In this document: one piece after another, positions 1 to 64,000 of the stretch | Layout: every line of letters starts with the position of its first letter | How positions within the stretch are numbered: the first letter of the stretch is position 1 | Source: a virus | Lineage: Duplodnaviria; Heunggongvirae; Uroviricota; Caudoviricetes | Length of the DNA stretch: 64,000 bases | Strand: one strand, 5' to 3' | IMG/VR virus record: IMGVR_UViG_2703718833_000007 | Span: 6,191 to 70,190 of that record | Position numbers and translations under genes: made by a program | Notes under the pieces: model-generated | Database searches by the model: none | Told to the model about the DNA's origin: nothing | The model's input: the letters and a program-made list of their open reading frames with translations, nothing else

Positions 1-236
1 ACGACAATGATGCTATCTCGTTTGCCCTGTTCGCCTTCAAAAATATAGACATTAACAAACCTGTTAGGACTAAGTGATTGTTTATTCTCAACTTTCCCCA
101 TTGGGGGTAGTTGAATTATCCCCCTCTGTGCCATGCGTTCTATAGACTGTTTTACTTTATCGTGACGATTGCCTAGTAGTTCCGCAATTTCAAAACTATT
201 CATCTTAACAGCATCAAAAACCATTAAGTCACTCAT
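1..236 (-). CDS. Rha/antirepressor-family phage regulatory protein, N-terminal 78 codons (gene continues beyond window start)
   Basis: Own minus-strand translation from ATG at 234-236: MSDLMVFDAVKMNSFEIAELLGNRHDKVKQSIERMAQRGIIQLPPMGKVENKQ..., open to position 1; resembles Rha-family N-terminus. Confidence 0.45.
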   Translation of the reverse strand, partial: MSDLMVFDAVKMNSFEIAELLGNRHDKVKQSIERMAQRGIIQLPPMGKVENKQSLSPNRFVNVYIFEGEQGKRDSIIV

Positions 237-367
237 TGTAATTTCTCCGTAAAACGCTCTACAACGCAAAATCCCACCGCGTAACCCATTTGCACAGGTT
301 GCAGTGTCTTATTGCGTCAGAGGCGCTTTCAGGTGGCTAATTTTTGATTTACAGACTGGTAGGTAGG

Positions 368-469
368 TTATGGATTGACTAGAAGGAACAAACCGCCGAA
401 CAAAGCGACGTTAACAGCGATTGCCGCAGCGATGGCAAAAGCCAGGGCGAAAACGTGTTTACCGTCCAT
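368..469 (-). CDS. Small hydrophobic peptide (33 aa), hypothetical
   Basis: Own translation MDGKHVFALAFAIAAAIAVNVALFGGLFLLVNP; GAGGA-like SD upstream; same strand as flanking early genes. Confidence 0.25.
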   Translation of the reverse strand: MDGKHVFALAFAIAAAIAVNVALFGGLFLLVNP

Positions 470-602
470 TTTAAAATCCTCTCTAAAACGCTCTCTAACG
501 AGCTAAACCGCTAAAGGTATGCAAGTGTAGCACCCAATGCTTTTTAGCTCGCTGGTGGGCTTGTTTTGTTGGTGATTTTTGATTTTTGCGTATTGTGGTT
601 GG

Positions 603-1655
603 TCAAATAGCGCCTGCGCGTGTATCGCGTAGCGTTTTTGGTTTAAGCAGGAAATCAAGTGTCGCAGTGAAGCCATCGCCGAAGTAAAAGTCCGAAGCCT
701 TGATCTTGAACGCTTCAAAGTAGGCGATAAAGCCGTTAATGCTTTTGTCTTTCAGGTAGTCAGTGAACGCATAGATCTTACGTTCCAAATCCCGATCCAG
801 TTCAGCAGGTGGCAACAGGCCATCAAACGTGATGTTAAACTCATTAACCACATCGGCAGCGTTTACAGTAGATGACAGCTTGCGCCATTGTTCAGCGTCA
901 GCCAGATACCCATCGAATTTAGTTACCCGGCAAATGTTGATAGGCTTAGGTGTTCCGCCACGGCTACGCCATTGCGTTAAAGCCCACTCAATCACTAATG
1001 TGATCTCATCCTCCGTATACGCTTTGCGTGTTTTTGTTTCTGTCAGTAGTTCGATGAATGGCTTAGCATCACGACATTTGCATCCTGCCTTGTCGTTGTA
1101 GAATGCCAGGCAACGCAATGCAGCATCGCTTATCTGATAGTCACTATCCTGATTGACTTCTTTTCTTTTTATATTTTTCTTTTCTTCTTCTGTTTCTTTT
1201 TCTTCTTCTAATTCTATTTCTAATTCATGACCCTTTCCTGACCCGGTCATGACCATATCATGACCTTTTGTTGTTGGATTGATTAACTTCTCTAATTTTA
1301 ATTGCTCCTTAGCTGTGTTTATGGCTGCCCTGTATGCGCTTTTAGAAGTCATTGATTGGTCCAGCCTTTTCAATAACTTTAAACAAGTTATGTGGCCTTG
1401 AGAGCATTCGAATAAACCAATTTCGATAAAGTATTTCATCATTTCTTCTATGCGTTTTTCAGTCGATCCGACGTTTCGCGCGATGATTCTGGCGTCATGT
1501 CGTAGGTCAAATGTAAGGTTGTGCTGATCTACGTCATAAGTTATCAGTTCTAGGCAATACCAATAAAGCCCGTAGCCTTCCAGGCCATAATCTAATAAAA
1601 CGTTTTGAAGTTTTTCATCGCGGTTCGCATCGCTATCATGCTTAAACCACTTCAT
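603..1655 (-). CDS. Phage replication initiation / replisome organiser protein (DUF4373, Lin1244-like N-terminal domain)
   Basis: Track ORF 350 aa; N-terminus MKWFKHDSDANRDEKLQNVLLDYGLEGYGLYWYCLELI typical of this family; acidic/Lys-rich linker; adjacent to immunity region. Confidence 0.6.
   Translation of the reverse strand: MKWFKHDSDANRDEKLQNVLLDYGLEGYGLYWYCLELITYDVDQHNLTFDLRHDARIIARNVGSTEKRIEEMMKYFIEIGLFECSQGHITCLKLLKRLDQSMTSKSAYRAAINTAKEQLKLEKLINPTTKGHDMVMTGSGKGHELEIELEEEKETEEEKKNIKRKEVNQDSDYQISDAALRCLAFYNDKAGCKCRDAKPFIELLTETKTRKAYTEDEITLVIEWALTQWRSRGGTPKPINICRVTKFDGYLADAEQWRKLSSTVNAADVVNEFNITFDGLLPPAELDRDLERKIYAFTDYLKDKSINGFIAYFEAFKIKASDFYFGDGFTATLDFLLKPKTLRDTRAGAI
1150..1230. other. 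Candidate replication origin (AT-rich pyrimidine tract with TTCTAATTC direct repeats inside replication gene linker)
   Basis: ttcttttctttttatatttttcttttcttcttc...ttctaattctatttctaattc encodes the EEEKETEEEKK linker; analogous to lambda ori inside gene O. Confidence 0.3.
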
Positions 1656-1658
1656 AGA

Positions 1659-1916
1659 TCATTCCTCCGGCAACATCACTACATAGACATCACTGAATGC
1701 ATCAAGACGACAAACAAATCCTTTATCCATTAATGCGGCGAATGCATCATGTACCGTATGAACAGGAAGTTCACACATTGCGGCTACTTCTTTGCGTGAT
1801 GCATCATGTACCCGTCCTTTGTTATCTGCCTTTTCAGCCAGAGCCATTAAGACAAGTTTTTGAATCGGGCTGTTAAGTTTTACGTTCCATGCTTTGCTAA
1901 TAATGTTCATGCTCAT
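1659..1916 (-). CDS. Winged-HTH DNA-binding protein, first gene of leftward early operon (Cro-position regulator or origin-binding helper)
   Basis: Track ORF 85 aa; strong AGGAGA SD; HTH-like KLVLMALAEKADNKGRVHDASRKEVAAMCELPVHTV. Confidence 0.5.
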   Translation of the reverse strand: MSMNIISKAWNVKLNSPIQKLVLMALAEKADNKGRVHDASRKEVAAMCELPVHTVHDAFAALMDKGFVCRLDAFSDVYVVMLPEE

Positions 1917-2222
1917 TGTATTTTCTCCTATGGTTAAAATGAACGCGCTGGCGGGTATCCCATTAGCATTAGATAGCAGTGACTGACCGCTGAACAGATC
2001 CCGCCGTTGCGTGATATTTGTTTTTCGCTTCGCAGCGACACCGGATTTTTAAAGAGCTTTTAAGGTATGTGCCTTTTGTGCTTTCCATTATCTTTTTTCT
2101 TGCATCCTTGCAAGTATGGCCTTACCTTGTCTGCAAGTTTACAGAATGGCGTTAACAGGTCAAGGATTGAAAATTACATTTTGTGACTTGCATCAAATTT
2201 TTTTAGGTTATAGGGTAGCGAC
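1917..2222. promoter_or_regulatory. Divergent immunity control region (PR-like / PRM-like promoters, putative operators)
   Basis: 306-bp gap between divergent wHTH gene and repressor gene; repeated CTTGCA(A/T)G palindromic motifs near 2097-2195; minus-strand TTGCAA-17-TAATGG promoter-like element. Confidence 0.45.
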
Positions 2223-2870
2223 ATGAAAACAAAATGGTATGACTTAGCGAAACAACTCATGCGGGCGCAGGGTATGAGTCAGGATTCATTGGCAGATCTC
2301 ATGGGGATCACAAAAGGCGGCTTGTCACACTGGCTTAACGGTCGCCGCGAGCCGAATCTTGAAGACATTGCGCGGATCATGCGGGCGCTTGGGCGTCGGC
2401 AATTCACTGTTACACATGATGGAATGGTCATTGATGATTCTGTTTCTAACACGTTGCCGGGAGCGCCACCGCGTGATTTAGGCAGTTACCCGGTTGTTGA
2501 CTGGAAGGATGTAGTAAACAATATGGAAGATGCAAGGCGATCAACATTACCACACGTTACGACTAGCGTTATTTGTTCAGATGATAGTTACTGGCTGGTA
2601 GCTAAAGGCGAATCAATGAACGCGCCGCAAGGATTGAGTATACCAGCGGGGACGATGATACTTGTCGATCCGCACGCGCCAGCTATTGATGGCAAACTGG
2701 TTATAGCCCAATTGGAGGAGGGGCAGATACCGACGTTTAAACAGTTGATTATTGATGGAGGCAGAAAACTTTTGCGTTCACTGAATCCGTTGTATCCGCC
2801 AATCCCTATGAATCCAGAATCTAAAATCATAGGCGTGGTAGTGGATGCGAAGATCGTAAACCTGCCATAA
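2223..2870 (+). CDS. CI-like prophage repressor (HTH_XRE + LexA-like S24 peptidase domain)
   Basis: Track ORF 215 aa; N-terminal HTH (SQDSLADLMGITKGGLSHWLNGRREP); C-terminal GESM Ser motif and FKQL Lys motif as in LexA/lambda CI. Confidence 0.8.
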   Translation: MKTKWYDLAKQLMRAQGMSQDSLADLMGITKGGLSHWLNGRREPNLEDIARIMRALGRRQFTVTHDGMVIDDSVSNTLPGAPPRDLGSYPVVDWKDVVNNMEDARRSTLPHVTTSVICSDDSYWLVAKGESMNAPQGLSIPAGTMILVDPHAPAIDGKLVIAQLEEGQIPTFKQLIIDGGRKLLRSLNPLYPPIPMNPESKIIGVVVDAKIVNLP

Positions 2871-2876
2871 ACATTA

Positions 2877-2900
2877 GCCGCCTGGTGGCGGCTTTTCTTT
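2877..2900 (+). terminator. Rho-independent terminator after repressor gene
   Basis: gccgcc-tggt-ggcggc stem-loop followed by ttttcttt. Confidence 0.6.
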
Positions 2901-2993
2901 GCCATAAAAACACCAAAACGTAAACAGAAAACGTTATTTATTGTTTAAATATCAATGACATATAAAATATTTTAAAAAAGTATACAAAATGGA

Positions 2994-3022
2994 TTGACTC
3001 GGTGTTTTACGTGGCGTATATT
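2994..3022 (+). promoter_or_regulatory. Sigma70 promoter (PL analogue) for rightward early operon
   Basis: TTGACT - 17 nt - TATATT preceded by AT-rich UP-like tract. Confidence 0.5.
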
Positions 3023-3063
3023 GCGAGTCAAAGGAGGAAGCAAGGCAGGGAAAGAAGGTTACT

Positions 3064-3101
3064 TGCTCTTTAACAATCTGGTCAGCCGCTGGAAGTGCGG
3101 C
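3064..3101 (+). promoter_or_regulatory. nut-like site: rrn-type boxA (TGCTCTTTAACAA) plus boxB-like hairpin
   Basis: Exact 13-nt boxA consensus, then 8-nt spacer and GCCGC-UGGAAGU-GCGGC hairpin, between promoter and N-like gene. Confidence 0.5.
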
Positions 3102-3156
3102 AATTAACGAAGATGATTTTTATTAAGTATCATCAAGGATATAAGGAGATCAGATC

Positions 3157-3447
3157 ATGACCGTTACAATCATGTATGGCAAATGTGATAGCAAAATAAA
3201 CGCCAGGGAACGCAGAAGAATAAAAAGAGAAAACGAAAGAAAATCATCACCTGCAATTAATAAAACAGACAATGTGGATAAAGCTATTCGCTTTGCAAAC
3301 GAGGAAAGATGCAAACCAAATAGCATTAAAGAACGTCGCAAAGGAGCAGTAAAATGGTATACGGAAAATGAAAGCGGCAACTACTACCACGCAACGCAAC
3401 CACGCCAGTTAGGGGAAAAACCCCTTGATAAAGTCCGTTACCATTAA
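3157..3447 (+). CDS. N-like transcription antiterminator (P22 gp24 / lambda N analogue)
   Basis: Track ORF 96 aa; strong AAGGAG SD; N-terminal MTVTIMYGK and arginine-rich motif ARERRRIKRENERK; immediately downstream of nut-like site. Confidence 0.65.
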   Translation: MTVTIMYGKCDSKINARERRRIKRENERKSSPAINKTDNVDKAIRFANEERCKPNSIKERRKGAVKWYTENESGNYYHATQPRQLGEKPLDKVRYH

Positions 3448-3477
3448 TACAAAATGTAAATAATCGGAGGTGACATT

Positions 3478-3600
3478 ATGGTTATTCAGGCGCTCCAATT
3501 CAAACTGGCGGTAGCGGAAATGCTTCATGATGCCGAAATGTGGAGCGCCGCGAATAAAGCCTTGTATGTAGTGTTAACAGCGAAGGAGATCAAAGAGTGA
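3478..3600 (+). CDS. Hypothetical protein (40 aa)
   Basis: Own translation MVIQALQFKLAVAEMLHDAEMWSAANKALYVVLTAKEIKE; GGAGGTGA SD; stop overlaps erf start. Confidence 0.35.
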   Translation: MVIQALQFKLAVAEMLHDAEMWSAANKALYVVLTAKEIKE

Positions 3601-4250
3601 AAACAGAGTTACACAAAAAACTGTGGACGATTCAGCAAACGCTGAACGCGCCTAAAAATCAGCGTAATAATTTCGGCGGGTATAATTACAGATCAGCGGA
3701 GGATATTTTAGAAGCGGTTAAACCACTGCTTCAAAATATCACGCTGACTGTTAGTGATGAAATTGTCCTGATCGGCAATCGCTATTACGTGAAAGCAACG
3801 GCGACGCTAAGCGACGGTGAAGATGAAATAGCGGTAACGGCTTACGCCAGGGAGGAAGAAAGCAAGAAGGGAATGGACGCAAGCCAGCTAACAGGAGCAA
3901 CATCAAGTTACGCGCGGAAATATGCTTTGAACGGATTGTTCTGCATTGACGACGCCCGCGATCCTGATACTGACGCATACGCGAAGCAGACAGGCCAGCA
4001 GCCACGCCAGCAGAAAAATACGCCAAAACAGCAACCTAATCAGAAACCACAGCAGCAGAAAGCGCCGCCAAATCCTGATGAGGTGTTAGCACGTTTTTGT
4101 GATGCGGCAGCGAAAGCGCAGGACGAAAAAACACTAAGGGAAATATTCGGTAAATGTTGGAAGCTGTTACCTGAAAATTCAGAGCAACGGCAGAAAGCGC
4201 AAGATTGTTACCAGATCCGTAAGGATGAACTGAATGGAACAATTAACTAA
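3597..4250 (+). CDS. erf: Erf-family single-strand annealing recombination protein
   Basis: Track ORF 217 aa (GTG start); LNAPKNQRNNFGGYNYRSAEDILEAVKPLL and GATSSYARKYALNGLF closely match remembered P22 Erf. Confidence 0.85.
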   Translation: MKTELHKKLWTIQQTLNAPKNQRNNFGGYNYRSAEDILEAVKPLLQNITLTVSDEIVLIGNRYYVKATATLSDGEDEIAVTAYAREEESKKGMDASQLTGATSSYARKYALNGLFCIDDARDPDTDAYAKQTGQQPRQQKNTPKQQPNQKPQQQKAPPNPDEVLARFCDAAAKAQDEKTLREIFGKCWKLLPENSEQRQKAQDCYQIRKDELNGTIN

Positions 4251-4830
4251 AAAATGCACAAAATGCGGCAGAATCCTGCCGCTTAACTCTTTCCTGAAGC
4301 ACAAATCATGCAAATACGGCGTAGCTGGTACATGTAAGGATTGCGCAAAGGTATACAGGGAAGCCAATAAAGACAAAATAGCCGAGCAAAATAGAAGATG
4401 GAGGGAAAAACACAAGGAAGAAATTCGAGAAAAGGATAGAAAATACTACGAAGAACACAAAGAAGAATGTAATAAGCGAGCGAAAGAGTATCGTAAAAAT
4501 AACAAAGAAAAAATATTGGAAAAGAAAAATAATTGGGTAAGAAGAAACGAGGAAAGGTTAAAGGAGTATAGGAGACAATACCACGAAGATTATAAAGAAA
4601 GAAATAAGGCGGAACTAAAGGCAAGAACAAAACTAAGCAACGCCATTAGAGATGGTAAAGTATTAAGGCCAAATAAATGTGATAGGTGCGGGAAAAAGTG
4701 CACTCCTGATGGGCATCATTGGAATTATGCATATCCGCTAAATGTTGTTTGGTTATGCCGTTCTTGTCATAAGATAGTGCATTTTAAGTTTGGGTGTATA
4801 CACGAAAACATTAACGGGGAGATCGGTTAA
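4234..4830 (+). CDS. HNH-motif zinc-ribbon protein (putative HNH endonuclease)
   Basis: Track ORF 198 aa; N-terminal CxxC...CxxC, K/E/R-rich middle, C-terminal CDRCGKKCTPDGHHWNYAYPLNVVWLCRSCHKIVH. Confidence 0.5.
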   Translation: MEQLTKKCTKCGRILPLNSFLKHKSCKYGVAGTCKDCAKVYREANKDKIAEQNRRWREKHKEEIREKDRKYYEEHKEECNKRAKEYRKNNKEKILEKKNNWVRRNEERLKEYRRQYHEDYKERNKAELKARTKLSNAIRDGKVLRPNKCDRCGKKCTPDGHHWNYAYPLNVVWLCRSCHKIVHFKFGCIHENINGEIG

Positions 4831-5234
4831 TGAGCTTAAATTTAATCACACTTGGCGGTAATATTGGGAATGATATGAAAGTTCGCTACACGCAAAACGG
4901 GAAGGCGATTGGTAGTTTTTCGTTAGCTGTAACGAATGGATACGGTGATAATAAACGGACAATGTGGATCACTTGTCTGGTATTTGGCGAGCGTGCGGAA
5001 AAATTAGCGCCACATATCCGCAAGGGCGGGAAAATAGTGGTAAGCGGTCGCCTGGACGTTCGGCAATATGACTGGAACGACGGCACGAAGGGGACTGCGG
5101 TAGAAGTGGCGGTTAATGAGTTCGAATTTTGCAGCAGAAACGATCAGCAACCACAGCAACAGCAGCAACAGCAGAATAATGGCGGTGGATATGAAGAGCC
5201 GCCAATGGATTTTGATGATTCAATTCCTTTTTAA
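4830..5234 (+). CDS. ssb: Single-stranded DNA-binding protein
   Basis: Track ORF 134 aa; OB-fold-like N-terminus, Gln-rich linker, acidic C-terminal tail DFDDSIPF. Confidence 0.9.
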   Translation: MSLNLITLGGNIGNDMKVRYTQNGKAIGSFSLAVTNGYGDNKRTMWITCLVFGERAEKLAPHIRKGGKIVVSGRLDVRQYDWNDGTKGTAVEVAVNEFEFCSRNDQQPQQQQQQQNNGGGYEEPPMDFDDSIPF

Positions 5235-5249
5235 ATCAATAGGTTAGCG

Positions 5250-5528
5250 ATGGTCGATTATTTAAAACCGCCACCGCCACCGCGAACAAAAGAGCAAGTA
5301 TTAAAAGAAGCCCGTGATCAAATCGATCATGGGCTTTTTTTATGTGGCACGGCAGCGGAACGGATGGCAAAAAGATTCAGTGACCTGTACGCAAAACAAA
5401 TATGGTTCGACAACTGGCAGGCAAGTTTTTATCCACTGCAAAGAAAACCGGATATGCACTGGCCTGAATATGTCGATCCGCGTATGCGCAAATATCGCGG
5501 GCGTATGGGCCAGGTCATTAACGATTAA
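5250..5528 (+). CDS. Hypothetical protein
   Basis: Track ORF 92 aa, + strand, packed with neighbours; no family recognised. Confidence 0.4.
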   Translation: MVDYLKPPPPPRTKEQVLKEARDQIDHGLFLCGTAAERMAKRFSDLYAKQIWFDNWQASFYPLQRKPDMHWPEYVDPRMRKYRGRMGQVIND

Positions 5529-5767
5529 TGAGGTATCAAATCATGATCGAAGAAAAAGAAGTTGATAAGGAAATGCCTGACACAGCAGATGACTACGTTA
5601 CTTTTGATGGCGGCCTGTATGAGTTCGATACGTCGGCTGGGTGGACGGATAAGTGGCCTCTTCCTACTCGCCAGGAATTAATGGCGCGCAAATCATTCGG
5701 CGAAGATGCGGAACGCCTTGCCAATAACAAATGGCTTGATAAGTTCATTGCGGAGGGTGGCAAATGA
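5528..5767 (+). CDS. Hypothetical protein (start uncertain, possibly 5543)
   Basis: Track ORF 79 aa; stop overlaps next ATG. Confidence 0.35.
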   Translation: MRYQIMIEEKEVDKEMPDTADDYVTFDGGLYEFDTSAGWTDKWPLPTRQELMARKSFGEDAERLANNKWLDKFIAEGGK

Positions 5768-5877
5768 ACCTTGCAAAAATTGCCGCATTGCTTGCGGCTT
5801 TGTCTATCGCTGTGCTGTATCTCAGTGTATCGCTTTATATCACGGTAGCGATCATTAAACTCATTACTAACATGTGA
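5764..5877 (+). CDS. Small hydrophobic peptide (37 aa)
   Basis: Own translation MNLAKIAALLAALSIAVLYLSVSLYITVAIIKLITNM; ATGA overlap with upstream stop. Confidence 0.35.
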   Translation: MNLAKIAALLAALSIAVLYLSVSLYITVAIIKLITNM

Positions 5878-5885
5878 GGTTAATC

Positions 5886-6005
5886 ATGAAAGTCGGTAAG
5901 GATATTGTAACGGTCGCGTTTTGCATTATTTGCTTCCTGTTTGTGGTTGTGTTTTGTGGCGGATTTGCTGCGTTGGTTAGCCTTATTTTTAGGGGGTTGC
6001 TGTAA
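5886..6005 (+). CDS. Small hydrophobic peptide (39 aa)
   Basis: Own translation MKVGKDIVTVAFCIICFLFVVVFCGGFAALVSLIFRGLL; GAGG SD; stop overlaps next ATG. Confidence 0.35.
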   Translation: MKVGKDIVTVAFCIICFLFVVVFCGGFAALVSLIFRGLL

Positions 6006-6277
6006 TGAAAACATGGGATGCAAAGGCTGGCGATCTTGTTGTATTGCCTGAATATCGTGATGACCCTGGCATGGTTGTGCTGAATAAGACGTATAACGAT
6101 TTTGAGCGCCCACTATTGGTTAAATATCTGGACGGAGAAATCATAGAACCGCGCTACTTTGATGAGATTGAACTAAAGGCACGCAATGTCCGCGTTAAGC
6201 CGTTCCGGGCTTATGTTGAAGACCACTGGCGTAAATTGTTCGCCGGACTGAATGGGATGTACGGCGTATGGCTATAA
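6005..6277 (+). CDS. Hypothetical protein
   Basis: Track ORF 90 aa, packed in operon. Confidence 0.4.
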   Translation: MKTWDAKAGDLVVLPEYRDDPGMVVLNKTYNDFERPLLVKYLDGEIIEPRYFDEIELKARNVRVKPFRAYVEDHWRKLFAGLNGMYGVWL

Positions 6278-6468
6278 AATTAGTGAAAGTTAAACACCTG
6301 AAAGGCGGTGAGACGATCCGCGCGTGGTATGGATACGAATTTACTGTATCTGCATTTTATTTCGGTCCTGGTGGTCAGGTGACACTATTTGACGAAGATT
6401 TATGCGAGGTTGGGCAATGGCATCTTGAACAATATGTTGAGGTGTTAAATGAAAATCAAGTTTTATAA
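6268..6468 (+). CDS. Hypothetical protein
   Basis: Track ORF 66 aa, overlaps neighbours by a few nt. Confidence 0.35.
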   Translation: MAIKLVKVKHLKGGETIRAWYGYEFTVSAFYFGPGGQVTLFDEDLCEVGQWHLEQYVEVLNENQVL

Positions 6469-6781
6469 AAGTTATGATTCAGCTACTAACAAGCTATCAC
6501 TATTTATTGAGTTCGAACGCCGGATCGTGGTTGTTCCTTATTCTCGGCGCTTTAATGATGCAGCAGGGCGGCGACAGTTCGCGTTAGATATGTTGTTACG
6601 CGGTTGCGGCCTTATGCGCCCGCTATCTGATTTAAAACGGATGATGCCTGGATCGTTCGGTCAGATTGATGAAATAGAAATAAGTCAGGAAGAACTAAAA
6701 CGGGCGCGTGATTTATTCCTTTCAAGCGAAGGAAACCAGTTTAATCCAGAAACTGAAATGAAATGGCATCACCCACTATAA
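6449..6781 (+). CDS. Hypothetical protein
   Basis: Track ORF 110 aa. Confidence 0.4.
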   Translation: MKIKFYKSYDSATNKLSLFIEFERRIVVVPYSRRFNDAAGRRQFALDMLLRGCGLMRPLSDLKRMMPGSFGQIDEIEISQEELKRARDLFLSSEGNQFNPETEMKWHHPL

Positions 6782-6794
6782 AAGGATAAATATC

Positions 6795-7415
6795 ATGAAC
6801 GACATCAAAACAGCTTATTCACTCGGCAGCGAAGGCATGTTAATCACTCGCTACACTGAAGACGCAAGTTTTCATGAAGTAGAAATTAAAGATTATCACG
6901 AAGTATTGAAAGATATGGAAGCTGGCAAGTATGACGCTGATTTGAATCTGGCGTTACAGATTGTTGATATTGTGATGGATGCAAACATCCGCGATTATGT
7001 GTCTTTAAGTGCGGAAGAAAAAACATCGGTAGCTCGCTATGTCTTCTGTCTTGCTTTCGTAAAACGCATGGAAGAGGAATATGGGCGCGTACCAGTGCCG
7101 GAAGAGATTGACCCGCTTGCGTTCGGAAGCGCTGTTATCTTCCCGCTTGATGAAAACCGTATGGGAAGCATTGCGCTGTATTCTATGCGTGGCATGATGA
7201 AAAAACTCTTTGAAGTTAAGGTGATGCAGAAATGTATTGATGAAGGCCACAAAGAGGAAGAAATAAAATTTTTCATGCCATTGTTTTACGGTGAAATGGT
7301 CGGAAATGATATGCGTGCAAATGATCTAGGTGTACAGGCGGCTATTGCGGTGCTTAATGATGCACGGAAAAATTCACAGCCAATGCCGGAACCGGAAAAA
7401 CGTGTACTGCATTAA
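6795..7415 (+). CDS. Hypothetical protein
   Basis: Track ORF 206 aa; no family recognised. Confidence 0.45.
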   Translation: MNDIKTAYSLGSEGMLITRYTEDASFHEVEIKDYHEVLKDMEAGKYDADLNLALQIVDIVMDANIRDYVSLSAEEKTSVARYVFCLAFVKRMEEEYGRVPVPEEIDPLAFGSAVIFPLDENRMGSIALYSMRGMMKKLFEVKVMQKCIDEGHKEEEIKFFMPLFYGEMVGNDMRANDLGVQAAIAVLNDARKNSQPMPEPEKRVLH

Positions 7416-7512
7416 CAGCGTGATTGCGATCACATGAACATACATTTTGTGTTGTGATTGCATATCCGTTTTGTAAACTTAAATTAAAGGTTTACATCGC
7501 GGAGGAAAGTAA

Positions 7513-7732
7513 GATGGAACGTGAATACATGCTTTATTGCGTTGAGGGTGGCGTAGGTAGCGATGCCTACGTCGCCGGGAAAAGCTATCCAGCAGATGAA
7601 GTGCTTTCTAATATGCACTTCCGTGAAAATGAAAACCAGGTGTCTGTGTGGAAGCGATGCGTTGATGGTATTGAAGTCGTTAGCCTTGAAAGATATTTGG
7701 GTAAATTCGACTACGGATTAATTGAGGCTTAA
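7513..7732 (+). CDS. Hypothetical protein (73 aa from MEREYML)
   Basis: Track ORF 7424-7732 trimmed to internal ATG preceded by GGAGGAAAG SD. Confidence 0.35.
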
Positions 7733-7830
7733 CTATGGACGAATCATTGCTATTCATGTGCATTTGCTGGGGTTTTATTGCCTTATGCCTGTTTATCAGG
7801 TGGTTTATTGAATACCACATGAGGTGATAT

Positions 7831-8025
7831 ATGGAACAGAAAACTGATTATAGAATACCTGACAACCTGAAATTGGTTGGTATTGGTTTTGGTTGTCGTT
7901 TTGTATCTGACGTAAACGGGGCTATTTATTTAGTGCGCATCATTGATGGCGTTCAGCATATAAGAAGGCTAGGACTTTATATCAAAGCATTCAGGAGAGG
8001 TTATTTGAAAACTCATGAAATTTAA
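7831..8025 (+). CDS. Hypothetical protein
   Basis: Track ORF 64 aa. Confidence 0.3.
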   Translation: MEQKTDYRIPDNLKLVGIGFGCRFVSDVNGAIYLVRIIDGVQHIRRLGLYIKAFRRGYLKTHEI

Positions 8026-8218
8026 ACAGTATAAAGAATGGAAGATTCCAGAAGAAGCAACAAAGGCAGCGCCAGGAAGTTTTTCTGGCGTTTACTTTTA
8101 TATGGGTGGTAAATGGTATTTCGGCAGCAGGCCGGATCACTATTATCAAGAAGTATGCAAATCTCACACCTGGGATATTAATGAACGCGTGCAAGGTGGT
8201 GTAATAGACGAGGTTTAA
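8015..8218 (+). CDS. Hypothetical protein
   Basis: Track ORF 67 aa. Confidence 0.3.
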   Translation: MKFKQYKEWKIPEEATKAAPGSFSGVYFYMGGKWYFGSRPDHYYQEVCKSHTWDINERVQGGVIDEV

Positions 8219-8219
8219 A

Positions 8220-8456
8220 ATGGTTAGGGCTTTTTTAAAGTGGTTAGGTGAGTGGCTTTTGGCTACGCTTTTCGTTTTTTTGACGTTCATTGCAGTAATG
8301 ATCATCTTTCTTCTTTCCATGATGTTCCTTACATGGTCAGTACCAGAGTTTATGGATATTGGTAAGGTTCTTGATTTCGCTCGTGCTTTGTTGCTTTGTA
8401 GTGCATTTATTGGTTTTTGCAGGACTGTTTCGCCTGATTGGGATGATGAATGGTGA
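8220..8456 (+). CDS. Hypothetical membrane protein (2 predicted TM helices)
   Basis: Track ORF 78 aa, hydrophobic segments LLATLFVFLTFIAVMIIFLLSMMFL and ALLLCSAFIGF. Confidence 0.35.
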   Translation: MVRAFLKWLGEWLLATLFVFLTFIAVMIIFLLSMMFLTWSVPEFMDIGKVLDFARALLLCSAFIGFCRTVSPDWDDEW

Positions 8457-8460
8457 TCCT

Positions 8461-8694
8461 ATGGCCTTGTTCAATATGTCAGAGCCGCAATTTAACGCCG
8501 TAAAGACTGCCGCCCGCGCAGCGCTTTCGGCCTGCAAAGCGGAAGTAGAGAAAAACGGCTACAGCGATAAAGCTACGCGGCTGATATTAGAAAAGCATTA
8601 TCGCAAGGTCGCCCCACTAATCAGCATTGAGCGCTTTGTGTGGTTGGTGGGGTATTTAAACAACCGTTGGGGAACGGAACAGGATTATTTCTAA
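8461..8694 (+). CDS. Hypothetical protein
   Basis: Track ORF 8359-8694 trimmed to ATG after upstream stop. Confidence 0.3.
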   Translation: MALFNMSEPQFNAVKTAARAALSACKAEVEKNGYSDKATRLILEKHYRKVAPLISIERFVWLVGYLNNRWGTEQDYF

Positions 8695-8703
8695 GGGGGC
8701 GTA

Positions 8704-9243
8704 ATGAAAAATGATTTTGGAGGCAGCCACACTCCTAAGGAAATTAAAGATCTATGGCAGACGCCTAAACCAGTTTTCAGAGGAATGGATCGGGAATTTG
8801 AATTCGTCGCGGATGTGGCGGCAAACAAGGCAAACGCGCTAGTTCCGCGATATATAACCGAAGAAATGGACACGTTGCATTATCCGTGGGGAGCGGTGGC
8901 AATGCCTGGCGAGTATGTCTGGCTTAATCCGCCATATTCTAAACCGGGGCCATTCGTTGAGAAGGCGGCATTAGAACATCAACGAAATCACATTGGCTGT
9001 GTAATGCTGTTGCCCGCTGACATTTCTGTTAGCTGGTTCATGAACGGCGTGGAGACGGCAAACGAATGCCGATTAATCACGCGCGGGCGTCTGGCGTTTA
9101 TCAATGCTGAGACAGGGAAACCAGCAAGCGGAAACAACAAAGGCAGCTTGTTTTTGATCTGGCATCCACGGTGCAGACATGAATGTATTTTTACGCAGAT
9201 AACACGTAAAGAGCTATATGCAAGAGGTGCAGATAATGACTAG
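8704..9243 (+). CDS. Phage DNA N6-adenine methyltransferase (Dam-like, orphan)
   Basis: Track ORF 179 aa with catalytic NPPY motif (WLNPPYSKPGPF); no adjacent restriction gene. Confidence 0.8.
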   Translation: MKNDFGGSHTPKEIKDLWQTPKPVFRGMDREFEFVADVAANKANALVPRYITEEMDTLHYPWGAVAMPGEYVWLNPPYSKPGPFVEKAALEHQRNHIGCVMLLPADISVSWFMNGVETANECRLITRGRLAFINAETGKPASGNNKGSLFLIWHPRCRHECIFTQITRKELYARGADND

Positions 9244-9664
9244 TGCGGCAGATTTACTACGAATCGCAGCGGAAACAATAGAGCAAAGGGGTAAACAAAA
9301 CGGATACGACAGAAAAGAGGAAAAATCAGCGCCAAAAATAGCCACTATTTACAACGCTAAGAAGGGTACAAATTTAACCCCGCTTGATGTATGGGATCTG
9401 TTGATTTGTCTCAAGGAGGCGCGTTTAGAGGCCATTTTGGTAAATGGTTCTGACCCTACTGATACTTTGGTTGACTTGATTAGCTACAGCGCACTAAAAG
9501 CTGAGCAGATATTAAGCGATCATGAGGAAGAGCAAAAGAAAAAACAGTTCACTGCTCTTAATCCTCAATGTGGTTGTATTTCAACTCGGCTTGATTTGAG
9601 TTTTGACAGATCTGAAGCTATTCGCGATAAGAGGTATGACCCAAATGAAAAAGGTGGCAATTGA
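9236..9664 (+). CDS. Hypothetical protein
   Basis: Track ORF 9218-9664 trimmed to ATG (MTSAADLL) overlapping Dam stop. Confidence 0.4.
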   Translation: MTSAADLLRIAAETIEQRGKQNGYDRKEEKSAPKIATIYNAKKGTNLTPLDVWDLLICLKEARLEAILVNGSDPTDTLVDLISYSALKAEQILSDHEEEQKKKQFTALNPQCGCISTRLDLSFDRSEAIRDKRYDPNEKGGN

Positions 9665-10148
9665 CAGGTTATTAGCCTGCGTTTATGTCGCCGTTTTCGT
9701 GATCATCAACCTTATTGTTAACCATTGCGGCCCGTGGGTAATTCCGATCACCACGGTAGCCGCTGTGTGTGTCAATATGATGATCCGTGACTTCTTGCTG
9801 TATGACGGCGGCTTGAAATGGTCTGCTACAACATGCGCCGCCGCTGGCGCAATCACGGTAATGATAAATTACGATGCTGGAATGGTAGCGATCGCGTCAT
9901 TCGTTGCGGTTGTTTCCGGTGCGCTTATATCTGGAGGTGTTTACCGGGTTTTGCCTGGTGATTTCGATTCTAAGCGCTGGCCTGCAAACATAGCTTCAGC
10001 CATCGGGGATGCGTTAATTTTCCCGACGCTATCGTTTATGGCGTTTATGCCGGAAATATCAGCGATGCAGTTTATCTCAAAAATGGCAGCGGTAACGGTG
10101 ATCACTATCATCATGCGCCGCTATTTCACGTTTGAGGGTAGAAAATGA
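9645..10148 (+). CDS. Multi-pass inner-membrane protein, possibly VUT/YhhQ-like (queuosine-precursor transporter family)
   Basis: Track ORF 9603-10148, start taken at MKKVAIDRLL with AAGAGG SD; 4-5 hydrophobic segments; family assignment from loose pattern resemblance only. Confidence 0.35.
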   Translation: MKKVAIDRLLACVYVAVFVIINLIVNHCGPWVIPITTVAAVCVNMMIRDFLLYDGGLKWSATTCAAAGAITVMINYDAGMVAIASFVAVVSGALISGGVYRVLPGDFDSKRWPANIASAIGDALIFPTLSFMAFMPEISAMQFISKMAAVTVITIIMRRYFTFEGRK

Positions 10149-10672
10149 ATTGGGATGATTATTTTATATACAATCCGGACACAGGTAAGTTGTACTGGAA
10201 ATATAGAAATGACATAGAAGAATCAAGGCGTAAACAATGGAATGCGTGTAATGCTGGTCATGAGGTTGGACATATTGGCGGAAGCGGTGGGTGTCTTAAT
10301 ACAGCGCTTACCGTTGGCGGAAAGCGTTATAATTTAAAAGTACATAGAATATGTTACGAGATGTACTATGGGCCAATACCTGAAGGTAAGGAGGTTGATC
10401 ATATAAATCACGTTAAAACAGATAATCGAGCCGTCAATCTTGGATTAAAAGACCATAAAGATAATATGCGCAACATGTCTTTAATGGTAAACAATACCAG
10501 TGGGTGCGCTGGTATCCATAAAAATAAACATGGTAAATGGGTTGTTAGAATCGGTGGAGGCAAAAGAGGTAATAGAATTTATATAGGGTGTTTTTCTGAT
10601 ATCAATGACGCAATAAAAGCTAGGCGCGACGCTGAAAGAAAGTATGGCTATCATGAAAATCACGGCAAATAG
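10145..10672 (+). CDS. HNH homing endonuclease (HNH_3 + AP2-like DNA-binding domain), paralogue 1 of 4
   Basis: Track ORF 175 aa; INW-DYF start motif, GPIPEG-EVDHINH HNH core, C-terminal AP2-like (AGIHKNKHGKWVVRI). Confidence 0.85.
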   Translation: MNWDDYFIYNPDTGKLYWKYRNDIEESRRKQWNACNAGHEVGHIGGSGGCLNTALTVGGKRYNLKVHRICYEMYYGPIPEGKEVDHINHVKTDNRAVNLGLKDHKDNMRNMSLMVNNTSGCAGIHKNKHGKWVVRIGGGKRGNRIYIGCFSDINDAIKARRDAERKYGYHENHGK

Positions 10673-10869
10673 AACAACCACGCCACCGCCGCGCGGCTTT
10701 GCCCGTGCTGTATTCCTGGCTAACGACCGGGCCATCAATCGTGCTACGCTCAACCGCGTTTTACCGGACTGAAATTTACAAAATGGCGTCATTGCGTGAT
10801 GTGGATCACATAATGGCGCTTTTCACCTTGTTCTGACGTATCCGTTTTGTATACTTCAAACAAGCAAAA

Positions 10870-10902
10870 TGCTCTTTAAAAATCCGGCAGCGCTGAAATG
10901 CG
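10870..10902 (+). promoter_or_regulatory. Second boxA-like element (TGCTCTTTAAAAA) with weak downstream hairpin; possible nutR analogue
   Basis: boxA-like 10/13 match; only a 3-bp stem CGC-UGAAAU-GCG follows, so weaker than site at 3064. Confidence 0.25.
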
Positions 10903-10931
10903 TAGAAATCACCTGAAAAGGAGAGAGCATT

Positions 10932-11108
10932 ATGCCTTTTGATAATTACCAATGGCATGACGACTATGAACGAGAAAGCGTCATGCGTGCAATGTGCAAT
11001 GTATGCAGCACGAAGAAAGGAGACTGCAACGAGTGCAACGAATGTTTAGATCATTGGCTAAGGGCCGGACACGCCGAAAGGCGGAGCGAAACAGAAAATC
11101 AAAAATAA
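10932..11108 (+). CDS. NinF-like small Cys-rich protein (putative)
   Basis: Own translation MPFDNYQWHDDYERESVMRAMCNVCSTKKGDCNECNECLDHWL...; GGAGAGAG SD; directly upstream of ninG. Confidence 0.3.
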   Translation: MPFDNYQWHDDYERESVMRAMCNVCSTKKGDCNECNECLDHWLRAGHAERRSETENQK

Positions 11109-11122
11109 TCGGGGTGATTTTT

Positions 11123-11728
11123 ATGCAGAACCCTAAAAAACCCATAAGACGCCGTTGCAAATGCTGCGGCGTTTTTTTTGAACCTAAATATCACAATCAA
11201 ACGTGGTGCAGCGATGAATGTCTGGAAGAACTGAAGTTTGATCAGCTATGCCGCGATCGTGAAAAGGCTATGAAGGCTATGGAGCGGAAGAAACGCCGCG
11301 ATAGCCAGCGTGAGGAACGCAACCGGAAGCGGAAGCAGTTAAATCCGCGTAGTTATTGGTTAAAGCAGGCGCAAAACGTGTTTAACGCATATATTCGCGA
11401 ACGTGACGCAGGACAGCCGTGTATATCTTGCGGGACTTATTATTATGAGCAATGCGGAGCAGATGCGGGGCATTACAGGACGGTAGCAGCAGCTGGACAC
11501 CTTCGATTTAACGAGGATAACGTAAACCTACAATGTCGACATTGCAATCAGGTATTAGACGGAAACATAGAGGCATATCGTCCGGCACTGATTCGAAAAA
11601 TTGGCCTTGCCAGGGTGGAGGCGTTGGAGAACAACAACGAAACCCATAAATGGACGATCGAAGAATGCAAGGAGATCATTAAAGTTTACCAGGCGAAATT
11701 GGACGCCCTAAGGAGAAAGGCGGCATGA
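11123..11728 (+). CDS. ninG: NinG/Rap-family recombination-associated protein
   Basis: Track ORF 10994-11728 trimmed to MQNPKKPIRRRCKCCGVFFEP; Cys clusters and YRPALIRKIGL region typical of lambda NinG. Confidence 0.75.
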   Translation: MQNPKKPIRRRCKCCGVFFEPKYHNQTWCSDECLEELKFDQLCRDREKAMKAMERKKRRDSQREERNRKRKQLNPRSYWLKQAQNVFNAYIRERDAGQPCISCGTYYYEQCGADAGHYRTVAAAGHLRFNEDNVNLQCRHCNQVLDGNIEAYRPALIRKIGLARVEALENNNETHKWTIEECKEIIKVYQAKLDALRRKAA

Positions 11729-12132
11729 ATGAATATACATTTAGCCTACCTTACCCGCCATCGAATAATAGGTATTACCGGCATTCACGAGGTTTTCATT
11801 ATATCAGTAAAGTGGGGAAAGAATACCGGGAACAGGTAAGAGACATCATCGAGCTATTAAATTTAAACATCAACCTATCTTGCCGACTGGCAATTACCAT
11901 TCATGCCGCGCCGCCGGATAACCGGATAAGAGATCTGGATAATATCACCAAATGCCTTTTTGATAGCCTTACTTACGCCGGATTCTGGACCGACGACGGG
12001 CAGATCGATTCTATAAAAATTGTTCGCTGCCGGAAGGTAAAAGGCGGGCGCTTGTTTATTAAGATCCGCGAACGCGGCGACCTACTACCGGATATTGACG
12101 AATACGAGACTAATATGTGGGGTGAGCAATGA
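11725..12132 (+). CDS. rusA: RusA-family Holliday-junction resolvase
   Basis: Track ORF 135 aa; LPYPPSNNRYYR...GFHYISKVGKEYR and DLDNITKCLFDSL motifs. Confidence 0.85.
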   Translation: MNEYTFSLPYPPSNNRYYRHSRGFHYISKVGKEYREQVRDIIELLNLNINLSCRLAITIHAAPPDNRIRDLDNITKCLFDSLTYAGFWTDDGQIDSIKIVRCRKVKGGRLFIKIRERGDLLPDIDEYETNMWGEQ

Positions 12133-12311
12133 AAAACGAAGTTAAAGATCTGCAAATAGATATTCAGTGCGATGAGCATGATTTAGCTACAGTCAGAAAA
12201 ATCCAGGCTTTTCATATGCGAGAATTGCTTGCATTGAAAGAGCTTGAGAGGAAGTTAGTCCAGTCTATTTCTGATCGTAAACGCCTTATTGCTCGTTACG
12301 GGGGCAAATAA
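12129..12311 (+). CDS. Hypothetical protein
   Basis: Track ORF 60 aa between rusA and Q. Confidence 0.4.
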   Translation: MKNEVKDLQIDIQCDEHDLATVRKIQAFHMRELLALKELERKLVQSISDRKRLIARYGGK

Positions 12312-13033
12312 TGAATCTGGAGTCAATTCTTAAATTCCACTTCCCAAAATCACCGCATTTGTCAGATGAAAGTCGTGGCACGTCACCGGACGCGCTTAAT
12401 ACTACGGATGCGCTAACTGCCGCTGGTATGGCGCAATCGCGCGTAGAGCTTGGTTATAGCGCTTTTTTAGGGAAGATGGAACTATCACAAGCCGAAAAGC
12501 ACAGGGCCGTAGTTTTGCTTACAGAGCGTTTAAGAGCTATGGCAAAAGATTATAAATACGTTATGGAACTGGACGAGGTGCGACGAAATGATCTCATTAT
12601 TCTTGTTGCCGTTTTCGCATTTCGGGATTATTGCCAGAGTGCCGCGACGGAAAAAACTTGTATGGAGTGCGGCGGATATAAATTTACGTTTGACGAGTAT
12701 GGGGAAAAACACCTTTGCAAAAAATGCAAGGGGCATGGGAAAGTTCTTAATCATTGCAAACAATGCAAGGGCCGTGGAGAAGTGCCTGATAAAGCAGCCA
12801 GCGAAGCGGCGGAAATGCCCGTGTTCAAAACGTGCCAGCATTGCGGCGGGCGCGGGTACTCGCGTTTCCCTGTAGATCTTGTCCGGCAGGCGGTTAATCA
12901 GCTTGTCTTTCCTGTAAGCCGATCAACATGGTGGAAGAAATACCGTGCTTTCTATGAAGACGCCATTGCTGAATTGTTCAAAGAAGAGGCGCGGGCTGAT
13001 AACGAAATTAAACGAGTGACGCGGGGTGAATGA
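12311..13033 (+). CDS. Late-gene antiterminator Q (lambda Q family)
   Basis: Track ORF 240 aa; N-terminus MNLESILKFHFPKSPHLSDESRGTSPDALNTTDALTAAGMAQS and zinc-finger region closely parallel remembered lambda Q. Confidence 0.85.
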   Translation: MNLESILKFHFPKSPHLSDESRGTSPDALNTTDALTAAGMAQSRVELGYSAFLGKMELSQAEKHRAVVLLTERLRAMAKDYKYVMELDEVRRNDLIILVAVFAFRDYCQSAATEKTCMECGGYKFTFDEYGEKHLCKKCKGHGKVLNHCKQCKGRGEVPDKAASEAAEMPVFKTCQHCGGRGYSRFPVDLVRQAVNQLVFPVSRSTWWKKYRAFYEDAIAELFKEEARADNEIKRVTRGE

Positions 13034-13233
13034 TGGATAAGCTGGAAATAAACGATAAGTTTGCCGTTATCTTGTTCGAAGATAAAACGGGCGGTGCTTG
13101 GTGTAAGAAAGTTACTGGTGCTGAAGCGCGTTTAATATTGGGCATGGCAAGCGCATTAAACGAAGGTGAATTGCCAGCCGTGCCAGTTAAGCCAGTACAT
13201 ATTTACGGACGGAGCAAAGACAATGAAGCCTAA
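13030..13233 (+). CDS. Hypothetical protein
   Basis: Track ORF 67 aa; ATGA overlap with Q stop. Confidence 0.4.
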   Translation: MMDKLEINDKFAVILFEDKTGGAWCKKVTGAEARLILGMASALNEGELPAVPVKPVHIYGRSKDNEA

Positions 13234-13492
13234 ATTAAAAGAACATCTATTTGCAAAGCTGGTTAATGACCTGACGTTATCAGCGCGGTTGTGCGGTGAT
13301 ACGCAACAATTGAGGGCATGGATAGCAAGGGATTTAAAAAAATATATTGAGCCTGGCGGGCCTGGTGACGAAATGACTATGGACAAGGCCATCAATCGCC
13401 GTTCGGCTGAATGGTCAGTGAGTAACACCGGATTAACCGGATACATTGAAGGCTATAACGACTGTTTACAGGATCATAGCGATGGCAAATAA
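13223..13492 (+). CDS. Hypothetical protein
   Basis: Track ORF 13166-13492 trimmed to MKPKLKEHLF. Confidence 0.35.
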   Translation: MKPKLKEHLFAKLVNDLTLSARLCGDTQQLRAWIARDLKKYIEPGGPGDEMTMDKAINRRSAEWSVSNTGLTGYIEGYNDCLQDHSDGK

Positions 13493-13781
13493 ACACTTAC
13501 ATTTGAATTTAAAAGGAGAATACTTCCACGCTATCAGGGCGGGGAAGAAGGTCGAGGAATACCGGCTTTATAATGACTATTGGCGCAAACGCCTTGAGGG
13601 GCGCGACTATACAAGATTGATTCTTAAATGGGGATACCCTGCAAACGACGATAAGGAAAGAATCCTTGTTCTCCCTTACATGGGGTACAAGATAAAGACT
13701 ATTCAGCATCCTTTGTTCGGTGATGAACCTGTTAAGGTTTTTGCTATCCACTGCGATATTTATTGGCAATATAGGTTTTAG
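13482..13781 (+). CDS. Hypothetical protein, possibly ASCH-like
   Basis: Track ORF 13446-13781; LHLNLKGEYFHAIRAGKKVEEYRL resembles ASCH beta-barrel N-terminus. Confidence 0.35.
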   Translation: MANKHLHLNLKGEYFHAIRAGKKVEEYRLYNDYWRKRLEGRDYTRLILKWGYPANDDKERILVLPYMGYKIKTIQHPLFGDEPVKVFAIHCDIYWQYRF

Positions 13782-13784
13782 AAT

Positions 13785-13997
13785 ATGAAAAGTAACCGCA
13801 AGCGCCTTGTAAGGGCATACGACAAAGCATTAAAGGCTTTTGATGATCTGCGACGCAATAAGCGCCAGCGCCGTAAAGTTGCGCGCATGTTTGTAAGGTG
13901 GTTGCATAATGAGGATTATTTCCTTAATGCTAGGCACATGACGCAGGATGTAGCAGACGCATTGGCTGACGAGAACGTTTATTATATGATGTGGTGA
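13785..13997 (+). CDS. Hypothetical protein
   Basis: Track ORF 70 aa. Confidence 0.35.
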   Translation: MKSNRKRLVRAYDKALKAFDDLRRNKRQRRKVARMFVRWLHNEDYFLNARHMTQDVADALADENVYYMMW

Positions 13998-14001
13998 TAA
14001 T

Positions 14002-14367
14002 ATGCAAATAATCATTGATTATCTTTGCCATGCTGCAAATACAATTTTTGGCATGTATCAACAACCATTCCTTCAGGAATGGGATGATATGCTAAACGAC
14101 ATCCTCGACAAAGGATTAATAATGGATGTTGACGAGCTTACAATCAGATTTAATTATGAGGGTGAAGAATATCTAATTTGGGTTGGTAATAGATGGTATT
14201 CATACGGTCATATTTATTCAATTGGTGGTAAGTTCATTAAAAGAAACCAGGAATTTAGACCGCGCTTCCGCACAATGCGCCGCCTGCATGATCTGCATAT
14301 GAAATTATTCGAAGATCAGGAAGCACGGGAATTATTCAAAATTTACGGGGATAAATCATGGAGCTAA
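14002..14367 (+). CDS. Hypothetical protein
   Basis: Track ORF 121 aa. Confidence 0.4.
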   Translation: MQIIIDYLCHAANTIFGMYQQPFLQEWDDMLNDILDKGLIMDVDELTIRFNYEGEEYLIWVGNRWYSYGHIYSIGGKFIKRNQEFRPRFRTMRRLHDLHMKLFEDQEARELFKIYGDKSWS

Positions 14368-14588
14368 AAATCTGGCAGGCTATCGACGTGGTTGATAACG
14401 AATTATCTATGTTTGCCACTGACGGGAAACGCGTGGTGATCGCTACATGGACACGCAACCACGATGATATTGCTTTTCGTCGCAAGGCGGCGGAATGGCT
14501 TTTCTCTGATGGCGGCTACACGATGAACATCGCACAGCTTGCCAGAATGAAAGATGAAAAGCTGGTGGACAGCTACACAACTGCGTAA
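14358..14588 (+). CDS. Hypothetical protein
   Basis: Track ORF 76 aa. Confidence 0.35.
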   Translation: MELKIWQAIDVVDNELSMFATDGKRVVIATWTRNHDDIAFRRKAAEWLFSDGGYTMNIAQLARMKDEKLVDSYTTA

Positions 14589-14598
14589 TGGGGTAAAT

Positions 14599-14829
14599 AT
14601 GCGTATCTATGAGCACAAGCGGGATAAAACCCGCTTTTTTGTTCGTGCTGGCGTGGCGTACCAGTATCACGAATGCGGTTACATTGAGGCGCTTGCTTAC
14701 GATCTGGACTTCGAGCAAGAAAAGGCATGGTTCGATTTTAAAATTTACCGTAAGCGCAAACCTACGCGCGACGAGCGCCACGCTATCCGGGACTTTTTAA
14801 TCAGCATTGAGCGTTGGGAGTCAGATTAA
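14599..14829 (+). CDS. Hypothetical protein
   Basis: Track ORF 14554-14829 trimmed to MRIYEHK. Confidence 0.35.
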   Translation: MRIYEHKRDKTRFFVRAGVAYQYHECGYIEALAYDLDFEQEKAWFDFKIYRKRKPTRDERHAIRDFLISIERWESD

Positions 14830-15056
14830 TGAAAGTCAAATTCTTGCACGATCACGGTTATCCATCACTGAAACAGGTTGTTGGTAAGGTTGTTGATGTA
14901 GTTCATAGCGATAATGTCACTTGCATGATTAACGGTGCTGACCTAATTGCCGCTGGCGCTGATGACCATTACATAAATCCGGCATGGTCGTATACGTTCA
15001 GCCTGGGCGACTTCGTTGGCGACAAGGGGCGCGGGCTGGAAGTAGTCGAGGGTTAA
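14829..15056 (+). CDS. Hypothetical protein
   Basis: Track ORF 14814-15056 trimmed to MKVKF (ATGA coupling). Confidence 0.35.
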   Translation: MKVKFLHDHGYPSLKQVVGKVVDVVHSDNVTCMINGADLIAAGADDHYINPAWSYTFSLGDFVGDKGRGLEVVEG

Positions 15057-15060
15057 CATC

Positions 15061-15309
15061 ATGGACGTTTACGAAGATCTATACCTCCAGACAGACACCA
15101 ACACTTTTTATTTTCTTAAAAACGGCGTCGTGTATCGCAGTGACGACGGGGTGATAATGAAAGAGTGGTTATTTAAGCGTGAAGACCTACTCGACGATCT
15201 GGTTTTTGCCGGGGTATTTCGTAAACGTCCGGCTAACATGAAAGAAGAGATGTTGATTGAGGTTATTAAAAATGAAAATCAGGGTAAGTTATTTCCGGGC
15301 GAAAGATAA
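15061..15309 (+). CDS. Hypothetical protein
   Basis: Track ORF 82 aa. Confidence 0.35.
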   Translation: MDVYEDLYLQTDTNTFYFLKNGVVYRSDDGVIMKEWLFKREDLLDDLVFAGVFRKRPANMKEEMLIEVIKNENQGKLFPGER

Positions 15310-15523
15310 GGCAACAGGAAAGCAGGTGGCGATCCTGGTTAACGAGGCGCAGTACATGTTTGTCCTTCAACCGTGGTGTATAGCTGACTATAACGATGAT
15401 TATCGCCGTCACGCTGCGCGGAGTGCTGTAGGAATGAAAGGATGGCAGCCGCGCGACATGGAAAACTATTGTGATTGGAAATTGGTGGCAAAATACACGG
15501 TAGACTATAAAGGGGTTTTCTGA
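15272..15523 (+). CDS. Hypothetical protein
   Basis: Track ORF 15257-15523 trimmed to MKIRVSYF. Confidence 0.35.
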   Translation: MKIRVSYFRAKDKATGKQVAILVNEAQYMFVLQPWCIADYNDDYRRHAARSAVGMKGWQPRDMENYCDWKLVAKYTVDYKGVF

Positions 15524-15525
15524 TT

Positions 15526-15741
15526 ATGTTTGCAAGATGCGTTTACTCTGACACTGCGTGCTTTACTGTTGGTGAATTATATAGCGTTGATCTTCTTAAC
15601 GGGTGCAAGCGCGGCGCTGGCGGCATTCATTATGTAAAGGATAATGATGGCGATGCGTGGCAAATTTACGGCGATCATGCAAAGTGGGCTGTTAAGGGAA
15701 GTTTTGACAATCGCGTGATGGCGCGTTTTGTTAAGTGGTAA
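15526..15741 (+). CDS. Hypothetical protein
   Basis: Track ORF 71 aa. Confidence 0.35.
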   Translation: MFARCVYSDTACFTVGELYSVDLLNGCKRGAGGIHYVKDNDGDAWQIYGDHAKWAVKGSFDNRVMARFVKW

Positions 15742-16153
15742 TGTCGTTTACATCAATAAATGTGATCTACCACGCAAAGTTTACGAAATGGCATTGTTTC
15801 GGCAGTGCCATTTTGTTATATATAAGCCACTGAAAGACGGATGGTGCAAAATCATGAAAAGCGACAAATTCATTGCGTGCTGTTTTGTTGAAGTGCCTAA
15901 AGGTGATTTTTTCTTCAATTATGAATTTAAAGATAGTTTAGGAAGATCTCATGTTGTCGCTGGTAAGCGTGGAGACTGGTTGTATATCACTGATGGGGAC
16001 AGGATCTTCACTAAAAACCAGTTATTCAGAATAAAGGCAGAAAATAATGAAATACCAGTAGGCAATATGGGGATTATGAATTATCACGCTGGTTTATCGT
16101 TAAAGCACGATGCGGTAAATAAAGCGCGTAGCTTACCTGGTGCGGAGTTTTAA
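15728..16153 (+). CDS. Hypothetical protein (start uncertain)
   Basis: Track ORF 141 aa. Confidence 0.35.
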   Translation: MLSGNVVYINKCDLPRKVYEMALFRQCHFVIYKPLKDGWCKIMKSDKFIACCFVEVPKGDFFFNYEFKDSLGRSHVVAGKRGDWLYITDGDRIFTKNQLFRIKAENNEIPVGNMGIMNYHAGLSLKHDAVNKARSLPGAEF

Positions 16154-16155
16154 TT

Positions 16156-16410
16156 ATGGTTGTGATCAGACTATGGCGCGGCAATAGCCGATTTGATGGT
16201 GAGTACGTCCGCGTGATTGAAGATGTTAATCGTGGTCGGTTTTATGAATTGGTATACAGCGAAAAAAGGGAGAAAGAATATCTGAACGAATCGACCCCTA
16301 TGTGGCGTAAAGTGGCTGGCCTTGCCTTAATTCTGCGCCGCGGGTTTTATACAGATCACAACACACTAACAGATGCGGAACTAGTGACAATTCTTTACAA
16401 AGGAGAATAA
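16156..16410 (+). CDS. Hypothetical protein
   Basis: Track ORF 84 aa. Confidence 0.35.
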   Translation: MVVIRLWRGNSRFDGEYVRVIEDVNRGRFYELVYSEKREKEYLNESTPMWRKVAGLALILRRGFYTDHNTLTDAELVTILYKGE

Positions 16411-16413
16411 CAA

Positions 16414-16737
16414 ATGTCTAAATTTATCAGCGTTAATGTTTTCCGTGGCAATTTTCCAGAAGATAAAGAAATTGGACAATTCGCAGGTGAACGTGGCGTA
16501 TGTTTCCGTGTAGCTACTGAAGACGATGCGCACGTTAAATGCTTTCACGTATCTGAACCGCCTTTTAATGCAGACCATCTTGAAGACCTGAATAGAATTA
16601 AAAGCCTTATTTTTGCTTATCTGGCGTTCCCTGGTATTGGTGATACTGATGTCGAATTACTTGGCGCTGAACTGTTTGCGGAATACAAAATGACTGAAGG
16701 GGTAGAAGGGGGAATTGAAATTGAGCGCATCAAATAA
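16414..16737 (+). CDS. Hypothetical protein
   Basis: Track ORF 107 aa. Confidence 0.4.
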   Translation: MSKFISVNVFRGNFPEDKEIGQFAGERGVCFRVATEDDAHVKCFHVSEPPFNADHLEDLNRIKSLIFAYLAFPGIGDTDVELLGAELFAEYKMTEGVEGGIEIERIK

Positions 16738-16750
16738 GCTGTATAAAGTC

Positions 16751-16972
16751 ATGTGTAAAGGTGAATATCATGGCTTTACGGTTGGTTGCGAATACCTGGG
16801 CCACATTGGGTACGGCCCTTTCGGTGAACTGGGAATGAATACGATGGACGACGATGGAGACAGCAGGACGCTTGATCTTGATTCTGATGATTTCGAATAC
16901 ATCCCGCCGGTAACTTACCGCGACGTTGATGATTTCCTGGCTGAACATGAAGACGAGGACGATGATGATTGA
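16751..16972 (+). CDS. Hypothetical protein with poly-acidic C-terminus (start uncertain)
   Basis: Track ORF 16715-16972; ends DDFLAEHEDEDDDD. Confidence 0.3.
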   Translation: MCKGEYHGFTVGCEYLGHIGYGPFGELGMNTMDDDGDSRTLDLDSDDFEYIPPVTYRDVDDFLAEHEDEDDDD

Positions 16973-17162
16973 ATGCCTTATTGCTGTGATTGTTTTGCTT
17001 TATATCGCTGGCGCGATCCTGATGTCATGTTTTATTAAGGTTAGCGGCGCTGAACATGGTGGCCTTGAGATTCCCTTCTGGCCTGTATTGGTTTTTCTCG
17101 CTTTCTTTGATGCTACGGTAGTGCAGATCAAGCGAGCCATTAAGGAGCGCAAGAATGATTGA
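16947..17162 (+). CDS. Hypothetical membrane protein (start uncertain)
   Basis: Track ORF 16926-17162; two hydrophobic segments. Confidence 0.3.
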   Translation: MKTRTMMIECLIAVIVLLYIAGAILMSCFIKVSGAEHGGLEIPFWPVLVFLAFFDATVVQIKRAIKERKND

Positions 17163-17337
17163 AGATGGCATCTATGGTGTAAACCTTATTGAAAACGTAT
17201 TTTACATGGTTGATGGCGATACCGTGACAATCAGCGTAAACGGTGGTGAATATGTAGAGCCATTCTTCAAAACAACAAAGGAAGACATTAAGCGAAGCGT
17301 TGATAAAGGCGTACTATTTAAGGTTGGCGAACTATGA
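17155..17337 (+). CDS. Hypothetical protein
   Basis: Track ORF 60 aa. Confidence 0.3.
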   Translation: MIEDGIYGVNLIENVFYMVDGDTVTISVNGGEYVEPFFKTTKEDIKRSVDKGVLFKVGEL

Positions 17338-17510
17338 GCGAGATAGAAGACGGTATCTATTTTCACAAGGTATTTAACATCGTCTATTTACTTAGAGGTG
17401 AATCGGTGATGATAAAACCTGATGATGATCCGCATTGGGAATCAAGCGACATGGATCGGTGGCATATGCAAACATTGCTAGATAATGGCCTGATATACAG
17501 AAAGCAGTAA
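17334..17510 (+). CDS. Hypothetical protein (58 aa)
   Basis: Own translation MSEIEDGIYFHKVFNIVYLLRGESVMIKPDDDPHWESSDMDRWHMQTLLDNGLIYRKQ; ATGA coupling to upstream ORF. Confidence 0.3.
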   Translation: MSEIEDGIYFHKVFNIVYLLRGESVMIKPDDDPHWESSDMDRWHMQTLLDNGLIYRKQ

Positions 17511-17518
17511 AGCCGTAT

Positions 17519-25608: not shown

Positions 25609-26874
25609 ATGTCAGATTTAATTCAAGTAAACACAAAAATTTCATGTAATAAAATCCGCAGGGAGACGTACAACGGGAGGGAGCATCTCGTAGTTCCTTC
25701 GTATACACTCCCATTTGGTATCGTTATGAATCGGGAATATTACCCAGAAGCTGAAATCATTGCTAATTATCAATCTCTGGAAGGAACACTCGCACCGTTG
25801 GGCCATCCTACGGTTGACGGTGAATTTGTTTCCGCATTTAGCCCGGAAGGTCTGAATATTGGCTTTTGTGGAGCGTGGAACAGGAATGTTGAATTGCGCG
25901 GGAACCGTGTTTATGTGGAGAAATGGGTGGATGTTGAAACTGCCAGTCATTCAGAACAAGGACGCGAATTATTAAGCCGACTGGAAGCACTGGAAAAAGG
26001 CGAAAGCAAAGATCCGATCTGGTCATCTGTTGCCGTATATCGTCAGCGTATGCCAGCTACTGAAGAGATGAAAGCCCAGGGTGCTGATAGCGTTGTCAAA
26101 ATCATGTCAATTGACCATGACGCCATCTTACTGCATGAACCGCCAGCCGCATCGCCTGAACAGGGCGTTGGCCTGATGGTTAACACTGACCAGGCGAAGC
26201 CGTTAATGGCTGTGGCAATGAAAGAAAACAGCTATCGCACGCTTGAAAGACAATTGGAAGAAGCTGCGCGTGAACTGTTCCACGATGCAGATTATGTATA
26301 TGTTGTGGACTTCACTGATAAAGAAGTGACGATTGCCACTAATACCGAAAGTGCTCAAGTTTGCACATATGAAAAACAGGCTGATAAAATTATTCTCAAT
26401 AATGGCGAGCTTGCAACCAATGAGGAAAGTAAATCCTGGTTCGCTCAGTTCGCTGAACACTTATCTAATCTTTTCTCCCTGAATGAAAAAATTAAGGCCA
26501 ATAAATCGGAGGGTGAACCCATGCCTTTGACCAAAGAAGAACGCGCCGAACTGGTGAAAGAAATTAACGAAAGCATCACCGCTAATATGGCTAATGCAAT
26601 CGCTGAAGCACTTAAACCAGTACAGGCAAGCGTTGAAGAATTACAGACCAATCAAAAAGCGATTAAAGAAGAGATCGCAGCAAACGCAGATAAAGAAGTA
26701 GCAGAAAAACGCGCCGCAGTAGCAAAAGTACACGGCGAAATTGTTGCTAACGCATTAAATGGTGAAGCGTTAGAAGCAATGTTTAAATCCCTGGGCAAAG
26801 CCGCGCCGATGGCAACCAACGCAGCAAGCGAAGGTAAAAAAGGCGAAGTCCCGGACTTTAACACTTATTTCTAA
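25609..26874 (+). CDS. Head assembly protein (scaffold / prohead protease-scaffold candidate)
   Basis: Track ORF 25600-26874 trimmed to MSDLIQ with GGGAG SD; C-terminal half helical Ala/Glu/Lys-rich. Confidence 0.5.
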   Translation: MSDLIQVNTKISCNKIRRETYNGREHLVVPSYTLPFGIVMNREYYPEAEIIANYQSLEGTLAPLGHPTVDGEFVSAFSPEGLNIGFCGAWNRNVELRGNRVYVEKWVDVETASHSEQGRELLSRLEALEKGESKDPIWSSVAVYRQRMPATEEMKAQGADSVVKIMSIDHDAILLHEPPAASPEQGVGLMVNTDQAKPLMAVAMKENSYRTLERQLEEAARELFHDADYVYVVDFTDKEVTIATNTESAQVCTYEKQADKIILNNGELATNEESKSWFAQFAEHLSNLFSLNEKIKANKSEGEPMPLTKEERAELVKEINESITANMANAIAEALKPVQASVEELQTNQKAIKEEIAANADKEVAEKRAAVAKVHGEIVANALNGEALEAMFKSLGKAAPMATNAASEGKKGEVPDFNTYF

Positions 26875-26890
26875 TTAAAAGGGGATCACA

Positions 26891-27319
26891 ATGTTTCGTT
26901 TTCGTCGTGTAAATATTGATGGTAAATCCATCACCGAAACCCGCCTCGCTGGTGCTGAATTAAAACCGGGTGAACTGGTTAAACTGGCTGAAGGTAAATT
27001 CGCTAAAGCAGCCCTTGCAGATGTTGGCAAGGCCCAACTTTTCATCGTTAACCCGGCATTCCATGAAGGCAAAACCATTGCTGATGCAATCGCTGCAAAT
27101 GAAACCGTTGTAGCCGATTATGTGGAACAGGGGCGTGAATTTGCTCTTCGTGTTCCTGCTGCAACCTACACCAAAGGCGCAGCTATTGCTCTCTCTGCCA
27201 CTGGCATCAAGCTGTTTACCGCGCCTAGTGGTGATGATGCTGCGGACCCAATCATCGCATACTGCCAGGAAGACGTAAAACTGGAAGCGGAAGACTTCGT
27301 CCGCGTTCGCGTCGCTTAA
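26891..27319 (+). CDS. Capsid-associated protein (decoration/scaffold candidate)
   Basis: Track ORF 142 aa immediately upstream of major capsid gene. Confidence 0.4.
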   Translation: MFRFRRVNIDGKSITETRLAGAELKPGELVKLAEGKFAKAALADVGKAQLFIVNPAFHEGKTIADAIAANETVVADYVEQGREFALRVPAATYTKGAAIALSATGIKLFTAPSGDDAADPIIAYCQEDVKLEAEDFVRVRVA

Positions 27320-27336
27320 TTTAAAAGGGGAAAAAC

Positions 27337-28389
27337 ATGTACTTTACTAAAGAAAACCTTGCTACCAACGCCCGTATGCAGGGTCATTGGAGCGAACTGT
27401 GGGCGCAGCGCAATATCTTCAACGCTCAACATGACGCCATGATTGCAGCAAACAAGGCGAACATGACTTCCGAAATGTTGGCCTGCAACGCTGTTGGTGG
27501 CTTCGCAAAAGAGTTCTGGAAAGAAATTGATAACCAGATCATCGAACTGAACACCGAGGAAATCGGTATTGAAATCGTCAACGACCTGATGGGTGTGCAA
27601 ACCGTACTGCCTATCGGTAAAACGCTGAAAATGTACAGCGTATCCGGCGACATCAACGATGAAGTCGTAATGTCTATGGATGGTCAGGCGCCACACGGCT
27701 TTGATCACACCGAATACGGCAGCGATGGCGACCCGATCCCGATGTTCGCAGCGGGTTACGGTGTTAACTGGCGTTTAGCTCAGGGCTTAAATACTGTAGG
27801 CATTGACCTTGCCCTGGACAGCCAGCGCCTGAAACTGAAAAAATTCAACAAAGCCCGCGTTAAATTCTACCTTGATGGTAACGAAAACATGGTTGTTGAT
27901 GGTCATAAAGCTATGGGTATTAAAAACCACAAAAACACCCAACAACTGACCCTAACCACTAACCTGACCACTGCAAAATTTGACGCACTGATCGACTTCT
28001 TCACCATTGGTGAATTTGGTGTTCTGGCCCGCAATAACTTCGTTGCTAAATATGATGTTATGTGGGTATCACCTGAAATCATGGCTAACCTGGCCCGCCC
28101 GCACATCGTTAACGGTGCTGTAGTTGGCAGCGTGCTCAATACGGTTATGCCGTTCGCACCGGTTGGTGAAATCCGCCAGACCTTTGCACTGAAAGGCAAC
28201 GAAATCATTGCTTATCAGCGCCGTCGTGACGTTATCACCCCGCTGATCGGTATGACTACTGGCGTAGTACCTGTGCCGCGCACCATGCCTACCGATAACT
28301 ACAATTTCAAAATCATGTCTGCCGAAGGTTTACAAATCACCTGCGACATGCTGGGCCGTTCCGGAGTCGTTTACGGCAAAAATTCCTAA
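27337..28389 (+). CDS. Major capsid protein
   Basis: Track ORF 350 aa; strong SD; followed by strong terminator; position. Confidence 0.75.
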   Translation: MYFTKENLATNARMQGHWSELWAQRNIFNAQHDAMIAANKANMTSEMLACNAVGGFAKEFWKEIDNQIIELNTEEIGIEIVNDLMGVQTVLPIGKTLKMYSVSGDINDEVVMSMDGQAPHGFDHTEYGSDGDPIPMFAAGYGVNWRLAQGLNTVGIDLALDSQRLKLKKFNKARVKFYLDGNENMVVDGHKAMGIKNHKNTQQLTLTTNLTTAKFDALIDFFTIGEFGVLARNNFVAKYDVMWVSPEIMANLARPHIVNGAVVGSVLNTVMPFAPVGEIRQTFALKGNEIIAYQRRRDVITPLIGMTTGVVPVPRTMPTDNYNFKIMSAEGLQITCDMLGRSGVVYGKNS

Positions 28390-28407
28390 TATAACGTTTC
28401 CTGTAAC

Positions 28408-28437
28408 TCCCCGGCGCAATGCCGGGGATTTTTTTTG
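28408..28437 (+). terminator. Rho-independent terminator after major capsid gene
   Basis: ccccggc-gcaat-gccgggg hairpin followed by 8 T. Confidence 0.8.
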
Positions 28438-28454
28438 TATGTGGAGCAAACAAA

Positions 28455-28841
28455 ATGGTAACTACAGAACAGGCGCGGGAATATCTTGAAAGCCAGGGTA
28501 TTGACCTGCCAGACGTTATCTTATCTTTGCTGGTGGAGCAGGCAAATAGCGTTAATGAATGCCTTGATGCTAACTATCAGGCCTCCACTGCAACATTAAT
28601 TCAGCTTTATCTGATTGGCCTGTTGGGACTCACCCAGGCTAACAAATACGTTTCCTCGCATACTGGTACGAACGGCGCGAGCCAGTCATATCGCTATGTC
28701 GATTTTAATAAAAAATGGAAGGCGGCCTATTCGTTGCTTTACTCACTGGACAAACACCATTGCACAGCAGAACTGATTCCACCGGCTCCAGAAAACACCG
28801 CGCACGCCGGGCTGTGGATAGGTAAAAGCGGGAGGATGTAA
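28455..28841 (+). CDS. Head-tail connector/adaptor protein (putative)
   Basis: Track ORF 28419-28841 trimmed to MVTTEQ; position. Confidence 0.4.
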   Translation: MVTTEQAREYLESQGIDLPDVILSLLVEQANSVNECLDANYQASTATLIQLYLIGLLGLTQANKYVSSHTGTNGASQSYRYVDFNKKWKAAYSLLYSLDKHHCTAELIPPAPENTAHAGLWIGKSGRM

Positions 28842-28843
28842 CA

Positions 28844-29029
28844 ATGTGGAATGACCTGACATTACCGGATCCGCTATTACCGAAACCGTTTACCCGCGTA
28901 TGGGTGCAGACTGATACCGGGCGGCAGGTGGCGGCATATCTCAATGACGCTGGCGAATGGGTGATTCTATGCCCGCGCGTGGCGGAAACCTATCCGAAAA
29001 TCATCAAATGGAGTTGCGGATATGAGTAA
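28844..29029 (+). CDS. Hypothetical structural protein
   Basis: Track ORF 61 aa. Confidence 0.35.
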   Translation: MWNDLTLPDPLLPKPFTRVWVQTDTGRQVAAYLNDAGEWVILCPRVAETYPKIIKWSCGYE

Positions 29030-29390
29030 GATCGCGAGATTCAGCTATAAGGCATTAGCCACCATTTACCCCGTGACGCGTGACGACTGGACAAACTCCG
29101 ACGTATACGGAACGCCATATCTGATTGATTGTTCATGGGAACGCACTGACGGAACCGCAACAGACGCAAACGGGAATGAGGTTAGCAACACGATAACCGT
29201 ATATACCGAACTGCTTCACAAGATGCAGCCAGTGCAGCGCCCTGAAAAAGGGTGGATGCTTGCCACTGGTGACACTACTGCTATTTCTGACCCGCTGGCG
29301 GCTGGGGCCAACTTTATAACCGGGATCGTTGAATGGGACATGAGCATGTTTAACGACACGCCGGACTATAAGATCGTGACAGGAGGTTAA
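29022..29390 (+). CDS. Head closure / head-tail joining protein (putative)
   Basis: Track ORF 122 aa; position. Confidence 0.4.
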   Translation: MSKIARFSYKALATIYPVTRDDWTNSDVYGTPYLIDCSWERTDGTATDANGNEVSNTITVYTELLHKMQPVQRPEKGWMLATGDTTAISDPLAAGANFITGIVEWDMSMFNDTPDYKIVTGG

Positions 29391-29392
29391 TC

Positions 29393-29866
29393 ATGCCACT
29401 GAAAGGCGTCAGGCGTGTCCGTATGAAAATGACGGAAGAAATCAGGAATATAGCAGACAAAAAGACTTATGAAGTGCTATGGATTGTTGGCAATGTCGCG
29501 TCCGGCCTTGCATCTGGAATGACGCCAGTTGATACGGGTTTTTTAATTAACAGCATGTATCAGACAGTTGAGAAAAACGGTAACGGACTTTGCCTCAGGG
29601 TTGGATATACCGCCCGCTATGCTGAATGGGTGCATGACATGCCAGGTACATTAATGGGACAGCCTCGCGAGCATTTCGGGAAAACCAATAACCTTTCGGA
29701 TTTCGGCCCGAAACAGGTAATTGAGTTCGGCGGCGGTACTGGCAAGGGTGATTACTGGGATCCAAACGCAGAACCTGAATTTTTGCGCAAGGCGTTCGAG
29801 GAACCAGATAACTTCAATGAAATCTGGAACACGATCAAACTTGGATACTGGACGAAACAATCATGA
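29393..29866 (+). CDS. Head-tail joining protein (HK97 gp10-like, putative)
   Basis: Track ORF 157 aa; position. Confidence 0.4.
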   Translation: MPLKGVRRVRMKMTEEIRNIADKKTYEVLWIVGNVASGLASGMTPVDTGFLINSMYQTVEKNGNGLCLRVGYTARYAEWVHDMPGTLMGQPREHFGKTNNLSDFGPKQVIEFGGGTGKGDYWDPNAEPEFLRKAFEEPDNFNEIWNTIKLGYWTKQS

Positions 29867-30249
29867 AACGCAGCGAAGTATACGATGAAATAAGGGATTG
29901 GATTAAATCCCACGGGTACGACGAAGGTTATATTTTGCAGGCCCGTTTCTGGAATGAGCGATCCAATTCTAATAAAGACAGATACATTGTCATACAGCAA
30001 AACGGCGGCGCGGCTGGAGAAGAAGCAATAACCCGTGACTATTTCCGCATCCTGGTTATTTCAGCGCGCAATGACGCAAATATCAGCGAAGTGGAAGACC
30101 TCGCCGATGCAATACGGCAAAGTATGATAACCGAATATAAAACTGATAAAATTACACACATGAAGCCAGTTGGCGCTATTCCTGCAATGCAGACAAGAGA
30201 AGGGCGCTTTATTTTTACCGTAGCTTTTCAAACCATCATATCAAGATAA
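29863..30249 (+). CDS. Tail completion/terminator protein (putative)
   Basis: Track ORF 128 aa; position before major tail gene. Confidence 0.4.
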   Translation: MKRSEVYDEIRDWIKSHGYDEGYILQARFWNERSNSNKDRYIVIQQNGGAAGEEAITRDYFRILVISARNDANISEVEDLADAIRQSMITEYKTDKITHMKPVGAIPAMQTREGRFIFTVAFQTIISR

Positions 30250-30262
30250 GAGGTAACTAAAC

Positions 30263-30739
30263 ATGTCTCAGACTTGTGATAAAGGTTCGTTCTTAGGCCG
30301 CGACGTTGCCGTATTTTACGCTATCGCTTGCCCTAATGCGAAACCTAATGACGAAGCATATAAAGCGTTAGGCATGATGCGTGGTAAATCGCTTTCCGTA
30401 GAATGGGAAACCGCAGACGCCACCGCTGATAAATCAGCAGACTACACGAAAGAATCATTGGTAACTTACAAATCTGTTGCCTTCTCAGGTGACGGCGTAT
30501 CACGCACCGAAGAAATCCACAACCAGAAGGCACTTAAACGCCACGTTATTAACCCTGGCGAAACAACAGGTGCGCAGCCTTACGTCTGGTTGAAACTCGT
30601 TTCCCCGCTCGATGTAACCGAAGGTCCGTTTCTTTGCACCTCATTCAAAGAGGAGGATCCGCACGATGATGTGTCCACCTGGTCCATTGAATGCGAAAGC
30701 GCTGGCAAAGTCACGGTAGGTGACGTTCCGTCAGTGTAA
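30263..30739 (+). CDS. Major tail (tube) protein
   Basis: Track ORF 158 aa; followed by terminator; position. Confidence 0.65.
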   Translation: MSQTCDKGSFLGRDVAVFYAIACPNAKPNDEAYKALGMMRGKSLSVEWETADATADKSADYTKESLVTYKSVAFSGDGVSRTEEIHNQKALKRHVINPGETTGAQPYVWLKLVSPLDVTEGPFLCTSFKEEDPHDDVSTWSIECESAGKVTVGDVPSV

Positions 30740-30756
30740 CAGCAAATATTAACATC

Positions 30757-30782
30757 GGGGCCATTTGGCCCCTTTATTTTTT
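30757..30782 (+). terminator. Rho-independent terminator after major tail gene
   Basis: ggggcc-attt-ggcccc hairpin followed by tttatttttt. Confidence 0.7.
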
Positions 30783-31475
30783 ATGGTGACAGTTATGATC
30801 CATGTTCGAACAGGACAATTTGCGGTTGTTGTTGATGGCAGGCGTTACGAGTTTAACCCCTGCTTTGCTGCAATGGCTAAAATAGGCAGTGACAGAGAAC
30901 TGGTCGAATACTTCGCAACGGTGCACGGTGGCAAATATCCATCACGATTGCCAACGGATACAGACCTACGCAATCGCATTCTGGCGCGTTGTTATGGTGA
31001 ACTGGTGCAAACGTCCATCCACATACTTAAATGTTGCTCAGAATGCGAAATAGGCCCGTTATTGGGCGAATGTAGCTTTACTCCTTCTGGTAAGTTGAGA
31101 CTTAAACCTGGATTGATGCCCACCAGCGACGTTATCACGCTTGCGCAGCACTGCATGTTCCACGGTTTAATTGGTGACGGACCGGAGGAAGACGTTGGCG
31201 ATGAGCAGGAAGGCGACTATAAACAGACTTTTGACATCCTTGAATACGTTTACTCTGCCGTTGCTCACCTGGGATTGTCTGAATCTGAAGCATGGGGCAT
31301 GACAATGACCGGATACAGGGCCGCTGTACGCGCTAAAACGCCACCAGACGAAAGAAACGAGAAACGTAAGCCAAACGTTCATATAAATAAACGTGATTAT
31401 GATGAGCAAATGGAGGCCGCTAAAAGGGTGCTGGAATTGATGAAAAAACGCGAGCAAGAAAAAGCCCGGAATTAA
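30783..31475 (+). CDS. Tail assembly chaperone (putative, position-based)
   Basis: Track ORF 30765-31475 trimmed to first ATG after terminator. Confidence 0.4.
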   Translation: MVTVMIHVRTGQFAVVVDGRRYEFNPCFAAMAKIGSDRELVEYFATVHGGKYPSRLPTDTDLRNRILARCYGELVQTSIHILKCCSECEIGPLLGECSFTPSGKLRLKPGLMPTSDVITLAQHCMFHGLIGDGPEEDVGDEQEGDYKQTFDILEYVYSAVAHLGLSESEAWGMTMTGYRAAVRAKTPPDERNEKRKPNVHINKRDYDEQMEAAKRVLELMKKREQEKARN

Positions 31476-31490
31476 CCGGGCCTTTATCTT
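31459..31490. terminator. Bidirectional hairpin terminator between convergent genes
   Basis: gcccgg-aattaa-ccgggc with T-tracts on both strands. Confidence 0.55.
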
Positions 31491-31792
31491 TATTTGTATG
31501 CTGCAAATCTGCATCTTGCCTCATCCAGATCGTGAATATCGTACACGTTATCGTAAATGTAAGTTGCAACCTGTGCTTTCTGTACGTCAGTTGCGTTAGG
31601 GAACTCCATGCTTACAAAAGTCACTGCATCAACGTAGTTCTTAAACATTTTTTTGTTAACGCACAGTGCGTAAATCAATACACCAGGCCAGAAAATCAGC
31701 GCGCCAATGAATGCCATGAGCATATTCAGATGTTTTTTCTGCGCTACAGCCATAGTTACTACGAAGCCGATGAGTGCAATTACCAGTTCCAT
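31490..31792 (-). CDS. Opposite-strand moron: membrane protein (2 TM) with soluble C-terminal domain
   Basis: Track ORF 100 aa; GAGAGGTG SD; inserted between tail chaperone and tape-measure genes. Confidence 0.5.
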   Translation of the reverse strand: MELVIALIGFVVTMAVAQKKHLNMLMAFIGALIFWPGVLIYALCVNKKMFKNYVDAVTFVSMEFPNATDVQKAQVATYIYDNVYDIHDLDEARCRFAAYK

Positions 31793-32167
31793 GATACACC
31801 TCTCATTTACGTTTATCTTCGGTTGTCATTGCCAGCACTAGCACAGCCATCACATTAAATGCTAACCATTCTGTAATATATACATCTATAACCGTTTTGA
31901 TTGCGTCCATTTACCCGCCCCGCTTATTTCTTGTTTTTAAGTGCTTTCAGCATTTCTTCGATAAAGTCGGCATAGTGCTCATGCTCGTTGGGTCGGTAGT
32001 AGTTTTTCATTTTCTTATCCTCTTTTGCTTCCTCCGGTTAATCCGGCCTTCTAAATCCCTTTACTCTATCCCTTTCCTTTAGCCTCTTTATACAAAATGT
32101 ATTCGTTGAAGTGAAGCCATTTTGTATAAAATAGAGATCAGGATCACACTTTTTACGAGGTTAAATC

Positions 32168-34513
32168 ATGGCTACCAGTTTAGGTACAATTTATTACGAA
32201 GTTGATGCAAAAACTGGTCAACTTCTAGTCGCTCAGAGACAGGCTGATCAGGCTTTTGACAGTATAGAGCGCGGCGCAAAACGTGCCGACCGCCAGGTGA
32301 ACACGCTTAAGACTTCAATCAAAGCACTATCCAGGGTCATCCATCTGTTACTTGCTGCGGAGGCTGTGCGCCAGTTTATTGACATGGCGGAGCAAGCAAA
32401 AATGCTTCGTGTCAAAATTAAAATGCTCACAGGTGACGCAGAGGCTGCAGGACGTGTTTTTGACGGCCTGAAAAAAATATCAAAGGAAACCGGGCAAAGC
32501 CTTAAAGACACTGGCGAATTGTGGCAGGGCCTGGCTATTTCACTAAAGAACACTTCCGCTACGGAAGGCCAATTGCTCAACCTGGTTGGCACTATTCAGA
32601 AGATGGGTGCGTTAGGAGGCGCGTCAGCGGAACAGATGTCTAATTCTATGCGCCAGTTCCGCCAGTCTATAGACGGCGGCGTGCTGCGTGCTGAAGAGTT
32701 TAACAGCCTGTTAGAGAACACGCCGACCATCGTACAGACAATGGCCCGCCATATGGGGTTGTCAATGGGCCAGTTCCGCGCCGAAATGCTGGACGGCAAG
32801 ATCACGGCTGAAAGGATGGTTAACGCGATTCAGGCAGCTACACAGGAAACAAACGAGAAGTTTGCACAGTTGCCGCGCACGTCCGGCAAGGCTATCAATG
32901 AGCTTAAAGTTGAGGTGATGGGACTTGTCGAACAGTTAGACGATCTTTTCGGCATATCAGATGGCGTTGTGTCGGCAATAGACTTAATCACTGGTGGCGT
33001 TGAGGGATTAGGTAAAGGCGCAAAATTCGCCGCAACATGTTTCAATACACTAAAAACGGCTGGCAGTGAGTTCATAGACATGTTTGACGACGTGGCTGTT
33101 AAGGCTGGCGAGGTGGCGGAAGAAATCATTAGAATGGTAACGCCAATCAAGGCGCTAATGGATGGCTACAAATGGATGAAGGAGATTGTAGGAAAGCAAA
33201 CAGAAGAATATAACACCAATTATGAGAAGAAATACGGTAAAAGACTTGGTAAGGGAATGCAATTTTGGGATGATTGGCAGGCCGTACTTAACCAAACAAA
33301 AGAAAACAAAGGAACCGACACCGCTAACGACGGCAAGATCACCGGATTCGAGCCGCCAGTAGATAAGCCAGGAAAACCGAAAAAAGGCAAAAAAGACAAG
33401 AAATCTGAAGCTGATCGGCTTGGTGATGAAGGTGTAAGTGTCTCCGACCAGTACAACAAAGACGCCGCCGCTATGCGTAAAGCACTGGAGAACGGCAAGG
33501 CCATTGACGCTGCGTTTGCTCAGGGCAAAATAACCCTCCTTGAGTACAAGGCAGCGCAAAAGGGGATAGGCAAGGAACTGAAGGACGAATTGGCACAAAT
33601 CCCGGTAGAAGAATTGCAGGACAAATGGGCGCACATAGTAAGCCCGATGGATCAGCTTAAGGGCGAAATTGACCCAATCAAACAGGCGCAGAATGAATGG
33701 GCAGTAAGAAAGCAAATGTTATTAGACCTGGGCGCTACAGAGGCGCAACAGAGACAGGCGCAGTTAGAATATGAACAACAGATCCGCGATCTGAAGTGGG
33801 AGCAGTGGCAGGCGCAAAGCGACACAAACAGCCTGATCGGTGCTTGTGTTAGCGGCCTCAAAGGTGGCATGGGTAATGCTCTTACCGGCCTGCTAAACGG
33901 CACTCAATCATTAAGCGAGGTTTTCGCCAACCTGGGAAGCAGCATACTTAACACCGTTGGCAACAAACTCTCAGAAATAGCCGCTAACTGGATAGCAGAT
34001 CAGTTAATGATGGAAACGCAAAGCAAGGCTACCCAGGCAAGCACTGCGGCTGGCGCTGTGGCTGCCCAGGGTGAGATCGCGGCAGCGGCGGCCCCGGCAG
34101 CGGCGGCTACGGCTGCATCAACTGGCGGTAGTTGGGCTATGGCTGGTGCTGCGGCGCTTTCTGCGATCATGTCGCTGGCAACGTCAATTTTTGGCGGCGG
34201 GCGTTATAATGGTGGTTCTGTGAATGGTGGTAGTCTGTATCGCGTAGGGGAACACGGAATACCTGAGCTATTCCAGACGAGCAACGGGCGTCAGTATATG
34301 ATCCCTGGGGAAAATGGCAGGGTTATTCCTGGCCGCGATCTTTTCAGTGGTGGCGGCATTAATATGCCTGTTAACATCACTGTTCAGACCACAAACGGGT
34401 TTAGCGACGAGGACAGTCGCAGACTTGAGCAGACAATGGAACGTGTAGCGATGAAAATGATGGCAAGGGAATCGCAACGACCGGGCGGAATGTTGCAACC
34501 TCGCCGCAAATAA
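32168..34513 (+). CDS. Tail tape-measure protein
   Basis: Track ORF 781 aa; helical N-terminal two-thirds, Gly/Ala-rich C-terminal region; position. Confidence 0.9.
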   Translation: MATSLGTIYYEVDAKTGQLLVAQRQADQAFDSIERGAKRADRQVNTLKTSIKALSRVIHLLLAAEAVRQFIDMAEQAKMLRVKIKMLTGDAEAAGRVFDGLKKISKETGQSLKDTGELWQGLAISLKNTSATEGQLLNLVGTIQKMGALGGASAEQMSNSMRQFRQSIDGGVLRAEEFNSLLENTPTIVQTMARHMGLSMGQFRAEMLDGKITAERMVNAIQAATQETNEKFAQLPRTSGKAINELKVEVMGLVEQLDDLFGISDGVVSAIDLITGGVEGLGKGAKFAATCFNTLKTAGSEFIDMFDDVAVKAGEVAEEIIRMVTPIKALMDGYKWMKEIVGKQTEEYNTNYEKKYGKRLGKGMQFWDDWQAVLNQTKENKGTDTANDGKITGFEPPVDKPGKPKKGKKDKKSEADRLGDEGVSVSDQYNKDAAAMRKALENGKAIDAAFAQGKITLLEYKAAQKGIGKELKDELAQIPVEELQDKWAHIVSPMDQLKGEIDPIKQAQNEWAVRKQMLLDLGATEAQQRQAQLEYEQQIRDLKWEQWQAQSDTNSLIGACVSGLKGGMGNALTGLLNGTQSLSEVFANLGSSILNTVGNKLSEIAANWIADQLMMETQSKATQASTAAGAVAAQGEIAAAAAPAAAATAASTGGSWAMAGAAALSAIMSLATSIFGGGRYNGGSVNGGSLYRVGEHGIPELFQTSNGRQYMIPGENGRVIPGRDLFSGGGINMPVNITVQTTNGFSDEDSRRLEQTMERVAMKMMARESQRPGGMLQPRRK

Positions 34514-34519
34514 ACAAAA

Positions 34520-34547
34520 CCCCGGTACAATGCCGGGGCTATTTTTA
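34520..34547 (+). terminator. Rho-independent terminator after tape-measure gene
   Basis: ccccgg-tacaatg-ccgggg hairpin followed by T-rich tract. Confidence 0.7.
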
Positions 34548-34984
34548 GTTGTTCTCAAAACTTGTATATCCTCTTTCAATTTTTCCACCGTGTACGCTTC
34601 TGGCAAATACCGCGTCAGTATACCTGAAAAATGGGCATGTATATGTATCCCCTTTACTATCCATATATTTTAGCACCCATGCTATGCGTTTTACGTTGCT
34701 TTTATTTGCCGGATTTTTCATTTTATTTTTCCTCCGCAAATCACAATCTTCCGTTTCTTGCTATATAGCTGCGAGCAAACATCACCTGCCAGATGTTCCA
34801 AATCTCACGCCACGTAAATTCATCATCTTCCATATCTCACACCATCGCGCTTGTATGGTTCGCCATCAGCAAACGGGATTAACTCATCGTTTGCCACCAT
34901 TCGATTAAACCAGTCTTTCAGAACAACCAGGGAGAACCGGATCCCGTAACTGTGCAATTCGCGCCACCTCATTTATGTGCCACC

Positions 34985-35491
34985 CTATTTACCGTGATTT
35001 GGATGAAAACCGTATTTAATTTCGGATTCTTGCCTTGCCTTGATTGCATCATCTTTGCTTTTGAATACCCCTAAATGTTTTAATTTTCCGTTGATTCTGA
35101 TAACTGCGCACCATTTACGCAATCTTTCAAGCCAATAAACACCAGCACAGCCGGATTTATTATTATGGTTGCGACTTCTGTTGTGGTTATTGTCTTGGCA
35201 GGTAACTAGCCGCAAATTTTCTATATGGTTGTTTACCTTATTGTGATCGATATGATCTATTTCCATTCCTTCCGGGATTGGTCCGTTGTGCATTTCCCAT
35301 ATAATTCTATGCTCTTGGTATATCCTCCTGTTAAACCCTACATGTATATACCCACTTCGTTTATGAAGGCACCCGGCTCGCTTTCCCGCATATCTTGAAT
35401 TCCAGGTTTTGGAAACGCCATTTCTTGGCTTCCATAATATAGCGCCGTCACTGTATATAAAATAATCATTCCAGTTAATTACTTGTGACAT
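34985..35491 (-). CDS. HNH homing endonuclease (HNH_3 + AP2-like), paralogue 4 of 4, opposite strand
   Basis: Track ORF 168 aa; INWNDYFIY, GPIPEGMEIDHIDHN, SGCAGVYWLERLRKWCAVI motifs. Confidence 0.85.
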   Translation of the reverse strand: MSQVINWNDYFIYSDGAILWKPRNGVSKTWNSRYAGKRAGCLHKRSGYIHVGFNRRIYQEHRIIWEMHNGPIPEGMEIDHIDHNKVNNHIENLRLVTCQDNNHNRSRNHNNKSGCAGVYWLERLRKWCAVIRINGKLKHLGVFKSKDDAIKARQESEIKYGFHPNHGK

Positions 35492-35733
35492 CCGCGCACC
35501 CCTGACAATTCATTAAATTTGTGATGCTCGACGATTACCCATGCTTTCAAGTCCTGGCTATAAACACGCCAATCTAAATTGGCGCGGAAGGCGTAGCCGT
35601 AGCCGTCCTTTAATTTTTTGGGTGCAACATCCTTGTTTAAAAACGCGTTCAGAAGTGCTTTTGCTTTTTTGATTACGTGTCCAGGTGCGTTTTTCTGTGC
35701 TTTAAGATTTTTGTCAATCATTACCAATTTCAT
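35479..35733 (-). CDS. Hypothetical protein, possibly RelE/ParE-fold toxin-like
   Basis: Track ORF 84 aa; WRVYSQDLKAWVIVEHH loosely resembles the RelE/ParE C-terminal strand pattern; weak. Confidence 0.35.
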   Translation of the reverse strand: MKLVMIDKNLKAQKNAPGHVIKKAKALLNAFLNKDVAPKKLKDGYGYAFRANLDWRVYSQDLKAWVIVEHHKFNELSGVRGCHK

Positions 35734-35753
35734 AACTCACCCCACGCAATCCA

Positions 35754-35909
35754 TTAGTTGACCACTTTCAGGAAGAAATCACGGTATTCATCTTCTTTTG
35801 CGTTCATCATGAATTGACCGTATTTGAATGCGTCATCAAAGCCTTTTACAATCGCCACTTCCACCTGTTCGAATGCTTTGTTTAGCATTACCACTACATA
35901 GCGTTTCAT
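35754..35909 (-). CDS. Hypothetical small protein (51 aa), upstream partner of the 84-aa ORF
   Basis: Track ORF 35754-35960 trimmed to MKRYVVV with G-rich SD. Confidence 0.35.
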   Translation of the reverse strand: MKRYVVVMLNKAFEQVEVAIVKGFDDAFKYGQFMMNAKEDEYRDFFLKVVN

Positions 35910-36024
35910 GATGCCCCCCCTTTGTTGGTACTTCTTTCTCTTCTTGCTTTCTATATACATCTTGTTATGTCCTGTGTGAAGCCATTTTGTAAACTGGGTA
36001 TAATTCTTGTGACGAAGTTCTCAT

Positions 36025-36052
36025 TTTTCGCGTAGAAGCGCGTAAAGATGTA
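36025..36052 (+). promoter_or_regulatory. Conserved 28-bp near-palindromic element, copy 2 (TTTTCGCGTAGAAGCGCGTAAAGATGTA)
   Basis: 25/28 identical to copy at 22811-22838; lies between CCATTTTGTAAA/TATAAT element and gene M. Confidence 0.35.
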
Positions 36053-36079
36053 TGCAATATGTAACTTATAGGGGGAATC

Positions 36080-36433
36080 ATGCCGGAAGTTTTCAGATGG
36101 ACGCCACAAAGAAGCTACAGCGTGACCAGGGAACCAAATGTGTCGGTCGTTAAACTTGGTGATGGTTATGAACAGCGCCAGGCGAAAGGGATTAACACGT
36201 TGCTTGATAGCTACACCCTGGTTTTTAAAGGCAGTAGCGCAGGATGCGGTGATGGTGGGAACGTGGCGATCCAGGCAGAAGCATTCTTGAGGGCGCGCGG
36301 CGCTGTCGAGGCTTTTTACTGGTCGCCGTCTATGGATGGCGTGCAAAGGCTTTTTGTTTGCCGTAGCTGGAGTATGACAAAAGACGGGCCTGTATACACG
36401 CTAAACGCAACATTTGAGCAAGTTGTCAGCTAG
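36080..36433 (+). CDS. Minor tail protein M (lambda gpM-like)
   Basis: Track ORF 117 aa; GDGYEQRQAKGIN and C-terminal FEQVV match remembered lambda M. Confidence 0.8.
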   Translation: MPEVFRWTPQRSYSVTREPNVSVVKLGDGYEQRQAKGINTLLDSYTLVFKGSSAGCGDGGNVAIQAEAFLRARGAVEAFYWSPSMDGVQRLFVCRSWSMTKDGPVYTLNATFEQVVS

Positions 36434-36444
36434 TGGGGGTTAAT

Positions 36445-36630
36445 ATGTACGGGACTTGTGTAGTTGACAAAACTGACGCATTTACATTATTTGACGACTA
36501 TGAGATCAACGACCTTACTGTAAAGGCTGACAATGGCGATACATGGTATCTTCATGATGTTGGTGACGGGTATGTGGGGTGCAGATCCAGAGAAGGCAAG
36601 GAGGTTTTATTTTTGGTTGATGGCGTATAA
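36445..36630 (+). CDS. Hypothetical protein (61 aa)
   Basis: Track ORF 36433-36630 trimmed to ATG. Confidence 0.35.
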   Translation: MYGTCVVDKTDAFTLFDDYEINDLTVKADNGDTWYLHDVGDGYVGCRSREGKEVLFLVDGV

Positions 36631-36809
36631 TAACAACCCCGCTTCGCGCGGGGTTTTCTTGTCAGTAGTGAATGTACATCAAACTCATTGGGTGAGCGTG
36701 CGCCATATTATTGGCTATCGCCGCCCAGTCCCAATCGGCAGCATGAACGCCAAATACTATCAGTCCCATTATTATTAGCGCCAAAACTTCTATTTTCATA
36801 ATCTGTCAC

Positions 36810-37058
36810 CTATAAGTTATCACGCAGGTAATTAACGCCCTTATCAGTGACGAATGAATGGTTGACCTGGTTTTCATCCGTCATAATGATGAATAACTTT
36901 TCTTGTAGGTACTTAGCTTTCGGGTACAGCGTTAAACAGACCTGGTACAGTATCCCGCGCTCAATCAGCAAATCAATAAATTCGTGCTCATGATAACCGA
37001 TGATGCGAGCGGCCTGTTTCAACGTGTACACATAATCGCCGTGATTGCGCCGCGCCAT
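36810..37058 (-). CDS. Opposite-strand moron: hypothetical protein with HTH-like segment
   Basis: Track ORF 82 aa; YTLKQAARIIGYHEHEFIDLLIERG. Confidence 0.4.
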   Translation of the reverse strand: MARRNHGDYVYTLKQAARIIGYHEHEFIDLLIERGILYQVCLTLYPKAKYLQEKLFIIMTDENQVNHSFVTDKGVNYLRDNL

Positions 37059-37067
37059 ATTGCCGCC

Positions 37068-37418
37068 TTATTTATCGAACGCAGACAAATTATCGATACA
37101 GAAATCTTTTGCCGCTTTTTCGTATTCGCGTTTTGCTTCTGGAACGTCAACCGGAAAACCTTTTGCGTGTATTTCACCAGGGCAAGACTGATCCATAGAA
37201 TCCGCAAAATTAACATTGAAGCTAACATCAATATCTTTAGGGTTCATCTCTTCCACCATATCAGGTACTTGGACCGGAGTAATATCAAAATCACGAGCGT
37301 TAGACCAACAGCGAAGTAATTCGCGACCTTCATCACGCGCCGCAGCATATGTGTCAAATAGGCCCATGCGTTCCCATTCACATTTATCAGTCCAAATTTC
37401 TAAACTATATTTTTGCAT
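37068..37418 (-). CDS. Opposite-strand moron: hypothetical acidic protein
   Basis: Track ORF 116 aa. Confidence 0.4.
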   Translation of the reverse strand: MQKYSLEIWTDKCEWERMGLFDTYAAARDEGRELLRCWSNARDFDITPVQVPDMVEEMNPKDIDVSFNVNFADSMDQSCPGEIHAKGFPVDVPEAKREYEKAAKDFCIDNLSAFDK

Positions 37419-37431
37419 TTTTGTTAACCTC

Positions 37432-37605
37432 TCATTTGACAGGTTCTATCCTGTACCCCAAAACGCGGTCATCCTCAGCAAGTAAAAGCGCGTCAGTAAG
37501 TGCCTCGCCTTCATCCTTATACAGAGCTACAGTCATTTCCCTGCCATCCGCTAGGAATACCTTCAATCTCCACACCTTATCAACCATCTCACACCTCCGC
37601 GCCAT
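37432..37605 (-). CDS. Opposite-strand moron: hypothetical protein (57 aa)
   Basis: Track ORF 37432-37662 trimmed to MARRCEM. Confidence 0.35.
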   Translation of the reverse strand: MARRCEMVDKVWRLKVFLADGREMTVALYKDEGEALTDALLLAEDDRVLGYRIEPVK

Positions 37606-37715
37606 TTTGTTAACCCTGCTTTCTTTTGAGTACAATATACATATTGTAAAAAGCGCTATCAACCGTTTTGGTATGATTTAGCGTGACGGCGATCACAAAA
37701 TGACAAGGTGATAAA

Positions 37716-38420
37716 ATGCGCAGCATACCTACAGAAATGATTATTGATTCCGTGGATTCCGGAGTCGGCGCGGTAATTGACTTGTTTGAATTGGACCTCA
37801 CGCCCCTGGGTGGCGAGGTTATCCGCTTCCATTCCGGCGCGAATGGCTATTACGGCCCGGTTATCTGGAAGGGAGTGGCTTACAACAGCTACCCAATCGA
37901 GGTAACTGGCTTCGAAATGAAAAACGAAGGCGTTTACTCACGCCCACAAATGGTAGTAGCTAACATTGGCGGGCTAATCACTGGGATGAATAACGATTTT
38001 AACGACCTTCGAGGAATGAAGGTTACGCGCCGCCAGGTGGAAGTAAAATACCTTGACGCTATCAACTTCCCCAACGGCAACCCAGATGCAGATCCATCTA
38101 TTGAGGCTGTATCTTTTTACGTCGTTGAGGCGATGAGCGAAGAAACAGCCGACCAGGTGCAATATGAACTATCAACGCCAATTGATGCTGATAAAGCTGT
38201 TATCCCTGGGCGCACAATTCTCGCTGACGTTTGCCAATGGCAGTATCGCGGAGACGGTTGCGGATATAGTGGCGGCCCTGTAGCTACTGATAAAGACGAA
38301 TCGACCAGCGATCCAAAGATGGACAAATGCAGCCACCGCCTAAGCGGTTGCCGTTTGCGTTTCCCGCGCCCGAATCCGTTACCAATTTCATGTTTCCCTG
38401 GATCGAGCAAGGTGGGTTGA
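37716..38420 (+). CDS. Minor tail protein L (lambda gpL-like)
   Basis: Track ORF 234 aa; C-terminal Cys cluster; position. Confidence 0.8.
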   Translation: MRSIPTEMIIDSVDSGVGAVIDLFELDLTPLGGEVIRFHSGANGYYGPVIWKGVAYNSYPIEVTGFEMKNEGVYSRPQMVVANIGGLITGMNNDFNDLRGMKVTRRQVEVKYLDAINFPNGNPDADPSIEAVSFYVVEAMSEETADQVQYELSTPIDADKAVIPGRTILADVCQWQYRGDGCGYSGGPVATDKDESTSDPKMDKCSHRLSGCRLRFPRPNPLPISCFPGSSKVG

Positions 38421-38422
38421 TT

Positions 38423-39154
38423 ATGACGCTTGAAGATAAAATGATTCGCTATGCAGCAGCCCACCCAGAAGAGGAGGTGTGCGGGCTGGTGATAGATAAC
38501 GATTATTTTTACCCATGCTTAAACGTATCTGAAGCGCCGCACAACAGCTTTAAAATCTCGCCTGACGATTATATCAAAGCTGACGAATTAGGCGTTATAA
38601 CAGCCGTTTTCCACTCACATACTAATGATTCATTGGTATTGTCAGCACGGGATCGACAACAGCAGGTTATTTCCGGCCTGCCGTGGTTTTTGTGTTCCGG
38701 TGGCAGGGTGAGAAAATTCCGCCCGGTGGCGCACCTGTTAGGCCGTAAATTTGAGCACGGGAAAACGGATTGTTACTCGCTTTTCCGTGACGCCTATCAC
38801 CTTTGCGGCGTGGATCTGCCGGACTTTGAGCGCCACGATGGGTGGTGGCTGCGTGGGGAAAACCTGTACATAAAAAACCTGCCATTGAACGGTTTTTACA
38901 TGGTTGACGCGCAAAGCATTCAGCCCGGTGACGTGATTATCCGCCAGCCGTTTAAAGGCGCTGACCCATGTCACGCGATGATTTACCTGGGCGACAACAC
39001 TGTTTTGCATCATGACAATGCCGGACTGTTAAGCCGCCGCGAGCAAATGCGGCCAGCTTATGTTAGGCAGACTAATTCAATATGGAGATCTGACAAATGC
39101 TCAAATTTAGATTTACGGGCAATCTTCGAAGATATTACGGCAAGGTGTGTTTAA
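38423..39154 (+). CDS. Tail assembly protein K (JAB/MPN + NlpC/P60 domains)
   Basis: Track ORF 38327-39154 trimmed to MTLEDK; JAMM motif HSHTNDSLVLSARD and NlpC/P60-like Cys (DCYSLF). Confidence 0.8.
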   Translation: MTLEDKMIRYAAAHPEEEVCGLVIDNDYFYPCLNVSEAPHNSFKISPDDYIKADELGVITAVFHSHTNDSLVLSARDRQQQVISGLPWFLCSGGRVRKFRPVAHLLGRKFEHGKTDCYSLFRDAYHLCGVDLPDFERHDGWWLRGENLYIKNLPLNGFYMVDAQSIQPGDVIIRQPFKGADPCHAMIYLGDNTVLHHDNAGLLSRREQMRPAYVRQTNSIWRSDKCSNLDLRAIFEDITARCV

Positions 39155-39627
39155 ACGTTGACACGCCAGCGCAGGGACTTGGCTTGCTGGTTGCGCAGAA
39201 TCATGAGTTCAAAAAGGCGTTTTTAAGTACCCCATTGCGCTTGCGGATTGCCGGAAAAGATTATGACGAAAAGACCGCGCCAGCAGCGGTTAATAGTAAA
39301 TACCCTGACGGGACTACCGTCATTGTTGCGCCAGTGGTGGAAGGCGGTATTGCAGGAATTGGCGTTGTAGGCTGGATTTTGATCGGTGTTTCGGTTGTTA
39401 GCGTTGCGTTCTCGATCTTTATGTCTCGCAACATGAAGATAAAAACATCAGCAGAAAGTGCACAAGATAACACCATATCTAACAACACATACACCAGCGT
39501 TGAAAACAAAGTGGGCCAGGGTAGACCAGTGCCGATCCTGTTGGGTGAAATGAAAATAGGTTCAAACGTCGGATCGTTAGGCATAGACACAAGTAACAAC
39601 AAAGACGCCCTAGACGTTGTAAGTTAA
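39097..39627 (+). CDS. Tail assembly protein I (lambda gpI-like)
   Basis: Track ORF 176 aa; C-terminal hydrophobic segment; overlaps K end as in lambda. Confidence 0.75.
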   Translation: MLKFRFTGNLRRYYGKVCLNVDTPAQGLGLLVAQNHEFKKAFLSTPLRLRIAGKDYDEKTAPAAVNSKYPDGTTVIVAPVVEGGIAGIGVVGWILIGVSVVSVAFSIFMSRNMKIKTSAESAQDNTISNNTYTSVENKVGQGRPVPILLGEMKIGSNVGSLGIDTSNNKDALDVVS

Positions 39628-39640
39628 CAGGAGAAAAGCC

Positions 39641-42600
39641 ATGAGTAGCGGCGGCGGCAAAGCCAAAACACCAACATTATTAAACGATAACCTGTATCAT
39701 AAACAGTTTTATCGTGTTTTAGACATTCTCAGCGAGGGGCCGATATACGGTCCGGTAAACCAGAATGCGCCATTAAACAACGTAATGCTTAATGACACGC
39801 CTATCACTGACGCAAACGGAAACACATCAATCCCGGGGATTAGTATAGCCTGGCGCAACGGCACGGCTGACCAGTCGCCGATTAATGGTTTTAATGCTAT
39901 CGAATCAACCGTTATTGTTAACGCAAAGGTAACTCACGATACACCAATAATCAGGACTGTTTCAGATCCAAACGTTAACCGCGTAAGGCTGAATCTTGGC
40001 GTTGATTCTCTGGTTCAGTCAGATGATAAGGGCAATCAATATAATACATCCGTTATGTTGATGGTTGATGTTAAACCGTCATCATCTTCTACGTGGTCGC
40101 AAATTAAAATCATTACCATCGGACCAGGTAAACAGAGTGGTGAGTATCTTGAAGCTCATATCATAGATGCACCCAATGAAAAACCGTTTGATATTCGCGT
40201 GCGCCGCATAACAGCAGATAGCAACAGCGATCTATTGCAGAATGATACGCGATGGAGTAGCTACAGCGAAATCATAGACGATAATCTGTCTTACCCTCAC
40301 ACCGCTGTAGCTGGCGCCGTAATTGACCATGATCAGTATACTGATACGCCTACCCGTAACTATCACCTTCGCGGGCTGATTGTTGATGTGCCGGACAACT
40401 ATAACCCTGAAACGCGCACGTATTCCGGTTTATGGCTTGGTGGATTTAAAAAAGCGTACACCAATAACCCTGCGTGGCTTTTCCGGTATCTGGTTAAAAA
40501 TGAACGTTTCGGGCTTGCCCGTCACGCTGGTTACATTGACGTTGATGACGGCGCATTGTATACGCTTTCTCAATACTGTGACCAGTTGGTTAGCGACGGT
40601 TACGGCGGCTTTGAACCTCGCATGACGCTTAATGCTTACATCACGGAGCAAATGAGCGCACGCGACTTGCTGGATAATATTGCTGGCATGTTCCGTGGTA
40701 TCGCGTTATGGGATGGGCAACGCCTTACCGTGATGATTGATGCGCCACAGGATCCAATTGCCACCATCACAAACGCAAACGTCGTTGATGGTGTGTTTAC
40801 TCGCTCAAGTCTTCCGCTTGCAGAGTGTTACAACGCCGTGATCGTATCATGGACTGACCCGGAAAACGGCTGGGAGCAATCAAAAGAATACGTGGCAGAT
40901 GATGAATTGATCGCCCGCGATGGTTATAACGAAACCACGTTGGAGGCGTTCGGTTGCACGTCACGCGGTCAGGCGTACCGCGCTGGCAAATGGCTGATAG
41001 AAACAGCAAAACGCGAACCGTCAAAATTCACGTTTAAAATGGCCCGTGACGCAATTCACTTCACCCCCGGGGATATTATCGAGATACTCGACAATAACCG
41101 CGCTGGCGCACGTTTAGGCGGTCGTATCGTGTCAAACACTGGCAGGGTTATCACTGTCGATAAGGTTGATTCTGAATACATCGCCCCAGGTGACACCATT
41201 AGCCTGCTTGATAGTGATGGCAAGTTTAAAAAACACCAGATCACTGGGGTTAACGGAAACAAAATCACCCTTGCATCCGCCCCGTCATGGATTCGCAACG
41301 GGACTGTTTTCGCTGTATCAACCAACGCGGCAAAACCCGTATTGTGTCGAATCATCAGCGTAGCAGAAACAGAAAATAACAGCGTGTACACCATCGAGGC
41401 TGCGCAGCATGATCCGCACAAACAGGCCGTAGTTGATGAAGGCGCGATCTTCGAGGTAAACAACGACACCCTTAATCACTTCCGCGTGCCTAACATTGAA
41501 AACCTGAAGGTGTTAAATGTTGGTTCTGAGACAGTTCAATGCCGCGCGACATGGGAAACACAGACGACAACGCATCGCCTGACCTTTGAGATCCGCGTAT
41601 ATAACGCCGAAGGCCGCGTGGTGGAAACTTATGAAACCACGAATTACCGCTATGAATTTTATGGCCTCGACGCTGGCAGTTACACGCTTGGTATTCGCGG
41701 GCGTAATGACACTGGCATGAAGGGTGCGGAAAGTATTGTGGACCTGGTTATTGGTGTACCATTGGCCCCTGTCGGCGTTAATTGGGTTCCTGGTGTTTTC
41801 CAGGCAACAGTATACCCGATCAGCAAAACAACCATGACCACTGATACAGCATATGAGTTCTATTTCTCAGGTGAAAATCAGATCACAGACCCATCAAAAG
41901 TAACCACATTAGCGCAGTTCACCGGGCGTGGCTACCAATGGACTTTTGGCGGCATGAACACGGGCCATACCTATTACGTTTATGTCCGCACACGTAACGC
42001 TTTTGGTGTGTCAGATTTCGTTGAGGCATCAGGAAAACCAACTGAAAACTTCGATGAAATCAGCGACTACGTGACGAAGGATGTTATGGGGTCAGAACAG
42101 TTTAAGGACATGATTGGCGACATTAAAGATCTTGGCGACCGCACAGATGTTATTGAAAATGCTACAAATGAACTAAAAACAGCGACCGGCAACCTCAAAA
42201 CTGCAACTGATAATCTGACAAACATAACTGACGATTTAAGAACTGAAACCGACAACCTGACCAACATAACCGAAGATTTAAGAACTGACACTGACAACCT
42301 GATCACAGAAACAGGATCAATAAAAGCTGATACCGATACGCTAAAAAAAGAAACAGAAGATCTTTATAAAAAAGTTAAGGAAAACGCCGATGATATTGGT
42401 CAGCATGAGTCAAGAATTGACTCATTAGAAGTGTCCAGCGAAAAAGTTGGCAGCGAACTGGCGCAAGCAAAAGCAAGCCTGCAAAACGCGTCACTTGCTC
42501 TTATTAATAACTCACTTGCACAGACAAACACGCGCGTAACTCTTACCGCTCAGTACAATAAAGGCAGGGCAGAGACCAAAGCGCAAATTGACCGCATTGA

Positions 42601-44980
42601 CAACGTTATCGCTGAAGAGAAAAAAGCGACAGCGGAATCACTGGAAACCATCACGGCAGAAATGAACACGATGGATTCTAACCTTAAAGGTCAGATTTCT
42701 AACGTGCAGCGCGCAGTAGCTGACGAGGCCAGCGCCCGCGCTGAAGCTATTAACGGTGTAAATGCCTCAATAAGCAATCTTGATAAGAAAACTGACTCCA
42801 GCGTTAACCGCATTGATCAAGCGATCGCTGACGAGACGAGCGCACGGACTCAAGCCATCAGCGACGTAAATGCAAGTATCTCAACGCTAGACAAGAAAAC
42901 TGACGCCAGCGTTAAACGCTTGGATCAGGCAATTGCAGATGAAACCAGTGCAAGAACTGAAGCCATCAGCGGCGTGAATGCCTCAATTTCCACGCTTGAT
43001 GGCAAAGTTACAAGCAATATTAACCGCATTGATAAAGCGATTGCAGACGAAACGAAAGCACGCACCGACGCGATCAGTAGCGTGAATGCAAGTATTAGCA
43101 CACTTGAAAACAATACAGAATCAGAAGTAAGCAGACTGGATCAAGCGGTTGCAGATGAAACCAGTGCCCGCACCCAGGCCATTAGCGACGTTAACGCCTC
43201 AATAAGCAATCTTGAAAGCAAAACTGACGCGAGCGTTTCCCGTCTTGATAAAGCAATATCAGATGAAACGCAGGCAAGAAGCGACGCAGTAACAGAGGTT
43301 AAAGCTAATTTAACGACGCTTGAAAATAGCACAAACTCCAGTGTTAAGCGCCTTGATCAAGCCATCGCCGACGAATCAAGCGCCAGGGCGCAGGCAATAT
43401 CAGGCATCAGCGCTGAACTTGGTATAGTTGAAAAAGATGTTGACAAAAACAGCGACGAAATAAATCAGACTAAAGCAAGTCTGCAAAACGCCTCAATCGC
43501 ACTTATCAACAACTCTATCGCTCAGACCAACACGCGGGTTACTCTTACTGCCCAATATAAGAAAGGTCGCAGAGAAACCAACGCGCAAATTGACCGTATT
43601 GACAATGTTGTAGCAGAGGAGAAAAAAGCCACTGCAGAAGCCATTAGCTCTGTAAACGCATCGATAACCGAACTTGATAAGAAGACAGAAGCAAGCGTTA
43701 GCCGCCTTGATAGAGCGATTGCAGACGAAACGAGCGCCCGCAGCGAGGCCATCAGCGGTGTGAATGCCTCAATTTCCACGCTTGATGGCAAGGTGACAAG
43801 CAACGTAACCAGGATGGATAAGGCGATTGCAGACGAAACGAAGGCCCGTACTGACGCAATAAGTAGTCTTAACTCATCGCTTACCAGTACGATTAATTCT
43901 AAGGTATCAGAGGCGTCAACGGCACTTTCTACGCATGAAGCATCAAGCGCAGAAAAATTTAGCCAGATCTCTGCGTCTTTCGAATCTGTAAACTCAAGTA
44001 TTACAGAATGGTCGCAGGCAATGGCAACGGCTGACGAGGCATTATCAAGCAAAATTGATCAGTTGACAGTAACAGTTAACGGGAACAAAACGGCGATAGA
44101 GACGACATCGAAAGCGTTAACCGACTTCAAAGGTAATGTTGATGCGTCGTACTCTATCAAGCTGGCGACCGACAACAACGGAATGAAATACGCAACAGGT
44201 ATGTCGCTTGGCCTCACTGGTGACGGCACTAACTTTCAGTCGCAGTGTATTTTCCTTGTTGACCGTTTCGTGTTAATGACCGCAGCAAACGGCACATATA
44301 CAACGCCTTTCTATGTCACCAATGGCGCAATGTATGTAAGAGAAGCGTTTATTAAGGACGGCACTATCAACTCCGCCAAAATAGCTGATCTAATACAGTC
44401 AGTTAATTACAGCTGGGAAAACGGTACAGGATGGGCGATAAATAAAGACGGTAACGCAGTATTTAACCAGGTAACAGTAAGGGGTACGGTATACGCCACA
44501 AACGGTAAATTTACTGGTGAGATTCAGGCCACAAGCGGGACGTTTAAAGGGACTGTACAGGCTAACAAATTTGTCGGTGATATTGTGGCTATTCACACTT
44601 TCCCTGATTCCAGCACTGTCTATAACTCAAGCCAGCGTGTAGCGCGTTTCTGTTATCGCTATGTGGACTCAACATCCGAAGAGACTTATAAAAACGTTAT
44701 GTTCCAGGCAAGGTTATCAGGGGCTACCAACACATCACAGATCAATGCCTGGATAGCTGGTTCTCAGGTATTGGTTGGTAAGAAATACGGTAACGAAAAC
44801 TCAAACGGCATGTTCTGTTTCGGTATGGATGGTGTAACAAATCAGATTGTCGATGTTGTTATCGAGATCTACACTCCGTGGTCAACAGGTAACAACACTG
44901 GGATTACGTTAAGTTGTCCGACCATGTTTATAGGTCGCAGTAACGGCACATGGTCGAAATGGGAAGAATCACACGACTAA
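39641..44980 (+). CDS. Host-specificity / central tail fibre protein J (lambda gpJ-like) with long internal coiled-coil repeat region
   Basis: Track ORF 1779 aa; position after I; repeated ~38-aa units (ADETSARTQAISDVNASISTLDKKTD...). Confidence 0.9.
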   Translation: MSSGGGKAKTPTLLNDNLYHKQFYRVLDILSEGPIYGPVNQNAPLNNVMLNDTPITDANGNTSIPGISIAWRNGTADQSPINGFNAIESTVIVNAKVTHDTPIIRTVSDPNVNRVRLNLGVDSLVQSDDKGNQYNTSVMLMVDVKPSSSSTWSQIKIITIGPGKQSGEYLEAHIIDAPNEKPFDIRVRRITADSNSDLLQNDTRWSSYSEIIDDNLSYPHTAVAGAVIDHDQYTDTPTRNYHLRGLIVDVPDNYNPETRTYSGLWLGGFKKAYTNNPAWLFRYLVKNERFGLARHAGYIDVDDGALYTLSQYCDQLVSDGYGGFEPRMTLNAYITEQMSARDLLDNIAGMFRGIALWDGQRLTVMIDAPQDPIATITNANVVDGVFTRSSLPLAECYNAVIVSWTDPENGWEQSKEYVADDELIARDGYNETTLEAFGCTSRGQAYRAGKWLIETAKREPSKFTFKMARDAIHFTPGDIIEILDNNRAGARLGGRIVSNTGRVITVDKVDSEYIAPGDTISLLDSDGKFKKHQITGVNGNKITLASAPSWIRNGTVFAVSTNAAKPVLCRIISVAETENNSVYTIEAAQHDPHKQAVVDEGAIFEVNNDTLNHFRVPNIENLKVLNVGSETVQCRATWETQTTTHRLTFEIRVYNAEGRVVETYETTNYRYEFYGLDAGSYTLGIRGRNDTGMKGAESIVDLVIGVPLAPVGVNWVPGVFQATVYPISKTTMTTDTAYEFYFSGENQITDPSKVTTLAQFTGRGYQWTFGGMNTGHTYYVYVRTRNAFGVSDFVEASGKPTENFDEISDYVTKDVMGSEQFKDMIGDIKDLGDRTDVIENATNELKTATGNLKTATDNLTNITDDLRTETDNLTNITEDLRTDTDNLITETGSIKADTDTLKKETEDLYKKVKENADDIGQHESRIDSLEVSSEKVGSELAQAKASLQNASLALINNSLAQTNTRVTLTAQYNKGRAETKAQIDRIDNVIAEEKKATAESLETITAEMNTMDSNLKGQISNVQRAVADEASARAEAINGVNASISNLDKKTDSSVNRIDQAIADETSARTQAISDVNASISTLDKKTDASVKRLDQAIADETSARTEAISGVNASISTLDGKVTSNINRIDKAIADETKARTDAISSVNASISTLENNTESEVSRLDQAVADETSARTQAISDVNASISNLESKTDASVSRLDKAISDETQARSDAVTEVKANLTTLENSTNSSVKRLDQAIADESSARAQAISGISAELGIVEKDVDKNSDEINQTKASLQNASIALINNSIAQTNTRVTLTAQYKKGRRETNAQIDRIDNVVAEEKKATAEAISSVNASITELDKKTEASVSRLDRAIADETSARSEAISGVNASISTLDGKVTSNVTRMDKAIADETKARTDAISSLNSSLTSTINSKVSEASTALSTHEASSAEKFSQISASFESVNSSITEWSQAMATADEALSSKIDQLTVTVNGNKTAIETTSKALTDFKGNVDASYSIKLATDNNGMKYATGMSLGLTGDGTNFQSQCIFLVDRFVLMTAANGTYTTPFYVTNGAMYVREAFIKDGTINSAKIADLIQSVNYSWENGTGWAINKDGNAVFNQVTVRGTVYATNGKFTGEIQATSGTFKGTVQANKFVGDIVAIHTFPDSSTVYNSSQRVARFCYRYVDSTSEETYKNVMFQARLSGATNTSQINAWIAGSQVLVGKKYGNENSNGMFCFGMDGVTNQIVDVVIEIYTPWSTGNNTGITLSCPTMFIGRSNGTWSKWEESHD
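42100..43900 (+). repeat. In-frame tandem and segmentally duplicated coding repeats within gene J
   Basis: Repeated DQAIADETSAR...NASIS units and two copies of KASLQNAS(L/I)ALINNS(L/I)AQTNTRVTLTAQY block. Confidence 0.7.
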
Positions 44981-44985
44981 TACTA

Positions 44986-45008
44986 ACCCCGCTACGGCGG
45001 GGTTTATA
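44986..45008 (+). terminator. Rho-independent terminator after J
   Basis: ccccgc-tacg-gcgggg hairpin followed by tttata. Confidence 0.6.
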
Positions 45009-45088
45009 CATATAGTAAACACATATTCGTCTGCGTAATGATAAGGCGTTAAAATAGTATGGTTAATTAACATAATGGAGTCATTGCG

Positions 45089-47026
45089 ATGATTTACACA
45101 ACTGGAACAATTGCCATCAATGGCAACACCGTTACAGGTACGGGAACAGATTTTTCCGCGCCGCTTTCTCTCATCCGTGTAGGTTGCACGCTCATTGCCA
45201 TCGGCAATCCGGTGCAGATCTTTACCATTACGGAAATCAAAAACGGTACTGAACTGTCAGTTACGCCAGCGGCTAACCCTGCAATCCCTGCGGGAACAAA
45301 ATTTAGTATTCTGCTTTCTGATTCGATCTCAGTTGATGGGCTTGCCCAGGACGTAGCTGAAACGTTGCGCTACTATCAGAGTAAAGAAACAGAAGTAGCG
45401 GAAGCGCTTGAATGGAGTCAGAACCATATAGCAGACAAGATCGGGCTTGGTGCAGATCACCGCGACTGGCCTGATTGCAACGATCCTACTGGTTATATAG
45501 GTTTTTGCCGTGCTGTAGAAGCTGAATCACGTAACTTTCCGTCAATCGCATCTGGCGAAATTTACTTGGTTGGTTGGCTTGCGCGTGGTGACAATGCCGT
45601 TATTAACGGCTGTTTCGTTGGTACAATTAGCCTTTCACTGTACACATACAGATATAACCCAACAGATGGTACGAAAGTATGGACACGACACGCAAGAAAA
45701 GATGAGGTAAGCAGATTGGCCCAGGGTTCTGACGAATCAGCTTTATGGGCCGCAGGAGGGAAGCAAAAATTTGTTCTGTTGGATGGAGGTGATGGGAATA
45801 CTCTATCTTGGGGTGTTTGGGATGATGCTGTTAGTCAATGGAGTCCATTAGCAATAGCTCAGGGCGGTACTGGTGCGCTTGATGCTTTAACTGCTAGGAA
45901 CAATCTAGGGGTGGGTGTAGGTGACAGTCCTCAATTCAGGGATGTGAATCTATCACGCTCAACAGATGAATCATCTGGCTTGGTATCTGGTGGTATACAA
46001 AGTTCCATACTTCTGGGATCTGATGGTACTAAGCGTGCAGAAGGTTTATTTTATGTAGAACACCAACAAGATAAACCAACACAAGTAACGCTTTCTGTAA
46101 ATGGAGCTAACGAAGGTTATAAATATTTATGCTTTAATACAATGGGGCAGATTTTAGTAGATACAGCCATTTTCAGATCAAACGGCACTAATCCACTTAT
46201 TATTAAAAGCAACACACCAACAATCTTATTCGTTGAAGAGGATCGCCCAAACGGATCACCTTATTACAGCTTAAATTTTGATGATGGTAACTGGCGCATT
46301 CAGAAAAGTGGCAATGGGTATAATGGTGAATATGTAATAAACTACGACTATCAAAAAAATGAAATAGAGGTTCCAAAACTCAAAGCATCAAGAATGAGTA
46401 TTCTTGGGACAGGCAGTAGTTTAGAAATAAATAGCGCTGGAACAGCAGATGAAACGACGTCTATTCAATCATGGGGTAATAGATCTGATCGCTTGTCTGT
46501 TTTTGAGGTAAGTTTAGATACAGGCTATTTATTTTACGCGCAGAAAAATGCTGATAAAAGCATGGTTTTATCAGTCAACGGGAAGATAGAATGCGTGTCA
46601 TTATCCCAATCATCTGACAGGGATCTGAAGGATAACATCAAGATTATCAGTGACGCCACTGAAGCCATCCGTAAAATGAACGGGTACACCTACACGCTTA
46701 AAGAAAACGGCCTGCCTTACGCTGGCGTTATCGCTCAGGAGGTCATGGAGGCAATACCGGAAGCAATAGGGTCGTTCACAAAGTACGGTGAAGAACTGGC
46801 AGGCCCGACACAAAGCGGTCATGAACTGCGAGAAGAAACCCGTTTCCTTAGCGTTGACTACGCAGCAGTCACTGGTTTACTTGTCCAGGTGGCACGCGAA
46901 ACAGATAACCGCGTCACCGAACTTGAAGAGGAAAACGCCAGCCTGCGAGATAACATTGCCGCAATGGATGAGCGTATCGCAAAACTTGAAGCGCTTGTCA
47001 GCAAGTTGACTGGAAGCGAAAAATAA
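45089..47026 (+). CDS. Tail fibre/spike protein with C-terminal S74-type intramolecular chaperone domain
   Basis: Track ORF 645 aa; C-terminal SDRDLKDNI...NGYTYTLKENGLPYAGVIAQEV and terminal coiled coil. Confidence 0.75.
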   Translation: MIYTTGTIAINGNTVTGTGTDFSAPLSLIRVGCTLIAIGNPVQIFTITEIKNGTELSVTPAANPAIPAGTKFSILLSDSISVDGLAQDVAETLRYYQSKETEVAEALEWSQNHIADKIGLGADHRDWPDCNDPTGYIGFCRAVEAESRNFPSIASGEIYLVGWLARGDNAVINGCFVGTISLSLYTYRYNPTDGTKVWTRHARKDEVSRLAQGSDESALWAAGGKQKFVLLDGGDGNTLSWGVWDDAVSQWSPLAIAQGGTGALDALTARNNLGVGVGDSPQFRDVNLSRSTDESSGLVSGGIQSSILLGSDGTKRAEGLFYVEHQQDKPTQVTLSVNGANEGYKYLCFNTMGQILVDTAIFRSNGTNPLIIKSNTPTILFVEEDRPNGSPYYSLNFDDGNWRIQKSGNGYNGEYVINYDYQKNEIEVPKLKASRMSILGTGSSLEINSAGTADETTSIQSWGNRSDRLSVFEVSLDTGYLFYAQKNADKSMVLSVNGKIECVSLSQSSDRDLKDNIKIISDATEAIRKMNGYTYTLKENGLPYAGVIAQEVMEAIPEAIGSFTKYGEELAGPTQSGHELREETRFLSVDYAAVTGLLVQVARETDNRVTELEEENASLRDNIAAMDERIAKLEALVSKLTGSEK

Positions 47027-47056
47027 GAGGTGATGTGCGAAGAACATCGCCGCGCG

Positions 47057-47085
47057 AAACGAGGCTCACGCCTCGTTTCTTTTTG
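47057..47085 (+). terminator. Rho-independent terminator at right end of prophage 1
   Basis: acgaggc-tcac-gcctcgt hairpin followed by ttctttttg. Confidence 0.7.
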
Positions 47086-47459
47086 TGTACCAAATAGTGA
47101 CCAAATTTTAAAAAACAAAACTAAATCATACATAACACACTGTTTTTAAAGAGATAATATTTAACATTAACCATTCCAGACAGGACTGGTGAGTAAGTCC
47201 AGGGTATTGAAGTTGTGCGTAATCATTGAGATCCCGTTATTTTTATCAATTTTTGTTGCTATCCGATCGCAAAAAAGCCACGTCATATGATCAGATAATT
47301 CTGATAATGATAGACGCTATTTAACACTTCACACGGTTTGTATACGGATAAGCATTTTGCTTTTTGTATTCAATTTAGACAGAATTTTATTAATCATTTC
47401 AGGGTAATGGGGTGATGAGATGTTGCGTAACAGGGCCAGAAGGCTAGACTACAAAATAA

Positions 47460-48464
<1,005 letters not shown>

Positions 48465-48941
48465 CAAAAGCAATTTTTCCGGCTGTCTGTATACAAAAAC
48501 GCCGCAAAGTTTGAGCGAAGTCAATAAACTCTCTACCCATTCAGGGCAATATCTCTCTTGCAGGTGAATGCAACGTCAAGCGATGGGCGTTGCGCTCCAT
48601 ATTGTCTTACTTCCTTTTTTGAATTACTGCATAGCACAATTGATTCGTACGACGCCGACTTTGATGAGTCGGCTTTTTTTTGCCTGTTATTTATCAGCGT
48701 CTACCCTTTAAGAGTCCACCCAATGACCAGAGGGAAATATGACGACACTTATTTATTTGCAAATTCCTGTCCCTGAACCGATTCCTGGCGATCCTGTTCC
48801 AGTGCCCGATCCGATCCCTCGCCCGCAACCCATGCCTGACCCACCACCCGATGAAGAACCGATTAAATTGTCGCATCGTGAGCGTAGATCTGCGAGGATA
48901 CGCGCCTGCTAACTTTGCGTCGATGACCACGAGAATAGATT

Positions 48942-50315
48942 GTGACCGCTTTTTCTACCCTGAATGTTTTGCCTCCCGCCCAACTCACGAACCTTAATGA
49001 GTTGGGTTATTTAACCATGACGCCGGTGCAGGCCGCCGCGCTTCCGGCGATCCTTGCCGGAAAAGATGTTCGCGTGCAGGCGAAAACCGGCAGCGGCAAA
49101 ACGGCGGCTTTTGGCCTCGGCTTGTTACAGCAAATTGATGCGTCGCTATTTCAAACCCAGGCTTTAGTGCTGTGTCCTACGCGTGAACTGGCGGATCAGG
49201 TGGCAGGTGAATTGCGTCGGCTGGCGCGTTTTCTGCCAAATACCAAAATTTTGACGTTGTGCGGTGGTCAACCGTTCGGTATGCAGCGTGATTCGTTGCA
49301 ACATGCGCCGCATATTATCGTGGCAACGCCGGGGCGTTTGCTGGATCACCTGCAAAAAGGCACGGTATCACTGGATGCGTTGAATACGCTGGTGATGGAT
49401 GAGGCCGACCGCATGCTGGATATGGGATTTAGCGATGCCATTGATGATGTCATCCGTTTTGCGCCTGCATCTCGACAGACGCTTCTGTTTTCGGCAACCT
49501 GGCCGGAAGCCATCGCTGCAATCAGCGGACGAGTGCAACGCGATCCTTTGGCGATTGAAATTGACTCAACAGATGCTTTGCCACCCATTGAACAACAATT
49601 TTATGAGACATCCAGCAAAGGCAAAATTCCTCTGTTGCAACGGTTATTAAGCTTGCATCAGCCATCCTCTTGCGTGGTGTTTTGCAATACCAAAAAAGAT
49701 TGCCAGGCTGTCTGCGACGCGCTGAATGAAGTAGGGCAAAGTGCATTGTCATTACACGGCGATTTGGAGCAACGCGATCGCGATCAGACCCTGGTACGTT
49801 TTGCTAACGGTAGCGCCCGTGTACTGGTCGCGACTGATGTTGCTGCGCGTGGTCTGGATATTAAATCGCTTGAGCTGGTGGTGAACTTTGAGCTGGCGTG
49901 GGACCCTGAAGTTCATGTACATCGCATCGGTCGTACAGCTCGTGCAGGAAATAGCGGTCTGGCGATCAGTTTCTGTGCTCCGGAAGAAGCACAGCGGGCC
50001 AATATCATTTCTGACATGTTGCAGATAAAACTTAACTGGCAAACGCCGCCAGCTAATAGTTCCATTGCGACGCTGGAAGCAGAAATGGCAACGTTGTGTA
50101 TCGATGGCGGGAAAAAAGCCAAAATGCGCCCGGGTGATGTATTAGGTGCACTGACAGGAGATATCGGGCTTGATGGCGCAGATATTGGCAAAATCGCCGT
50201 GCATCCGGCGCATGTCTATGTCGCGGTCCGTCAGGCTGTTGCTCATAAAGCATGGAAACAGTTACAGGGCGGGAAGATTAAAGGAAAAACGTGCCGGGTG
50301 CGGTTATTAAAATAA
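48942..50315 (+). CDS. dbpA: ATP-dependent RNA helicase DbpA (DEAD-box), host gene
   Basis: Track ORF 457 aa; Walker A AKTGSGKT, DEAD box (VMDEAD), SAT, HRIGRTAR motifs. Confidence 0.95.
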   Translation: MTAFSTLNVLPPAQLTNLNELGYLTMTPVQAAALPAILAGKDVRVQAKTGSGKTAAFGLGLLQQIDASLFQTQALVLCPTRELADQVAGELRRLARFLPNTKILTLCGGQPFGMQRDSLQHAPHIIVATPGRLLDHLQKGTVSLDALNTLVMDEADRMLDMGFSDAIDDVIRFAPASRQTLLFSATWPEAIAAISGRVQRDPLAIEIDSTDALPPIEQQFYETSSKGKIPLLQRLLSLHQPSSCVVFCNTKKDCQAVCDALNEVGQSALSLHGDLEQRDRDQTLVRFANGSARVLVATDVAARGLDIKSLELVVNFELAWDPEVHVHRIGRTARAGNSGLAISFCAPEEAQRANIISDMLQIKLNWQTPPANSSIATLEAEMATLCIDGGKKAKMRPGDVLGALTGDIGLDGADIGKIAVHPAHVYVAVRQAVAHKAWKQLQGGKIKGKTCRVRLLK

Positions 50316-50335
50316 TGAAATGTTGAATTGCCGGG

Positions 50336-50432
50336 TGCAAGAGTAAACATCTTATTCGGGATTGCCGGATGCGACGCTGGCCGCGTCTTATCCGGCCTCC
50401 ATAAGAGTAGCCCGATACGCTTGCGCATCGGG
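50336..50432. repeat. REP/BIME-type repetitive extragenic palindromes between dbpA and ttcA
   Basis: tgccggatgcgacgctggccgcgtcttatccggcc and gcccgatacgcttgcgcatcgggc match the E. coli REP pattern. Confidence 0.7.
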
Positions 50433-50443
50433 CGCTATCCTGG

Positions 50444-51379
50444 TTATTTCACTTCAACCACATTCAGCCGTAACTCATCCAACTGATTTTCATCTTCTTC
50501 TGGCTGCCAGCACGCCGGTTGTAGTGGGATCTCTTCGCGATCAAACGCCAGATCACCCCCGTTAACCACTTCAGAACCGTGGGTGATGCCTTTGAAATCG
50601 AACAGGTTGGTATCGCACAGATGCGACGGCACCACATTCTGCATCGCGCTGAACATCGTCTCGATACGCCCTGGATAACGTTTATCCCAGTCACGCAACA
50701 TGTCAGCAATCACCTGACGTTGCAGGTTAGGCTGTGAACCGCACAGGTTGCACGGAATAATCGGGAACGCTTTTGCATCGGCAAATCGCTGAATATCTTT
50801 CTCGCGGCAGTAGGCCAGCGGACGAATAACGATATGTTTGCCATCATCGCTCATCAGTTTCGGAGGCATACCTTTCATCTTACCGCCGTAGAACATATTT
50901 AAGAACAACGTTTGCAGGATATCGTCACGATGGTGACCCAACGCGATCTTCGTCGCCCCCAGTTCCGTTGCGGTACGATAAAGGATACCGCGACGAAGGC
51001 GAGAACACAGTGAGCAAGTGGTTTTGCCCTCTGGAATCTTCTCTTTCACGATACCGTAAGTATTCTCTTCAACAATCTTGTACTCAACGCCCAGCTTTTC
51101 AAGATACTCGGGCAGAACGTGTTCCGGGAAGCCCGGTTGCTTTTGATCGAGGTTAACAGCCACCAGCGAAAAATTGATTGGCGCGCTTTGCTGCAAATTG
51201 CGCAGAATCTCCAGCATGGTATAGCTGTCTTTACCCCCGGAGAGGCAAACCATGATGCGATCGCCTTCTTCAATCATATTGAAGTCAGCAATGGCTTCGC
51301 CCACGTTACGACGCAGACGTTTTTGTAATTTGTTCAGATTGTATTGTTCTTTCTTTGTAATTTGTTGATTTTCTTGCAT
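50444..51379 (-). CDS. ttcA: tRNA 2-thiocytidine biosynthesis protein TtcA (5' end adjacent to Rac-type integrase)
   Basis: Track ORF 311 aa; PP-loop SGGKDS and Cys motifs. Confidence 0.9.
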
Positions 51380-51430
51380 TATTTCAGTTCTCTGGTACTA
51401 AATGGGGCAAATTGGGGGCAAACTTTGCAA

Positions 51431-52666
51431 CTACGATAACCGCGCATTCAACATGGCTATCTGTTCGTCGTTCATGTCATCAATCCACATACCGTAAATT
51501 TCATACACCATCTGCGCAGTTTCATGCCCCATTTGGCTGGCTATAAATGCCGGGTTCGCTCCTGCCGTCAACAGCCAGCAGGCAAAAGTATGCCGCGTAT
51601 GGTACGGATTACGGCGGCGAATACCAGCACGTTTTACTGCTGCATTCCACCTTGCCCCCAAACTGCTTACCGAGTAATAAGGTTTTTGTTTTCCGTTACA
51701 CACCCTGGGCATGAAAACAAAATGCAGTTTTTGCTTTTCGGTTCTGCCGTACTCCCGATGATAAAAGGTGATTTCGCTTTTGCGATGATGCCCGGTCAGT
51801 TTGTATTGCTCCTTCAGTGCTTCAAGAGCAGGCTGCAGTAGTGTTACTGTTCGGATCCCGGCATTTGTTTTTGGGGGACCGAACATATCAAGTATCGTCA
51901 GGTTTCTTCTGACATTCACTATTCCCTTTTCGAGATCCACATCCTCCCACGCCAGAGCTGCCAGTTCCCCGTGACGAAGTCCTGAGTAAACGGCAAATTT
52001 CCACAAGTTCTGGCTCTGTCCTTTTTCACTTTCCATTAATGCATTGAATTCTGTTTTAGATAACGGATCAGGCTTTATTCTGTTTCGCTGTAATTTTTTT
52101 ACTCCTTCAAATGGTTTGGTTGATATAAATCCCGACTGATACGCAAAACGCAACAGCGAACAGAGCAGGGCGATATAGTTATCAACTGTGCGCACGGTTC
52201 TTCCTTTTTTGTTGGATCTTGGATTATCCAGGTAAAGCGTTTCTCCATGCAGCAGTTCATTCCGGTAGTTTAAGATATCGCTATAACGAATATGTGATAT
52301 CGGGGTACTTTCACAAATTATTATTCTGAGTGTTTTTAATTGTGATTTTGTTTTCTTCATTGTGTATGTTGTTAACTCTGTCTCTTTAATTTTTGTCCAG
52401 ATATCACAAAGCTCTCCGAACGTTTTTATGACTCTCGTTGTCACCATTTTTGCCCCAGTGCTGGACTGGGGAAAACGTCTTAAATACTCAAATTCACCGG
52501 AGTTTATTTCATGAACTATCAGCGCTCTTAAATTTCCGGCCTTTTTAATATTACTGTTTGTAATCTCCCAGCCTTTTAATGTTTCCCGACATCGTTTTCC
52601 TCGAAACATGAACCAGATGCGAATGTATCTACCTCTAATCTCGACACCTGTTGGTAATTTAGACAT
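51431..52666 (-). CDS. intR: Rac prophage integrase (tyrosine recombinase)
   Basis: Track ORF 411 aa; C-terminal catalytic R...HxxR...Y region (NPYHTRHTFA). Confidence 0.9.
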   Translation of the reverse strand: MSKLPTGVEIRGRYIRIWFMFRGKRCRETLKGWEITNSNIKKAGNLRALIVHEINSGEFEYLRRFPQSSTGAKMVTTRVIKTFGELCDIWTKIKETELTTYTMKKTKSQLKTLRIIICESTPISHIRYSDILNYRNELLHGETLYLDNPRSNKKGRTVRTVDNYIALLCSLLRFAYQSGFISTKPFEGVKKLQRNRIKPDPLSKTEFNALMESEKGQSQNLWKFAVYSGLRHGELAALAWEDVDLEKGIVNVRRNLTILDMFGPPKTNAGIRTVTLLQPALEALKEQYKLTGHHRKSEITFYHREYGRTEKQKLHFVFMPRVCNGKQKPYYSVSSLGARWNAAVKRAGIRRRNPYHTRHTFACWLLTAGANPAFIASQMGHETAQMVYEIYGMWIDDMNDEQIAMLNARLS

Positions 52667-52667
52667 A

Positions 52668-52883
52668 TCATGAGTCTTTGATAAACTGATTTATCTTTGG
52701 ATAGTTGTACCAGATAATCCCTCGTTTGCTGTCTGGCTTACCTAAAGGAGATACTCGTTTGAAGTGGAAGCCCTCCACCCAACAGTTCTGGCGGTATGCT
52801 TCAATTTGTCTGGCCCCCAGACCAGTGCGAAGCATCAGGCCGTATTCAACCATCCACTCTTCATTAAAGATTACTTGTGCCAT
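52668..52883 (-). CDS. xisR: Rac prophage excisionase
   Basis: Track ORF 52668-52907 trimmed to [15 protein letters not shown]. Confidence 0.8.
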
Positions 52884-52961
52884 CGCATCACCTCTGGCAG
52901 GCGCCAATGTTAGACTGAAATTGACGCCCGATGTTGATTATTAATAATAAGCTATGAAGTT

Positions 52962-53171
52962 TTAATTTGAATACAATGCAATTCTCGAGGACTGAAGTTT
53001 CTCGCAATTAAAATTTATCAGTTTTACTTTCTGCTCTCTGGAAACGCCTGCTTCTTTTTTACCTGAGAGCATTTTTTCGCATTCTGATTTCGTTAGTTTA
53101 GATTTTGAATATCTTGTCCAGTTAGTAGGAGTGCCACCTTCCTTTTCAATAGTGGCGGTAATTTTATACAT
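52962..53171 (-). CDS. rcbA: Rac prophage protein RcbA (YdaC)
   Basis: Track ORF 52962-53243 trimmed to MYKITATIEKEGG. Confidence 0.75.
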   Translation of the reverse strand: MYKITATIEKEGGTPTNWTRYSKSKLTKSECEKMLSGKKEAGVSREQKVKLINFNCEKLQSSRIALYSN

Positions 53172-53358
53172 GAACACCTCCATTATTATTTCCAGTGGTT
53201 CGTTTATTCCATCTTTCGAGTGCTTCTTTTTCACCTCCACCATAACCGGTTCGGGATTCGCATCCGTTACACTTCGCTCGGTAATATCCTGAAATGGCTT
53301 TCACCGTTACTGATGGACAACCACAAAATGGACATGGTTTAACATTGTCATATCTCAT
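53164..53358 (-). CDS. ralR: Restriction-alleviation protein / type I TA toxin RalR (Lar)
   Basis: Track ORF 53164-53397 trimmed to MRYDNVKPCPFCGC; matches remembered Lar. Confidence 0.8.
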   Translation of the reverse strand: MRYDNVKPCPFCGCPSVTVKAISGYYRAKCNGCESRTGYGGGEKEALERWNKRTTGNNNGGVHV

Positions 53359-53414
53359 AATTTTTCTCATAAAAAATATTTCAAGTTGGCGGTGCATTAC
53401 ACCGCCAGGCTGAA

Positions 53415-54224
53415 TTATTCCTCTGAATTATCGATTACACTGTATTCCCCGGTTAATACAGAGGAATCTGCAGGATCGATTGTCAGTGGTTCCTTTTCAT
53501 CCATTGATACTGCACGCTGGATCTCAATTGATACGGGCAGATATTTGAACAGGCGACGAATAGCCGTTTTCTTTGCCATTTCTTCCCAGTGAGTTACCCA
53601 CGGCCCGTTATTACCAGCTTTACTCAGGCTGCGCACCAGCTCAATCTGTTTGCGCGTCATAACTTCAAACTGAGTACCTCCGTCTTTCAGTCTTGCGACA
53701 GCATAGACGTGGGTAACCGGGGCATCTTCGTTTTCTCCCGGGCGGTGTATTAACTTTTCATCAAGGCCAAATTCGAAGCTAAACTCGTCACCTTCACGGA
53801 CAACACGGGCTGACAGGCTGGCGATTTGACCAGAACGGCGAGCCAGATCAATCATGCCGCGATAGCCAATGATTAGCTGAACGTTCTTTTTACCGCTCTT
53901 TTCGTTTTTATTACCAAAAGGCAGTAAATATGCATGACCGAGGGCGCTACCTGGCTCAAGTCCGAGCTGTGAACACTGTACGATCGCACTGACAAAACTC
54001 ATAGTGTCACAGTTTCCTAACGCCGGAACTTTACGAATTTCTGTGGTGGCGATACGGATCATACGTTCAGCCGTCATATGGCGTGGAAGAGCTGCTGCCA
54101 GTTGCTCTTTCATTGATGGCTGGTTAATAAAACTAATCACGTCGCTATTTTTAACTGCTGCTGGTGCACGGTTTCCCTGAGTTTTTTGCAGATCGGTTTT
54201 TGCGATTGGTGGTTGCTTAGTCAT
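53415..54224 (-). CDS. recT: RecT single-strand annealing protein
   Basis: Track ORF 53415-54281 trimmed to [14 protein letters not shown] (269 aa). Confidence 0.95.
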
Positions 54225-56817
54225 TTGCATATTCCTTAGCCCAGCGGGGCAGTGATAATGTCTTAATAGCTGGCCATTCATCGGTATTCAGGCAGTCAGA
54301 CAGGGTTCGCAGATTGCGGTGATATTCCTGTTGACCTGCCAGTTTTGCTTCTTCGCCCATCATGAAAATTTCAACCGGATAACGTCCGCATTCAATAGTT
54401 GTGCTGGCAACCAGAAAAACGAAAGTTGGCTGCACTCCAAACTGTGCTTCATAACCGTCACTGTAGAATGCATCCTGAACGTGATAGCGGTAGTCGTAAT
54501 AAGCGGTTTTGAATCGTTGAATATCCGCCGTAGTTTTCACGTCCATGATCCAGTGAAATTCAGGGATAATTTTGTCCGGACGGCACCGACACAAAATTCC
54601 TGTTTCAGGATCTTCCCAGTAAATTGATGATTCAGCGTGTCCGGCGCTTTCAACAAGCCATTGCCCCAGCGGCAAAGCCATAACGCTTTGATACATGAGT
54701 TCAATTTTCCGGCCTTCTTCCGCAGTGATAACCGTTTTTCCTGTGCTTGCGCATTCCATCAGAAACGCTTTCTCTTCTTCTTTTCCGGCGTTTGTACGGC
54801 GGTTAAATTCAGGTGCTACGATAAAGCGGTTACTGAATTCCTCCGGTTCAAGTACCCGGCAGTGGAAAGCGGTTCCTAAATCGAGCGTTTTTGTCTTTGT
54901 GGTGTCCACGGGGGCATTTTTACGCCACAAATATAGTGCCGGAGTATCAGCAATGTCATCGAGCTGAGACTTACTGACACCGGGACCCGCGTGGTAATTC
55001 TCATTCGAAATTCCGTAATAAATACCTGGCTCTATGTCTTCTACGATTACGGGATCTGCGACTTCGCCAGTTTCATCACTGCAATCGCGATGCGGATCGC
55101 TGCCAGCATTCTCATTGTGCGGATGTTCAGCGCCTTCCATTTCCTCCGGATCATTTTCCTTAGCTTCAACCTGACTCTCTTCATCGAATGTTTCCTGGTA
55201 TGTTGCGTCGCCCATCACCGCACCACAGTCAGGGCAGTTATCCCCGCCAGTCTGGCCGCAGGCATTGCAGGCTATTTCCGGTTCCTGTTGCACTACTGGC
55301 TCAGGTTGATTCATATCCGGGCTGGTTTTTTCCGTTTCTGGCTGGTTCTGGTACACACAATCGCGAGTCTGGATCCCCTTTACCCATTTCGGATCGTTCG
55401 GGTCGCTAATTCCGTCAACAAATTCACCACGTGATGCAGCAAGCAATTTATCGGCATCGACAGGATTTTTTGATGGAATGTTTTTCCGGGCTTCATGGAG
55501 TTCTGCCCGCAGTTCCTGATATTTCGCATCAACAGAATTTACCTGTGACTGAGCATCCAGCGGCTGCGTGTCCTGATGATGTTCAGTTGCGTCCGGTTCC
55601 ATTGTTTCAGCCTCTCCCTGTTCAACTGCCGTTGTTCCAGATGGTTGCGGTTTTTCTTCATCATCCTGTTTTCCTTCTTCTGTTACTCGCTGCGGCATCG
55701 GGGCAGAGGAGCGACCGCAGGCAATATCCACGATTTCCGGATCAGGGTTGGCATGATCGGTTTCAGTCAGTACTTTGTTCAGATATTCAGTGACGTGCGC
55801 GGGGATGACCTCGATCCCAATTGGTGCTTCTTTTACGGACGCAACCACGATGGCGCGGGAATAATCCAGCCCGCCAGGCATGGTGATGAATTTGTCGCGG
55901 AAAACAGAAAAGGGCGGTTTATTTTCAGCGATAATTTCCTCAATGCGTTTAGCGTGTGCCGGATGAAGGTTATAGATGTCCAGATCCATTGAACGGGCCA
56001 GTACGCCAGTGGCTACGTCGCGCGCCAGTGACGTCAGATCGTGTACGAAACCTTCGCCGCGATCGGTGAGGTTTCCGCCGCCAGCATTAGCACCGGAAGC
56101 CGTGCGAGTGATGTGTGAAACACGATTACCCTTCATCCACTCTTTTGTCAGCAGTCCTCGATCGGTGTAGTCAGCGTTCAGGTATGCTTCGAAAAAAGCA
56201 GTTATCAGTCCCAGGTTTGAATTACCAGGATTAGGGAAAACTTTGTCAGTGTCACGAACCAGTTTGTGGAGTTCGCGAATTTCCAGCGGGTCGAGCAGGC
56301 TGGTTTTGTGGGAAACAGCCAGGGCAGTAACAGCCGGTAGTTCTTCAGCCCGAGCAATGTGTAATGCCTGGAGTCCGTCGCGTGAAACGTGCGTTACCGG
56401 TTTTTCGCTGCCGTGTTGAGCAAGCCAACGAATGGGCAGTTCCTGGCCAGAAATTGGGAGTAGCATATTCTCCTCAATCTCAGTCATGTCTTCGCCGTTG
56501 ACGTTGGTATTGCCTTGATAGTGAGCGTTGTCTGGTGCTGCTCCCGGTTTTAGTTCCCATGTCATGGAGTCTTTGCTGAGTTGATAGCGTTCACTCCAGG
56601 TAAAATCGATCTCACCTTCAGCGGGCAGGTCATTAACGACAGGAAAATTCGTGGCAACAGCTTTAAAATAGCTGCTCAGTTTTTTACCTGACTTAACGAT
56701 CAGGTAGTCCAGAGTGGCACAGGTCGATTCAAAATCGTTGCTTGCCCACAGGACGACGTCAGGTTCACCGGATGATTTTTTCGCTTTCCGTAACAGGAAG
56801 AGTGGTTTTGTGCTCAT
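54217..56817 (-). CDS. recE: Exodeoxyribonuclease VIII (RecE), full length
   Basis: Track ORF 866 aa; overlaps recT start as in K-12. Confidence 0.95.
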
Positions 56818-56918
56818 TGTTTTTTAACCTCAACTCAGATTAAAATTCGTTTTGTTCAGTGAATGATCTTGCCGGATACACACTGTTCATAGCCTGCGCC
56901 ATACGCAGGCTATTTCTT

Positions 56919-57194
56919 TCAGATTTCACCTTTTAATTTCATTGCAATTAGAGTTGCCAGAAATTCGGCTTTTTTTTCTGCGGGCAGATTCTTTCCGATA
57001 TGCACCAGGCACATTTTTTTGACACCTTCATCAAGTGTTTTTACGTTGCCTGATGGACCATCGATATCAACCACAGTGAATGGGGTTTCTTTATTTTCTG
57101 TTTTAATTACGTAGCCAATGCGCTTTCCTTCCAGATTCACCTCGTGAACAATGTCATCGGTAGTTACAACAGTGGCTTCATAATTGGTAATCAT
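56919..57194 (-). CDS. racC: Rac prophage protein RacC
   Basis: Track ORF 56919-57242 trimmed to MITNYEATVV. Confidence 0.8.
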   Translation of the reverse strand: MITNYEATVVTTDDIVHEVNLEGKRIGYVIKTENKETPFTVVDIDGPSGNVKTLDEGVKKMCLVHIGKNLPAEKKAEFLATLIAMKLKGEI

Positions 57195-57268
57195 GTTTTT
57201 CTCCTTAATTAAGGTTGAGCGAATACCTGCCATTTCTGGCATAAATTCAGTTTCGAATAGTCAATTAA

Positions 57269-57439
57269 TTAAAGTTCATGTGCCATCTGGTCTTTTTCGG
57301 CACAAGCTTCACTGCAATATTTTCTCGGTTCGTCTTTTGATAAAATCCCGTGCATGAAGTGAAGCATTCTTTCAATAGCTTTGCTTTCTTCAACGTCTTT
57401 TTTGCAAAGGTGGTAAGCACATTTTATTTTCTTAGTCAT
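57269..57439 (-). CDS. ydaE: Rac prophage small Cys-rich protein YdaE
   Basis: Own translation [56 protein letters not shown]. Confidence 0.6.
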   Translation of the reverse strand: MTKKIKCAYHLCKKDVEESKAIERMLHFMHGILSKDEPRKYCSEACAEKDQMAHEL

Positions 57440-57660
57440 CACCATGACTCCGCCTTTACAGGTAAACCATCACGACCGAGGAAGACTTTAATCATGCGGT
57501 CAGTAATGCATGTTTTTGTGGTCAGGTTACGAATATATAGTTTTCGCTTTTTAATATTGTTTGCCGAGGCAATATATGTCCGGCCTTCATGAAGAACATA
57601 ATCGCCAGGAGTCACACACTGACGTGGTATTTCATCAGTTCCGAAGTGATGTGCAATCAT
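57439..57660 (-). CDS. kilR: FtsZ inhibitor KilR
   Basis: Track ORF 57439-57672 trimmed to [14 protein letters not shown]. Confidence 0.8.
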
Positions 57661-58101
57661 AATTATCTCCATTTTTACAAATGAACTTTGTTGATGCGGT
57701 GCCTGGTGCCTCCAGGTGACTGCAACCAGTTAACAATTACAGTCGGCTTTCCCACCCAAACCAATAAGGACTAACATGACTTTTAACTGTGCCACGTGCG
57801 CTTAGCCGCATTCACCGCATCACAAAATTCACTTTAAAAAGGGCGGACATCAGCCGAACTTCAAGAAAAAAACTGATGCCGCCAGGACTACACACAGCAA
57901 TGTCGTTATTTACAACCGGAGGCGCACTCCCACCATTTAAATTTAACAGACAAGACCGACTCTTTATGGATATCGGAAATGCGCCTTCGTGTTGTGCCCG
58001 GTTTTATTTCACCACCTCCGGGCTTCGGTGGTCTCGGCTATACCCCTACAGCGAGAGCTTGTGTTAACATTTCAATACCCTTACAGTTGAGAGTTATTGA
58101 T

Positions 58102-64000: not shown

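Follow-up and report, generated by a model that had tools for sequence, protein, structure and literature searches.

Phage homologues of YhhQ have so far been regarded as accessory genes whose products supply preQ0 to DNA modification by DpdA. E. coli YhhQ (COG1738, PF02592 Vut_1) imports preQ0 and preQ1, and a preQ1 riboswitch is common upstream of bacterial yhhQ genes. Substrates known for the family are preQ0, preQ1 and queuine, and its members differ in their specificity for preQ0/preQ1 or queuine (PMC11130926). YhhQ homologues have already been noted in phages (PMC6884629), and a survey that did not include the mEp group recorded essentially no phages with YhhQ only, the one case being an environmental halophage (Hutinet et al. 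2019). In phage CAjan, the single case put to the test, deletion of the homologous VUT gene left DNA modification unaffected (PMC7544227).

The window (the whole stretch of 64,000 nucleotides that was analysed) is a mEp021-type prophage from E. coli; phages of this type are mEpimmI temperate coliphages. It is integrated beside zntB and shares 88-92% nucleotide identity with mEp021, mEp515, mEp554 and others. Here, genes for a Dam methyltransferase, a DUF6378 protein and a VUT membrane protein overlap end to end (Table 1), with a homologue of Ipe and an HNH_3 endonuclease gene as further neighbours of Dam. The trio is found in 35 of 35 related E. coli prophages, in each case through to the end of the VUT gene, and the corresponding block in the mEp021 annotation is gp30-gp33. 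One of the three mEp021 nut sites, nutR2, lies just downstream of this block (PMC11893012). Scanned for promoters and terminators, the region showed no enrichment of promoter-like sites and no interpretable signal. As a whole, the region is probably best explained as a DNA-modification stretch within the rightward early region of an mEp021-type phage, in which three genes, translationally coupled by prediction, are retained together across the group.

Table 1. Features of the Dam-DUF6378-VUT locus, with positions in the window
Feature	Position	Strand	Basis
Phage Dam-family N6-adenine DNA methyltransferase (predicted), orphan, 179 aa	8704..9243	+	PF05869, TIGR01712, phrog_111
DUF6378 protein; start overlaps Dam stop by 8 nt	9236..9664	+	PF19905 E=5.8e-8
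Divergent short VUT/YhhQ (QPTR, PF02592/COG1738) membrane protein, 167 aa, six predicted helices	9645..10148	+	Profile comparison
Free-standing HNH_3 (homing-type) endonuclease; overlaps VUT stop by 4 nt	10145..10672	+	PF13392 E=3.2e-16, phrog_99 E=7.5e-49
3' stub (last 27 codons) of a second DNA methyltransferase (mEp021 gp33 type, phrog_757)	10689..10772	+	tblastn, blastn

The first gene of the trio is routine in itself. Its predicted product is a typical orphan N6-adenine methyltransferase of the phage Dam family (PF05869/TIGR01712), which includes the Dam-type orphan methyltransferases of HP1, T1 and Stx phages. Full-length matches to PF05869 (E=6.7e-52; 176 bits against a cut-off of 28.1) and to the equivalog TIGR01712 phage_N6A_met (E=1.1e-41; 142.1 bits against 97.05) both exceed the curated cut-offs, and the reading frame also matches phrog_111 'DNA methyltransferase' (E=1.5e-63). 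The NPPY motif can be read in the translation at residues 75-78 (nucleotides 8926-8937), within LNPPYS at residues 74-79. An earlier sequence-only reading of this DNA had called the gene an NPPY-motif N6-adenine methyltransferase, and this assignment stands. The gene is a homologue of mEp021 gp30, and like other members of the family it encodes about 180 aa, has no cognate nuclease and sits in an early, nin-like region; nothing notable sets it apart. GATC is the target of characterised Dam-family members. During lytic growth, the methylase would pre-methylate phage DNA, likely at GATC, which may shield it from methylation-sensitive restriction and possibly have effects on packaging or regulation.

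The same reading had seen no cognate restriction gene, which it called consistent with anti-restriction or regulatory methylation, and the neighbours indeed include no restriction endonuclease co-inherited with Dam. The sole nearby nuclease is the homing-type HNH_3 gene, which lies on the same strand less than 1.5 kb away and could on that account form a restriction-modification-like pair with Dam. The chance of this is close to negligible. Free-standing endonucleases of the HNH_3, phrog_99 type are homing elements, and HNH occupies this position in only five of the 35 related E. coli prophages, all with Dam, while the other 30 retain Dam without it. Since presence at the site varies among relatives that keep Dam, HNH is not a cognate restriction enzyme. 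HNH genes also occur at other sites in relatives, for example in N921 and STEC308, and in the window the gene accompanies a deletion in the adjoining methyltransferase gene. It is a mobile insertion of homing type and not a partner of the methyltransferase. All that is left of the adjoining gene is a stub that matches residues 221-247 of the RM9245 orthologue (96% identity, E=1.9e-11 by tblastn). By blastn, positions 657-1274 of the RM9245 locus are skipped in the window, a deletion of ~616 bp. The gp33-type gene is intact in mEp021, MagusPhagus, RM9245, LSU61 and the metagenomic locus L029.

The third gene is the more unusual one. The sequence-only reading had placed a polytopic membrane protein with a loose resemblance to YhhQ two genes downstream of Dam. 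Six helices are indeed predicted, and the resemblance reflects true homology that is detectable at the profile level only. Relatives are annotated with a start that corresponds to ATG 9645, the most likely one here; 9636 and 9603 are alternatives within an open reading frame of 9603-10148. From 9645, the gene overlaps the DUF6378 stop by 20 nt. PGAP calls the protein 'hypothetical'. Compared directly with Pfam Vut_1, the window protein scores below threshold (E=0.23, 12.3 bits against a gathering score of 27.2), with the match covering positions 6-149 of the 152 in the profile. Pfam gave no match at E<=0.1, and nothing significant was found among NCBIfam models or PDB sequences. Comparison with YhhQ itself was also non-significant, both by pairwise BLASTP (E=0.2) and by hhalign with a shallow profile (E=0.43).

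Family detection succeeded only with a deep alignment. An exhaustive profile search seeded with the window protein gathered 272 relatives. Among 94 relatives compared with Vut_1, 91 matched at E<=1 and 85 at E<=1e-3 (best 5e-15), and hhalign of the family profile against E. coli YhhQ gave 93.9% probability (E=1.6e-7, 144 columns). PF02592 is carried by 120 of 120 among the profile matches listed, some of which are named 'YhhQ (DUF165)' or 'queuosine precursor transporter', and phage relatives are annotated as 'VUT family protein'. No assignment to another family emerged. As the window protein alone falls under the Pfam threshold, membership rests on transitive and profile evidence, which identifies the predicted membrane protein as a divergent VUT/YhhQ (PF02592) homologue by real homology rather than chance.

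Predicted structure points in the same direction. An AF2 model of the protein has six helices and a pLDDT of 90.8; a model built on an 8-sequence alignment was poor (pLDDT 56) and was discarded. The best full-length structural matches of the retained model are all substrate-binding ECF S-components, such as RibU. In a viral structure library, the top three matches had a probability of 1.00 with top E-values of 0.02-0.13, none reaching E<=0.001, and one match is named 'Putative vitamin uptake transporter'. The model thus predicts an S-component-like fold with six transmembrane helices. Sequence identity to ECF S-components (RibU, FolT, BioY, ThiT, BtuM) is only 7-15%, and no EcfT or EcfA genes are present here; the modelled link to these proteins is one of fold and not of family membership.

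A membrane protein in this position could also be something other than a transporter, such as a superinfection-exclusion, holin-like or envelope-stress factor that shares a generic helical bundle. Small membrane-active proteins of mEp021 are encoded just upstream, and one of them, Ipe, has pleiotropic envelope effects. Such a role is nevertheless unlikely, since the homology to PF02592 is sequence-based, full-length and extends beyond the fold level, near-invariant residues that mark the family are kept while several moderately conserved polar ones differ, and the top full-length structural matches are all substrate-binding S-components.

The comparison with E. coli YhhQ shows both conservation and change. 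The two proteins are homologous over essentially the whole of the short phage protein and share the TM1 N, the xRD, (I)A.AS and N...D..F motifs and the K of the last helix; both are solitary membrane proteins with no ATPase partner gene. The near-invariant residues of the family are all kept in the window protein (N22, G29, R48, D49, A82, A84, S85, N115, D122, F126, F131, Q142 and K146). Unlike YhhQ, it has 167 aa rather than 221, with ~22% identity (at the profile level), carries Asn for Asp in the DxxxR(D) motif and has lost the TM4 Asp. It is also phage-encoded in a putative early lytic operon, without a preQ1 riboswitch. Several moderately conserved polar positions of the family are altered (D44N, H52L, D96S, N112W, S114A, S123A), as is a glycine (G132M). 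Because of the changes at polar positions, the substrate may not be a 7-deazaguanine.

Between Dam and VUT lies a gene whose orthologues are named 'DUF6378 domain-containing protein' by PGAP. The alignment shows an invariant N-terminal domain of ~100 aa and a variable C-terminal half, with a 34-aa deletion in the window copy. Searches against the PDB (phmmer and profile) gave no match, and a homologue search returned close relatives alone. A link to MazG was considered, and hhalign against the MazG-like neighbour of a homologue (P0012) aligned a 12-residue patch at a probability of 2.6%. Given this patch, the null result against the PDB and the return of close relatives only, the MazG link is unsupported. 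The PHROG label 'phosphofructokinase' is uninformative.

In other phages, short VUT proteins keep different company. Locus contexts were gathered by tblastn against phage records and contigs encoding relatives, a survey of about a dozen lineages in which metagenomic loci are represented by flanks of +/-5-8 kb and not always by whole genomes. A DpdA reading frame abuts the VUT reading frame in PEAT2, AB3P2, Opt-719, LHE71, Phc, RCIP0319, Tbat1_6 and ECO111 5-P (E from 1e-91 to 1e-132 with purpose-built DpdA HMMs). In CAjan, the VUT homologue lies within a que-dpdA cluster. Among the metagenomic loci, DpdA is adjacent in L018-20, L024 carries a bacterial dpd cluster, and L008 has queC/D/E, folE and dpdA nearby. 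Outside the clade that includes the window protein, the short phage VUT gene is almost always physically coupled to dpdA in the lineages examined. The paired genes typically have overlapping reading frames, particularly in phages that lack preQ0 synthesis.

The window protein resembles these DpdA-coupled proteins (CAjan gp41, PEAT2 gp18, Opt-719, LHE71, Phc, AB3P2) in length (~155-170 aa), sequence (27-35% identity; tblastn E from 1e-10 to 1e-23) and location in early or DNA-metabolism regions. Their genes differ in lying beside dpdA or in a cluster with it, sometimes together with folE and queCDE, whereas the neighbours in mEp021-type phages are Dam, DUF6378 and the second methyltransferase or its stub.

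The sequence-only reading had found no DpdA or Que genes in the window and had cautioned that a link to DNA modification was speculative. Searches covered all six-frame reading frames of the window and of three relatives, namely the stretches from mEp021 and MagusPhagus and the prophage of STEC308, the last supplying the left arm that is missing from the window. For DpdA and TGT, tblastn, two built DpdA HMMs and phmmer (with CAjan DpdA and bacterial TGT) gave no significant match, with best E-values of ~0.1-0.7. Homologues of FolE, QueC, QueD and QueE (CAjan and L008 queries; best E-values above 0.1) were absent from the window and its relatives, the left arm of STEC308 included, and no preQ1 riboswitch was found upstream of VUT. 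By these searches, the mEp021-type prophage has neither a DpdA transglycosylase nor genes for preQ0 synthesis and carries the putative importer alone, so the earlier caution was well placed.

A phage of this kind might still make 7-deazaguanine DNA if VUT supplied a transglycosylase that escaped recognition, such as DUF6378 or another hypothetical protein. In other phages, VUT genes go closely with those of DNA transglycosylases, and here VUT is in predicted translational coupling with DUF6378; DpdA-like families that lack annotation may also exist, as illustrated by phrog_15826 neighbours (L007, L008) that match DpdA by hhalign (E=3.5e-4). This explanation is very unlikely. No reading frame resembling DpdA, TGT or phrog_15826 occurs in the window or its relatives, the DUF6378 domain of ~100 aa (helical-repeat-like at best, by prediction) is far below the size of a TGT-type TIM barrel, and the module carries one or two methyltransferases instead.

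If the dpdA partner is missing, the VUT gene could be a functionless, decaying remnant of an ancestral VUT-DpdA module. DpdA does abut its homologue in the sister clade and elsewhere, the sequence has diverged too far for Pfam, and the CAjan homologue is dispensable for modification (PMC7544227). This is extremely unlikely and essentially refuted by selection analysis. The dN/dS of VUT is 0.011-0.081 at dS up to 0.5, lower than that of the adjoining Dam gene (0.04-0.10 across 7 orthologues). The reading frame is intact in 35 of 35 E. coli prophages and in 7 isolated phages, the near-invariant family residues are all retained, and the metagenomic locus L029 encodes a VUT protein of 52% identity with the order Dam-DUF6378-VUT-phrog_757 methyltransferase preserved. 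Purifying selection on VUT is strong, and the gene is not decaying.

The VUT proteins that lack a DpdA partner form a monophyletic group (100/100 NJ bootstrap), and their sister group comprises the VUT proteins of Drexlerviridae (91/100), T1-like phages such as vB_EcoD_Opt-719 whose VUT genes directly abut dpdA. Asp44 of the DxxxRD motif is replaced by Asn in four of four DpdA-less lineages; in YhhQ and every DpdA-linked homologue, this position is Asp or Glu, with the exception of CAjan (Ile). Across the four lineages, VUT neighbours are Dam and phrog_757, N6_N4_Mtase, or DNA ligase and a MazG-like pyrophosphohydrolase. No partner gene is common to all four, and methyltransferases are found in three.

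On the probable interpretation, VUT would be functional and would import a small heteroaromatic base on its own. The phage would not make 7-deazaguanine DNA because it has no enzyme able to insert such a base, and the imported compound would instead go to Tgt and tRNA of the host. A VUT-DpdA pair is the probable ancestor of the module, with methyltransferases having taken over DNA protection.

Two observations run against this interpretation. E. coli has its own YhhQ and a full de novo queuosine pathway, so there is no obvious gain from an additional importer of preQ0 or preQ1. The CAjan homologue, furthermore, is dispensable for DNA modification.

Alternatively, the substrate or role of VUT may have shifted, given the clade-specific replacement of Asp by Asn in DxxxRD. 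The clade would then import, export or sense another small molecule for lytic growth, possibly one tied to the neighbouring methyltransferases or to nucleotide metabolism. This is conceivable, although doubtful. Its monophyly, the loss of Asp44 together with other polar replacements, and strong purifying selection in a phage without a 7-deazaguanine enzyme all favour such a change, as do neighbouring genes for DNA methyltransferases or for DNA ligase and a MazG-like pyrophosphohydrolase. Differences in specificity within the family, between preQ0/preQ1 and queuine, offer a precedent (PMC11130926). Conversely, sequence does not permit the substrate to be deduced, and every core invariant residue of the family is still present. 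The association with methyltransferases, seen among four lineages, may be incidental, as methyltransferases are common in phage early regions.

A further, tentative interpretation joins mEp021-type phages with three or more other uncultured lineages in a distinct DpdA-independent YhhQ/QPTR-like clade, marked by Asn in the DxxxRD motif, whose VUT gene is maintained by strong selection for some purpose other than delivering 7-deazaguanine to phage DNA. The protein might take up a different base or cofactor needed in lytic growth, or it might alter the queuosine/preQ pool of the host, which would affect host tRNA or rival phages that depend on DpdA.

In summary, a gene of a familiar kind occurs here in a DpdA-independent context not described before, within a sister clade that has lost the link to dpdA and is nonetheless conserved to the degree expected of an essential gene. 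These results also amend the annotation of a core gene of mEpimmI phages, listed as 'hypothetical' or 'putative membrane protein', including in 35 E. coli genomes. The mEp coliphage group has been reported as prevalent in the human gut, and with E. coli K-12, mEp phages that can be cultivated and uptake assays already established, the cargo of VUT and the need of a phage for it are open to simple experiments.

Three ORFs on one strand, overlapping at their ends, lie in the region 8704-10148 and encode a Dam-family methyltransferase, a DUF6378 protein and a membrane protein. The overlaps measure 8 nt between Dam and DUF6378, 20 nt between DUF6378 and the membrane protein gene (VUT gene), and 4 nt between the VUT stop and the start of an HNH gene, which is followed by NinF-like, NinG, RusA and Q-antiterminator genes. 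The Dam ORF scores far over the curated cut-offs of both PF05869 and TIGR01712 ('phage N-6-adenine-methyltransferase') and carries an NPPY motif at residues 75-78, which bears out the N6-adenine methyltransferase of the sequence-only reading. It is an orphan phage Dam, a kind of gene already known. It would methylate phage DNA during lytic growth, for protection or regulation, at an assumed GATC target, the specificity of characterised Dam-family relatives.

Coordinates of features in the window and of intact second methyltransferase genes in related loci
Coordinates	Feature	Size	Match or remark
8220-8456	Small membrane protein		Upstream of Ipe homologue; PGAP labels its homologues 'cell division protein FtsK'
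8461-8694	Homologue of mEp021 Ipe		Immediately upstream of Dam
8704-9243	Dam-family methyltransferase	179 aa	PF05869 E=6.7e-52; NCBIfam equivalog TIGR01712 E=1.1e-41
9218/9236-9664	DUF6378 protein	148 aa	PF19905 E=5.8e-8
9603/9645-10148	Membrane protein (VUT family)		PHROG 4899 'unknown function', sole library match
10145-10672	HNH_3 endonuclease		Directly 3' of VUT gene
10689-10772	Stub of second methyltransferase	27 codons	Just after HNH gene
22834-24225	Head-region gene	463 aa	Between terminase and head-morphogenesis genes
47481-48464	ORF, presumably zntB	327 aa	Next after prophage end
48560-48677	FnrS sRNA
48942-50315	DEAD-box helicase (dbpA)		DbpA RNA-binding domain
50444-51379	PP-loop gene, taken as ttcA
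51431-52666	Integrase		Second, Rac-like prophage
52987-53165	RalA antitoxin sRNA		Second, Rac-like prophage
	RecT, RecE/exonuclease VIII, SieB		Second, Rac-like prophage
L001:6215-6973	Intact phrog_757 gene		mEp021 gp33
L026:4621-5364	Intact phrog_757 gene
L028:4434-5222	Intact phrog_757 gene
L029:6158-6862	Intact phrog_757 gene

Identity of the stretch to Escherichia phages mEp021, mEp515, mEp554, mEp010, mEp044, mEp013 and MagusPhagus is 88-92%, and among 5,426 complete E. coli genomes 35 have matching prophages. All 35 genomic matches reach exactly to the end of the VUT gene, beyond which the sequence varies. The mEp021 annotation lists gp29 as Ipe, gp30 as 'putative DNA N-6 adenine methyltransferase', gp31 as hypothetical, gp32 as 'putative membrane protein, 6 transmembrane domains' and gp33 as 'putative DNA cytosine methyltransferase'; in every E. 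coli genome examined, PGAP names the membrane protein 'hypothetical protein'. Ipe, 'inducer of pleiotropic effects', is behind the haemolytic phenotype of mEp021 lysogens (PMC11893012). Of the three nut sites in mEp021, nutR2 lies just downstream of the gene block and belongs to a lambda-N-like early antitermination circuit (PMC11893012). Its position suggests that the block may be expressed early in the lytic cycle.

Direct comparisons of the membrane protein gave no significant result against E. coli YhhQ (BLASTP, E=0.2; shallow profile, E=0.43), no Pfam match at E<=0.1 and no NCBIfam match. An exhaustive HMMER search (E<=1e-3) gave 272 proteins, the majority of 155-180 aa; its profile was seeded only with mEp-type proteins and a relative at 36% identity. 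Of 94 of these that were aligned and scanned one by one, 91 match PF02592 (Vut_1) with E<=1; 85 still do so at E<=1e-3, the best at 5e-15, and no other family recurs. Comparison of this alignment with E. coli YhhQ by hhalign gave a probability of 93.9% and E=1.6e-7 over 144 columns, with the family motifs lining up. A second database search with the alignment returned 316 proteins; PF02592 is present in 120/120 among the matches listed, several of which are named 'YhhQ (DUF165 family)' or 'queuosine precursor transporter'. A model of the protein had no match in the viral structure library at E<=0.001; the top three (probability 1.00, E 0.02-0.13) include a 'Putative vitamin uptake transporter'. 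From these profile comparisons, we conclude that the membrane protein belongs to the VUT/YhhQ (QPTR) family as a short, divergent member. The loose resemblance to YhhQ noted earlier was thus right, by the 85/94 relatives on Vut_1 and the hhalign E-value: in a DUF165/VUT HMM search the window protein alone, aligned over positions 6-149 of 152, reaches only E=0.23, but its relatives match PF02592.

Around 25 of the best 150 relatives (P0037, P0051-P0053, P0059, P0063, P0065, P0073, P0076, P0082 and others) are ~290-340 aa long, combining the VUT domain with an extra hydrophobic helix and ~130 aa more at the C-terminus. This extension looks beta-rich and commonly closes with an aromatic residue and then basic ones. 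These could be fusions or gene-calling artefacts.

QPTR/YhhQ proteins import queuosine precursors: preQ0 and preQ1 for the E. coli protein, and queuine for that of Chlamydia (PMC11130926). Phage YhhQ homologues are already known. Hutinet et al. (2019) described them as 'without correlation with any specific group', their table holding one YhhQ-only virus only (PMC6884629). The CAjan homologue sits in a folE-queDEC-dpdA cluster, and its deletion left the dPreQ0 modification unchanged (PMC7544227).

A tblastn search of 50,697 phage records with the window protein retrieved 21: seven of the mEp type, and 14 more with 27-35% identity. Their distinct contexts were searched with DpdA (DNA 7-deazaguanine transglycosylase) HMMs built from annotated 'queuine tRNA-ribosyltransferase' genes. 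PEAT2, AB3P2, Opt-719, LHE71, Phc, RCIP0319, Tbat1_6 and ECO111 5-P carry a DpdA ORF (E 1e-91 to 1e-132) immediately beside the VUT ORF, and in most cases the two overlap at their ends; the cluster of CAjan has DpdA ~2.3 kb from VUT. DpdA also overlaps VUT in metagenomic loci L018-20 (E=7.6e-48), and locus L008 holds queC-like, queD, queE, folE and dpdA genes within 7 kb. A bacterial dpd-type cluster (L024:1-5516; DpdD, an AAA_22 protein) has TGT/DpdA adjoining a short VUT, so the pairing is not restricted to phages; L021-23 show one short VUT in an ordinary bacterial chromosome context. Genes of phrog_15826 (unknown function) overlap the start of the short VUT at L007:2464-3117 and L008:7409-8053. 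Their DNGxF, PDV, IGGS and D(S/G)T motifs are reminiscent of DpdA, with a weak hhalign signal against the DpdA alignment (E=3.5e-4, probability 37%), and they may represent an unrecognised DpdA-like family.

The integrase-to-helicase arm is absent from the window because the window starts inside the prophage, at a Lin1244-like replication gene; the left arm was examined in the closely related STEC308 prophage. Queries with three types of DpdA, bacterial TGT, phrog_15826 and the FolE/QueC/QueD/QueE of CAjan and L008 found nothing better than E ~0.1 in six-frame ORFs of the window, of the stretches taken from mEp021 and MagusPhagus, and of the STEC308 prophage, left arm included. The absence of visible DpdA/Que genes noted earlier for the window therefore holds there and extends to that arm. 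No preQ1 riboswitch or other Rfam match was found in the 8704-10148 region. With no DpdA or preQ0 gene found in these sequences, there is no 7-deazaguanine DNA-modification system.

The nearest relatives outside the mEp group, P0014 (52% identical), P0015 (44%) and P0012 (36%), likewise have no DpdA within the fetched flanks. P0014 (L029) has the mEp order Dam-DUF6378-VUT-phrog_757 methyltransferase-NinG-RusA-Q, P0015 has an N6_N4 methyltransferase two genes downstream on a temperate-phage contig (L030), and P0012 (L005) lies between DNA ligase and MazG-like pyrophosphohydrolase genes. A neighbour-joining tree with YhhQ as root unites the mEp group and these three, all DpdA-less, as one clade in 100/100 bootstrap replicates, and DpdA-adjacent Drexlerviridae VUTs are its sister in 91/100. 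The first residue of DxxxRD is Asn in all four lineages; it is Asp or Glu in YhhQ and every DpdA-linked homologue except CAjan (Ile). The tree thus shows the VUT gene to belong to a DpdA-less clade.

Across seven orthologues (window, mEp021, MagusPhagus, STEC308, RM9245, LSU61 and N921), Nei-Gojobori dN/dS is 0.011-0.081 for VUT (dS up to 0.5), lower than the 0.036-0.100 of the adjacent Dam gene. All near-invariant family residues are kept (N22, G29, R48, D49, A82, A84, S85, N115, D122, F126, F131, Q142 and K146), and moderately conserved polar positions are changed in the window protein (D44N, H52L, D96S, N112W, S114A and S123A). These dN/dS values and the retained near-invariant residues all but rule out a relic and mark the gene as a functional VUT/QPTR homologue.

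The protein would import a small heteroaromatic base. It may still be a preQ0/preQ1-type importer whose product only the host Tgt could use; however, E. coli already has yhhQ and makes queuosine de novo, which counts against such a simple role. The dispensability of the CAjan homologue for DNA modification counts against it too (PMC7544227). Alternatively, substrate or role may have shifted, a reading that the Asp-to-Asn signature and strong selection favour taking seriously. The VUT-DpdA pair is likely ancestral, and methyltransferases would have replaced the transglycosylase.

The second methyltransferase (mEp021 gp33 type, phrog_757) is deleted in the window. The remaining stub, its last codons, is 96% identical to RM9245, with ~616 bp missing relative to the RM9245 order VUT-HNH-methyltransferase; STEC308 shows the same stub and deletion. 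The gp33-type protein, labelled 'DNA cytosine methyltransferase' (mEp021, PGAP), has phrog_757 'DNA methyltransferase' as its sole match; Pfam and NCBIfam yield none at E<=0.1. The HNH gene, a mobile one, is found here in only 5/35 genomes, and others lie between DUF6378 and VUT in N921 and after NinG in STEC308 and N921. In N921 the insertion follows residue ~101 of DUF6378, whose first ~100 aa form a domain that is invariant among orthologues and whose tail varies. The window copy is shorter than most orthologues (161-170 aa) through a 34-codon in-frame deletion in the variable C-terminal half. Profile and sequence comparisons, including the PDB, linked DUF6378 neither to any structure nor to MazG.

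Elsewhere in the window, the 463-aa head-region gene has orthologues in related prophages to which PGAP gives the name 'anti-CBASS protein Acb1 family protein'. The gene occupies the place expected for a portal gene, and the label could be a misnomer or reflect a fusion. The mEp021-type prophage ends before ~47.4 kb. The zntB assignment is our assumption, made from the size of the ORF and its place in the K-12 gene order. The rest of the window (47481-64000) holds the host genes and then a second prophage, so that a short host segment stands between two prophages.

In summary, a core gene of mEp021-type (mEpimmI) phages is newly assigned to a family, a near-obligate VUT-dpdA adjacency is documented in other phages, and a conserved DpdA-independent clade is recognised. 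VUT may have a variant function in this clade.

Follow-up and report, generated by a model that had tools for sequence, protein, structure and literature searches.

Comparison of the 64,000-nucleotide stretch of DNA analysed here (the window) with related phages and prophages suggests that its endonuclease genes are probably free-standing homing endonuclease genes (HEGs), carried by a temperate, non-lambdoid prophage. The pattern shows past mobility and present function, and homing may still be ongoing. The element is of a known kind, but its load is unusually high for the phage group concerned (mEpimmI) and the insertion scars are unusually clear. The features on which the argument turns are the following.

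4234 to 4830, plus strand: ORF5, zinc-ribbon HNH-type endonuclease, 198 aa, between erf and ssb (PHROG 2340)
10145 to 10672, plus strand: HNH1, HNH_3/AP2-type endonuclease, 175 aa (Pfam HNH_3 E 3e-16)
10689 to 10772, plus strand: 3' stump (final 27 codons and stop) left by a deleted DNA cytosine methyltransferase gene, RM9245-type allele, downstream of HNH1
17820 to 18311, plus strand: endolysin allele accompanying HNH2, from comparison with the mEp021 endolysin
18301 to 18822, plus strand: HNH2, Xp10-type HNN/AP2 endonuclease, 173 aa (Pfam HNH_3 E 5e-14, AP2 E 9e-5)
25116 to 25607, plus strand: HNH3, 163 aa from GTG 25116 (Pfam HNH_3 E 3e-20)
34518 to 34540, either strand: bidirectional terminator-like hairpin after the tape-measure gene, from a consensus scan only
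34969 to 34984, minus strand: remnant copy of the 3' end of an 84-aa ORF (resembling ..GAHK and stop, GGTGGCACATAAATGA), directly after the HNH4 stop
34985 to 35491, minus strand: HNH4, 168 aa, part of the minus-strand cassette that separates the tape-measure gene from M (Pfam HNH_3 E 4e-20)

The five ORFs listed in a first-pass annotation of this DNA were all present, and the locations it gave them (erf/ssb, membrane protein/ninG region, endolysin/Rz, head-morphogenesis/scaffold and tape-measure/M) were all correct. For the third gene, placed at 25077-25607, the gene and its end were retained, but the likely start is the GTG at 25116 (RefSeq, 163 aa) and not the TTG at 25077.

HNH1 to HNH4 are all intact, full-length ORFs and match Pfam HNH_3 (PF13392) with 52-72 bits, well above the gathering cut-off of 24.8. 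The Pfam AP2 profile (PF00847) was found below threshold in two of them (E 9e-5 in HNH2 and 6e-4 in the other) and was absent from the remaining two. The best AP2 score, 23.2 bits, fell short of the gathering cut-off of 33.3, and the domain was recognised at the level of the fold and the family profile rather than the single sequence. In an alignment of 54 homologues, all matched HNH_3 and 30 matched PF00847, and residues H80, N92 and N104 were invariant throughout, the four window genes included. A profile of the family aligned with I-HmuI (PDB 1u3e) over positions 2-106 (E 3.5e-9) and with the AP2 domain of WRI1 (E 2.4e-5). The AlphaFold model of HNH4 (pLDDT 92) retrieved I-HmuI at rank 1 in Foldseek (probability 1.00). 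Its C-terminal domain consists of strands (118-143) and a helix (146-159), on which the AP2 domains of AtERF1 and TEM1 superpose at 1.2-1.7 A (1gcc: rmsd 1.2 A over 50 columns; 7et4/7et5: 1.3-1.7 A). Profiles and model together indicate a family of proteins of about 165-180 aa, with a predicted I-HmuI-like N-terminal region and HNN-type beta-beta-alpha-metal nuclease followed by an AP2-fold domain.

Aligned with one another, the other three proteins were 39-47% identical to HNH1, and pairwise BLASTP between all paralogues gave 35-51% identity. Of the motifs described as common to all four, INW-DYF and GPIPEG are shared by three; HNH2 has HRLAWFFHYGVWPEKD instead, which are the Xp10-type boxes (HRLAW..WP, DNR, NLRE), and is 47% identical to Xp10 57R. 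A search with an HMM built from the four found no further family member within the 64-kb window. On the source contig, a fifth HNH_3/AP2 gene, annotated as HNH_3, is found some 1.7-2.2 kb upstream of the window, with a 375-aa gene on one side and dnaB on the other. The earlier count of four plus one therefore has to be raised to five HNH_3/AP2 genes plus one zinc-ribbon HNH gene for the whole prophage. The latter, ORF5, had been placed and typed correctly, and its family differs from HNH_3. It contains the motif CxxC...HH...CxxCH and hits PHROG 2340 ('endonuclease', E 1e-33) as well as, more weakly, EndoVII and HNH PHROGs; Pfam gave nothing meaningful for it, even at E 10.

That these genes are decaying remnants of past invasions has, in our view, next to no probability. 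Truncated cluster members of 102-119 aa do occur in other genomes, and HNH1 has lost its adjacent target gene. Against decay, however, stand the full-length ORFs, the invariant catalytic H/N/N residues, the confident HNH4 fold and dN/dS values of 0.03 for HNH3 and 0.08 for HNH1 (compared with L179), which rule out pseudogene status for these two genes. The degenerate paralogues that the first-pass annotation had named as an outcome speaking against its proposal were thus not encountered, and truncated copies elsewhere are as expected from the life cycle of HEGs.

The host element is an E. coli prophage of about 54.6 kb, integrated at dgcM/ydaM, the same site that is used by phages of the mEp021 ("mEpimmI") group. 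Sequence comparison identified these phages as its closest relatives, with about 90-93% nucleotide identity across most of the aligned backbone and identical gene order. The group comprises mEp021, mEp010, mEp013, mEp044, mEp515 and mEp554 and has been described as Nus-dependent and non-lambdoid; its DNA does not hybridise with lambda probes, its structural proteins are not recognised by anti-lambda antibodies, and the words 'HNH' and 'homing' are absent from the main text of the description (PMC11893012). The label "lambdoid", initially given to the prophage, is therefore not appropriate. Its lambda-like traits are only the nin/Q/lysis order and the M-L-K-I-J tail genes, and transcription of its replication genes, dnaB among them, proceeds leftward from the repressor region.

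Among the relatives, the characterised temperate phage mEp515 carries four HNH_3/AP2 genes and one zinc-ribbon HNH gene, and shares the HNH3-site and HNH4-site genes with the prophage. Three junctions (erf/ssb, endolysin/Rz and membrane protein/methyltransferase) are occupied in the prophage and in neither of the fully fetched mEp021 and mEp515 genomes. One endonuclease gene of mEp021 was left unannotated.

The insertion sites had been described as module boundaries, but they are gene-to-gene translational junctions inside modules, such as the lysis cassette, the head module and the recombination operon. Every endonuclease gene occupies a stop/RBS/start junction between two phage genes. Upstream, all six genes either overlap the preceding gene or start 5 nt beyond it; downstream, three abut or overlap the next start codon, and the stop of a fourth lies 1 nt short of it. 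These overlaps suggest expression with the surrounding operon by translational coupling. Comparison with HNH-free relatives yielded the precise insertion boundaries whose absence would have counted against insertion. Each gene lies between two complete ORFs that are adjacent or overlapping in the empty alleles, and none is part of an intron or intein. At four sites, the cassette brings a replacement end for the interrupted gene, and the original end, now displaced, persists beside the insert as a short diverged repeat. In two cases, the displaced end has been taken into the endonuclease reading frame and forms its C-terminal tail.

One of these cases is the endolysin/Rz junction, which reads ...GTTTGCGAATGGGGTGAGAAATGGACAAGGTGA... 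in the empty allele of mEp021. HNH2 shares 11 nt with the end of the endolysin gene and 13 nt with the beginning of Rz. Segment 18795-18822 shows homology to the 3' end that the endolysin gene has in HNH-free alleles and provides the captured tail of the HNH2 protein (the last seven codons, EGETWTR, and the stop). The endolysin itself ends in ...CEWGVTNGK and a stop, compared with ...CEWGEKWTR in mEp021, and from about 17885 on its protein identity to the mEp021 endolysin is 54%. HNH2 was present in none of the 35 complete-genome relatives, the endolysin/Rz site was occupied in none of about 46 IMG/VR relatives, and a search of IMG/VR with an HNH2 peptide pattern gave no match. Relatives were found in a protein collection and placed via their encoding contigs. 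The orthologues (86, 73 and 61% identity) were all located between lysozyme and Rz, in different backbones including one Salmonella prophage, and each carried a captured endolysin tail of varying length. In L297, the orthologue with 86% identity sits beside the same endolysin allele (96% aa identity). One database entry shows HNH2 fused with Rz.

In the other case, ORF5 starts within the 3' end of erf and finishes on the original end of erf, which supplies its final codons (NGEIG) and stop and overlaps the ssb ATG. Positions 4205-4810 are represented by only 26 bp in mEp021, where the empty erf/ssb junction reads ...AAAGAGCTTAACGGGGAGATCGGTTAATGAGC..., and the adjoining ssb gene shows 73% nucleotide identity. 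Relatives of ORF5 occur at another site (ssb/next gene) in mEp021, mEp515 and three IMG/VR contigs, and their C-termini differ.

HNH3 is a pure insertion relative to mEp021 and L039, the empty head-morphogenesis/scaffold junction of mEp021 being ...TGGGAGTAATAACCGTGAGTAAAGAATTAATTCAGG.... It occupies the former RBS and start of the scaffold gene, and its last codons (GGGAGT...TAA) provide a new RBS for the scaffold ATG at 25609. The gene is found at the identical site in L008/L106 and in mEp515. The scaffold region beside it shows 86% identity, compared with 93% upstream. Relative to L106, the gene is 92-94% identical and the flanks 76-92%, a modest signal of recent transfer. Relative to mEp515, this signal is reversed (gene 81% nt identity, flanks 92-98%), and the pattern fits long residence and vertical descent equally well as recent transfer.

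At the HNH1 site the situation appears more complex. The start codon of HNH1 and the stop codon of the preceding membrane-protein gene overlap (ATGA), and in mEp021 this start codon position is used by the methyltransferase gene. Homology to mEp021 restarts at 10689, within the methyltransferase 3' end, and the stump encodes PRGFARAVFLANDRAINRATLNRVLPD followed by a stop, matching the C-terminus of the RM9245 methyltransferase. RM9245 has an HNH1 orthologue between the membrane-protein gene and an intact methyltransferase gene, and the full methyltransferase gene is kept in 44 of the 47 loci compared. Judged from these alignments, HNH1 is not a simple insertion in this prophage but adjoins the remnant of a deleted cytosine-methyltransferase gene, and it may be stranded because its neighbouring target gene has been lost. 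It was detected in 5 of 35 complete E. coli genomes with the same prophage type.

HNH4 overlaps the stop of the upstream 84-aa ORF (35479-35733) with its start, by 13 nt. The remnant after its own stop matches the true end of the homologous ORF in an HNH-free allele (L234), and positions 34835-35480 correspond to 8 bp in L240. The site between the tape-measure gene and M was occupied in none of 31 IMG/VR relatives, and phages phiEB49, Sf12 and JulesPiccard encode some of the nearest HNH4 relatives (about 50% identity). The identity to mEp515_91, however, is 99.6% at the nucleotide level, the only clear signal of recent transfer; with identity signals mixed in this way, we do not claim recent transfer in general.

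The orientation of HNH4 bears on the question of whether the endonucleases are weapons of competition or exclusion, expressed in lytic growth or from the prophage, which cut related, insert-free superinfecting phages or resident prophages with gene conversion as a by-product. HEG-mediated exclusion is established in T-even phages, and this counts for such a role, as do weak matches to PADLOC 'HEase' models (E 1e-6 to 1e-10). Transcription of HNH4 runs opposite to that of the late operon, and its minus-strand cassette has a terminator, the predicted hairpin at 34518..34540 after the tape-measure gene, which would serve this cassette as well; this is compatible with expression in the lysogen. 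A promoter scan around HNH4, however, gave 6 sites compared with 4.3 expected from shuffled sequence, which is not above background, and the remaining genes lie within early or late operons, for which no expression would be expected in a lysogen. We consider this explanation quite improbable, and note that it is compatible with homing and not an exclusive alternative. PADLOC gave only weak 'homing endonuclease' model matches, and identification as a defence system was rejected.

The distribution of the genes is sporadic: most relatives lack each gene, and the empty alleles are otherwise collinear. Among the fully covered IMG/VR relatives, 19 of 22 had none and 3 had one; loci were grouped by contig names, as exact 50-mers are too widely common to related genomes. 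This argues strongly against domestication, in which the phage would require the genes, either as HNH proteins assisting the terminase or as regulators acting through the AP2 domain. HNH proteins assist the terminase in HK97-like phages, a family member lies between terS and terL in one relative (L039/L114), and the genes are under purifying selection. Plaque-forming relatives are nevertheless among those that do without them, mEp021 is empty at all four window sites, and none of the genes is beside the terminase in the prophage. Domestication is thus very hard to credit, and a packaging cofactor of the HK97 gp74 type was rejected because no member adjoins terS/terL here and most relatives lack any.

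The genes also keep to their sites, as followed in three lineages. HNH2, HNH3 and the dnaB-adjacent gene each resemble relatives at the same site more than they resemble the paralogues beside which they reside; the dnaB-adjacent gene, for example, is 60% identical to mEp021_10 at the same site and 38-44% identical to the paralogues in its own genome. This fidelity of lineage to site extends over E. coli and Salmonella prophages for HNH2 and over three genomes for the dnaB-adjacent gene, and holds for HNH3 as well. For HNH1 and HNH4, orthologues turned up in few genomes, always at the gene's own site. The term "paralogous" in the first-pass annotation is correct in that the genes form one family, but it does not extend to duplication within the genome: with identities of only 35-51% and closer relatives at the same sites, the five paralogues represent independent acquisitions.

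Could the genes nevertheless be ordinary mosaic accessory genes ('morons'), moved by general or illegitimate recombination at gene boundaries, with the nuclease irrelevant to their own spread and perhaps serving the phage otherwise, e.g. by degrading host or competitor DNA? Mosaicism is pronounced among the temperate phages of the mEpimmI group, and in comparison with mEp021 the window has many other segments of its own. The short flanking repeats resemble scars of illegitimate recombination, and the variable minus-strand cassette around HNH4 is of a kind typical of morons. Diverged flanks, which adjoin four of the five window genes, would be expected from co-conversion but are frequent in mosaic temperate phages, whether these have HEGs or not. 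Even so, the protein family is of the I-HmuI/HNN-AP2 homing type, and the HNH2 lineage keeps its junction across backbones with endolysins only 53% identical, which random shuffling does not predict. At least 10 different junctions are occupied somewhere in the mEpimmI group; more than 10 hold this same family, and other accessory genes behave differently. We therefore regard the moron explanation as unlikely.

Under homing, mixed infection, or infection of a lysogen with a related prophage, would bring a carrier and an empty allele together. The enzyme would recognise the uninterrupted junction of the endonuclease-free relative and nick or cut it, and recombinational repair with the carrier genome as template would transfer the endonuclease gene together with neighbouring markers. 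The split junction is proposed to make the carrier's own allele immune. Each of the five lineages would have its own target, and the putative target sites can be placed from the insertion points. The short flanking duplications are unlike the outcome of simple double-strand-break repair, suggesting that the founding insertions were illegitimate or later remodelled.

A more far-reaching version, possible but on balance doubtful, is that these genes are a main engine of allele exchange in the mEpimmI group. Each lineage would target the conserved end of an essential gene, bring a replacement end that keeps the invaded gene functional, and drag neighbouring alleles (endolysin, ssb, scaffold) into new backbones. 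Integrated prophages would be among the recipients, so that an infecting carrier phage would cleave the chromosome of its host at the empty site of the resident prophage, and homing would double as an attack on lysogens. An example of such a target is the 3' end coding for ...GLxNRRxxExxxCxWG in SAR-type endolysins of Enterobacteriaceae prophages.

Free-standing HNN/HNH-AP2 genes have been described in phages T1, Rtp, T5 and RB16/RB43 and in Xanthomonas phages Xp10/OP1/Xop411 (PMC2248197, which also cites Magnani et al. 2004 on HNH-AP2 genes). The genes of that survey resemble those of the prophage in their HNN-type HNH without Cys dyads followed by AP2, and in the presence of multiple diverged copies per genome, varying intergenic positions and degenerate copies. 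To our knowledge, all phages of the HNH-AP2 family in the survey are virulent, whereas the prophage is temperate and integrated. For the family at large, the view that such a density is typical of virulent phages is a fair one (PMC2248197), but temperate mEp515 has four plus one as well. Conserved flanks were not found in the Xp10 study, which proposed that the genes spread independently of sequence (PMC2248197); in contrast, the prophage group shows empty alleles, flanking gene-end repeats and lineage-site fidelity.

I-HmuI of Bacillus phage SPO1 (PDB 1u3e) shares a homologous N-terminal DNA-contacting region and HNN core, but it is intron-encoded and has helical/HTH C-terminal modules where the free-standing prophage genes have an AP2 domain. 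The IPA-HNH HEGs (ICP1-like phage AP2-associated HNH), described as nuclease genes at boundaries of genetic exchange, combine HNH and AP2 as the prophage genes do (Barth et al. 2023, PMC10448857), and in both systems the endonuclease genes adjoin segments that differ between similar genomes. The Pfam HNH_3 profile does not reach the more diverged ICP1 domains (PMC10448857) but is matched strongly by the prophage genes, and ICP1 is virulent while the prophage is temperate. The seg and mob HEGs of T4 are likewise inserted between genes, sporadic among relatives and expected to co-convert their flanks. They belong to other nuclease families (GIY-YIG seg genes and mob HNH genes without AP2), and often have their own regulatory signals, whereas the HEGs of the prophage are fused into translational junctions.

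These findings leave the current understanding of homing endonucleases unchanged. HNH-AP2 HEGs have so far been catalogued mostly in virulent phages, usually without comparison to empty sites. Because isolated relatives with and without particular genes exist (mEp515 and mEp021), the group offers a tractable system in which homing can be tested directly. For annotation, it is of value that the tails of two endonuclease proteins are relics of neighbouring genes. The anatomy of the junctions illustrates how a selfish gene enters tightly coupled operons and the phage survives.

The endonuclease genes lie in an E. coli prophage, the five ORFs in the window encoding proteins identical to those of E. 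coli locus tags AUP78_12680 to AUP78_12980 (258-kb contig LONT01000016.1, assembly GCA_001575935.1). The prophage backbone, where aligned, is for the most part about 90-93% identical to mEp021, mEp010, mEp013, mEp044, mEp515, mEp554 and MagusPhagus. The first-pass annotation had called it lambdoid, but these nearest phages, the mEp021/mEpimmI group, have been described as Nus-dependent, temperate and explicitly non-lambdoid, with ydaM as the integration site of most members (PMC11893012). On the source contig, the integrase abuts dgcM (ydaM) about 7.4 kb to the left of the window start. All five ORFs listed earlier were found, 34985-35491 alone being on the minus strand. The earlier count of four HNH-AP2 genes and one zinc-ribbon HNH gene holds for the window and not for the whole prophage of about 54.6 kb, which carries five HNH_3/AP2 genes and ORF5. 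The additional gene, at the site of mEp021_10 and mEp515_11, was missed because the window begins inside the prophage.

1 to ~47,300: mEpimmI-type prophage
L296 13336-13875 (source contig LONT01000016.1), ~1.7-2.2 kb left of the window start: 179-aa HNH_3/AP2 gene, the fifth, with a 375-aa gene on one side and dnaB on the other
4234-4830 (+): ORF5, zinc-ribbon HNH-type endonuclease gene, between erf and ssb
10145-10672 (+): HNH1
18301-18822 (+): HNH2, between endolysin and Rz
25116-25607 (+): HNH3, between head-morphogenesis and scaffold genes
34985-35491 (-): HNH4, between an 84-aa ORF and the next gene
47481-64000: host genes zntB, dbpA and ttcA, 3' of the prophage, then the Rac prophage
from ~51,400: Rac prophage (integrase 51431-52666, recT 53415-54281, recE 54217-56817)

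The two prophages, at dgcM and at ttcA, are less than 4 kb apart in the window. In gene J (39641-44980), for the host-specificity protein, a unit of about 30 aa (VNASISTLD.. / RLDQAIADETSAR..) is repeated many times at 42400-44000, visible as numerous off-diagonal hits in a blastn comparison with mEp021 J.

Pfam HNH_3 matched all four family members of the window above the gathering score (E 3e-16 to 4e-20). Pfam AP2 was sub-threshold in two of them and absent from the other two. When the four proteins were aligned with 50 homologues, Pfam AP2 was found in 30 of the 54 sequences, and the catalytic residues were intact, H80, N92 and N104 (HNH4 numbering) being invariant. In its N-terminal two thirds, the 54-sequence profile matched I-HmuI (1u3e, E 3.5e-9), a homing endonuclease of solved structure, and in its C-terminal third the WRI1 AP2 domain (E 2.4e-5). 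I-HmuI was also the best PDB match of the HNH4 AlphaFold model (mean pLDDT 92), whose C-terminal sheet-plus-helix superposes on the AtERF1 and TEM1 AP2 domains at 1.2-1.7 A. The designation HNH-AP2 is thus right by fold and profile, not by Pfam threshold. Pairwise BLASTP identity among the paralogues was 35-51%, and identity to HNH1 was 39-47% in a four-way alignment of the window proteins. The INW-DYF and GPIPEG motifs, earlier ascribed to all four proteins, are both missing from HNH2, which instead has the HRLAW..WP / DNR / NLRE boxes described for Xanthomonas phage Xp10-type enzymes (PMC2248197) and is 47% identical to Xp10 57R. Proteins of phages phiEB49, Sf12, JulesPiccard and STP-SP5 are among the named relatives, at about 50% identity. 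An HMM built from the four proteins found no further family member in the window.

All endonuclease ORFs in the window are full length. Nei-Gojobori estimates against orthologues indicated purifying selection, with dN/dS of 0.03 for HNH3 (against IMG/VR contig L106; 5 non-synonymous and 28 synonymous changes) and 0.08 for HNH1 (against locus L179; 12 and 29 changes). These ratios and the full-length frames rule out that the genes are pseudogenes. Shortened relatives of 102-119 aa exist in other genomes.

Comparison with HNH-free relatives, proposed in the first-pass annotation, yielded exact junctions. At the HNH4 site, window 34835-35480 stands in place of 8 bp in the compared locus L240, and the HNH4 stop is followed by a 16-nt copy of the end of the 84-aa ORF. 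A 119-aa TTG ORF at 34549-34908 (+), between the tape-measure gene and HNH4 and opposite the minus-strand cassette, matches no PHROG and is unlikely to be a gene. Empty head-morphogenesis/scaffold alleles read GGGAGTAATAACC-GTG-AGT-AAA-GAA-TTA-ATT-CAG. This GTG is now the HNH3 start, GTG-AGT-AAA being kept even in locus L008, and the HNH3 end, ...GGGAGTGTTTAAG-ATG-TCA-GAT-TTA-ATT-CAA, gives the scaffold gene its RBS, start and N-terminus anew. The HNH1 site, between membrane protein and methyltransferase genes, holds a cytosine methyltransferase gene of about 252 aa in 44 of 47 loci compared; one other is empty, and HNH1 is present in one locus and the window itself. In RM9245, HNH1 and the methyltransferase gene stand in tandem, and the window keeps just the last 84 bp of the RM9245-type gene, so that HNH1 was inserted at the methyltransferase gene 5' end and a deletion came afterwards. 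The sole relative with neither gene (IMGVR_UViG_2695420423_000006) has a 241-bp gap from membrane protein to ninG, which may be the ancestral state without insert or the result of a clean deletion.

At the junction of endolysin and Rz, empty alleles end ...VCEWGEKWTR*, overlapping the Rz ATG. The window endolysin ends ...ICEWGVTNGK*; HNH2 starts within this end, and its own terminus, ...GCEGETWTR*, uses the original overlap of stop and Rz start. The endolysin upstream of HNH2 is a different allele (54% protein identity from ~17885 on) that travels with HNH2, since another locus, L297, pairs an 86% HNH2 orthologue with the same allele (96%). The HNH2 orthologues, with identities of 86% (E. coli O157:H7 and others), 73% and 61% (Salmonella enterica, in another gene neighbourhood), are all flanked by a Phage_lysozyme gene and an Rz gene. 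Each has a captured endolysin end as its C-terminal tail, about 3, 7 and 28 residues long, and these differing lengths point to an insertion, repeated or remodelled, in the conserved ...GLxNRRxxExxxCxWG-coding endolysin end. MEA0049801.1 (P0028, 326 aa), named 'i-spanin Rz', falls in the HNH2 cluster and has about the length of HNH2 plus Rz; probably the two genes are fused through a lost overlapping stop, or the entry results from an annotation artefact. Directly 3' of Rz, some relatives carry an additional 603-bp gene (L003 1566-2168, MLI107; L004 1546-2148, STEC308), and in L106 a member of the HNH_3 family separates Rz from the backbone gene that follows.

ORF5 has no Pfam match, carries the motif CxxC...HH...CxxCH and matches PHROG 2340 'endonuclease' (E 1e-33), with weaker matches to EndoVII and HNH PHROGs. 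In the empty mEp021 allele, erf ends ...LNGEIG* and is linked to ssb by TAATG. The window erf finishes in ...LNGTIN*, the ORF5 start lies within that end, and ORF5 itself ends ...NGEIG* on the original TAATG. Because ORF5 relatives at another site end differently, this tail is a captured erf end. An ORF5-type zinc-ribbon HNH ORF of mEp021 (178 aa stop-to-stop, L007 9172-9705, MH706966 ~13827-14360) lies in a stretch without annotated gene between ssb and an anti-RecBCD-like gene; its mEp515 equivalent is annotated 'Phage protein'. The ssb gene beside ORF5 (4811-5234) is 73% identical in nucleotides to mEp021 ssb over the aligning part, and erf upstream 91%. Since ssb identity ranges from 67 to 95% among relatives, ssb is a hotspot of allele exchange, with ORF5-type genes on either side in different genomes.

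Each of the six endonuclease genes begins within the upstream gene or 5 nt past it. At the other end, three of them abut or overlap the next start codon, and another stops 1 nt short of it. From these overlaps and close spacings we infer that they are co-transcribed and translationally coupled.

The distribution of the genes is sporadic. Backbone genes and family members were mapped onto mEpimmI-like IMG/VR stretches fetched by the anchors Dam (~45), TerL (~48) and gpM (~31). The endolysin/Rz junction was occupied in none of about 46 relatives, and TMP/M and I/J in none of 31. Occupation was seen in four relatives checked at ninG/rusA, and in one each at head-morphogenesis/scaffold, terS/terL, downstream of Rz, the membrane protein/ninG region and the ssb-to-dam interval. 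Among 22 contigs spanning the whole equivalent region, 19 had no such gene and three had one. The prophage type was present in 35 of 5,426 complete E. coli genomes, five of these 35 with HNH1 and none with HNH2. At least ten different junctions are occupied by the HNH_3/AP2 family in the phage group, each rarely. Of the members seen, the heaviest loads are in this prophage and mEp515, which has four HNH_3/AP2 genes (dnaB-adjacent, I/J, HNH3 site, HNH4 site); mEp021 has two (dnaB-adjacent, I/J), and both phages have one ORF5-type gene besides. A domesticated function in packaging or regulation, and pseudogenes, are contradicted by this distribution and the dN/dS values. Plain mosaic shuffling of the genes, and a role in exclusion or defence, are possible though less likely than homing, and partly compatible with it.

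Lineages are faithful to their sites: HNH2 orthologues share one, and the dnaB-adjacent gene is 60% identical to same-site mEp021_10 versus 38-44% to the other paralogues in the prophage. The 'four paralogous' genes and the dnaB-adjacent one therefore represent distinct lineages, each with its own site, and did not arise by duplication within this genome.

By analogy with I-HmuI-type enzymes and T4 seg/mob, the enzyme would recognise and nick or cut the intact junction of a relative present in the same cell. Repair would then copy the endonuclease gene and nearby markers from the carrier, which would itself be immune, its own junction being split. Break repair as such does not account for the gene-end repeats beside the inserts. 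These are probably traces of an illegitimate insertion at the founding of each site, retained because with them both neighbouring genes and their translational coupling stay intact.

This kind of element is already known, since several free-standing HNN-AP2 genes per genome have been documented in T1, Rtp, T5, RB16/RB43 and Xp10/OP1/Xop411 (PMC2248197), related AP2-linked homing endonuclease genes in ICP1 (PMC10448857), and homing endonuclease genes also in temperate cluster J mycobacteriophages (PMC3706429). What is new is the host group, whose published description leaves the endonuclease genes unmentioned, the words 'HNH' and 'homing' being absent from its main text (PMC11893012). Also new are a load well above the 0-1 typical of most relatives and equalled by mEp515 alone, the clean empty-site comparisons with captured gene ends, and an HNH2 lineage specialised on the endolysin end.

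Follow-up and report, generated by a model that had tools for sequence, protein, structure and literature searches.

[quoted passage not shown] The window, i.e., the whole stretch of 64,000 nucleotides that was analyzed, represents an integrated mEp021-like (mEpimmI) prophage in the chromosome of E. coli, beside the ttcA/Rac region. Its plus-strand DUF6246/tape-measure operon is interrupted by an opposite-strand cassette, which corresponds to the layout of a noncontiguous operon (Table 1). A preliminary description had placed a single membrane protein gene (orf100) there, between tail chaperone and tape-measure genes; the tape measure is confirmed by its TMP_3 match, whereas the DUF6246 gene can be called a chaperone gene by position only. 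Because the window contains 119 ORFs of at least 90 aa, many of which are shadow ORFs, length alone is weak evidence that such a frame is a gene. When nine distinct alleles of orf100 were pooled (Nei-Gojobori), dN/dS was 0.15, with no internal stop in the annotated frame; the same test gave 0.94 for the antisense frame, which is the one annotated by GenBank in mEp554. The frame is preceded by a Shine-Dalgarno sequence (GAGAGGTG, 6 nt 5′ of the ATG), and PGAP predicts the identical minus-strand ORF in E. coli prophages. orf100 is a genuine gene.

Its product has the character of a membrane protein with two N-terminal hydrophobic helices. Hydrophobic segments span residues ~2-17 and ~24-45 (Kyte-Doolittle 15-mer means of up to 2.8 and 2.2, respectively), and the AlphaFold2 model (mean pLDDT 70.8) places helices at residues 2-19, 24-63, 69-82, and 86-95, which leaves a helical C-terminal domain of ~55 aa. 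The 100-aa minus-strand ORF with two N-terminal TM helices, as originally proposed, is thus borne out by dN/dS, hydropathy, and structure prediction. The orientation of the two helices is ambiguous under the positive-inside rule, as two Lys in the loop stand against three Lys just past TM2. Conservation is uneven along the protein: TM1 is variable, conservation extends over the loop, TM2, and the C-terminal domain, and the core W35-P-x-VLIYALCVNK47 is near-invariant in an alignment that includes a 44%-identical relative.

Table 1. Features of the cassette and its surroundings (positions in the window; promoter elements on the minus strand are given in reading direction).
Feature	Position	Strand	Description
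DUF6246 gene	30765..31475	plus	late gene upstream; Pfam PF19759, E 7e-56; PHROG 791
Bidirectional intrinsic-terminator-like hairpin	31459..31496	both	A-tract from 31459; T-rich stretch ending 31496
Hairpin stem-loop GCCCGG-AATTAA-CCGGGC	31464..31481		stem 31464-31469 / 31476-31481; loop AATTAA
Swappable cargo orf35+orf100 with ribosome-binding sites	31486..31915	minus	blastn breakpoints at cassette positions ~263-268 and ~696
orf100	31490..31792	minus	ATG start; 100 aa; final gene of cassette
orf35	31803..31910	minus	35 aa; single-pass membrane peptide MDAIKTVIDVYITEWLAFNVMAVLVLAMTTEDKRK
orf28	31924..32010	minus	28 aa; soluble micro-protein MKNYYRPNEHEHYADFIEEMLKALKNKK; GAGGA ribosome-binding site
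Perfect palindrome TTTATACAAAATG-N18-CATTTTGTATAAA	32087..32130		inverted repeat between orf28 and tape-measure start codon
Predicted sigma-70 promoter	32087..32128	minus	inside palindrome; divergent from tape-measure gene
Promoter upstream box TATACAAAATGG	32128..32117	minus	
Promoter -35 TTCACT	32115..32110	minus	followed by 17-nt spacer
Promoter -10 TATAAA	32092..32087	minus	
Tape measure protein gene	32168..34513	plus	late gene downstream; Pfam TMP_3, E 2e-51; divergent from cassette

It is well supported that orf100 is the last gene of a three-ORF minus-strand unit, orf28-orf35-orf100, and that the cassette is a self-contained unit of transcription lying within the late tail operon of this mEp021-like prophage. 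The single-gene reading was therefore right about orf100 itself but has to be widened to a three-ORF operon, of which the orf35+orf100 pair is the mobile cargo. The stop codon of orf35 lies 10 nt 5′ of the orf100 start, within or adjoining the ribosome-binding site of orf100, and this short distance makes translational coupling of the two frames likely. orf35 (dN/dS 0.27, stop-free) occurs in two allele types of equal length that are 60% identical, accompanies orf100 at every locus where the latter occupies the slot between the DUF6246 and tape-measure genes, and is tandemly duplicated at two of the loci (L012 and L013). The first gene of the unit, orf28, is under still tighter constraint (dN/dS 0.04-0.05), and a 3-nt indel between its alleles preserves the reading frame. 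This gene is part of the conserved flank and lies outside the swappable cargo; it was found alongside several different cargo types and in 23 of 36 resolved IMG/VR slots. The GC content of the cassette is 0.39-0.42, compared with 0.47-0.50 in the flanking tail genes, and the GC skew changes sign over the cassette. Both orf35 and orf28 had been overlooked earlier, as had the promoter/palindrome at 32087..32130.

At its 3′ end, the unit runs into a hairpin that is bidirectional in form, the minus strand having the better predicted terminator. The folding energy is -19.5 kcal/mol (z -4.4) for the minus-strand RNA, in which the hairpin precedes UUUUUCUU (U5CUU on the cassette strand), and -17.4 kcal/mol (z -3.4) for the plus-strand RNA, in which it precedes CUUUAUCUUUAUUU. 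The presence of U-tracts on both strands and the two folding scores uphold, in silico, the earlier claim of a bidirectional terminator. The DUF6246 stop codon (31473-31475) lies within the hairpin loop, and the orf100 stop codon (31490-31492) is only 8 nt away from the stem. The hairpin forms the conserved right border of the slot and is annotated as a terminator in both mEp554 and mEp021, albeit on opposite strands. The plus-strand terminator-like hairpin, together with a possible restart promoter, complicates any prediction of how the cassette and the late operon are coupled via antisense transcription.

The segment carrying orf35 and orf100 is flanked by sequence that is conserved in relatives with other cargo, and is rare (5 out of 5,426 complete E. 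coli genomes). The same slot combines the conserved flanks with different opposite-strand cargo in mEp021, mEp010, and many prophages; at least five alternative sets, among them orf35+orf100, occur across 36 resolved IMG/VR loci. At one locus (L010), the slot contains orf28 only, and an orf100 homologue resides in the neighboring tube/DUF6246 slot, without orf35, downstream of a second copy of the palindrome and with a bidirectional hairpin of its own. It is thus well supported that orf35+orf100 is a two-gene inner-membrane module which moves horizontally as cargo. The designation as a moron, as already suggested in the preliminary description, stands: in the sense of Juhala and Hendrix, the cassette is extra DNA absent from the same site in close relatives, differs in base composition (lower GC), and has its own terminator (in silico), besides a predicted promoter. 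The alternative cargo is nearly all targeted to the envelope, as judged from Sec signal peptides, lipoboxes, or TM segments, and includes VasI/TagO-like (PF11319, E 2e-16) and BamE-like lipoproteins as well as secreted proteins of uncharacterized kind, which fits an envelope-modifying role. The slot can be regarded as a fixed position, equipped with a predicted promoter, where a group of gut coliphages exchanges envelope-modifying cargo, and this exchange is relevant to how strains of gut E. coli differ in their susceptibility to phages. The orf35+orf100 cassette is a fairly ordinary further example of a moron, probably one that protects the cell envelope.

Searches for relatives of known function returned little. 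Against Pfam, PHROGs, PADLOC, and NCBIfam, both the single sequences of orf100, orf35, and orf28 and ten family members gave non-significant matches only, reflecting hydrophobic composition; in PADLOC-DB, the three proteins had no match at E up to 1. No match of the orf100 AlphaFold2 model to BFVD or PDB was obtained at E ≤0.001, and a PDB sequence search with the orf100 family profile retrieved nothing. A word-indexed search of 5.8 billion proteins yielded eight close clusters only. When 1.84 billion representatives were searched exhaustively with a profile, the matches were P0001, P0009 (122 aa), a fragment of 54 aa, and a repeat protein regarded as spurious. Among 50,697 phage records, tblastn detected mEp554 and mEp044 only; a metagenome scan found three gut contigs of the same phage type, and a scan of genome contigs found nothing. 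At the level of sequence and profile comparison, no homology of orf100 to any characterized exclusion or defense protein was found.

Several known systems nevertheless resemble the cassette in part. T4 Imm blocks DNA injection. Like orf100, T4 Imm and the Imm_superinfect family (PF14373) are small phage inner-membrane proteins with two hydrophobic segments; however, none of the ten orf100 family members (orf100 and nine relatives) matched PF14373 in Pfam searches at E up to 5. The closest parallel in position is HK97 gene 15, the first moron to be described, which is situated between the genes for the chaperone and the tape measure and encodes an inner-membrane superinfection exclusion protein that blocks genome injection (PMC3594210). 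The DUF6246/TMP_3 slot is the positional equivalent of the gene 15 slot, and both genes have a terminator of their own and a small inner-membrane product. The differences are considerable: gp15 is a 62-aa protein with one TM segment whose gene shares the strand of the tail genes, whereas orf100 has 100 residues, two TM segments, and the opposite orientation, in a cassette of three ORFs divergent from the tape measure. Sequence and profile similarity are lacking as well, as BLASTP of gp15/YebO against orf100 gave no alignment at E up to 100 and hhalign a probability of 0.7%, so that orf100 was rejected as a gp15 homologue. The orientation of the cassette has its counterpart in the noncontiguous operon taiEcA/atiEcA (Tai, tail assembly inhibition) of phi80, where an accessory gene also runs against the direction of the surrounding late operon: taiEcA, a defense gene on the opposite strand within the Q late operon, is active in the lysogen, and Q lowers its expression (PMC11364771). 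However, it occupies a different place in the late operon, and TaiEcA is a 26-kDa protein whose action is linked to the central tail-fiber protein J (PMC11364771), whereas orf100 is a small membrane protein. Finally, phages of the mEpimmI group encode Lpp, a Cor-like accessory envelope lipoprotein with a demonstrated exclusion phenotype (PMC11893012); it is encoded elsewhere and acts at the level of the outer-membrane receptor, whereas orf100 lacks a lipobox and sits in the tail operon slot.

We tentatively propose, giving it somewhat less than an even chance, that orf35 and orf100 form an inner-membrane module interfering with an attack that crosses the envelope, most likely with the genome entry of superinfecting phages. 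For orf100, our best guess, by analogy with HK97 gp15, would be exclusion of superinfecting phages at the inner membrane. It is drawn from analogy only, since similarity by sequence or profile to gp15/YebO, Imm_superinfect, or entries of PADLOC, Pfam, PHROG, and NCBIfam is lacking. The earlier suggestion that position and topology fit an exclusion protein holds for the position, with the slot equal to that of HK97 gene 15 and its cargo directed to the envelope, but less so for the ambiguous topology. Transcription would proceed from the palindrome promoter (32128..32087) via a leader of ~70 nt through orf28, orf35, and orf100 to the terminator (31481..31464). orf35, as a single-pass peptide, and orf100, with its two helices, would insert into the inner membrane, where they probably work jointly, and the near-invariant end of TM2 (WPxVLIYALCVNK) may provide an interaction surface. 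The target would be genome entry of superinfecting phages, in the manner of HK97 gp15 from the equivalent slot. The terminator would keep the cassette transcript from going antisense into the DUF6246 gene; conversely, late transcription, which has to be terminator-resistant, would read antisense through the cassette and damp it during virion production, for which the phi80 taiEcA noncontiguous operon is a precedent. Speaking against exclusion is the fact that the mEpimmI group already possesses, at another genomic location, a lipoprotein for which exclusion has been demonstrated. If orf35 and orf100 do exclude phages, they would constitute a new, very narrowly distributed family among the few inner-membrane injection blockers, and a handle on how siphophage DNA passes the inner membrane.

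Whether the module is made in the lysogen depends on its promoter. A sigma-70 promoter inside the palindrome is predicted to drive the orf28-orf35-orf100 unit, with a transcription start near 32080 and, hence, a purine-rich leader; a promoter scan that requires T as the last -10 base passed over the TATAAA of the cassette. The 11-bp arm cores of the palindrome are invariant, and its spacer is constantly 18 nt long but variable in sequence (17 of 21 loci; 43 IMG/VR contigs). The palindrome was rejected as a plain terminator, as it is not followed by a U-tract, and as a LexA, CRP, or FNR site, as no match was seen by eye. The predicted cassette promoter is conserved in all relatives. It aligns in register, including its -35 and -10 elements, with two others of the phage, namely the early promoter (2981..3021; TATACAAAATGG-A-TTGACT-N17-TATATT) and that of cassette 2. 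In the window, the 15-base composite TACAAAATGG-N23-GTATA occurs exactly only at the early promoter (2983), in the present cassette (cassette 1), and in cassette 2. This copied design makes expression in the lysogen uncertain: the early promoter follows and adjoins a CI-like repressor gene (2223..2870) and must be off in the lysogen, and if the shared box is a repressor site, the cassette would be silent there.

Accordingly, the repressor could control the same genes as an early lytic unit that is shut down in the lysogen and turned on directly after infection or induction, which we consider doubtful but credible. The TACAAAATGG box and the AC-N5-GTATA element would then be regulator sites common to the early promoter, and orf35/orf100 would act in lytic growth, where they might exclude secondary infections like T4 Imm or prepare the inner membrane for the cycle of the phage itself. 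Consistent with this, two paired variants of the box (TACAGAATGG at 2140 and CATTTTGTG at 2177) are found in the immunity region, overlapping a predicted leftward promoter, and invariant arms around a variable spacer of fixed length are typical for a protein-binding site. However, the box is A/T-rich and located at -48 to -37, the position of an UP-like element, and may be a recognition feature for RNA polymerase only; a comparison of shared k-mers between the immunity and early-promoter regions returned mainly the TACAAAATGG box, which does not separate operator from UP-like element. Furthermore, the early promoter has an additional inverted repeat, TTGACTCG-N22-CGAGTCAA, which is absent from the cassettes and could be the true operator, and repressor operators of mEpimmI are not defined in the literature. 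In cassette 2, a promoter of the same design is combined with a ParE-like toxin module, and for such modules constitutive expression is normal. Both lines of thought can be combined in an envelope-cargo “landing pad” that is tied to the lysis-lysogeny switch and carries orf35+orf100 as a genome-entry blocker, a combination that strikes us as unlikely. The slot of mEpimmI phages would then be dedicated to such cargo and consist of the bidirectional terminator and a regulator-bound, palindromic, divergent promoter with a box common to the immunity and early promoters, and orf35+orf100 would represent a novel inner-membrane system of two components without kinship to known families.

The nature of the alternative cargo can also be taken to mean that the module serves lysogenic conversion apart from phage exclusion. 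It would then alter the inner membrane so as to protect against other threats directed at the envelope, such as colicins, type VI effectors, antimicrobial peptides, or stress, or, alternatively, modulate a host membrane protein. None of the VasI/TagO-like, BamE-like, or secreted cargo of the same slot is a known anti-phage protein, PADLOC gave no match for orf100, orf35, or orf28, and the phage group already encodes a working exclusion lipoprotein. Still, homology to functions of this kind is likewise absent, and exclusion is the function of the cargo studied best in the corresponding slot of HK97, which leaves such a role decidedly unlikely.

The architecture of orf100 invites comparison with holins. 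Two TM segments joined by a short loop and a charged C-terminal tail (seven basic and eight acidic residues), as judged by hydropathy and charge count, make it class II-like in architecture only. One might therefore imagine a membrane-permeabilizing toxin, or abortive infection pair, in which orf100 depolarizes the membrane upon a trigger and orf35, its tightly linked and sometimes duplicated small partner, acts as an inhibitor or accomplice. The only match of orf100 to a holin profile, Hol_Tox, was weak and non-significant (E 0.19), in line with the other family matches, all non-significant and due to hydrophobic composition, and the orf100 homologue at L010 stands without orf35, an arrangement that fits poorly with orf35 as an essential antidote; a pair of this type is improbable. 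That orf100 is the phage's own holin was rejected, because the lysis genes are located elsewhere, at ~17.6-19.3 kb, where a candidate holin (17618..17818), an endolysin, and Rz/Rz1 were recognized by sequence reading only; orf100 lies outside that cassette.

It is hardly credible that the minus-strand ORF is non-functional, with the segment coding on the plus strand instead (as mEp554_92 and mEp554_93, the ORFs given by GenBank, or as a lambda GT-like -1 frameshift extension of DUF6246, whose -1 frame is open from 31424 to 31858 (31424..31858) and contains a G-AAA-AAA-C run at 31442..31449, ~15 nt 5′ of the hairpin) or having an antisense or terminator role, since comparative sequence analysis refutes plus-strand coding: the plus-strand frame has the dN/dS of 0.94 given above, the putative extension is a Cys-rich shadow sequence of the membrane protein gene, and the segment is wholly replaced in relatives with other cargo, so that a structural GT-type extension is not conserved. 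The public annotation of mEp554 is corrected accordingly, and orf28 and orf35 emerge as previously unannotated micro-genes.

Because the window contains 119 ORFs that reach 90 aa or more, the length of an ORF is by itself weak proof of coding. The preliminary description had placed a gene for a 100-aa membrane protein, here orf100, on the minus strand inside the tail operon, and at the level of sequence comparison the data settle that it is one: pooled dN/dS was 0.15, and none of nine distinct alleles contained an internal stop. The same minus-strand gene was called by PGAP in five E. coli chromosomes. Two smaller minus-strand ORFs, orf28 and orf35, lie upstream, and each of the three is preceded by a purine-rich ribosome-binding site, with 13 nt between the end of orf28 and the start of orf35 and 10 nt between orf35 and orf100. 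Pooled dN/dS was 0.27 for orf35 and 0.04–0.05 for orf28 (whose allele groups differ by an in-frame 3-nt indel); judged by these values, orf28, an unannotated 28/29-codon gene for a soluble micro-protein, MKN(Y/VN)YRPNEHERYADFIEEMLKALKNKK, is under very strong purifying selection. Across this cassette, GC content is 0.39–0.42 versus 0.47–0.50 in the flanks, and GC skew is reversed.

In the GenBank record of the related phage mEp554 (PP180005.1), the cassette is covered by two plus-strand genes, mEp554_92 and mEp554_93 (2332..2607 and 2698..2883; window counterparts 31532..31858 and 31897..32082, both plus strand). Both are taken to be shadow ORFs: the former is the antisense frame of orf100, with a pooled dN/dS of 0.94 that favors the minus-strand gene, and the latter runs in antisense over the strongly constrained orf28. 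The −1 frame of the DUF6246 gene is also open for 145 codons through the orf100 antisense (31424..31858, plus strand), and a G-AAA-AAA-C run (31442..31449), ∼15 nt ahead of the hairpin beyond orf100, bears a superficial likeness to a G/GT-type frameshift site. This was judged coincidental, given the dN/dS of 0.94 and the fact that the segment is swapped out in relatives.

Features of the cassette, its surroundings, and related elements in the window
Feature	Position	Strand	Remark
CI-like repressor gene	2223..2870		HTH_3 plus Peptidase_S24
Strong predicted promoter past repressor gene	2981..3021	+	TATACAAAATGG-A-TTGACT-N17-TATATT; upstream of boxA and N-like gene
N-like gene	3157..3447		After repressor gene; rrn-type boxA ahead
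HNH endonuclease gene	10145..10672		HNH_3 by Pfam
Putative HNH endonuclease gene	18301..18822		Similar by eye
Phage_tail_2 tube protein gene		+	Flanking gene
DUF6246 protein gene	30765..31475	+	Flanking gene
Hairpin GCCCGG-AATTAA-CCGGGC	31464..31481		8 nt past orf100 stop
orf100	31490..31792	−	ATG start, 100 codons
orf35	31803..31910	−	Absent from preliminary description
orf28	31924..32010	−	Absent from preliminary description
Palindrome	32087..32130		Between orf28 and tape-measure gene
TMP_3 tape-measure protein gene	32168..34513	+	Flanking gene
Second opposite-strand cassette	34519..35993	−	Directly after tape-measure gene; headed by third promoter copy
Hairpin CCCCGG-CATTGTA-CCGGGG	∼34519..34545		Bidirectional; ends second cassette, adjoining tape-measure stop
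HNH_3 endonuclease gene	34985..35491	−	In second cassette; HNH_3 by Pfam
ParE-like toxin gene	35479..35733	−	In second cassette
Small ORF	Likely start 35907	−	In second cassette, with further small ORFs
Third promoter copy	35993..35950	−	TTTACAAAATGG-C-TTCACA-N17-TATATA

The two N-terminal transmembrane helices ascribed to orf100 are borne out by hydropathy (segments at residues ∼2–17 and ∼24–45) and by an all-helical AlphaFold2 model (pLDDT 70.8, with a shallow family alignment as input). Charge says little about their orientation, with two lysines in the loop against three directly following TM2; the C-terminal part (55 residues, 7 basic and 8 acidic) is weakly predicted to be cytoplasmic. 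The family is tiny, with eight clusters at 70–94% identity in an index of 5.8 billion proteins; searching 1.84 billion representatives exhaustively with a profile added a single real distant member, P0009 (122 aa, 44% identity to orf100, E 1.5e-20), and one fragment. TM1 is free to vary across all members; conserved are the loop, the invariant end of TM2 (W-P-x-VLIYALCVNK), and much of the C-terminal domain. No family was recognized in any library searched, no sequence match was found in the PDB, and fold searches were empty. The orf35 product has an acidic N-terminus (14 residues), a single hydrophobic segment, and a basic C-terminus, in agreement with an N-out, C-in orientation. Two gut metagenome contigs show a tandem duplication of orf35 ahead of orf100 (two identical 35-codon copies; L012 3235..3461, L013 407..633), with a 60-aa ORF of orf28-like C-terminus before the copies.

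The hairpin past orf100, whose loop holds the stop codon of the DUF6246 gene, had been proposed to terminate both strands. Its RNA folds with −19.5 kcal/mol (z −4.4) on the cassette strand, where UUUUUCUU follows, and with −17.4 kcal/mol (z −3.4) on the late-operon strand, where CUUUAUCUUUAUUU follows; thus, it is indeed bidirectional in form, but the better terminator for the cassette. At the opposite end lies a perfect palindrome, TTTATACAAAATG-N18-CATTTTGTATAAA, whose 11-bp arm cores do not vary among the relatives and whose spacer is fixed at 18 nt but variable in sequence. Read on the cassette strand, this region contains a predicted promoter, TATACAAAATGG-C-TTCACT-N17-TATAAA, aligning in register with the strong predicted promoter past the repressor gene (the early promoter) and with the third copy (Table); the composite TACAAAATGG-N23-GTATA occurs exactly only at these three sites in 64 kb. 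The box T(A/T)TACAAAATGG was found nine times at one mismatch or fewer versus 2.1 expected, and abuts the −35 element of the early promoter ahead of boxA and the N-like gene. Variants form an inverted pair in the immunity region (TACAGAATGG at 2140 and CATTTTGTG at 2177; 2140..2185), flanked by divergent leftward genes on one side and the repressor gene on the other and overlapping a predicted leftward promoter, and a further inverted pair lies upstream of ninG (10775..10853). The box could serve as half of a regulator site or mark a promoter class of the mEpimmI phages; no repressor operators are defined in the paper on this group (PMC11893012). Expression of the cassette in the lysogen is uncertain mainly because the box may either bind a regulator or act as an UP-like element.

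When the cassette was aligned with 21 related loci, the stretch from 32180 to ∼31915 (tape-measure start, palindrome, and orf28) was kept in most relatives regardless of the adjoining cargo, as were the hairpin and the end of DUF6246; the segment between them (∼31486..31915) was swapped. An exact search for the palindrome returned 43 IMG/VR contigs of ∼50–57 kb, and slot contents were tallied over 36 resolved IMG/VR loci. orf28, which heads the cassette in 23 of the 36 whatever the cargo, was followed by orf35 and orf100 in six, by a secreted protein plus orf35 and orf100 in two, and by a 116-165-aa secreted protein with a common signal peptide (MKRL..AFNANA) in 12. A VasI/TagO-like lipoprotein was encoded together with a BamE-like lipoprotein in eight loci, alone in one, and with a 106-aa protein, with or without orf28, in four; three held other combinations. 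Sec signal peptides, lipoboxes, or transmembrane segments occur in nearly all cargo proteins, and in all orientable loci, the cargo runs opposite to the tail genes and divergent from the tape-measure gene. Among the minus-strand alternatives (L002 2317..2733, L005 2711..3061, L008 3285..3782, and L009 3788..4201), the 116-, 137/138-, and 165-aa proteins have a near-identical signal peptide, MKRL(I/A/V)K..AFNANA, in common, with apparently different mature parts, which suggests cargo exchange via recombination inside the signal-peptide coding region.

orf35 accompanies orf100 in all loci holding orf100 in this slot. The element is real, and the reading as a membrane moron stands as to moron-type cargo but not as to a lone gene: a two-gene inner-membrane module, orf35+orf100, describes it better. 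This module follows a small conserved ORF within an opposite-strand cassette that has a predicted promoter at its head and a terminator hairpin at its end. Of 5,426 complete E. coli genomes, 5 contain the orf35+orf100 segment, which was not found in a one-genome-per-species collection. Outside the tallied set, a metagenome contig (L010; Logan SRR29277969) encodes P0009 without orf35 one slot over, in the gap that separates the tube gene from DUF6246 (1617..2120). Its own palindrome copy lies upstream (arms kept, spacer diverged), and the bidirectional hairpin of that slot follows downstream; the slot studied here contains only orf28 in this contig. Promoter module, cargo, and hairpin therefore behave as one portable design.

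The slot is the positional equivalent of that of HK97 gene 15, the first element to be called a moron. Flanked by the tail chaperone gene and the tape-measure gene, gene 15 codes for a protein of the inner membrane by which genome injection is blocked (PMC3594210). Here, the tape-measure neighbor is a TMP_3 protein gene; "tail chaperone" for DUF6246 is drawn from position only. Unlike orf100, HK97 gp15 has 62 aa and one transmembrane segment, and its gene shares the strand of the tail genes; no similarity between the two was found. By analogy, superinfection exclusion or other envelope protection is a reasonable candidate function, given where the module lies, its membrane location, and the envelope-directed cargo typical of the slot. 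A Cor-like exclusion lipoprotein, Lpp, has been demonstrated in the mEpimmI group and is encoded elsewhere in the genome (PMC11893012). Regulation may resemble that of phi80 taiEcA, an accessory gene that runs opposite to the late operon around it; lysogens express it, and its expression falls once Q activates late transcription (PMC11364771). Such coupling is a plausible model because the annotation of mEp021 includes a Q-like regulator.

Four Mexican coliphages of the mEpimmI group (PMC11893012), mEp554, mEp044, mEp010, and mEp021, share 92–94% identity with the region, and at its right end the window has matches to host ttcA and to the Rac prophage; therefore, the window represents a prophage integrated in an E. 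coli chromosome. Positions ∼47000..64000 comprise host DNA (ttcA and a zinc transport gene) and the Rac region (intR, recE, recT, and ydaU-like), so that the mEpimmI prophage adjoins Rac. The prophage probably carries three HNH endonuclease genes (Table), the putative one at 18301..18822 lying between the endolysin and Rz/Rz1 genes and splitting the lysis cassette.

Follow-up and report, generated by a model that had tools for sequence, protein, structure and literature searches.

Gene content of the insert between tail genes M and L

The window analyzed here, a stretch of 64,000 nucleotides, is an integrated prophage of E. coli that belongs to the mEpimmI group and resembles mEp021 and mEp013. 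Its tail genes M and L, whose identities had been proposed in a preliminary description and were borne out by Pfam matches, flank an insert that extends over about 36434-37600; the whole of this interval was counted as insert because a conserved plus-strand gene of 61 or 65 amino acids (aa) also sits after M (Table 1). The minus-strand operon reads, in order, promoter, p51, p116, KilAC82, h45 and terminator, with 9-13 nt between genes and Shine-Dalgarno (SD) sequences present. The three minus-strand open reading frames (ORFs) described previously were confirmed, two of them as listed in Table 1 and the third at 37432-37605 (57 aa from its first ATG). All three are real genes, but the count of three was too low, as a fourth minus-strand gene, h45, and the plus-strand g65 had been missed. 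The G+C content of the cassette is 43.2%, lower than in M and L (51-52%) and in the structural blocks at large (47-48%). The hairpin terminator is common to the plus-strand unit of M and g65 and to the minus-strand operon, and terminators at this cassette are also annotated in the mEp021 and mEp013 records. An Rfam scan of 34400-38000 returned no credible RNA family.

Table 1 Features of the M-L insert and its flanking genes, with positions in the window
Feature	Description	Position	Strand	Remarks
M	Tail gene	36080-36433	+	Pfam Phage_min_tail, E=7e-29
g65	Small conserved gene after M	36433/36445-36630	+	phrog_3249, E=2e-22
Terminator	Hairpin	36635-36655	both	8-bp stem with 6 GC pairs, flagged on both strands
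h45	Fourth gene of the operon, 45-aa hydrophobic signal-peptide-like peptide	36662-36799	minus	GRAVY +0.88
KilAC82	82-aa stand-alone KilAC/ANT-domain protein	36810-37058	minus	phrog_5689; Pfam ANT
p116	116-aa acidic (pI 4.4) orphan protein	37068-37418	minus	phrog_38567, E=7e-44
p116 C-module	Residues 58-116	37068-37247	minus	Internal ATG 37247 (M58)
p51	First gene of the operon, 51-aa acidic protein	37432-37587	minus	phrog_29559, SD GGAGGT
Recurrent motif	Second copy, CCATTTTGTTAAC	37602-37614	+	Within the 5' leader of the operon
Palindrome (dyad)	TACAATAT-AC-ATATTGTA	37631-37648	none	Candidate operator
Cassette promoter	Sigma-70-like	37634-37662	minus	10/12 positions, best match in 34400-38000
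Upstream motif	ATACCAAAACGG	37663-37674	minus	Abuts the cassette -35; counterpart of TATACAAAATGG of PR
CRP-like palindrome	CGTGA-N6-TCACA	37682-37697	none	Conserved arms, variable centre
L	Tail gene	37716-38420	+	Pfam Phage_tail_L, E=1e-71

The sizes given previously for the 116- and 82-aa frames stand, and the 57-aa frame is more likely the 51-aa p51, shorter by 6 codons, for which the likeliest start is the ATG at 37587 with the SD sequence 5 nt upstream. Two longer versions were rejected. The match to phrog_29559 spans residues 26-76 of a 76-aa ORF that would begin at TTG 37662, and this TTG lies in the promoter as its -35 hexamer; in relatives with another first-gene allele, the frame that begins at the ATG at 37605 is a mini-ORF of only 4 codons. 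Across the family p51 is 41-96% identical, and in some loci it is replaced by unrelated alleles. The NCBI product name 'transporter' was also set aside, as p51 contains no hydrophobic segment. Aligned by hhalign, p51 and the N-domain of p116 matched end-to-end and in the expected register, but with E=0.0055 and a probability of 6.6%; the 51-aa first gene of a neighbouring island was unrelated to p51. Both p51 and p116 are acidic (pI 4.4-4.7). The plus-strand g65 (65 aa from GTG 36433, 61 aa from ATG 36445) was found in 49 of 50 related loci with a dN/dS of 0.15. It is part of the insert yet co-oriented with the tail genes, and it is missing together with the cassette in one family member, L087.

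p116 is modular: its N-domain can be dispensed with, and its C-module is conserved and mobile. The variable N-domain (residues 1-50, beta-beta-alpha-beta) was predicted by AlphaFold with pLDDT >90 and the C-half with low confidence; dN/dS is 0.22 in the N-domain, against 0.09 in the C-module. In two loci the N-domain holds stop codons and the C-module is still open, and stand-alone versions of the module, 56-60 aa long, were found elsewhere. The sequence GGTGGAA precedes the ATG of M58 by 5-6 nt in 37 of 39 unique relatives, and the C-module is probably also made separately from this internal start. When 1.84 billion representatives were searched exhaustively with a p116 HMMER profile, the p116 family, fragments and low-complexity noise were all that was recovered. 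The module can occur with h45 where there is no KilAC gene (locus L053); in an unrelated 121-kb viral contig, a stand-alone C-module is followed by an h45 homologue. The h45 family itself is present in 27 of 50 loci (dN/dS 0.20 for the 27 unique sequences recovered by tblastn).

The third gene product, KilAC82, scored 30.8 bits (E=4e-7) against the Pfam ANT/KilAC profile PF03374, for which the gathering score is 25.3, with residues 10-82 aligned to profile positions 23-105 of 108. It consists of the KilAC domain alone, and the usual N-terminal Bro-N, KilA-N, AntA or Rha domain is absent. Because it lacks this two-domain antirepressor architecture, KilAC82 should not be called an antirepressor. 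Its nearest homologues outside the mEpimmI group, in a phage collection, are 31-39% identical, and a PDB sequence search gave no significant match. The predicted structure resembles a DNA-binding winged helix-turn-helix (HTH) with a MerR/Xis-like fold, and this model looks as compatible with a regulator as with an effector. The ANT/KilAC domain and small size are shared with CreP of A. baylyi and the C-terminal domains of AriS (Listeria phi10403S) and Phi11 Gp07. The KilAC domain of AriS blocks SOS on its own (PMC9043618); CreP, a 103-aa single-KilAC protein, acts bacteriostatically, induces filamentation and co-precipitates FtsZ (bioRxiv 10.1101/2024.01.05.574328); and the KilA-C domain of Phi11 Gp07 is growth-inhibitory (PMC5944126). 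Like isolated KilAC proteins, KilAC82 carries the 'TxKG' motif, here as TDKG, and differs from them in its genomic context, a tail module.

Conservation and distribution of the cassette

Nei-Gojobori dN/dS values calculated over about 40 unique relatives were 0.11 for KilAC82, 0.23 for p116 and 0.23 for p51; the same approach gave 0.08 for M and 0.05 for L. All cassette genes are under purifying selection (0.11-0.23). The preliminary description had named a lack of conservation of the reading frames, along with a lack of transcription in the lysogen, as what would speak against its proposal, and the frames are conserved. Together with the matches to Pfam and PHROGs (E=1e-21 for KilAC82 and E=4e-25 for the first gene, with p116 as in Table 1), the operon-like spacing and the SD sequences, these values establish that the genes are real and not chance ORFs. 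A search of NCBIfam with all cassette proteins found nothing, neither g65 nor any of the four minus-strand proteins matched PADLOC at E<=0.1, and none of the named families of Pfam, NCBIfam or PHROGs includes the upstream genes. No relatives with known function were detectable for p51 and p116, and neither they nor KilAC82 matched a known toxin-antitoxin (TA) family in Pfam, NCBIfam or PADLOC.

The cassette is family-wide and ancestral, not a recent insertion. It is present in 40 of the 41 family loci found through L, gene order is constant over about 50 loci, and the core gene set defined manually for 48 mEpimmI genomes includes the KilAC-like protein (PMC11893012). The operon is dispensable: L087 has no cassette, and its M and L genes are 132 nt apart. 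Turnover is fast in the promoter-proximal genes of the operon, while KilAC82 and the p116 C-module are retained, and mEp021 and UMNK88 carry extra genes between p116 and KilAC. In the sister lineage of ES18/SPN3UB-like phages, in which L is about 71% identical, M and L are separated by 45-46 nt in 18 of 37 loci and by 0.47-1.3 kb of unrelated opposite-strand genes in another 18; in the last locus the gap measures 179 nt and contains no ORF of at least 35 aa. The opposite-strand genes include a DUF6602 protein and an aspartyl protease, and the GenBank record of ES18 labels genes at this junction 'possible moron'. These observations support the M-L junction as a recurrent insertion hotspot. A moron, as the term is reportedly used by Hendrix and co-workers, is an autonomous extra gene unit within a phage late operon. 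At the sequence level the insert has the corresponding features, namely a split gene pair, its own promoter and terminator, and a deviant (lower) G+C content. With the gaps in ES18-like loci, L087 and the ES18 label, they bear out the earlier proposal of a moron-type insertion at this site.

Regulatory DNA upstream of the operon

The cassette promoter comprises a -35 element TTGATA (37662-37657), a 17-nt spacer and a -10 element TATATT (37639-37634), which would place the transcription start near 37627. The -10 is overlapped by the 11-bp dyad core TACAATATGTA (minus strand, 37648-37638). The TACAATAT-AC-ATATTGTA palindrome occurs once in the window, and the composite pattern of dyad plus -10, TACRNNNYGTATAWW, occurs three times against 0.12 expected, at the early promoter PR, the island C promoter and the cassette promoter. 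Pairwise nucleotide identity across the family is 0.95 for the dyad and 0.90 for the non-coding core (37598-37700), against 0.60-0.70 for third codon positions of the flanking genes. The conserved 115 bp are retained in L087 even though the cassette is not, so part of this conservation may serve L rather than the cassette. The recurrent motif is present in 13 copies in the window (0.89 expected), and its copy in the operon leader, CCATTTTGTTAAC, marks the cassette-less edge of L087. The CRP-like palindrome lies about 62 nt upstream of the putative cassette start, inside the L leader. Its GTGA-N6-TCAC form occurs five times in the window against 0.84 expected, and the internal early promoters at 7466 and 10842 each have a further copy about 60 nt upstream. 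Judged by eye, neither the palindrome nor the motif fits the consensus of a LexA box, an IHF site or a DnaA box.

PR, which precedes nutR1 and an N-like gene, was compared as a 59-nt query with the 64-kb window. The top three non-self matches were the minus-strand promoters of three backward islands in the tail module, including the cassette. Their scores were 37, 34 and 33 of 59 positions; shuffled PR queries gave a mean maximum of 31.0 (sd 1.2, largest 35), and 34/59 and 33/59 are each within or near the shuffled-query range. The argument for likeness to PR is that all three top matches fall at three analogous positions, an outcome reproduced in mEp021 and MagusPhagus. The cassette promoter and PR share the upstream motif, a similar -35, the 17-nt spacer and the -10, the promoters of the other two islands likewise resemble PR in these elements, and a palindrome covers the -10 in all four promoters. 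The dyad of PR (TACGTGGCGTA here, CACGGGGCGTA in mEp021) differs from the island dyad TACAATATGTA, and the two need not be recognized by a single protein. The upstream motif common to these promoters could be no more than the UP-like element of a strong constitutive promoter. CCRTTTTGTWWAC had at first been read as belonging to 'restart' promoters on the plus strand that would serve the tape-measure gene, M and L; the scan overturned this reading, and CCRTTTTGTWWAC was reassigned as the upstream element of the minus-strand island promoters. Insofar as the cassette promoter is built like PR with a palindrome over its -10, operator control and early lytic expression are suggested, and expression of the cassette is more probable early in infection than during dormancy as a prophage. 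The proposal in the preliminary description that the genes are expressed from the prophage for conversion, exclusion or defence found no support, given this promoter and the absence of a PADLOC match.

Discussion

The same cassette occupies the same place in mEp021 (gp71-gp74), in mEp013, mEp010, mEp044, mEp515 and mEp554, and in MagusPhagus, all of the mEpimmI group (PMC11893012). Nucleotide identity to the region is 91-95% for mEp013, mEp021 and the related mEp phages and 88% for MagusPhagus, and the first two genes of the mEp021 group are 83-94% identical to those here. mEp021 differs by one extra 75-aa gene between KilAC and p116, and its gp71 bears the annotation 'putative antirepressor'; published work gives neither a function nor a mode of regulation for these counterparts. 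Genes 22, 24 and 25 of Salmonella phage ES18 are 'possible morons' at the TMP-M and M-L junctions of a homologous tail module, with a small plus-strand gene after M and then an opposite-strand gene with a terminator. The ES18 proteins are unrelated (DUF1327 and others), each site holds one gene and not a four-gene operon, and no PR-like promoter copies have been reported. The immI locus of P22 (mnt-arc-ant) is an antirepressor locus in the late region with its own operator-controlled promoter and a small first gene of about 50 aa. It resembles the cassette in placing an 'antirepressor-family' gene behind a small first gene among late structural genes; here, in contrast, only the KilAC domain is present, p51 lacks a ribbon-helix-helix signature and there is no divergent Mnt-like gene.

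The interpretation we favor, with a probability of about 45%, is that the M-L insert is an independently transcribed, moron-type operon of four genes that is repressor-controlled, expressed early and directed at the host through KilAC82. A phage DNA-binding dimer, for which the immunity repressor or a Cro-like protein is the obvious candidate, would keep the operon off in the lysogen, and expression would begin soon after infection or induction. At a later stage, a Q-like antiterminator would take transcription of the late tail genes past the terminators, and this convergent transcription would shut the operon down. Such read-through is plausible, and the mEp021 record lists a Q-like late regulator. 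By analogy to other single KilAC domains, KilAC82 may inhibit cell division, the SOS/RecA response or both, and the acidic, fast-evolving p51 and the two-module p116 may be partner or modulator proteins in an arms race. A more specific version, which we regard as possible yet doubtful, holds that mEpimmI phages copied PR with a dyad operator to the three islands, and that here a KilAC effector is combined with an internal-start C-module partner and late antisense shut-off.

The insert could instead be a classic moron, constitutively expressed in the repressed prophage to the benefit of the lysogen through exclusion, defence or conversion; KilAC82 might dampen SOS against prophage induction and h45 might act at the membrane. 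Such a role would suit the opposite orientation, the lower G+C and the separate promoter and terminator, as well as the defence-like DUF6602 and aspartyl protease genes at the hotspot in the sister lineage and the small membrane proteins, typical of exclusion, that are encoded by another backward island between the tail chaperone and tape-measure genes. It would also suit the reported non-UV-inducibility of most mEpimmI phages (PMC11893012) and the ability of KilAC domains to block SOS (PMC9043618). The promoter, however, has the architecture of PR with a dyad over the -10, PADLOC found no match, and the exclusion function shown experimentally for this family belongs to a lipoprotein encoded elsewhere (PMC11893012). 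We consider constitutive expression for the lysogen unlikely.

Little probability is likewise assigned to an anti-defence operon of the acr-aca type, in which p51, p116 and the optional extra genes would be inhibitors of host immunity driven by a strong early promoter, and KilAC82, encoded at the conserved 3' end, a winged-HTH autorepressor acting on the promoter dyad and perhaps also on the related dyads of the other islands. As in acr-aca operons, variable small acidic genes (pI 4.4-4.7) precede a highly conserved small protein with an HTH-like, here MerR/Xis-like, fold, and the promoter has an inverted repeat overlapping it; no variation is seen in the palindrome over the -10, p51 undergoes allelic replacement, extra genes appear in some loci, and p116 forms an orphan family, as anti-defence proteins typically do. 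Against this, searches of general protein-family libraries (Pfam, NCBIfam and PHROGs) revealed no similarity to known Acr, Aca or anti-defence proteins, and the same type of dyad lies at PR and at islands without a KilAC gene. To our knowledge, KilAC is not a described Aca family. The KilAC domains that have been tested act on host proteins and not on DNA (PMC9043618; bioRxiv 10.1101/2024.01.05.574328).

A TA or abortive-infection module appears distinctly improbable. KilAC82 would be a CreP-like toxin neutralized by one or more of the acidic upstream proteins, and the pair would stabilize the prophage or abort competitors. Growth inhibition by CreP and the Phi11 Gp07 KilA-C domain (bioRxiv 10.1101/2024.01.05.574328; PMC5944126), the tight coupling of the acidic upstream genes and a ParE-like toxin gene in the neighbouring island are consistent with it, but mEp021 and UMNK88 have additional genes separating p116 from KilAC, one locus keeps the p116 C-module and h45 without KilAC, the entire cassette can be lost, and the three proteins match no known TA family. 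The notion that the ORFs are chance open frames within a non-coding spacer, for which their small size and nothing further speaks, can be dismissed, as it was refuted by the conservation analysis (dN/dS 0.11-0.23 over about 40 unique sequences, with gene order and SD sequences conserved) and runs against the PHROG and Pfam matches.

The cassette is ordinary in kind and already present in GenBank records; its regulation is moderately interesting. If the regulatory reading is wrong, it is an ordinary moron cassette. Should repressor-controlled early expression be correct, early genes would be parked antisense in a late operon, where repressor loss would activate them and late transcription would shut them down, a scheme that would provide a simple rule for 'morons' that are not lysogenic-conversion genes. 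KilAC82 is a tractable single-domain test case for a widespread 'antirepressor' domain, with division block, SOS/RecA inhibition and DNA binding as the activities to be distinguished, and the conserved 59-aa C-module of p116, mobile between unrelated phages, also merits study. mEpimmI phages are reportedly as common as lambdoid phages in a human-faeces collection, and their accessory genes have been little explored. If the more specific version with copied PR operators holds, a division- or SOS-blocking KilAC protein could contribute to the reported lack of UV induction in this family.

Setting of the cassette

The window covers a piece of an Escherichia coli chromosome into which a prophage has integrated. 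Its phage part shares 89-95% identity with the mEpimmI group (mEp013, mEp021, mEp044, mEp515, mEp554, mEp010 and MagusPhagus), which has been described previously (PMC11893012). Host genes, namely zntB, dbpA, ttcA and the Rac intR/recE region, follow from about 47.2 kb on at >99% identity to many genomes. Past the right prophage-host junction, which adjoins zntB, come Rac prophage sequences (with intR and recE) and an IS5, so a second prophage remnant lies nearby. At 1779 aa, the J-like host-specificity protein is very long, and its central region is made up of many repeats of a ~35-aa motif (…RLDQAIADETSARTQAISDVNASIS…).

Gene content of the M-L junction

The preliminary description had placed three minus-strand ORFs between tail genes M and L. 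This was confirmed and extended by a fourth minus-strand gene encoding a 45-aa hydrophobic peptide, h45, and by a small plus-strand gene following M, g65. All three ORFs are real, with the first better read as a 51-aa product, p51, starting at ATG 37587, which has GGAGGT 5 nt upstream. Two other starts were rejected: TTG 37662, which is the promoter -35 hexamer, and ATG 37605, which lacks a Shine-Dalgarno sequence and, in relatives whose first gene is different, opens a mini-ORF of just 4 codons. All cassette genes matched PHROG families, and the 82-aa KilAC/ANT-domain product, KilAC82, scored above the Pfam ANT/KilAC threshold. The order M-g65-(h45)-KilAC-(optional gene)-p116-p51-L was constant across ~50 related loci. 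The reading frames are conserved, with pooled Nei-Gojobori dN/dS values of 0.11 for KilAC, 0.23 for both p116 (the 116-aa product) and p51, and 0.20 for h45; g65, M and L gave 0.15, 0.08 and 0.05, respectively. No Rfam family matched the region. The cassette ORFs are genes.

Table. Positions of genes, promoters and sequence elements in the window
Feature	Position	Strand
PR query, 59 nt	2978-3036	
CRP-like copy 1	7420-7433	
Predicted promoter after copy 1	7452-7479	
CRP-like copy 2	10796-10809	
Predicted promoter after copy 2	10828-10855	
Island between tail chaperone and tape-measure genes	31490-31910	-
Promoter of that island	near 32131-32073	-
Tape-measure gene	32168-34513	+
Island with HNH_3 endonuclease, ParE-like protein and 51/68-aa protein	34985-35960	-
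Promoter of that island	near 35996-35940	-
M	36080-36433	+
g65 (61/65 aa)	36433-36630	+
Hairpin terminator	36635-36655	
h45	36662-36799	-
KilAC82	36810-37058	-
Conserved block, KilAC and p116 C-module	36810-37202	
p116	37068-37418	-
p51	37432-37587	-
Non-coding region between p51 and L	128 bp	
Conserved non-coding core	37598-37700	
Dyad over cassette -10	37631-37648	
Cassette promoter, TTGATA-17-TATATT	37662-37634	-
CRP-like copy 3	37683-37696	
L (K, I and J follow)	37716-38420	
J-like protein	39641-44980	
Right prophage-host junction	near 47.17 kb	
Host segment adjoining the junction, with zntB	47175-64000	
Motif CCRTTTTGTWWAC	2137, 2225, 2514, 2980, 7466, 9291, 10774, 10842, 15779, 28446, 32117, 35982, 37602	

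The M-L junction is a moron hotspot

IMG/VR was searched with the L protein, a query independent of the cassette. M and L were both present in 41 mEpimmI-type loci, defined by L identity of at least 85%; in 40 of them the M-L gap measured 1.2-1.9 kb and held KilAC and p116, usually with p51. The exception, locus L087 (IMGVR_UViG_3300045988_076424, a 53.9-kb contig; 2870-3001), has a gap of 132 nt, lacking g65 and all four minus-strand genes but keeping the conserved 115 bp upstream of L. The phage records closest to a sister lineage of 37 loci (L098-L134; L ~71% identical) are those of Salmonella phages ES18, SPN3UB and Oslo, with 70-75% identity at the nucleotide level. In this lineage the M-L gap is 45-46 nt in 18 loci, 179 nt with no ORF of at least 35 aa in one, and 0.47-1.3 kb in the other 18, where a small plus-strand ORF is followed by an opposite-strand ORF. 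These opposite-strand ORFs come from unrelated families; among the products of genes at this position are a DUF6602 protein of 268 aa, a retropepsin-like aspartyl protease (154 aa) and several unknowns of 58-111 aa. In the ES18 record itself, the genes at the tape-measure-M and M-L junctions are labelled 'possible moron'. Together, L087, the sister-lineage gaps and the ES18 labels identify the M-L junction as a known moron hotspot, which supports the preliminary description's moron assignment, and the cassette is an old, family-wide, dispensable occupant of it. Its G+C content (43%, against 51-52% in M and L and 47-48% in the wider structural blocks) agrees with this reading. An 'antirepressor KilAC-like' protein is listed among the manually defined core genes of the group (PMC11893012).

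The L087 junction falls at the edge of the motif copy at window 37602, and a now purposeless minus-strand promoter is retained within its L-upstream region.

The cassette promoter resembles the early promoter PR

Pairwise identity in the non-coding core is 0.90, above that of the flanking coding DNA. This core contains two copies of motif CCRTTTTGTWWAC and the best minus-strand promoter match of the region, with a palindrome, TACAATAT-AC-ATATTGTA, over its -10. When PR, the early promoter preceding nutR1 and the N-like gene, was scanned over the whole window, the three best non-self matches were the minus-strand promoters of the three backward-facing islands of the tail module: 35996 (37/59), 37678 in the cassette (34/59) and 32131 (33/59). 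Maxima for shuffled PR queries averaged 31.0 (sd 1.2, largest 35). The same three island sites were the top matches in mEp021 and MagusPhagus. All four promoters share T(A/T)TACAAAATGG adjoining the -35, a 17-nt spacer and an 11-bp dyad, TAC(A/G)-N3-(T/C)GTA (in the 35996 island, an AACA variant), fused to a TATAWW -10; the composite dyad and -10 pattern occurs 3 times against 0.12 expected.

A dyad placed over the -10 classically marks a repressor site. Because cloned Rep021 blocks all mEpimmI phages (PMC11893012), PR must be silent in the lysogen. Given the dyad at a repressor-type position, these sequences are most simply read as island promoters that, like PR, are off in the lysogen and fire early. 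This reading has two caveats: the PR dyad differs from the island dyads at its inner bases, the mEp021 copy being degenerate, and the shared upstream motif could instead be a UP-like element. The proposal that the cassette is expressed from the prophage is not supported and is probably wrong. A Q-like antiterminator is annotated in mEp021, and such a protein would carry late transcription through terminators and across the islands in antisense, since these face the late operon.

Motif CCRTTTTGTWWAC has 13 occurrences in the window, where 0.89 would be expected. At the leftward early promoter (PL, nutL downstream) it overlaps the spacer and -10; it abuts the PR -35 and also marks the island promoters. 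It is likely an operator or UP-like element of the phage family, for which no operator is defined in PMC11893012. A CRP-like GCGTGA-N6-TCACA, with conserved arms and a variable centre, is present in three copies, each ~60-62 nt upstream of a predicted promoter (~62 nt from the inferred start at the cassette), a spacing that would roughly fit class I CRP geometry. For GTGA-N6-TCAC, 5 occurrences were counted and 0.84 would be expected.

The other backward islands

The island between the tape-measure gene and M encodes proteins of 51 aa (phrog_29810), 84 aa (with a ParE-like toxin domain; PF24732, E=2e-7) and 168 aa (a homing-type HNH_3 endonuclease), possibly a toxin-antitoxin pair plus homing endonuclease. 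What it carries varies among relatives: a 436-aa protein in mEp013, a zinc-ribbon protein in mEp021. Its promoter is the window's best PR look-alike. The island between the tail chaperone and tape-measure genes encodes 35-aa and 100-aa membrane proteins, candidates for superinfection exclusion, and its PR-like promoter has a perfect dyad, TACATTTTGTA, over the -10.

Variation within the cassette

KilAC82 is 88-99% identical across the family, p116 58-91% and p51 41-96%, with unrelated alleles in place of p51 in some prophages and optional genes of 67 and 75-79 aa inserted in other prophages' cassettes. Synonymous divergence of KilAC82 is unusually low (pS 0.27 versus 0.44-0.51 elsewhere), and third-position identity is 0.84 in KilAC versus 0.60-0.70 in M, L, p116 and p51. 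The KilAC gene and adjoining p116 C-module form a ~390-bp block of unusually high nucleotide pairwise identity (0.88-0.92), which could reflect recent sweeps by recombination or extra constraint on DNA or RNA.

Two modules make up p116. Residues 1-50, the N-domain, vary in sequence and are confidently predicted as beta-beta-alpha-beta (pLDDT >90); conservation is highest in the C-half (dN/dS 0.09), although its model is of low confidence. The C-module starts at Met58, a nearly invariant residue with GGTGGAA ahead of it in 37 of 39 unique relatives. Two prophages with stop codons in the N-domain keep the C-module open, and elsewhere it is found alone as an ORF of 56-60 aa. In L053, a large phage that is unrelated (121-kb IMG/VR contig; 2992-3322), a lone 60-aa C-module (74% identity) comes directly before an h45-like peptide of 45 aa (58% identity), which suggests that the two travel together and perhaps work together.

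NCBI calls p51 a 'transporter' in many genomes (P0062, P0064, P0070 and other homologues), a name that was rejected and looks like an annotation artefact: the protein lacks any hydrophobic segment and is both soluble and acidic (GRAVY -0.08, pI 4.7).

Possible functions

KilAC82 consists of a KilAC domain alone, only 31-39% identical to Rha/antirepressor C-termini of Vibrio, Cronobacter and Hafnia phages; its model (pLDDT 70) bears a weak likeness to MerR/excisionase winged HTH domains. Experiments suggest host targets for other KilAC domains: that of AriS alone inhibits the SOS response, probably via RecA (PMC9043618); CreP, a 103-aa single-KilAC protein, is bacteriostatic, causes filamentation and co-precipitated FtsZ (bioRxiv 10.1101/2024.01.05.574328); and the KilA-C part of Phi11 Gp07 inhibits E. 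coli growth (PMC5944126). By this analogy, an early host-modulating role is favoured for KilAC82. In this view p51 and p116, both acidic and fast-evolving, would be its partners or arms-race effectors in their own right, and h45 would be a small membrane or secreted peptide.

The preliminary description's conversion or defence moron expressed in the lysogen is less likely, given the PR-like promoter. Of similar probability is an acr-aca-like anti-defence operon with KilAC82 as autorepressor. The cassette proteins matched no defence, toxin-antitoxin or anti-defence family in Pfam, NCBIfam or PADLOC, and a toxin-antitoxin module is the least probable of these alternatives.

Published genomes already contain the cassette, annotated in part, and its class is well known, so novelty is modest. 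Worth an experiment are the family-wide reuse of an early promoter at three antisense islands and the mobile p116 C-module.

Follow-up and report, generated by a model that had tools for sequence, protein, structure and literature searches.

The central tail fibre protein J encoded in the window, by which we mean the whole 64,000-nucleotide stretch of viral DNA that was analysed, contains a shaft of about 650 residues that is built from tandem in-frame repeats and occupies the position of the alpha-helical shaft in lambda gpJ. This region is likely an expanded alpha-helical shaft of a presumably trimeric J, in which whole repeat units are gained and lost by recombination. Repeat length variation has already been noted for the mEp021 group, and in that respect the finding is mostly ordinary: the mEpimmI paper mentions 'repeats of different length (positions 950-1,475)' as well as size differences among J proteins. 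The repeat unit, its periodicity, its copy numbers and the recombination events are undefined in that paper and are defined here.

Gene J and its relatives

Gene J occupies 39641-44980 on the + strand and encodes 1779 amino acids. Judged from its sequence (open reading frame, Pfam domains and alignment to lambda gpJ), it is the gene of a lambda-J-type central tail fibre, or tip attachment protein. The prophage that carries it in E. coli belongs to the mEp021 group (mEpimmI). Pfam detects FNIII-A_GpJ, Phage-tail_3, Ig_J, Ig_J_second and Phage_Tail_Tip in the protein: the hub and FNIII-A are recognized by PF24801 (E 2e-36) and PF13550 (E 3e-28), and the two Ig/FNIII domains and the beta-prism by PF24421, PF24489 and PF09327. 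The hub domains and the two Ig/FNIII domains make up the unrepeated aa 1-811 (39641-42073, + strand; Pfam matches at aa 88-214, 335-493, 609-707 and 709-811), and lambda gpJ (8iyk) aligns over aa 1-849 with E 3e-185. Beyond the stalk lies the beta-prism part (44093-44509, + strand, aa 1485-1623; Phage_Tail_Tip/DUF1983, E 2.6e-40), which AF2 predicts as strands and which resembles the lambda central tail fibre 8xcj/8xci in Foldseek (E 1e-5). The protein ends in a variable C-terminal receptor-binding end (44510-44980, + strand, aa 1624-1779 plus the stop codon), which is 68% identical to that of strain 127 and 95% identical to that of IMG/VR locus L052, and which differs in type from those of the six isolated mEp phages (30% identity or less).

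The gene order is also that of a lambda-type J. Pfam identifies a tape measure gene (32168-34513), L (37716-38420) and K (38327-39154, NlpC/P60 and JAB), all of which precede J, the ORF at 39097-39627 before J is gene I in annotated relatives, and downstream lies a side-fibre gene (45089-47026) that includes an S74 chaperone domain. The order L, K, I, J, side fibre is the same in mEp021-group phages; unlike them, the window lacks a small lipoprotein gene between the last two. A promoter scan of 39000-47500 gave no excess over expectation, and terminator-like sites in the same interval were somewhat more numerous than expected (15 vs 8.9 +/- 3.2), one clear site being a terminator-like hairpin at 47056-47079, after the side-fibre gene.

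Six mEp phages are 83-88% identical to the window in nucleotide sequence over the repeat region, and eight prophages taken from the list in the mEpimmI paper (MIN12, 2-331, UMNK88, 127, WCHEC025970, FAH, KKa019 and PAR) are 88-92% identical over 14 kb. The mEp021 group has the same 14-aa and 36-aa repeats in the same two-array layout, and the right end of the window prophage adjoins zntB and dbpA, the chromosomal neighbourhood of its relatives. Further marks of mEpimmI phages are insertion near ydaM, abgT or mppA by a matching integrase type, an immunity-I repressor and Nus-dependent antitermination. Among 5426 complete E. coli genomes the window allele was absent at more than ~87% identity over the repeats. 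An identity of 85% at first pointed to a host other than E. coli; we rejected such a host, because the flanking DNA at 52700-60700 is 99.9% identical to the Rac prophage of E. coli.

Repeats and helix in the shaft

The original prediction placed a long in-frame tandem repeat region at 42100-43900 within J, and such repeats are present there beyond chance, according to TRF, repeat families and a self-comparison of the J protein, which gives peaks at offsets of 36, 72, 108, 334 and 262 aa. TRF reports a period of 108 nt at 42741-42996 and of 42 nt at 42199-42302, and a repeat family spaced by 108 nt has eight copies, at 42719-43197 and 43613-43875. The register of the 36-codon units was set manually and by means of a unit HMM, because TRF alone caught only parts of the arrays. 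Multiple units exist as predicted, but they measure 36 codons (108 nt) rather than about 38, and the large duplication, thought to be on a 0.6-kb scale, is one of about 0.44 kb, in which the block 43472-43912 copies 42470-42694 (offset 1002 nt) and 42911-43126 (offset 786 nt).

From its N-terminal end, and all on the + strand, the stalk starts with nine heptads, partly arranged as 14-codon (42-nt) repeats (42167-42370, aa 843-910), a second repeat class that the original prediction had not separated out. It continues with a segment of 39 residues before the first array (42470-42586, aa 944-982, KASLQNASLALINNSLAQTNTRVTLTAQYNKGRAETKAQ), array A of eight 36-codon units, the first of them degenerate (42587-43450, aa 983-1270), an inter-array spacer of 46 residues (43451-43588, aa 1271-1316), array B of three units (43589-43912, aa 1317-1424) and a degenerate tail (43913-44092, aa 1425-1484) that AF2 models as helix up to aa 1472 and that has a hydrophobic period of ~3.5. 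The window J accordingly holds 11 units in two arrays (8+3). The segment before array A is duplicated 1002 nt downstream, at a protein offset of 334 aa, and this second copy accounts for most of the inter-array spacer; the 168-nt repeat pair concerned (42470-42637 and 43472-43639) is 79% identical. Unit B1 matches unit A3 at 92% of amino acids and 81% of nucleotides.

That these repeats encode a helical stalk of the coiled-coil type, as had been predicted, is borne out by their composition, periodicity, modelled structure and position in the protein. There is no proline in the 664 aa of the stalk region, and hydrophobic residues recur with a period of 3.50 over aa 821-910 and of 3.60 in each of the two arrays. 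A canonical heptad coiled coil, with a/d positions and a period of 3.5, is found only in aa 821-910; the 36-residue arrays do not keep a heptad period, and their period of 3.60, which we read as 7+11+7+11, therefore makes them non-heptad bundles. Across 103 distinct units the core falls at positions 1, 4, 8, 11/12, 15, 19, 22, 26, 29 and 33. An AF2 monomer model built on a 41-sequence alignment shows a single helix from aa 1318 to aa 1472 and no beta alternative, with pLDDT 92-98 over the first ~120 residues of the helix and falling towards its end; array B is continuous helix, and strands follow in the beta-prism part. A single-sequence AF2 monomer model of aa 801-1520, of low confidence (pLDDT 62.6, pTM 0.22) and used only as weak support, is almost all helix, with breaks at aa 1299-1302, inside the second copy of the spacer segment, and at aa 929-942, just before the first copy, which is modelled as helical.

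In lambda gpJ the order is hub, FNIII-1/2, alpha-helical shaft (residues 809-861), beta-prism and receptor-binding domain (8iyk, 8xck, 8xci; PMC11101478). The counterpart of aa 1-849 is lambda residues 1-856, and the alignment resumes at lambda residue 837 and aa 1477 (C-terminal E 5e-9); the repeats therefore occupy the shaft position between FNIII-2 and the beta-prism. The lambda shaft is ~53 residues long, compared with ~650 repeat-built residues here, and to our knowledge it has no tandem repeats. The central fibres of F-type pyocins (F2, 25vf, PMC13455828; F7, PMC12874032) likewise carry a three-stranded coiled-coil shaft before the beta-prism, at the same position as in J. Residues 914-1186 of the F2-pyocin fibre, a region solved as a three-stranded coiled coil (PMC13455828), align to aa 1329-1606 with E 2.4e-32; by sequence alone the match of the helical part is weak (E 0.27), and its putative homology to the J stalk follows from collinearity with the strong beta-prism match. 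The pyocin shaft has ~163 switching residues, and the part aligned to J shows no regular 36-residue unit.

A likeness to the unit itself is found in T1 gp33 (9l9p; PMC11945409), whose residues 891-1001 contain about four related repeats of ~33 residues (IADETQAR..I..L.A), fewer and shorter than the J units; this part is unresolved in the cryo-EM map (PMC11945409), and residues 877-976 align to J aa 1381-1479, the stretch to which the degenerate tail of the stalk belongs. In the PDB, the stalk as query found T1 gp33 and, weakly, the F2 pyocin, and the unit profile found only T1 gp33. The stalk query against PHROGs returned nothing specific, only a weak 'tail fiber protein' match and tape-measure look-alikes. 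Searched against 1.84 billion representatives, the unit profile matched only 44 clusters, mostly J-like and other fibrous proteins, so the unit does not constitute a widespread, named family of repeats. The profile also matched an adhesin with a YadA anchor (P0038), but the trimeric autotransporter adhesins of the YadA type, with fibrous, repeat-built trimeric stalks of non-heptad coiled coil, are no more than an analogy, in a different domain context.

Fully extended, a shaft of ~650 residues would measure ~97 nm. The available text of the mEpimmI paper gives tails of ~130 nm and does not speak of a long fibre at the tip, which is why the two spacer segments may act as hinges or as points where the shaft folds back.

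The repeats had also been held responsible for spurious antisense ORFs. A run of such ORFs in one frame (79, 43, 40, 62, 63 and 176 aa; 42067-44052, - strand, from 42067-42306 through 43522-44052) is present and judged to be spurious, but repetition is not its cause: when codons are shuffled and the repeats destroyed, antisense open stretches are equally long or longer (188 +/- 60 codons vs 125 observed). The antisense ORFs stem from codon composition, and we reject them as genes.

Length variation among alleles

Among 53 complete alleles, J ranges from 1350 to 1935 aa and from 4 to 15 units. The set consists of 20 alleles (5-15 units) and 33 complete IMG/VR alleles (4-12 units), drawn from genome records and IMG/VR contigs, as a word-indexed protein search gave mostly J fragments. 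The suspected recombinational length variation is real, since alleles that are otherwise almost the same are set apart by exactly 108, 216 or 1002 nt. The alleles of 2017C, GN04592 and LP-26, with 8, 9 and 10 units, show 1-2 SNPs across 5 kb in addition to length differences of 108 or 216 nt; two of the LP-26 units are 100% identical. MIN12 and N921 differ by a single 108-nt indel, and the J of mEp515 (5 units) is that of mEp021 (13 units) with zero mismatches, shortened by 1002 nt through a deletion at an exact repeat of 35 nt. The heptad segment varies as well, with differences of 14, 14 and 49 aa in relatives, and among alleles the start of the first unit shifts from 941 to 997 in 7-aa steps. 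The spacer segment is highly conserved among alleles, and the unit is kept as protein with synonymous sites near saturation (pS 0.70, pN 0.33).

The window allele is itself less unstable than the original prediction of a recombination-prone region implied, because its units have diverged to 39-81% nucleotide identity and its longest exact direct repeat is 32 nt (copies at 42974-43005 and 43760-43791, + strand). Recombination between the two 32-nt copies would delete 786 nt in frame, a parallel to the 35-nt repeat at the mEp021-to-mEp515 deletion.

An effect of repeat length on host range, which had also been proposed, finds no support in the receptors that the phages use: phages that use OmpA carry 13 and 5 units, and those that use LamB carry 13, 13, 10 and 5 (receptors from PMC11893012). 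No link between length and receptor was found, and the choice of receptor does not follow unit number. Both mEp021 and mEp515 infect K-12 via OmpA (PMC11893012), mEp515 having kept infection through this receptor after the loss of 334 aa. The 95%-identical receptor-binding ends of the window J and of L052 sit on stalks that differ by ~250 aa, L052 having the shorter one, and at the sequence level this shows that receptor-binding end and stalk length are exchanged independently.

Function of the shaft

What might explain a J shaft assembled from repeats that each fit a structural period? We propose that the shaft connects the last Ig/FNIII domain to the beta-prism and receptor-binding end, and that its two repeat classes are each sized to a structural period. 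The heptads, partly in 14-residue repeats, would form a canonical left-handed coiled coil, and the 36-residue unit of 7+11+7+11 would complete ten helical turns of 3.6 residues each, which implies a bundle that is close to straight. As the units are direct repeats at the DNA level, whole units could be gained or lost when recombination or slippage occurs between them, a change that would preserve both reading frame and helical register, and the population would thereby come to carry J alleles of 4 to 15 units. We infer that shaft length would determine the distance of the receptor-binding end from the tail tip, and that the probably trimeric shaft would couple receptor binding to tail opening.

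A more active role is conceivable, if doubtful: the shaft could be metastable, as in F7 pyocin, and receptor binding could turn the coiled coil into a beta-prism. Each 36-residue unit would become one beta-hairpin and go from ~5.3 nm to ~1 nm, about five-fold shorter, and this shortening would draw the tail tip towards the membrane and aid its opening, with the number of units setting stroke length and stored energy. Only tentatively, then, might the unit be viewed as a copy-number-variable fold-switch module, the 4-15-unit alleles as a spring series made by recombination, and mEp021 and mEp515 as an isogenic natural pair. Fold switching has been demonstrated for F7 pyocin only (PMC12874032). 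The text of that paper describes a strand motif, SxSxxMxxLxS, of alternating direction, with D/E paired with R four residues off, and we took the residue classes from this text, not from a structure-based alignment, which weakens the comparison. With the classes so defined, 116 distinct J units contain the forward motif at position 14 (98%) and the reverse motif at position 35 (71%), matched by 0 of 200 and 1 of 200 column-permutation controls, respectively, and 84% of units have an E11 and R/K15 pair. By the same definition, the stalk has 36 hits (18 forward, 18 reverse) vs 9.1 expected from composition, unlike a helical tape measure (2 vs 2.9) and a YadA-type adhesin (15 vs 13.4), in which the motif is not enriched; the stalk hits are not independent, because the repeats copy one ancestral unit.

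In J, as such a switch would require, a coiled-coil segment lies directly before a beta-prism seed. The motif, as worded in that text, is shared with F-type pyocins, and its occurrence in F2 pyocin (spacings 15-17) and T1 gp33 (12/21 residues) is similar to that in the units. The T1 gp33 repeat region is matched by the unit profile (E 8e-4) and by the stalk (E 7e-6), the T1-like phage TLS is in the predicted fold-switching set (PMC12874032), and residues 841-861 of the lambda shaft become beta-strands upon LamB binding (PMC11101478). However, the F7 authors describe lambda and T5 as being without an extensive switch (PMC12874032), Ala at unit position 18 is strictly kept though it lies outside the motif, and the aligned AF2 run gives only helix, although a run on a monomer is not decisive for a fold switch. 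Furthermore, mEp515 is functional with 334 aa fewer, and any stroke length is therefore not critical on K-12.

Somewhat improbable too, in our estimation, is a rigid passive rod with no conformational role, whose length is selected to match the depth of the host O-antigen or capsule. The span of 4-15 units among prophages of natural E. coli strains would suit such a spacer, as would the presence of one receptor-binding type on the differently long stalks of the window and L052. K-12 is rough and lacks O-antigen. The shortening in mEp515 is tolerated on this host (PMC11893012), which also agrees with a passive spacer. Yet the non-core residues A7, A9, A14, A18 and A24 are kept small in 84-99% of cases while synonymous sites are saturated, a constraint beyond the need of a solvent-exposed spacer.

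It is unlikely that the two duplicated spacer segments form a docking platform for the product of the side-fibre gene at 45089-47026. The attraction of this idea is that in F2 pyocin three side-fibre trimers attach at a Gly kink of the shaft, residues 953-956 (PMC13455828), and that J has two highly conserved copies of the spacer segment, the low-confidence single-sequence model breaks the helix at aa 1299-1302 inside the second copy, and J is followed by the side-fibre gene with its S74 domain. Against it, mEp515 and several IMG/VR alleles possess just one array and one spacer segment. In lambda, moreover, the side fibres attach elsewhere.

Proneness to assembly collapse, a further part of the original prediction, is supported indirectly, in that many partial relatives start or end within the stalk, mostly inside a unit, and among 39 viral contigs there are 5 whose ends fall inside J, in four cases within the stalk. 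That read collapse or expansion has falsified the number or order of repeats in the window itself is nevertheless highly improbable, despite such cuts in draft assemblies, given an ORF intact across 5340 nt, units so diverged, with no exact repeat above 32 nt, that ordinary reads can span them, and the same 8+3 layout in the complete genome of MIN12.

The J genes of the mEp021 group, with their expanded helical shafts, break easily in draft assemblies, and the antisense ORFs should not be annotated as genes. The allele series shows a tail fibre changing in length by steps that conserve coiled-coil register. If the fold switch were true, the mEp021 group, with its natural length variants, would make energy storage and release in non-contractile tails tractable to test in E. 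coli K-12.

Repeat organization and the coiled-coil stalk of J

What do the tandem repeats of gene J encode? They lie in a single long ORF (39641-44980, + strand, 1779 aa), with genes for a tape measure protein, L and an NlpC/P60 protein upstream. The Pfam domains of the product (FNIII-A, Phage-tail_3, Ig_J, Ig_J_second and Phage_Tail_Tip) are those of tip attachment protein J, and residues 1-849 align with lambda gpJ (PDB 8iyk, E 3e-185). Tandem Repeats Finder detects periods of 42 nt at 42199-42302 and 108 nt at 42741-42996, and a repeat finder identifies an eight-copy family with 108-nt spacing at 42719-43197 and again at 43613-43875, together with a 168-nt repeat present at both 42470 and 43472, a separation of 1002 nt. 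Self-comparison of the protein gives top diagonals at offsets of 36, 72, 108, 334 and 262 residues and weaker ones at 7, 14 and 21. On the + strand, nine heptads, partly composed of 14-residue repeats (aa 843-910, nt 42167-42370), come before a conserved 39-residue segment (aa 944-982, nt 42470-42586) that precedes array A, which has eight 36-residue units, the first one degenerate (aa 983-1270, nt 42587-43450); a 46-residue spacer with a second copy of the 39-residue segment (aa 1271-1316, nt 43451-43588) leads to array B, with three units (aa 1317-1424, nt 43589-43912). The in-frame repeats of the original prediction are present, but with a unit of 36 codons (consensus VxRLDxAIADETSARTxAISxVNASISTLDxKTxSS) and not 38. 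Because B1 corresponds to A3 (92% aa, 81% nt identity), B2 to A4 and B0 to A0, array B and its spacer are an ancient duplicate of the first part of array A that lacks two units; this duplication is about 0.44 kb, with offsets of 1002 and 786 nt, and not the 0.6 kb first estimated.

In lambda gpJ, the hub domains are followed by FNIII-1 and FNIII-2, then by an alpha-helical shaft of three helices (residues 809-861), a beta-prism and, last, the receptor-binding domain (PMC11101478). The lambda alignment ends at J residue 849 and restarts at about 1477, so that about 650 residues occupy the position of the lambda shaft of about 53. Proline is absent from residues 821-1484, where Ala, Ser, Thr, Asp, Glu and Asn are abundant. 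Hydrophobic residues recur with a period of 3.50 at residues 821-910 and of 3.60 in arrays A and B; in a set of 103 distinct units drawn from 20 alleles, the core falls at positions 1, 4, 8, 11/12, 15, 19, 22, 26, 29 and 33, a spacing of 7+11+7+11 that makes ten turns per unit. AlphaFold2 without an alignment predicts residues 819-1503 to be nearly all helix at low confidence, and with 41 sequences it predicts one unbroken helix at residues 1318-1472 (pLDDT 92-98 for roughly its first 120 residues), with beta-strands C-terminal to it that Foldseek matches to the lambda central tail fibre. Residues 914-1186 of the F2-pyocin fibre, a solved three-stranded coiled coil (PMC13455828), align with J residues 1329-1606 (E 2.4e-32); the helical part by itself matches weakly (E 0.27), so the F2 link depends on collinearity. 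In the T1 central fibre, gp33, some four related repeats, each about 33 residues long, match the stalk independently (E 7e-6 and 8e-4). The coiled-coil stalk originally proposed is thus well supported by composition, periodicity, the predicted helix and collinearity with lambda and the F2 pyocin, and by analogy with these relatives it is probably trimeric. The profile of the 36-residue unit also matches 12 stretches of P0038, a trimeric autotransporter adhesin with a YadA anchor, suggesting that the coiled-coil repeat sequence may be convergent or common to phage fibres and bacterial adhesins.

Antisense ORFs do exist at 42067-44052, all in one frame, but the repeats do not cause them as had been supposed: once codon shuffling had removed the repeats, open antisense stretches measured 188 +/- 60 codons, versus 125 observed. 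Since shuffled codons give equal or longer stretches, these ORFs stem from codon composition.

Length variation and receptor binding

We counted units by HMM in the J proteins of the window, six phages and thirteen E. coli genomes. There are 5 units in mEp515, mEp013 and FAH; 8 in MS21-1, 2017C and M1/5; 9 in GN04592; 10 in mEp010 and LP-26; 11 in the window and MIN12; 12 in 2-331, N921, 127 and UMNK88; 13 in mEp021, mEp044 and mEp554; and 15 in 190 and PRO_A, and J length across these 20 alleles is 1393-1935 aa. The complete J genes on IMG/VR contigs (n=33) have 4-12 units and encode 1350-1813 aa, in array layouts that include 5+3, 9+3, 8+4, 7+5, 3+4, 6 and 8. Depending on the allele, the first unit starts at residue 941, 948, 955, 962, 969, 983 or 997, and the heptad segment therefore varies in length by seven-residue steps.

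Recent events are seen in three near-identical allele sets. 2017C, GN04592 and LP-26 differ from one another at one or two bases in 5 kb and by 108 or 216 nt at a single site, and LP-26 has two units with every base identical; MIN12 and N921 differ by a single 108-nt indel; and mEp515 J is mEp021 J with zero substitutions and one 1002-nt deletion at a 35-nt exact direct repeat. These differences, within an overall range of 4-15 units, bear out the recombinational length variation that had been anticipated. The window's own units are old, with 39-81% nucleotide identity to one another (pS 0.70, pN 0.33), and no exact repeat exceeds 32 nt, the length of the pair at 42974 and 43760; with such low identity and only short exact repeats, the allele is fairly stable. 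Recombination at the 42974/43760 pair would delete 786 nt in frame. The expected assembly trouble also has indirect support: among the closest database proteins, many carry the label partial, with ends within the stalk and mostly within a unit, and J is cut by the contig end in 5/39 viral contigs, in four cases within the stalk. The window allele itself looks sound, because the ORF is intact, the units are diverged and the complete genome of MIN12 also has the 8+3 layout.

Does stalk length determine receptor use? K-12 supports plating of both mEp021 and mEp515, which require OmpA (PMC11893012), and since mEp515 does so with 334 fewer stalk residues, the loss is tolerated. Among the six mEp phages, unit number and receptor use show no correspondence (OmpA users, 13 and 5 units; LamB users, 13, 13, 10 and 5). 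The receptor-binding end of the window (44510-44977) is 68% identical to that of strain 127 and <=30% identical to those of the six phages, from all of which it differs in type. Its only close copy (95% identity) is on an IMG/VR contig, L052, in which the stalk is about 250 residues shorter. In MIN12, N921 and 2-331 the stalk is identical, bar the MIN12/N921 indel, and MIN12 and 2-331 diverge sharply over the last about 900 nt of J, a pattern that points to recombination breakpoints at the stalk end by which the receptor-binding end is exchanged.

The prophage and its neighbouring genes

Over the repeat region, J shares 83-88% identity with its counterparts in mEp021, mEp044, mEp554, mEp515, mEp013 and mEp010. 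The region is matched in about 25/5426 complete E. coli genomes, and none of the 5426 exceeds roughly 87% identity across its whole length. Window positions 52700-60700 match the Rac prophage region of E. coli at 99.9% identity, and zntB and dbpA adjoin the prophage end, likewise in relatives. Together these matches identify the window as E. coli chromosome with an mEpimmI-group prophage (for the group, see PMC11893012). The ORFs of zntB and dbpA size, named from matching E. coli records, lie 3' of the prophage (47481-64000), and the Rac DNA, with recE, recT, sieB and ydaT, covers at least 52700-60700, placing two prophages almost side by side. The gap between J and the side-fibre gene is 108 nt (44981-45088) and, as in strain 127, is without the small reverse-strand lipoprotein gene (cor/lpp-type exclusion) present there in most relatives; cor/lpp-type genes occur in 83% of genomes according to the mEpimmI paper (PMC11893012). 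The side tail fibre gene (45089-47026, +, 645 aa) encodes a C-terminal S74 intramolecular chaperone domain and is followed by a terminator-like hairpin (47056-47079); among relatives the side fibre ranges from about 600 to 1140 aa in widely different types, and so is also mosaic. A putative HNH endonuclease gene lies between I and J in mEp021 (locus L001, 2983-3549) and mEp515 (locus L004, 1983-2549), and is found neither in the window nor in the other relatives.

A possible fold switch in the stalk

The feature is a real, repeat-built coiled-coil stalk of J that undergoes recombinational length variation. J size differences and repeats are already in print for this phage group. To these the present analysis adds the exact unit with its period of 3.6 residues, length steps of 7 and 36 residues that keep the register, the range of copy numbers, dated recombination events, a receptor type that is independent of unit number, and a stalk match to a motif of the F7 pyocin. 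In that pyocin, the central fibre has a 163-residue coiled coil that becomes a beta-prism on cell contact, a change required for killing; the strand motif is SxSxxMxxLxS, its direction alternates from strand to strand, Asp/Glu is paired with Arg four residues off, and similar switches are predicted in many siphophage fibres (2026 preprint, PMC12874032). We scanned for the motif using residue classes from the text of that preprint, not from its structural alignment. Of 116 distinct units, 98% have the forward motif at position 14 and 71% the reverse motif at position 35; column-permuted controls equalled these values in 0/200 and 1/200 trials, respectively. Within the unit, E11 is invariant, and conservation of R15 is 85%. 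The F2 pyocin and T1 gp33 also contain the F7 motif, with spacings similar to those of the stalk.

Might the stalk, then, be a modular fold-switch element of the F7-pyocin type? The stalk has 36 motif matches (18 per direction) versus 9.1 expected from composition, and there is no such enrichment in the tape measure protein (2 versus 2.9 expected) or a YadA-type adhesin (15 versus 13.4). However, the stalk matches are all copies of a single ancestral unit; AlphaFold2, run on the monomer, predicted helix; and mEp515 indicates that growth on K-12 does not hinge on the length of the stalk. A fold switch remains a hypothesis, possible but rather unlikely. If each unit did convert to one hairpin, its length of about 5.3 nm would be shortened to about 1 nm.
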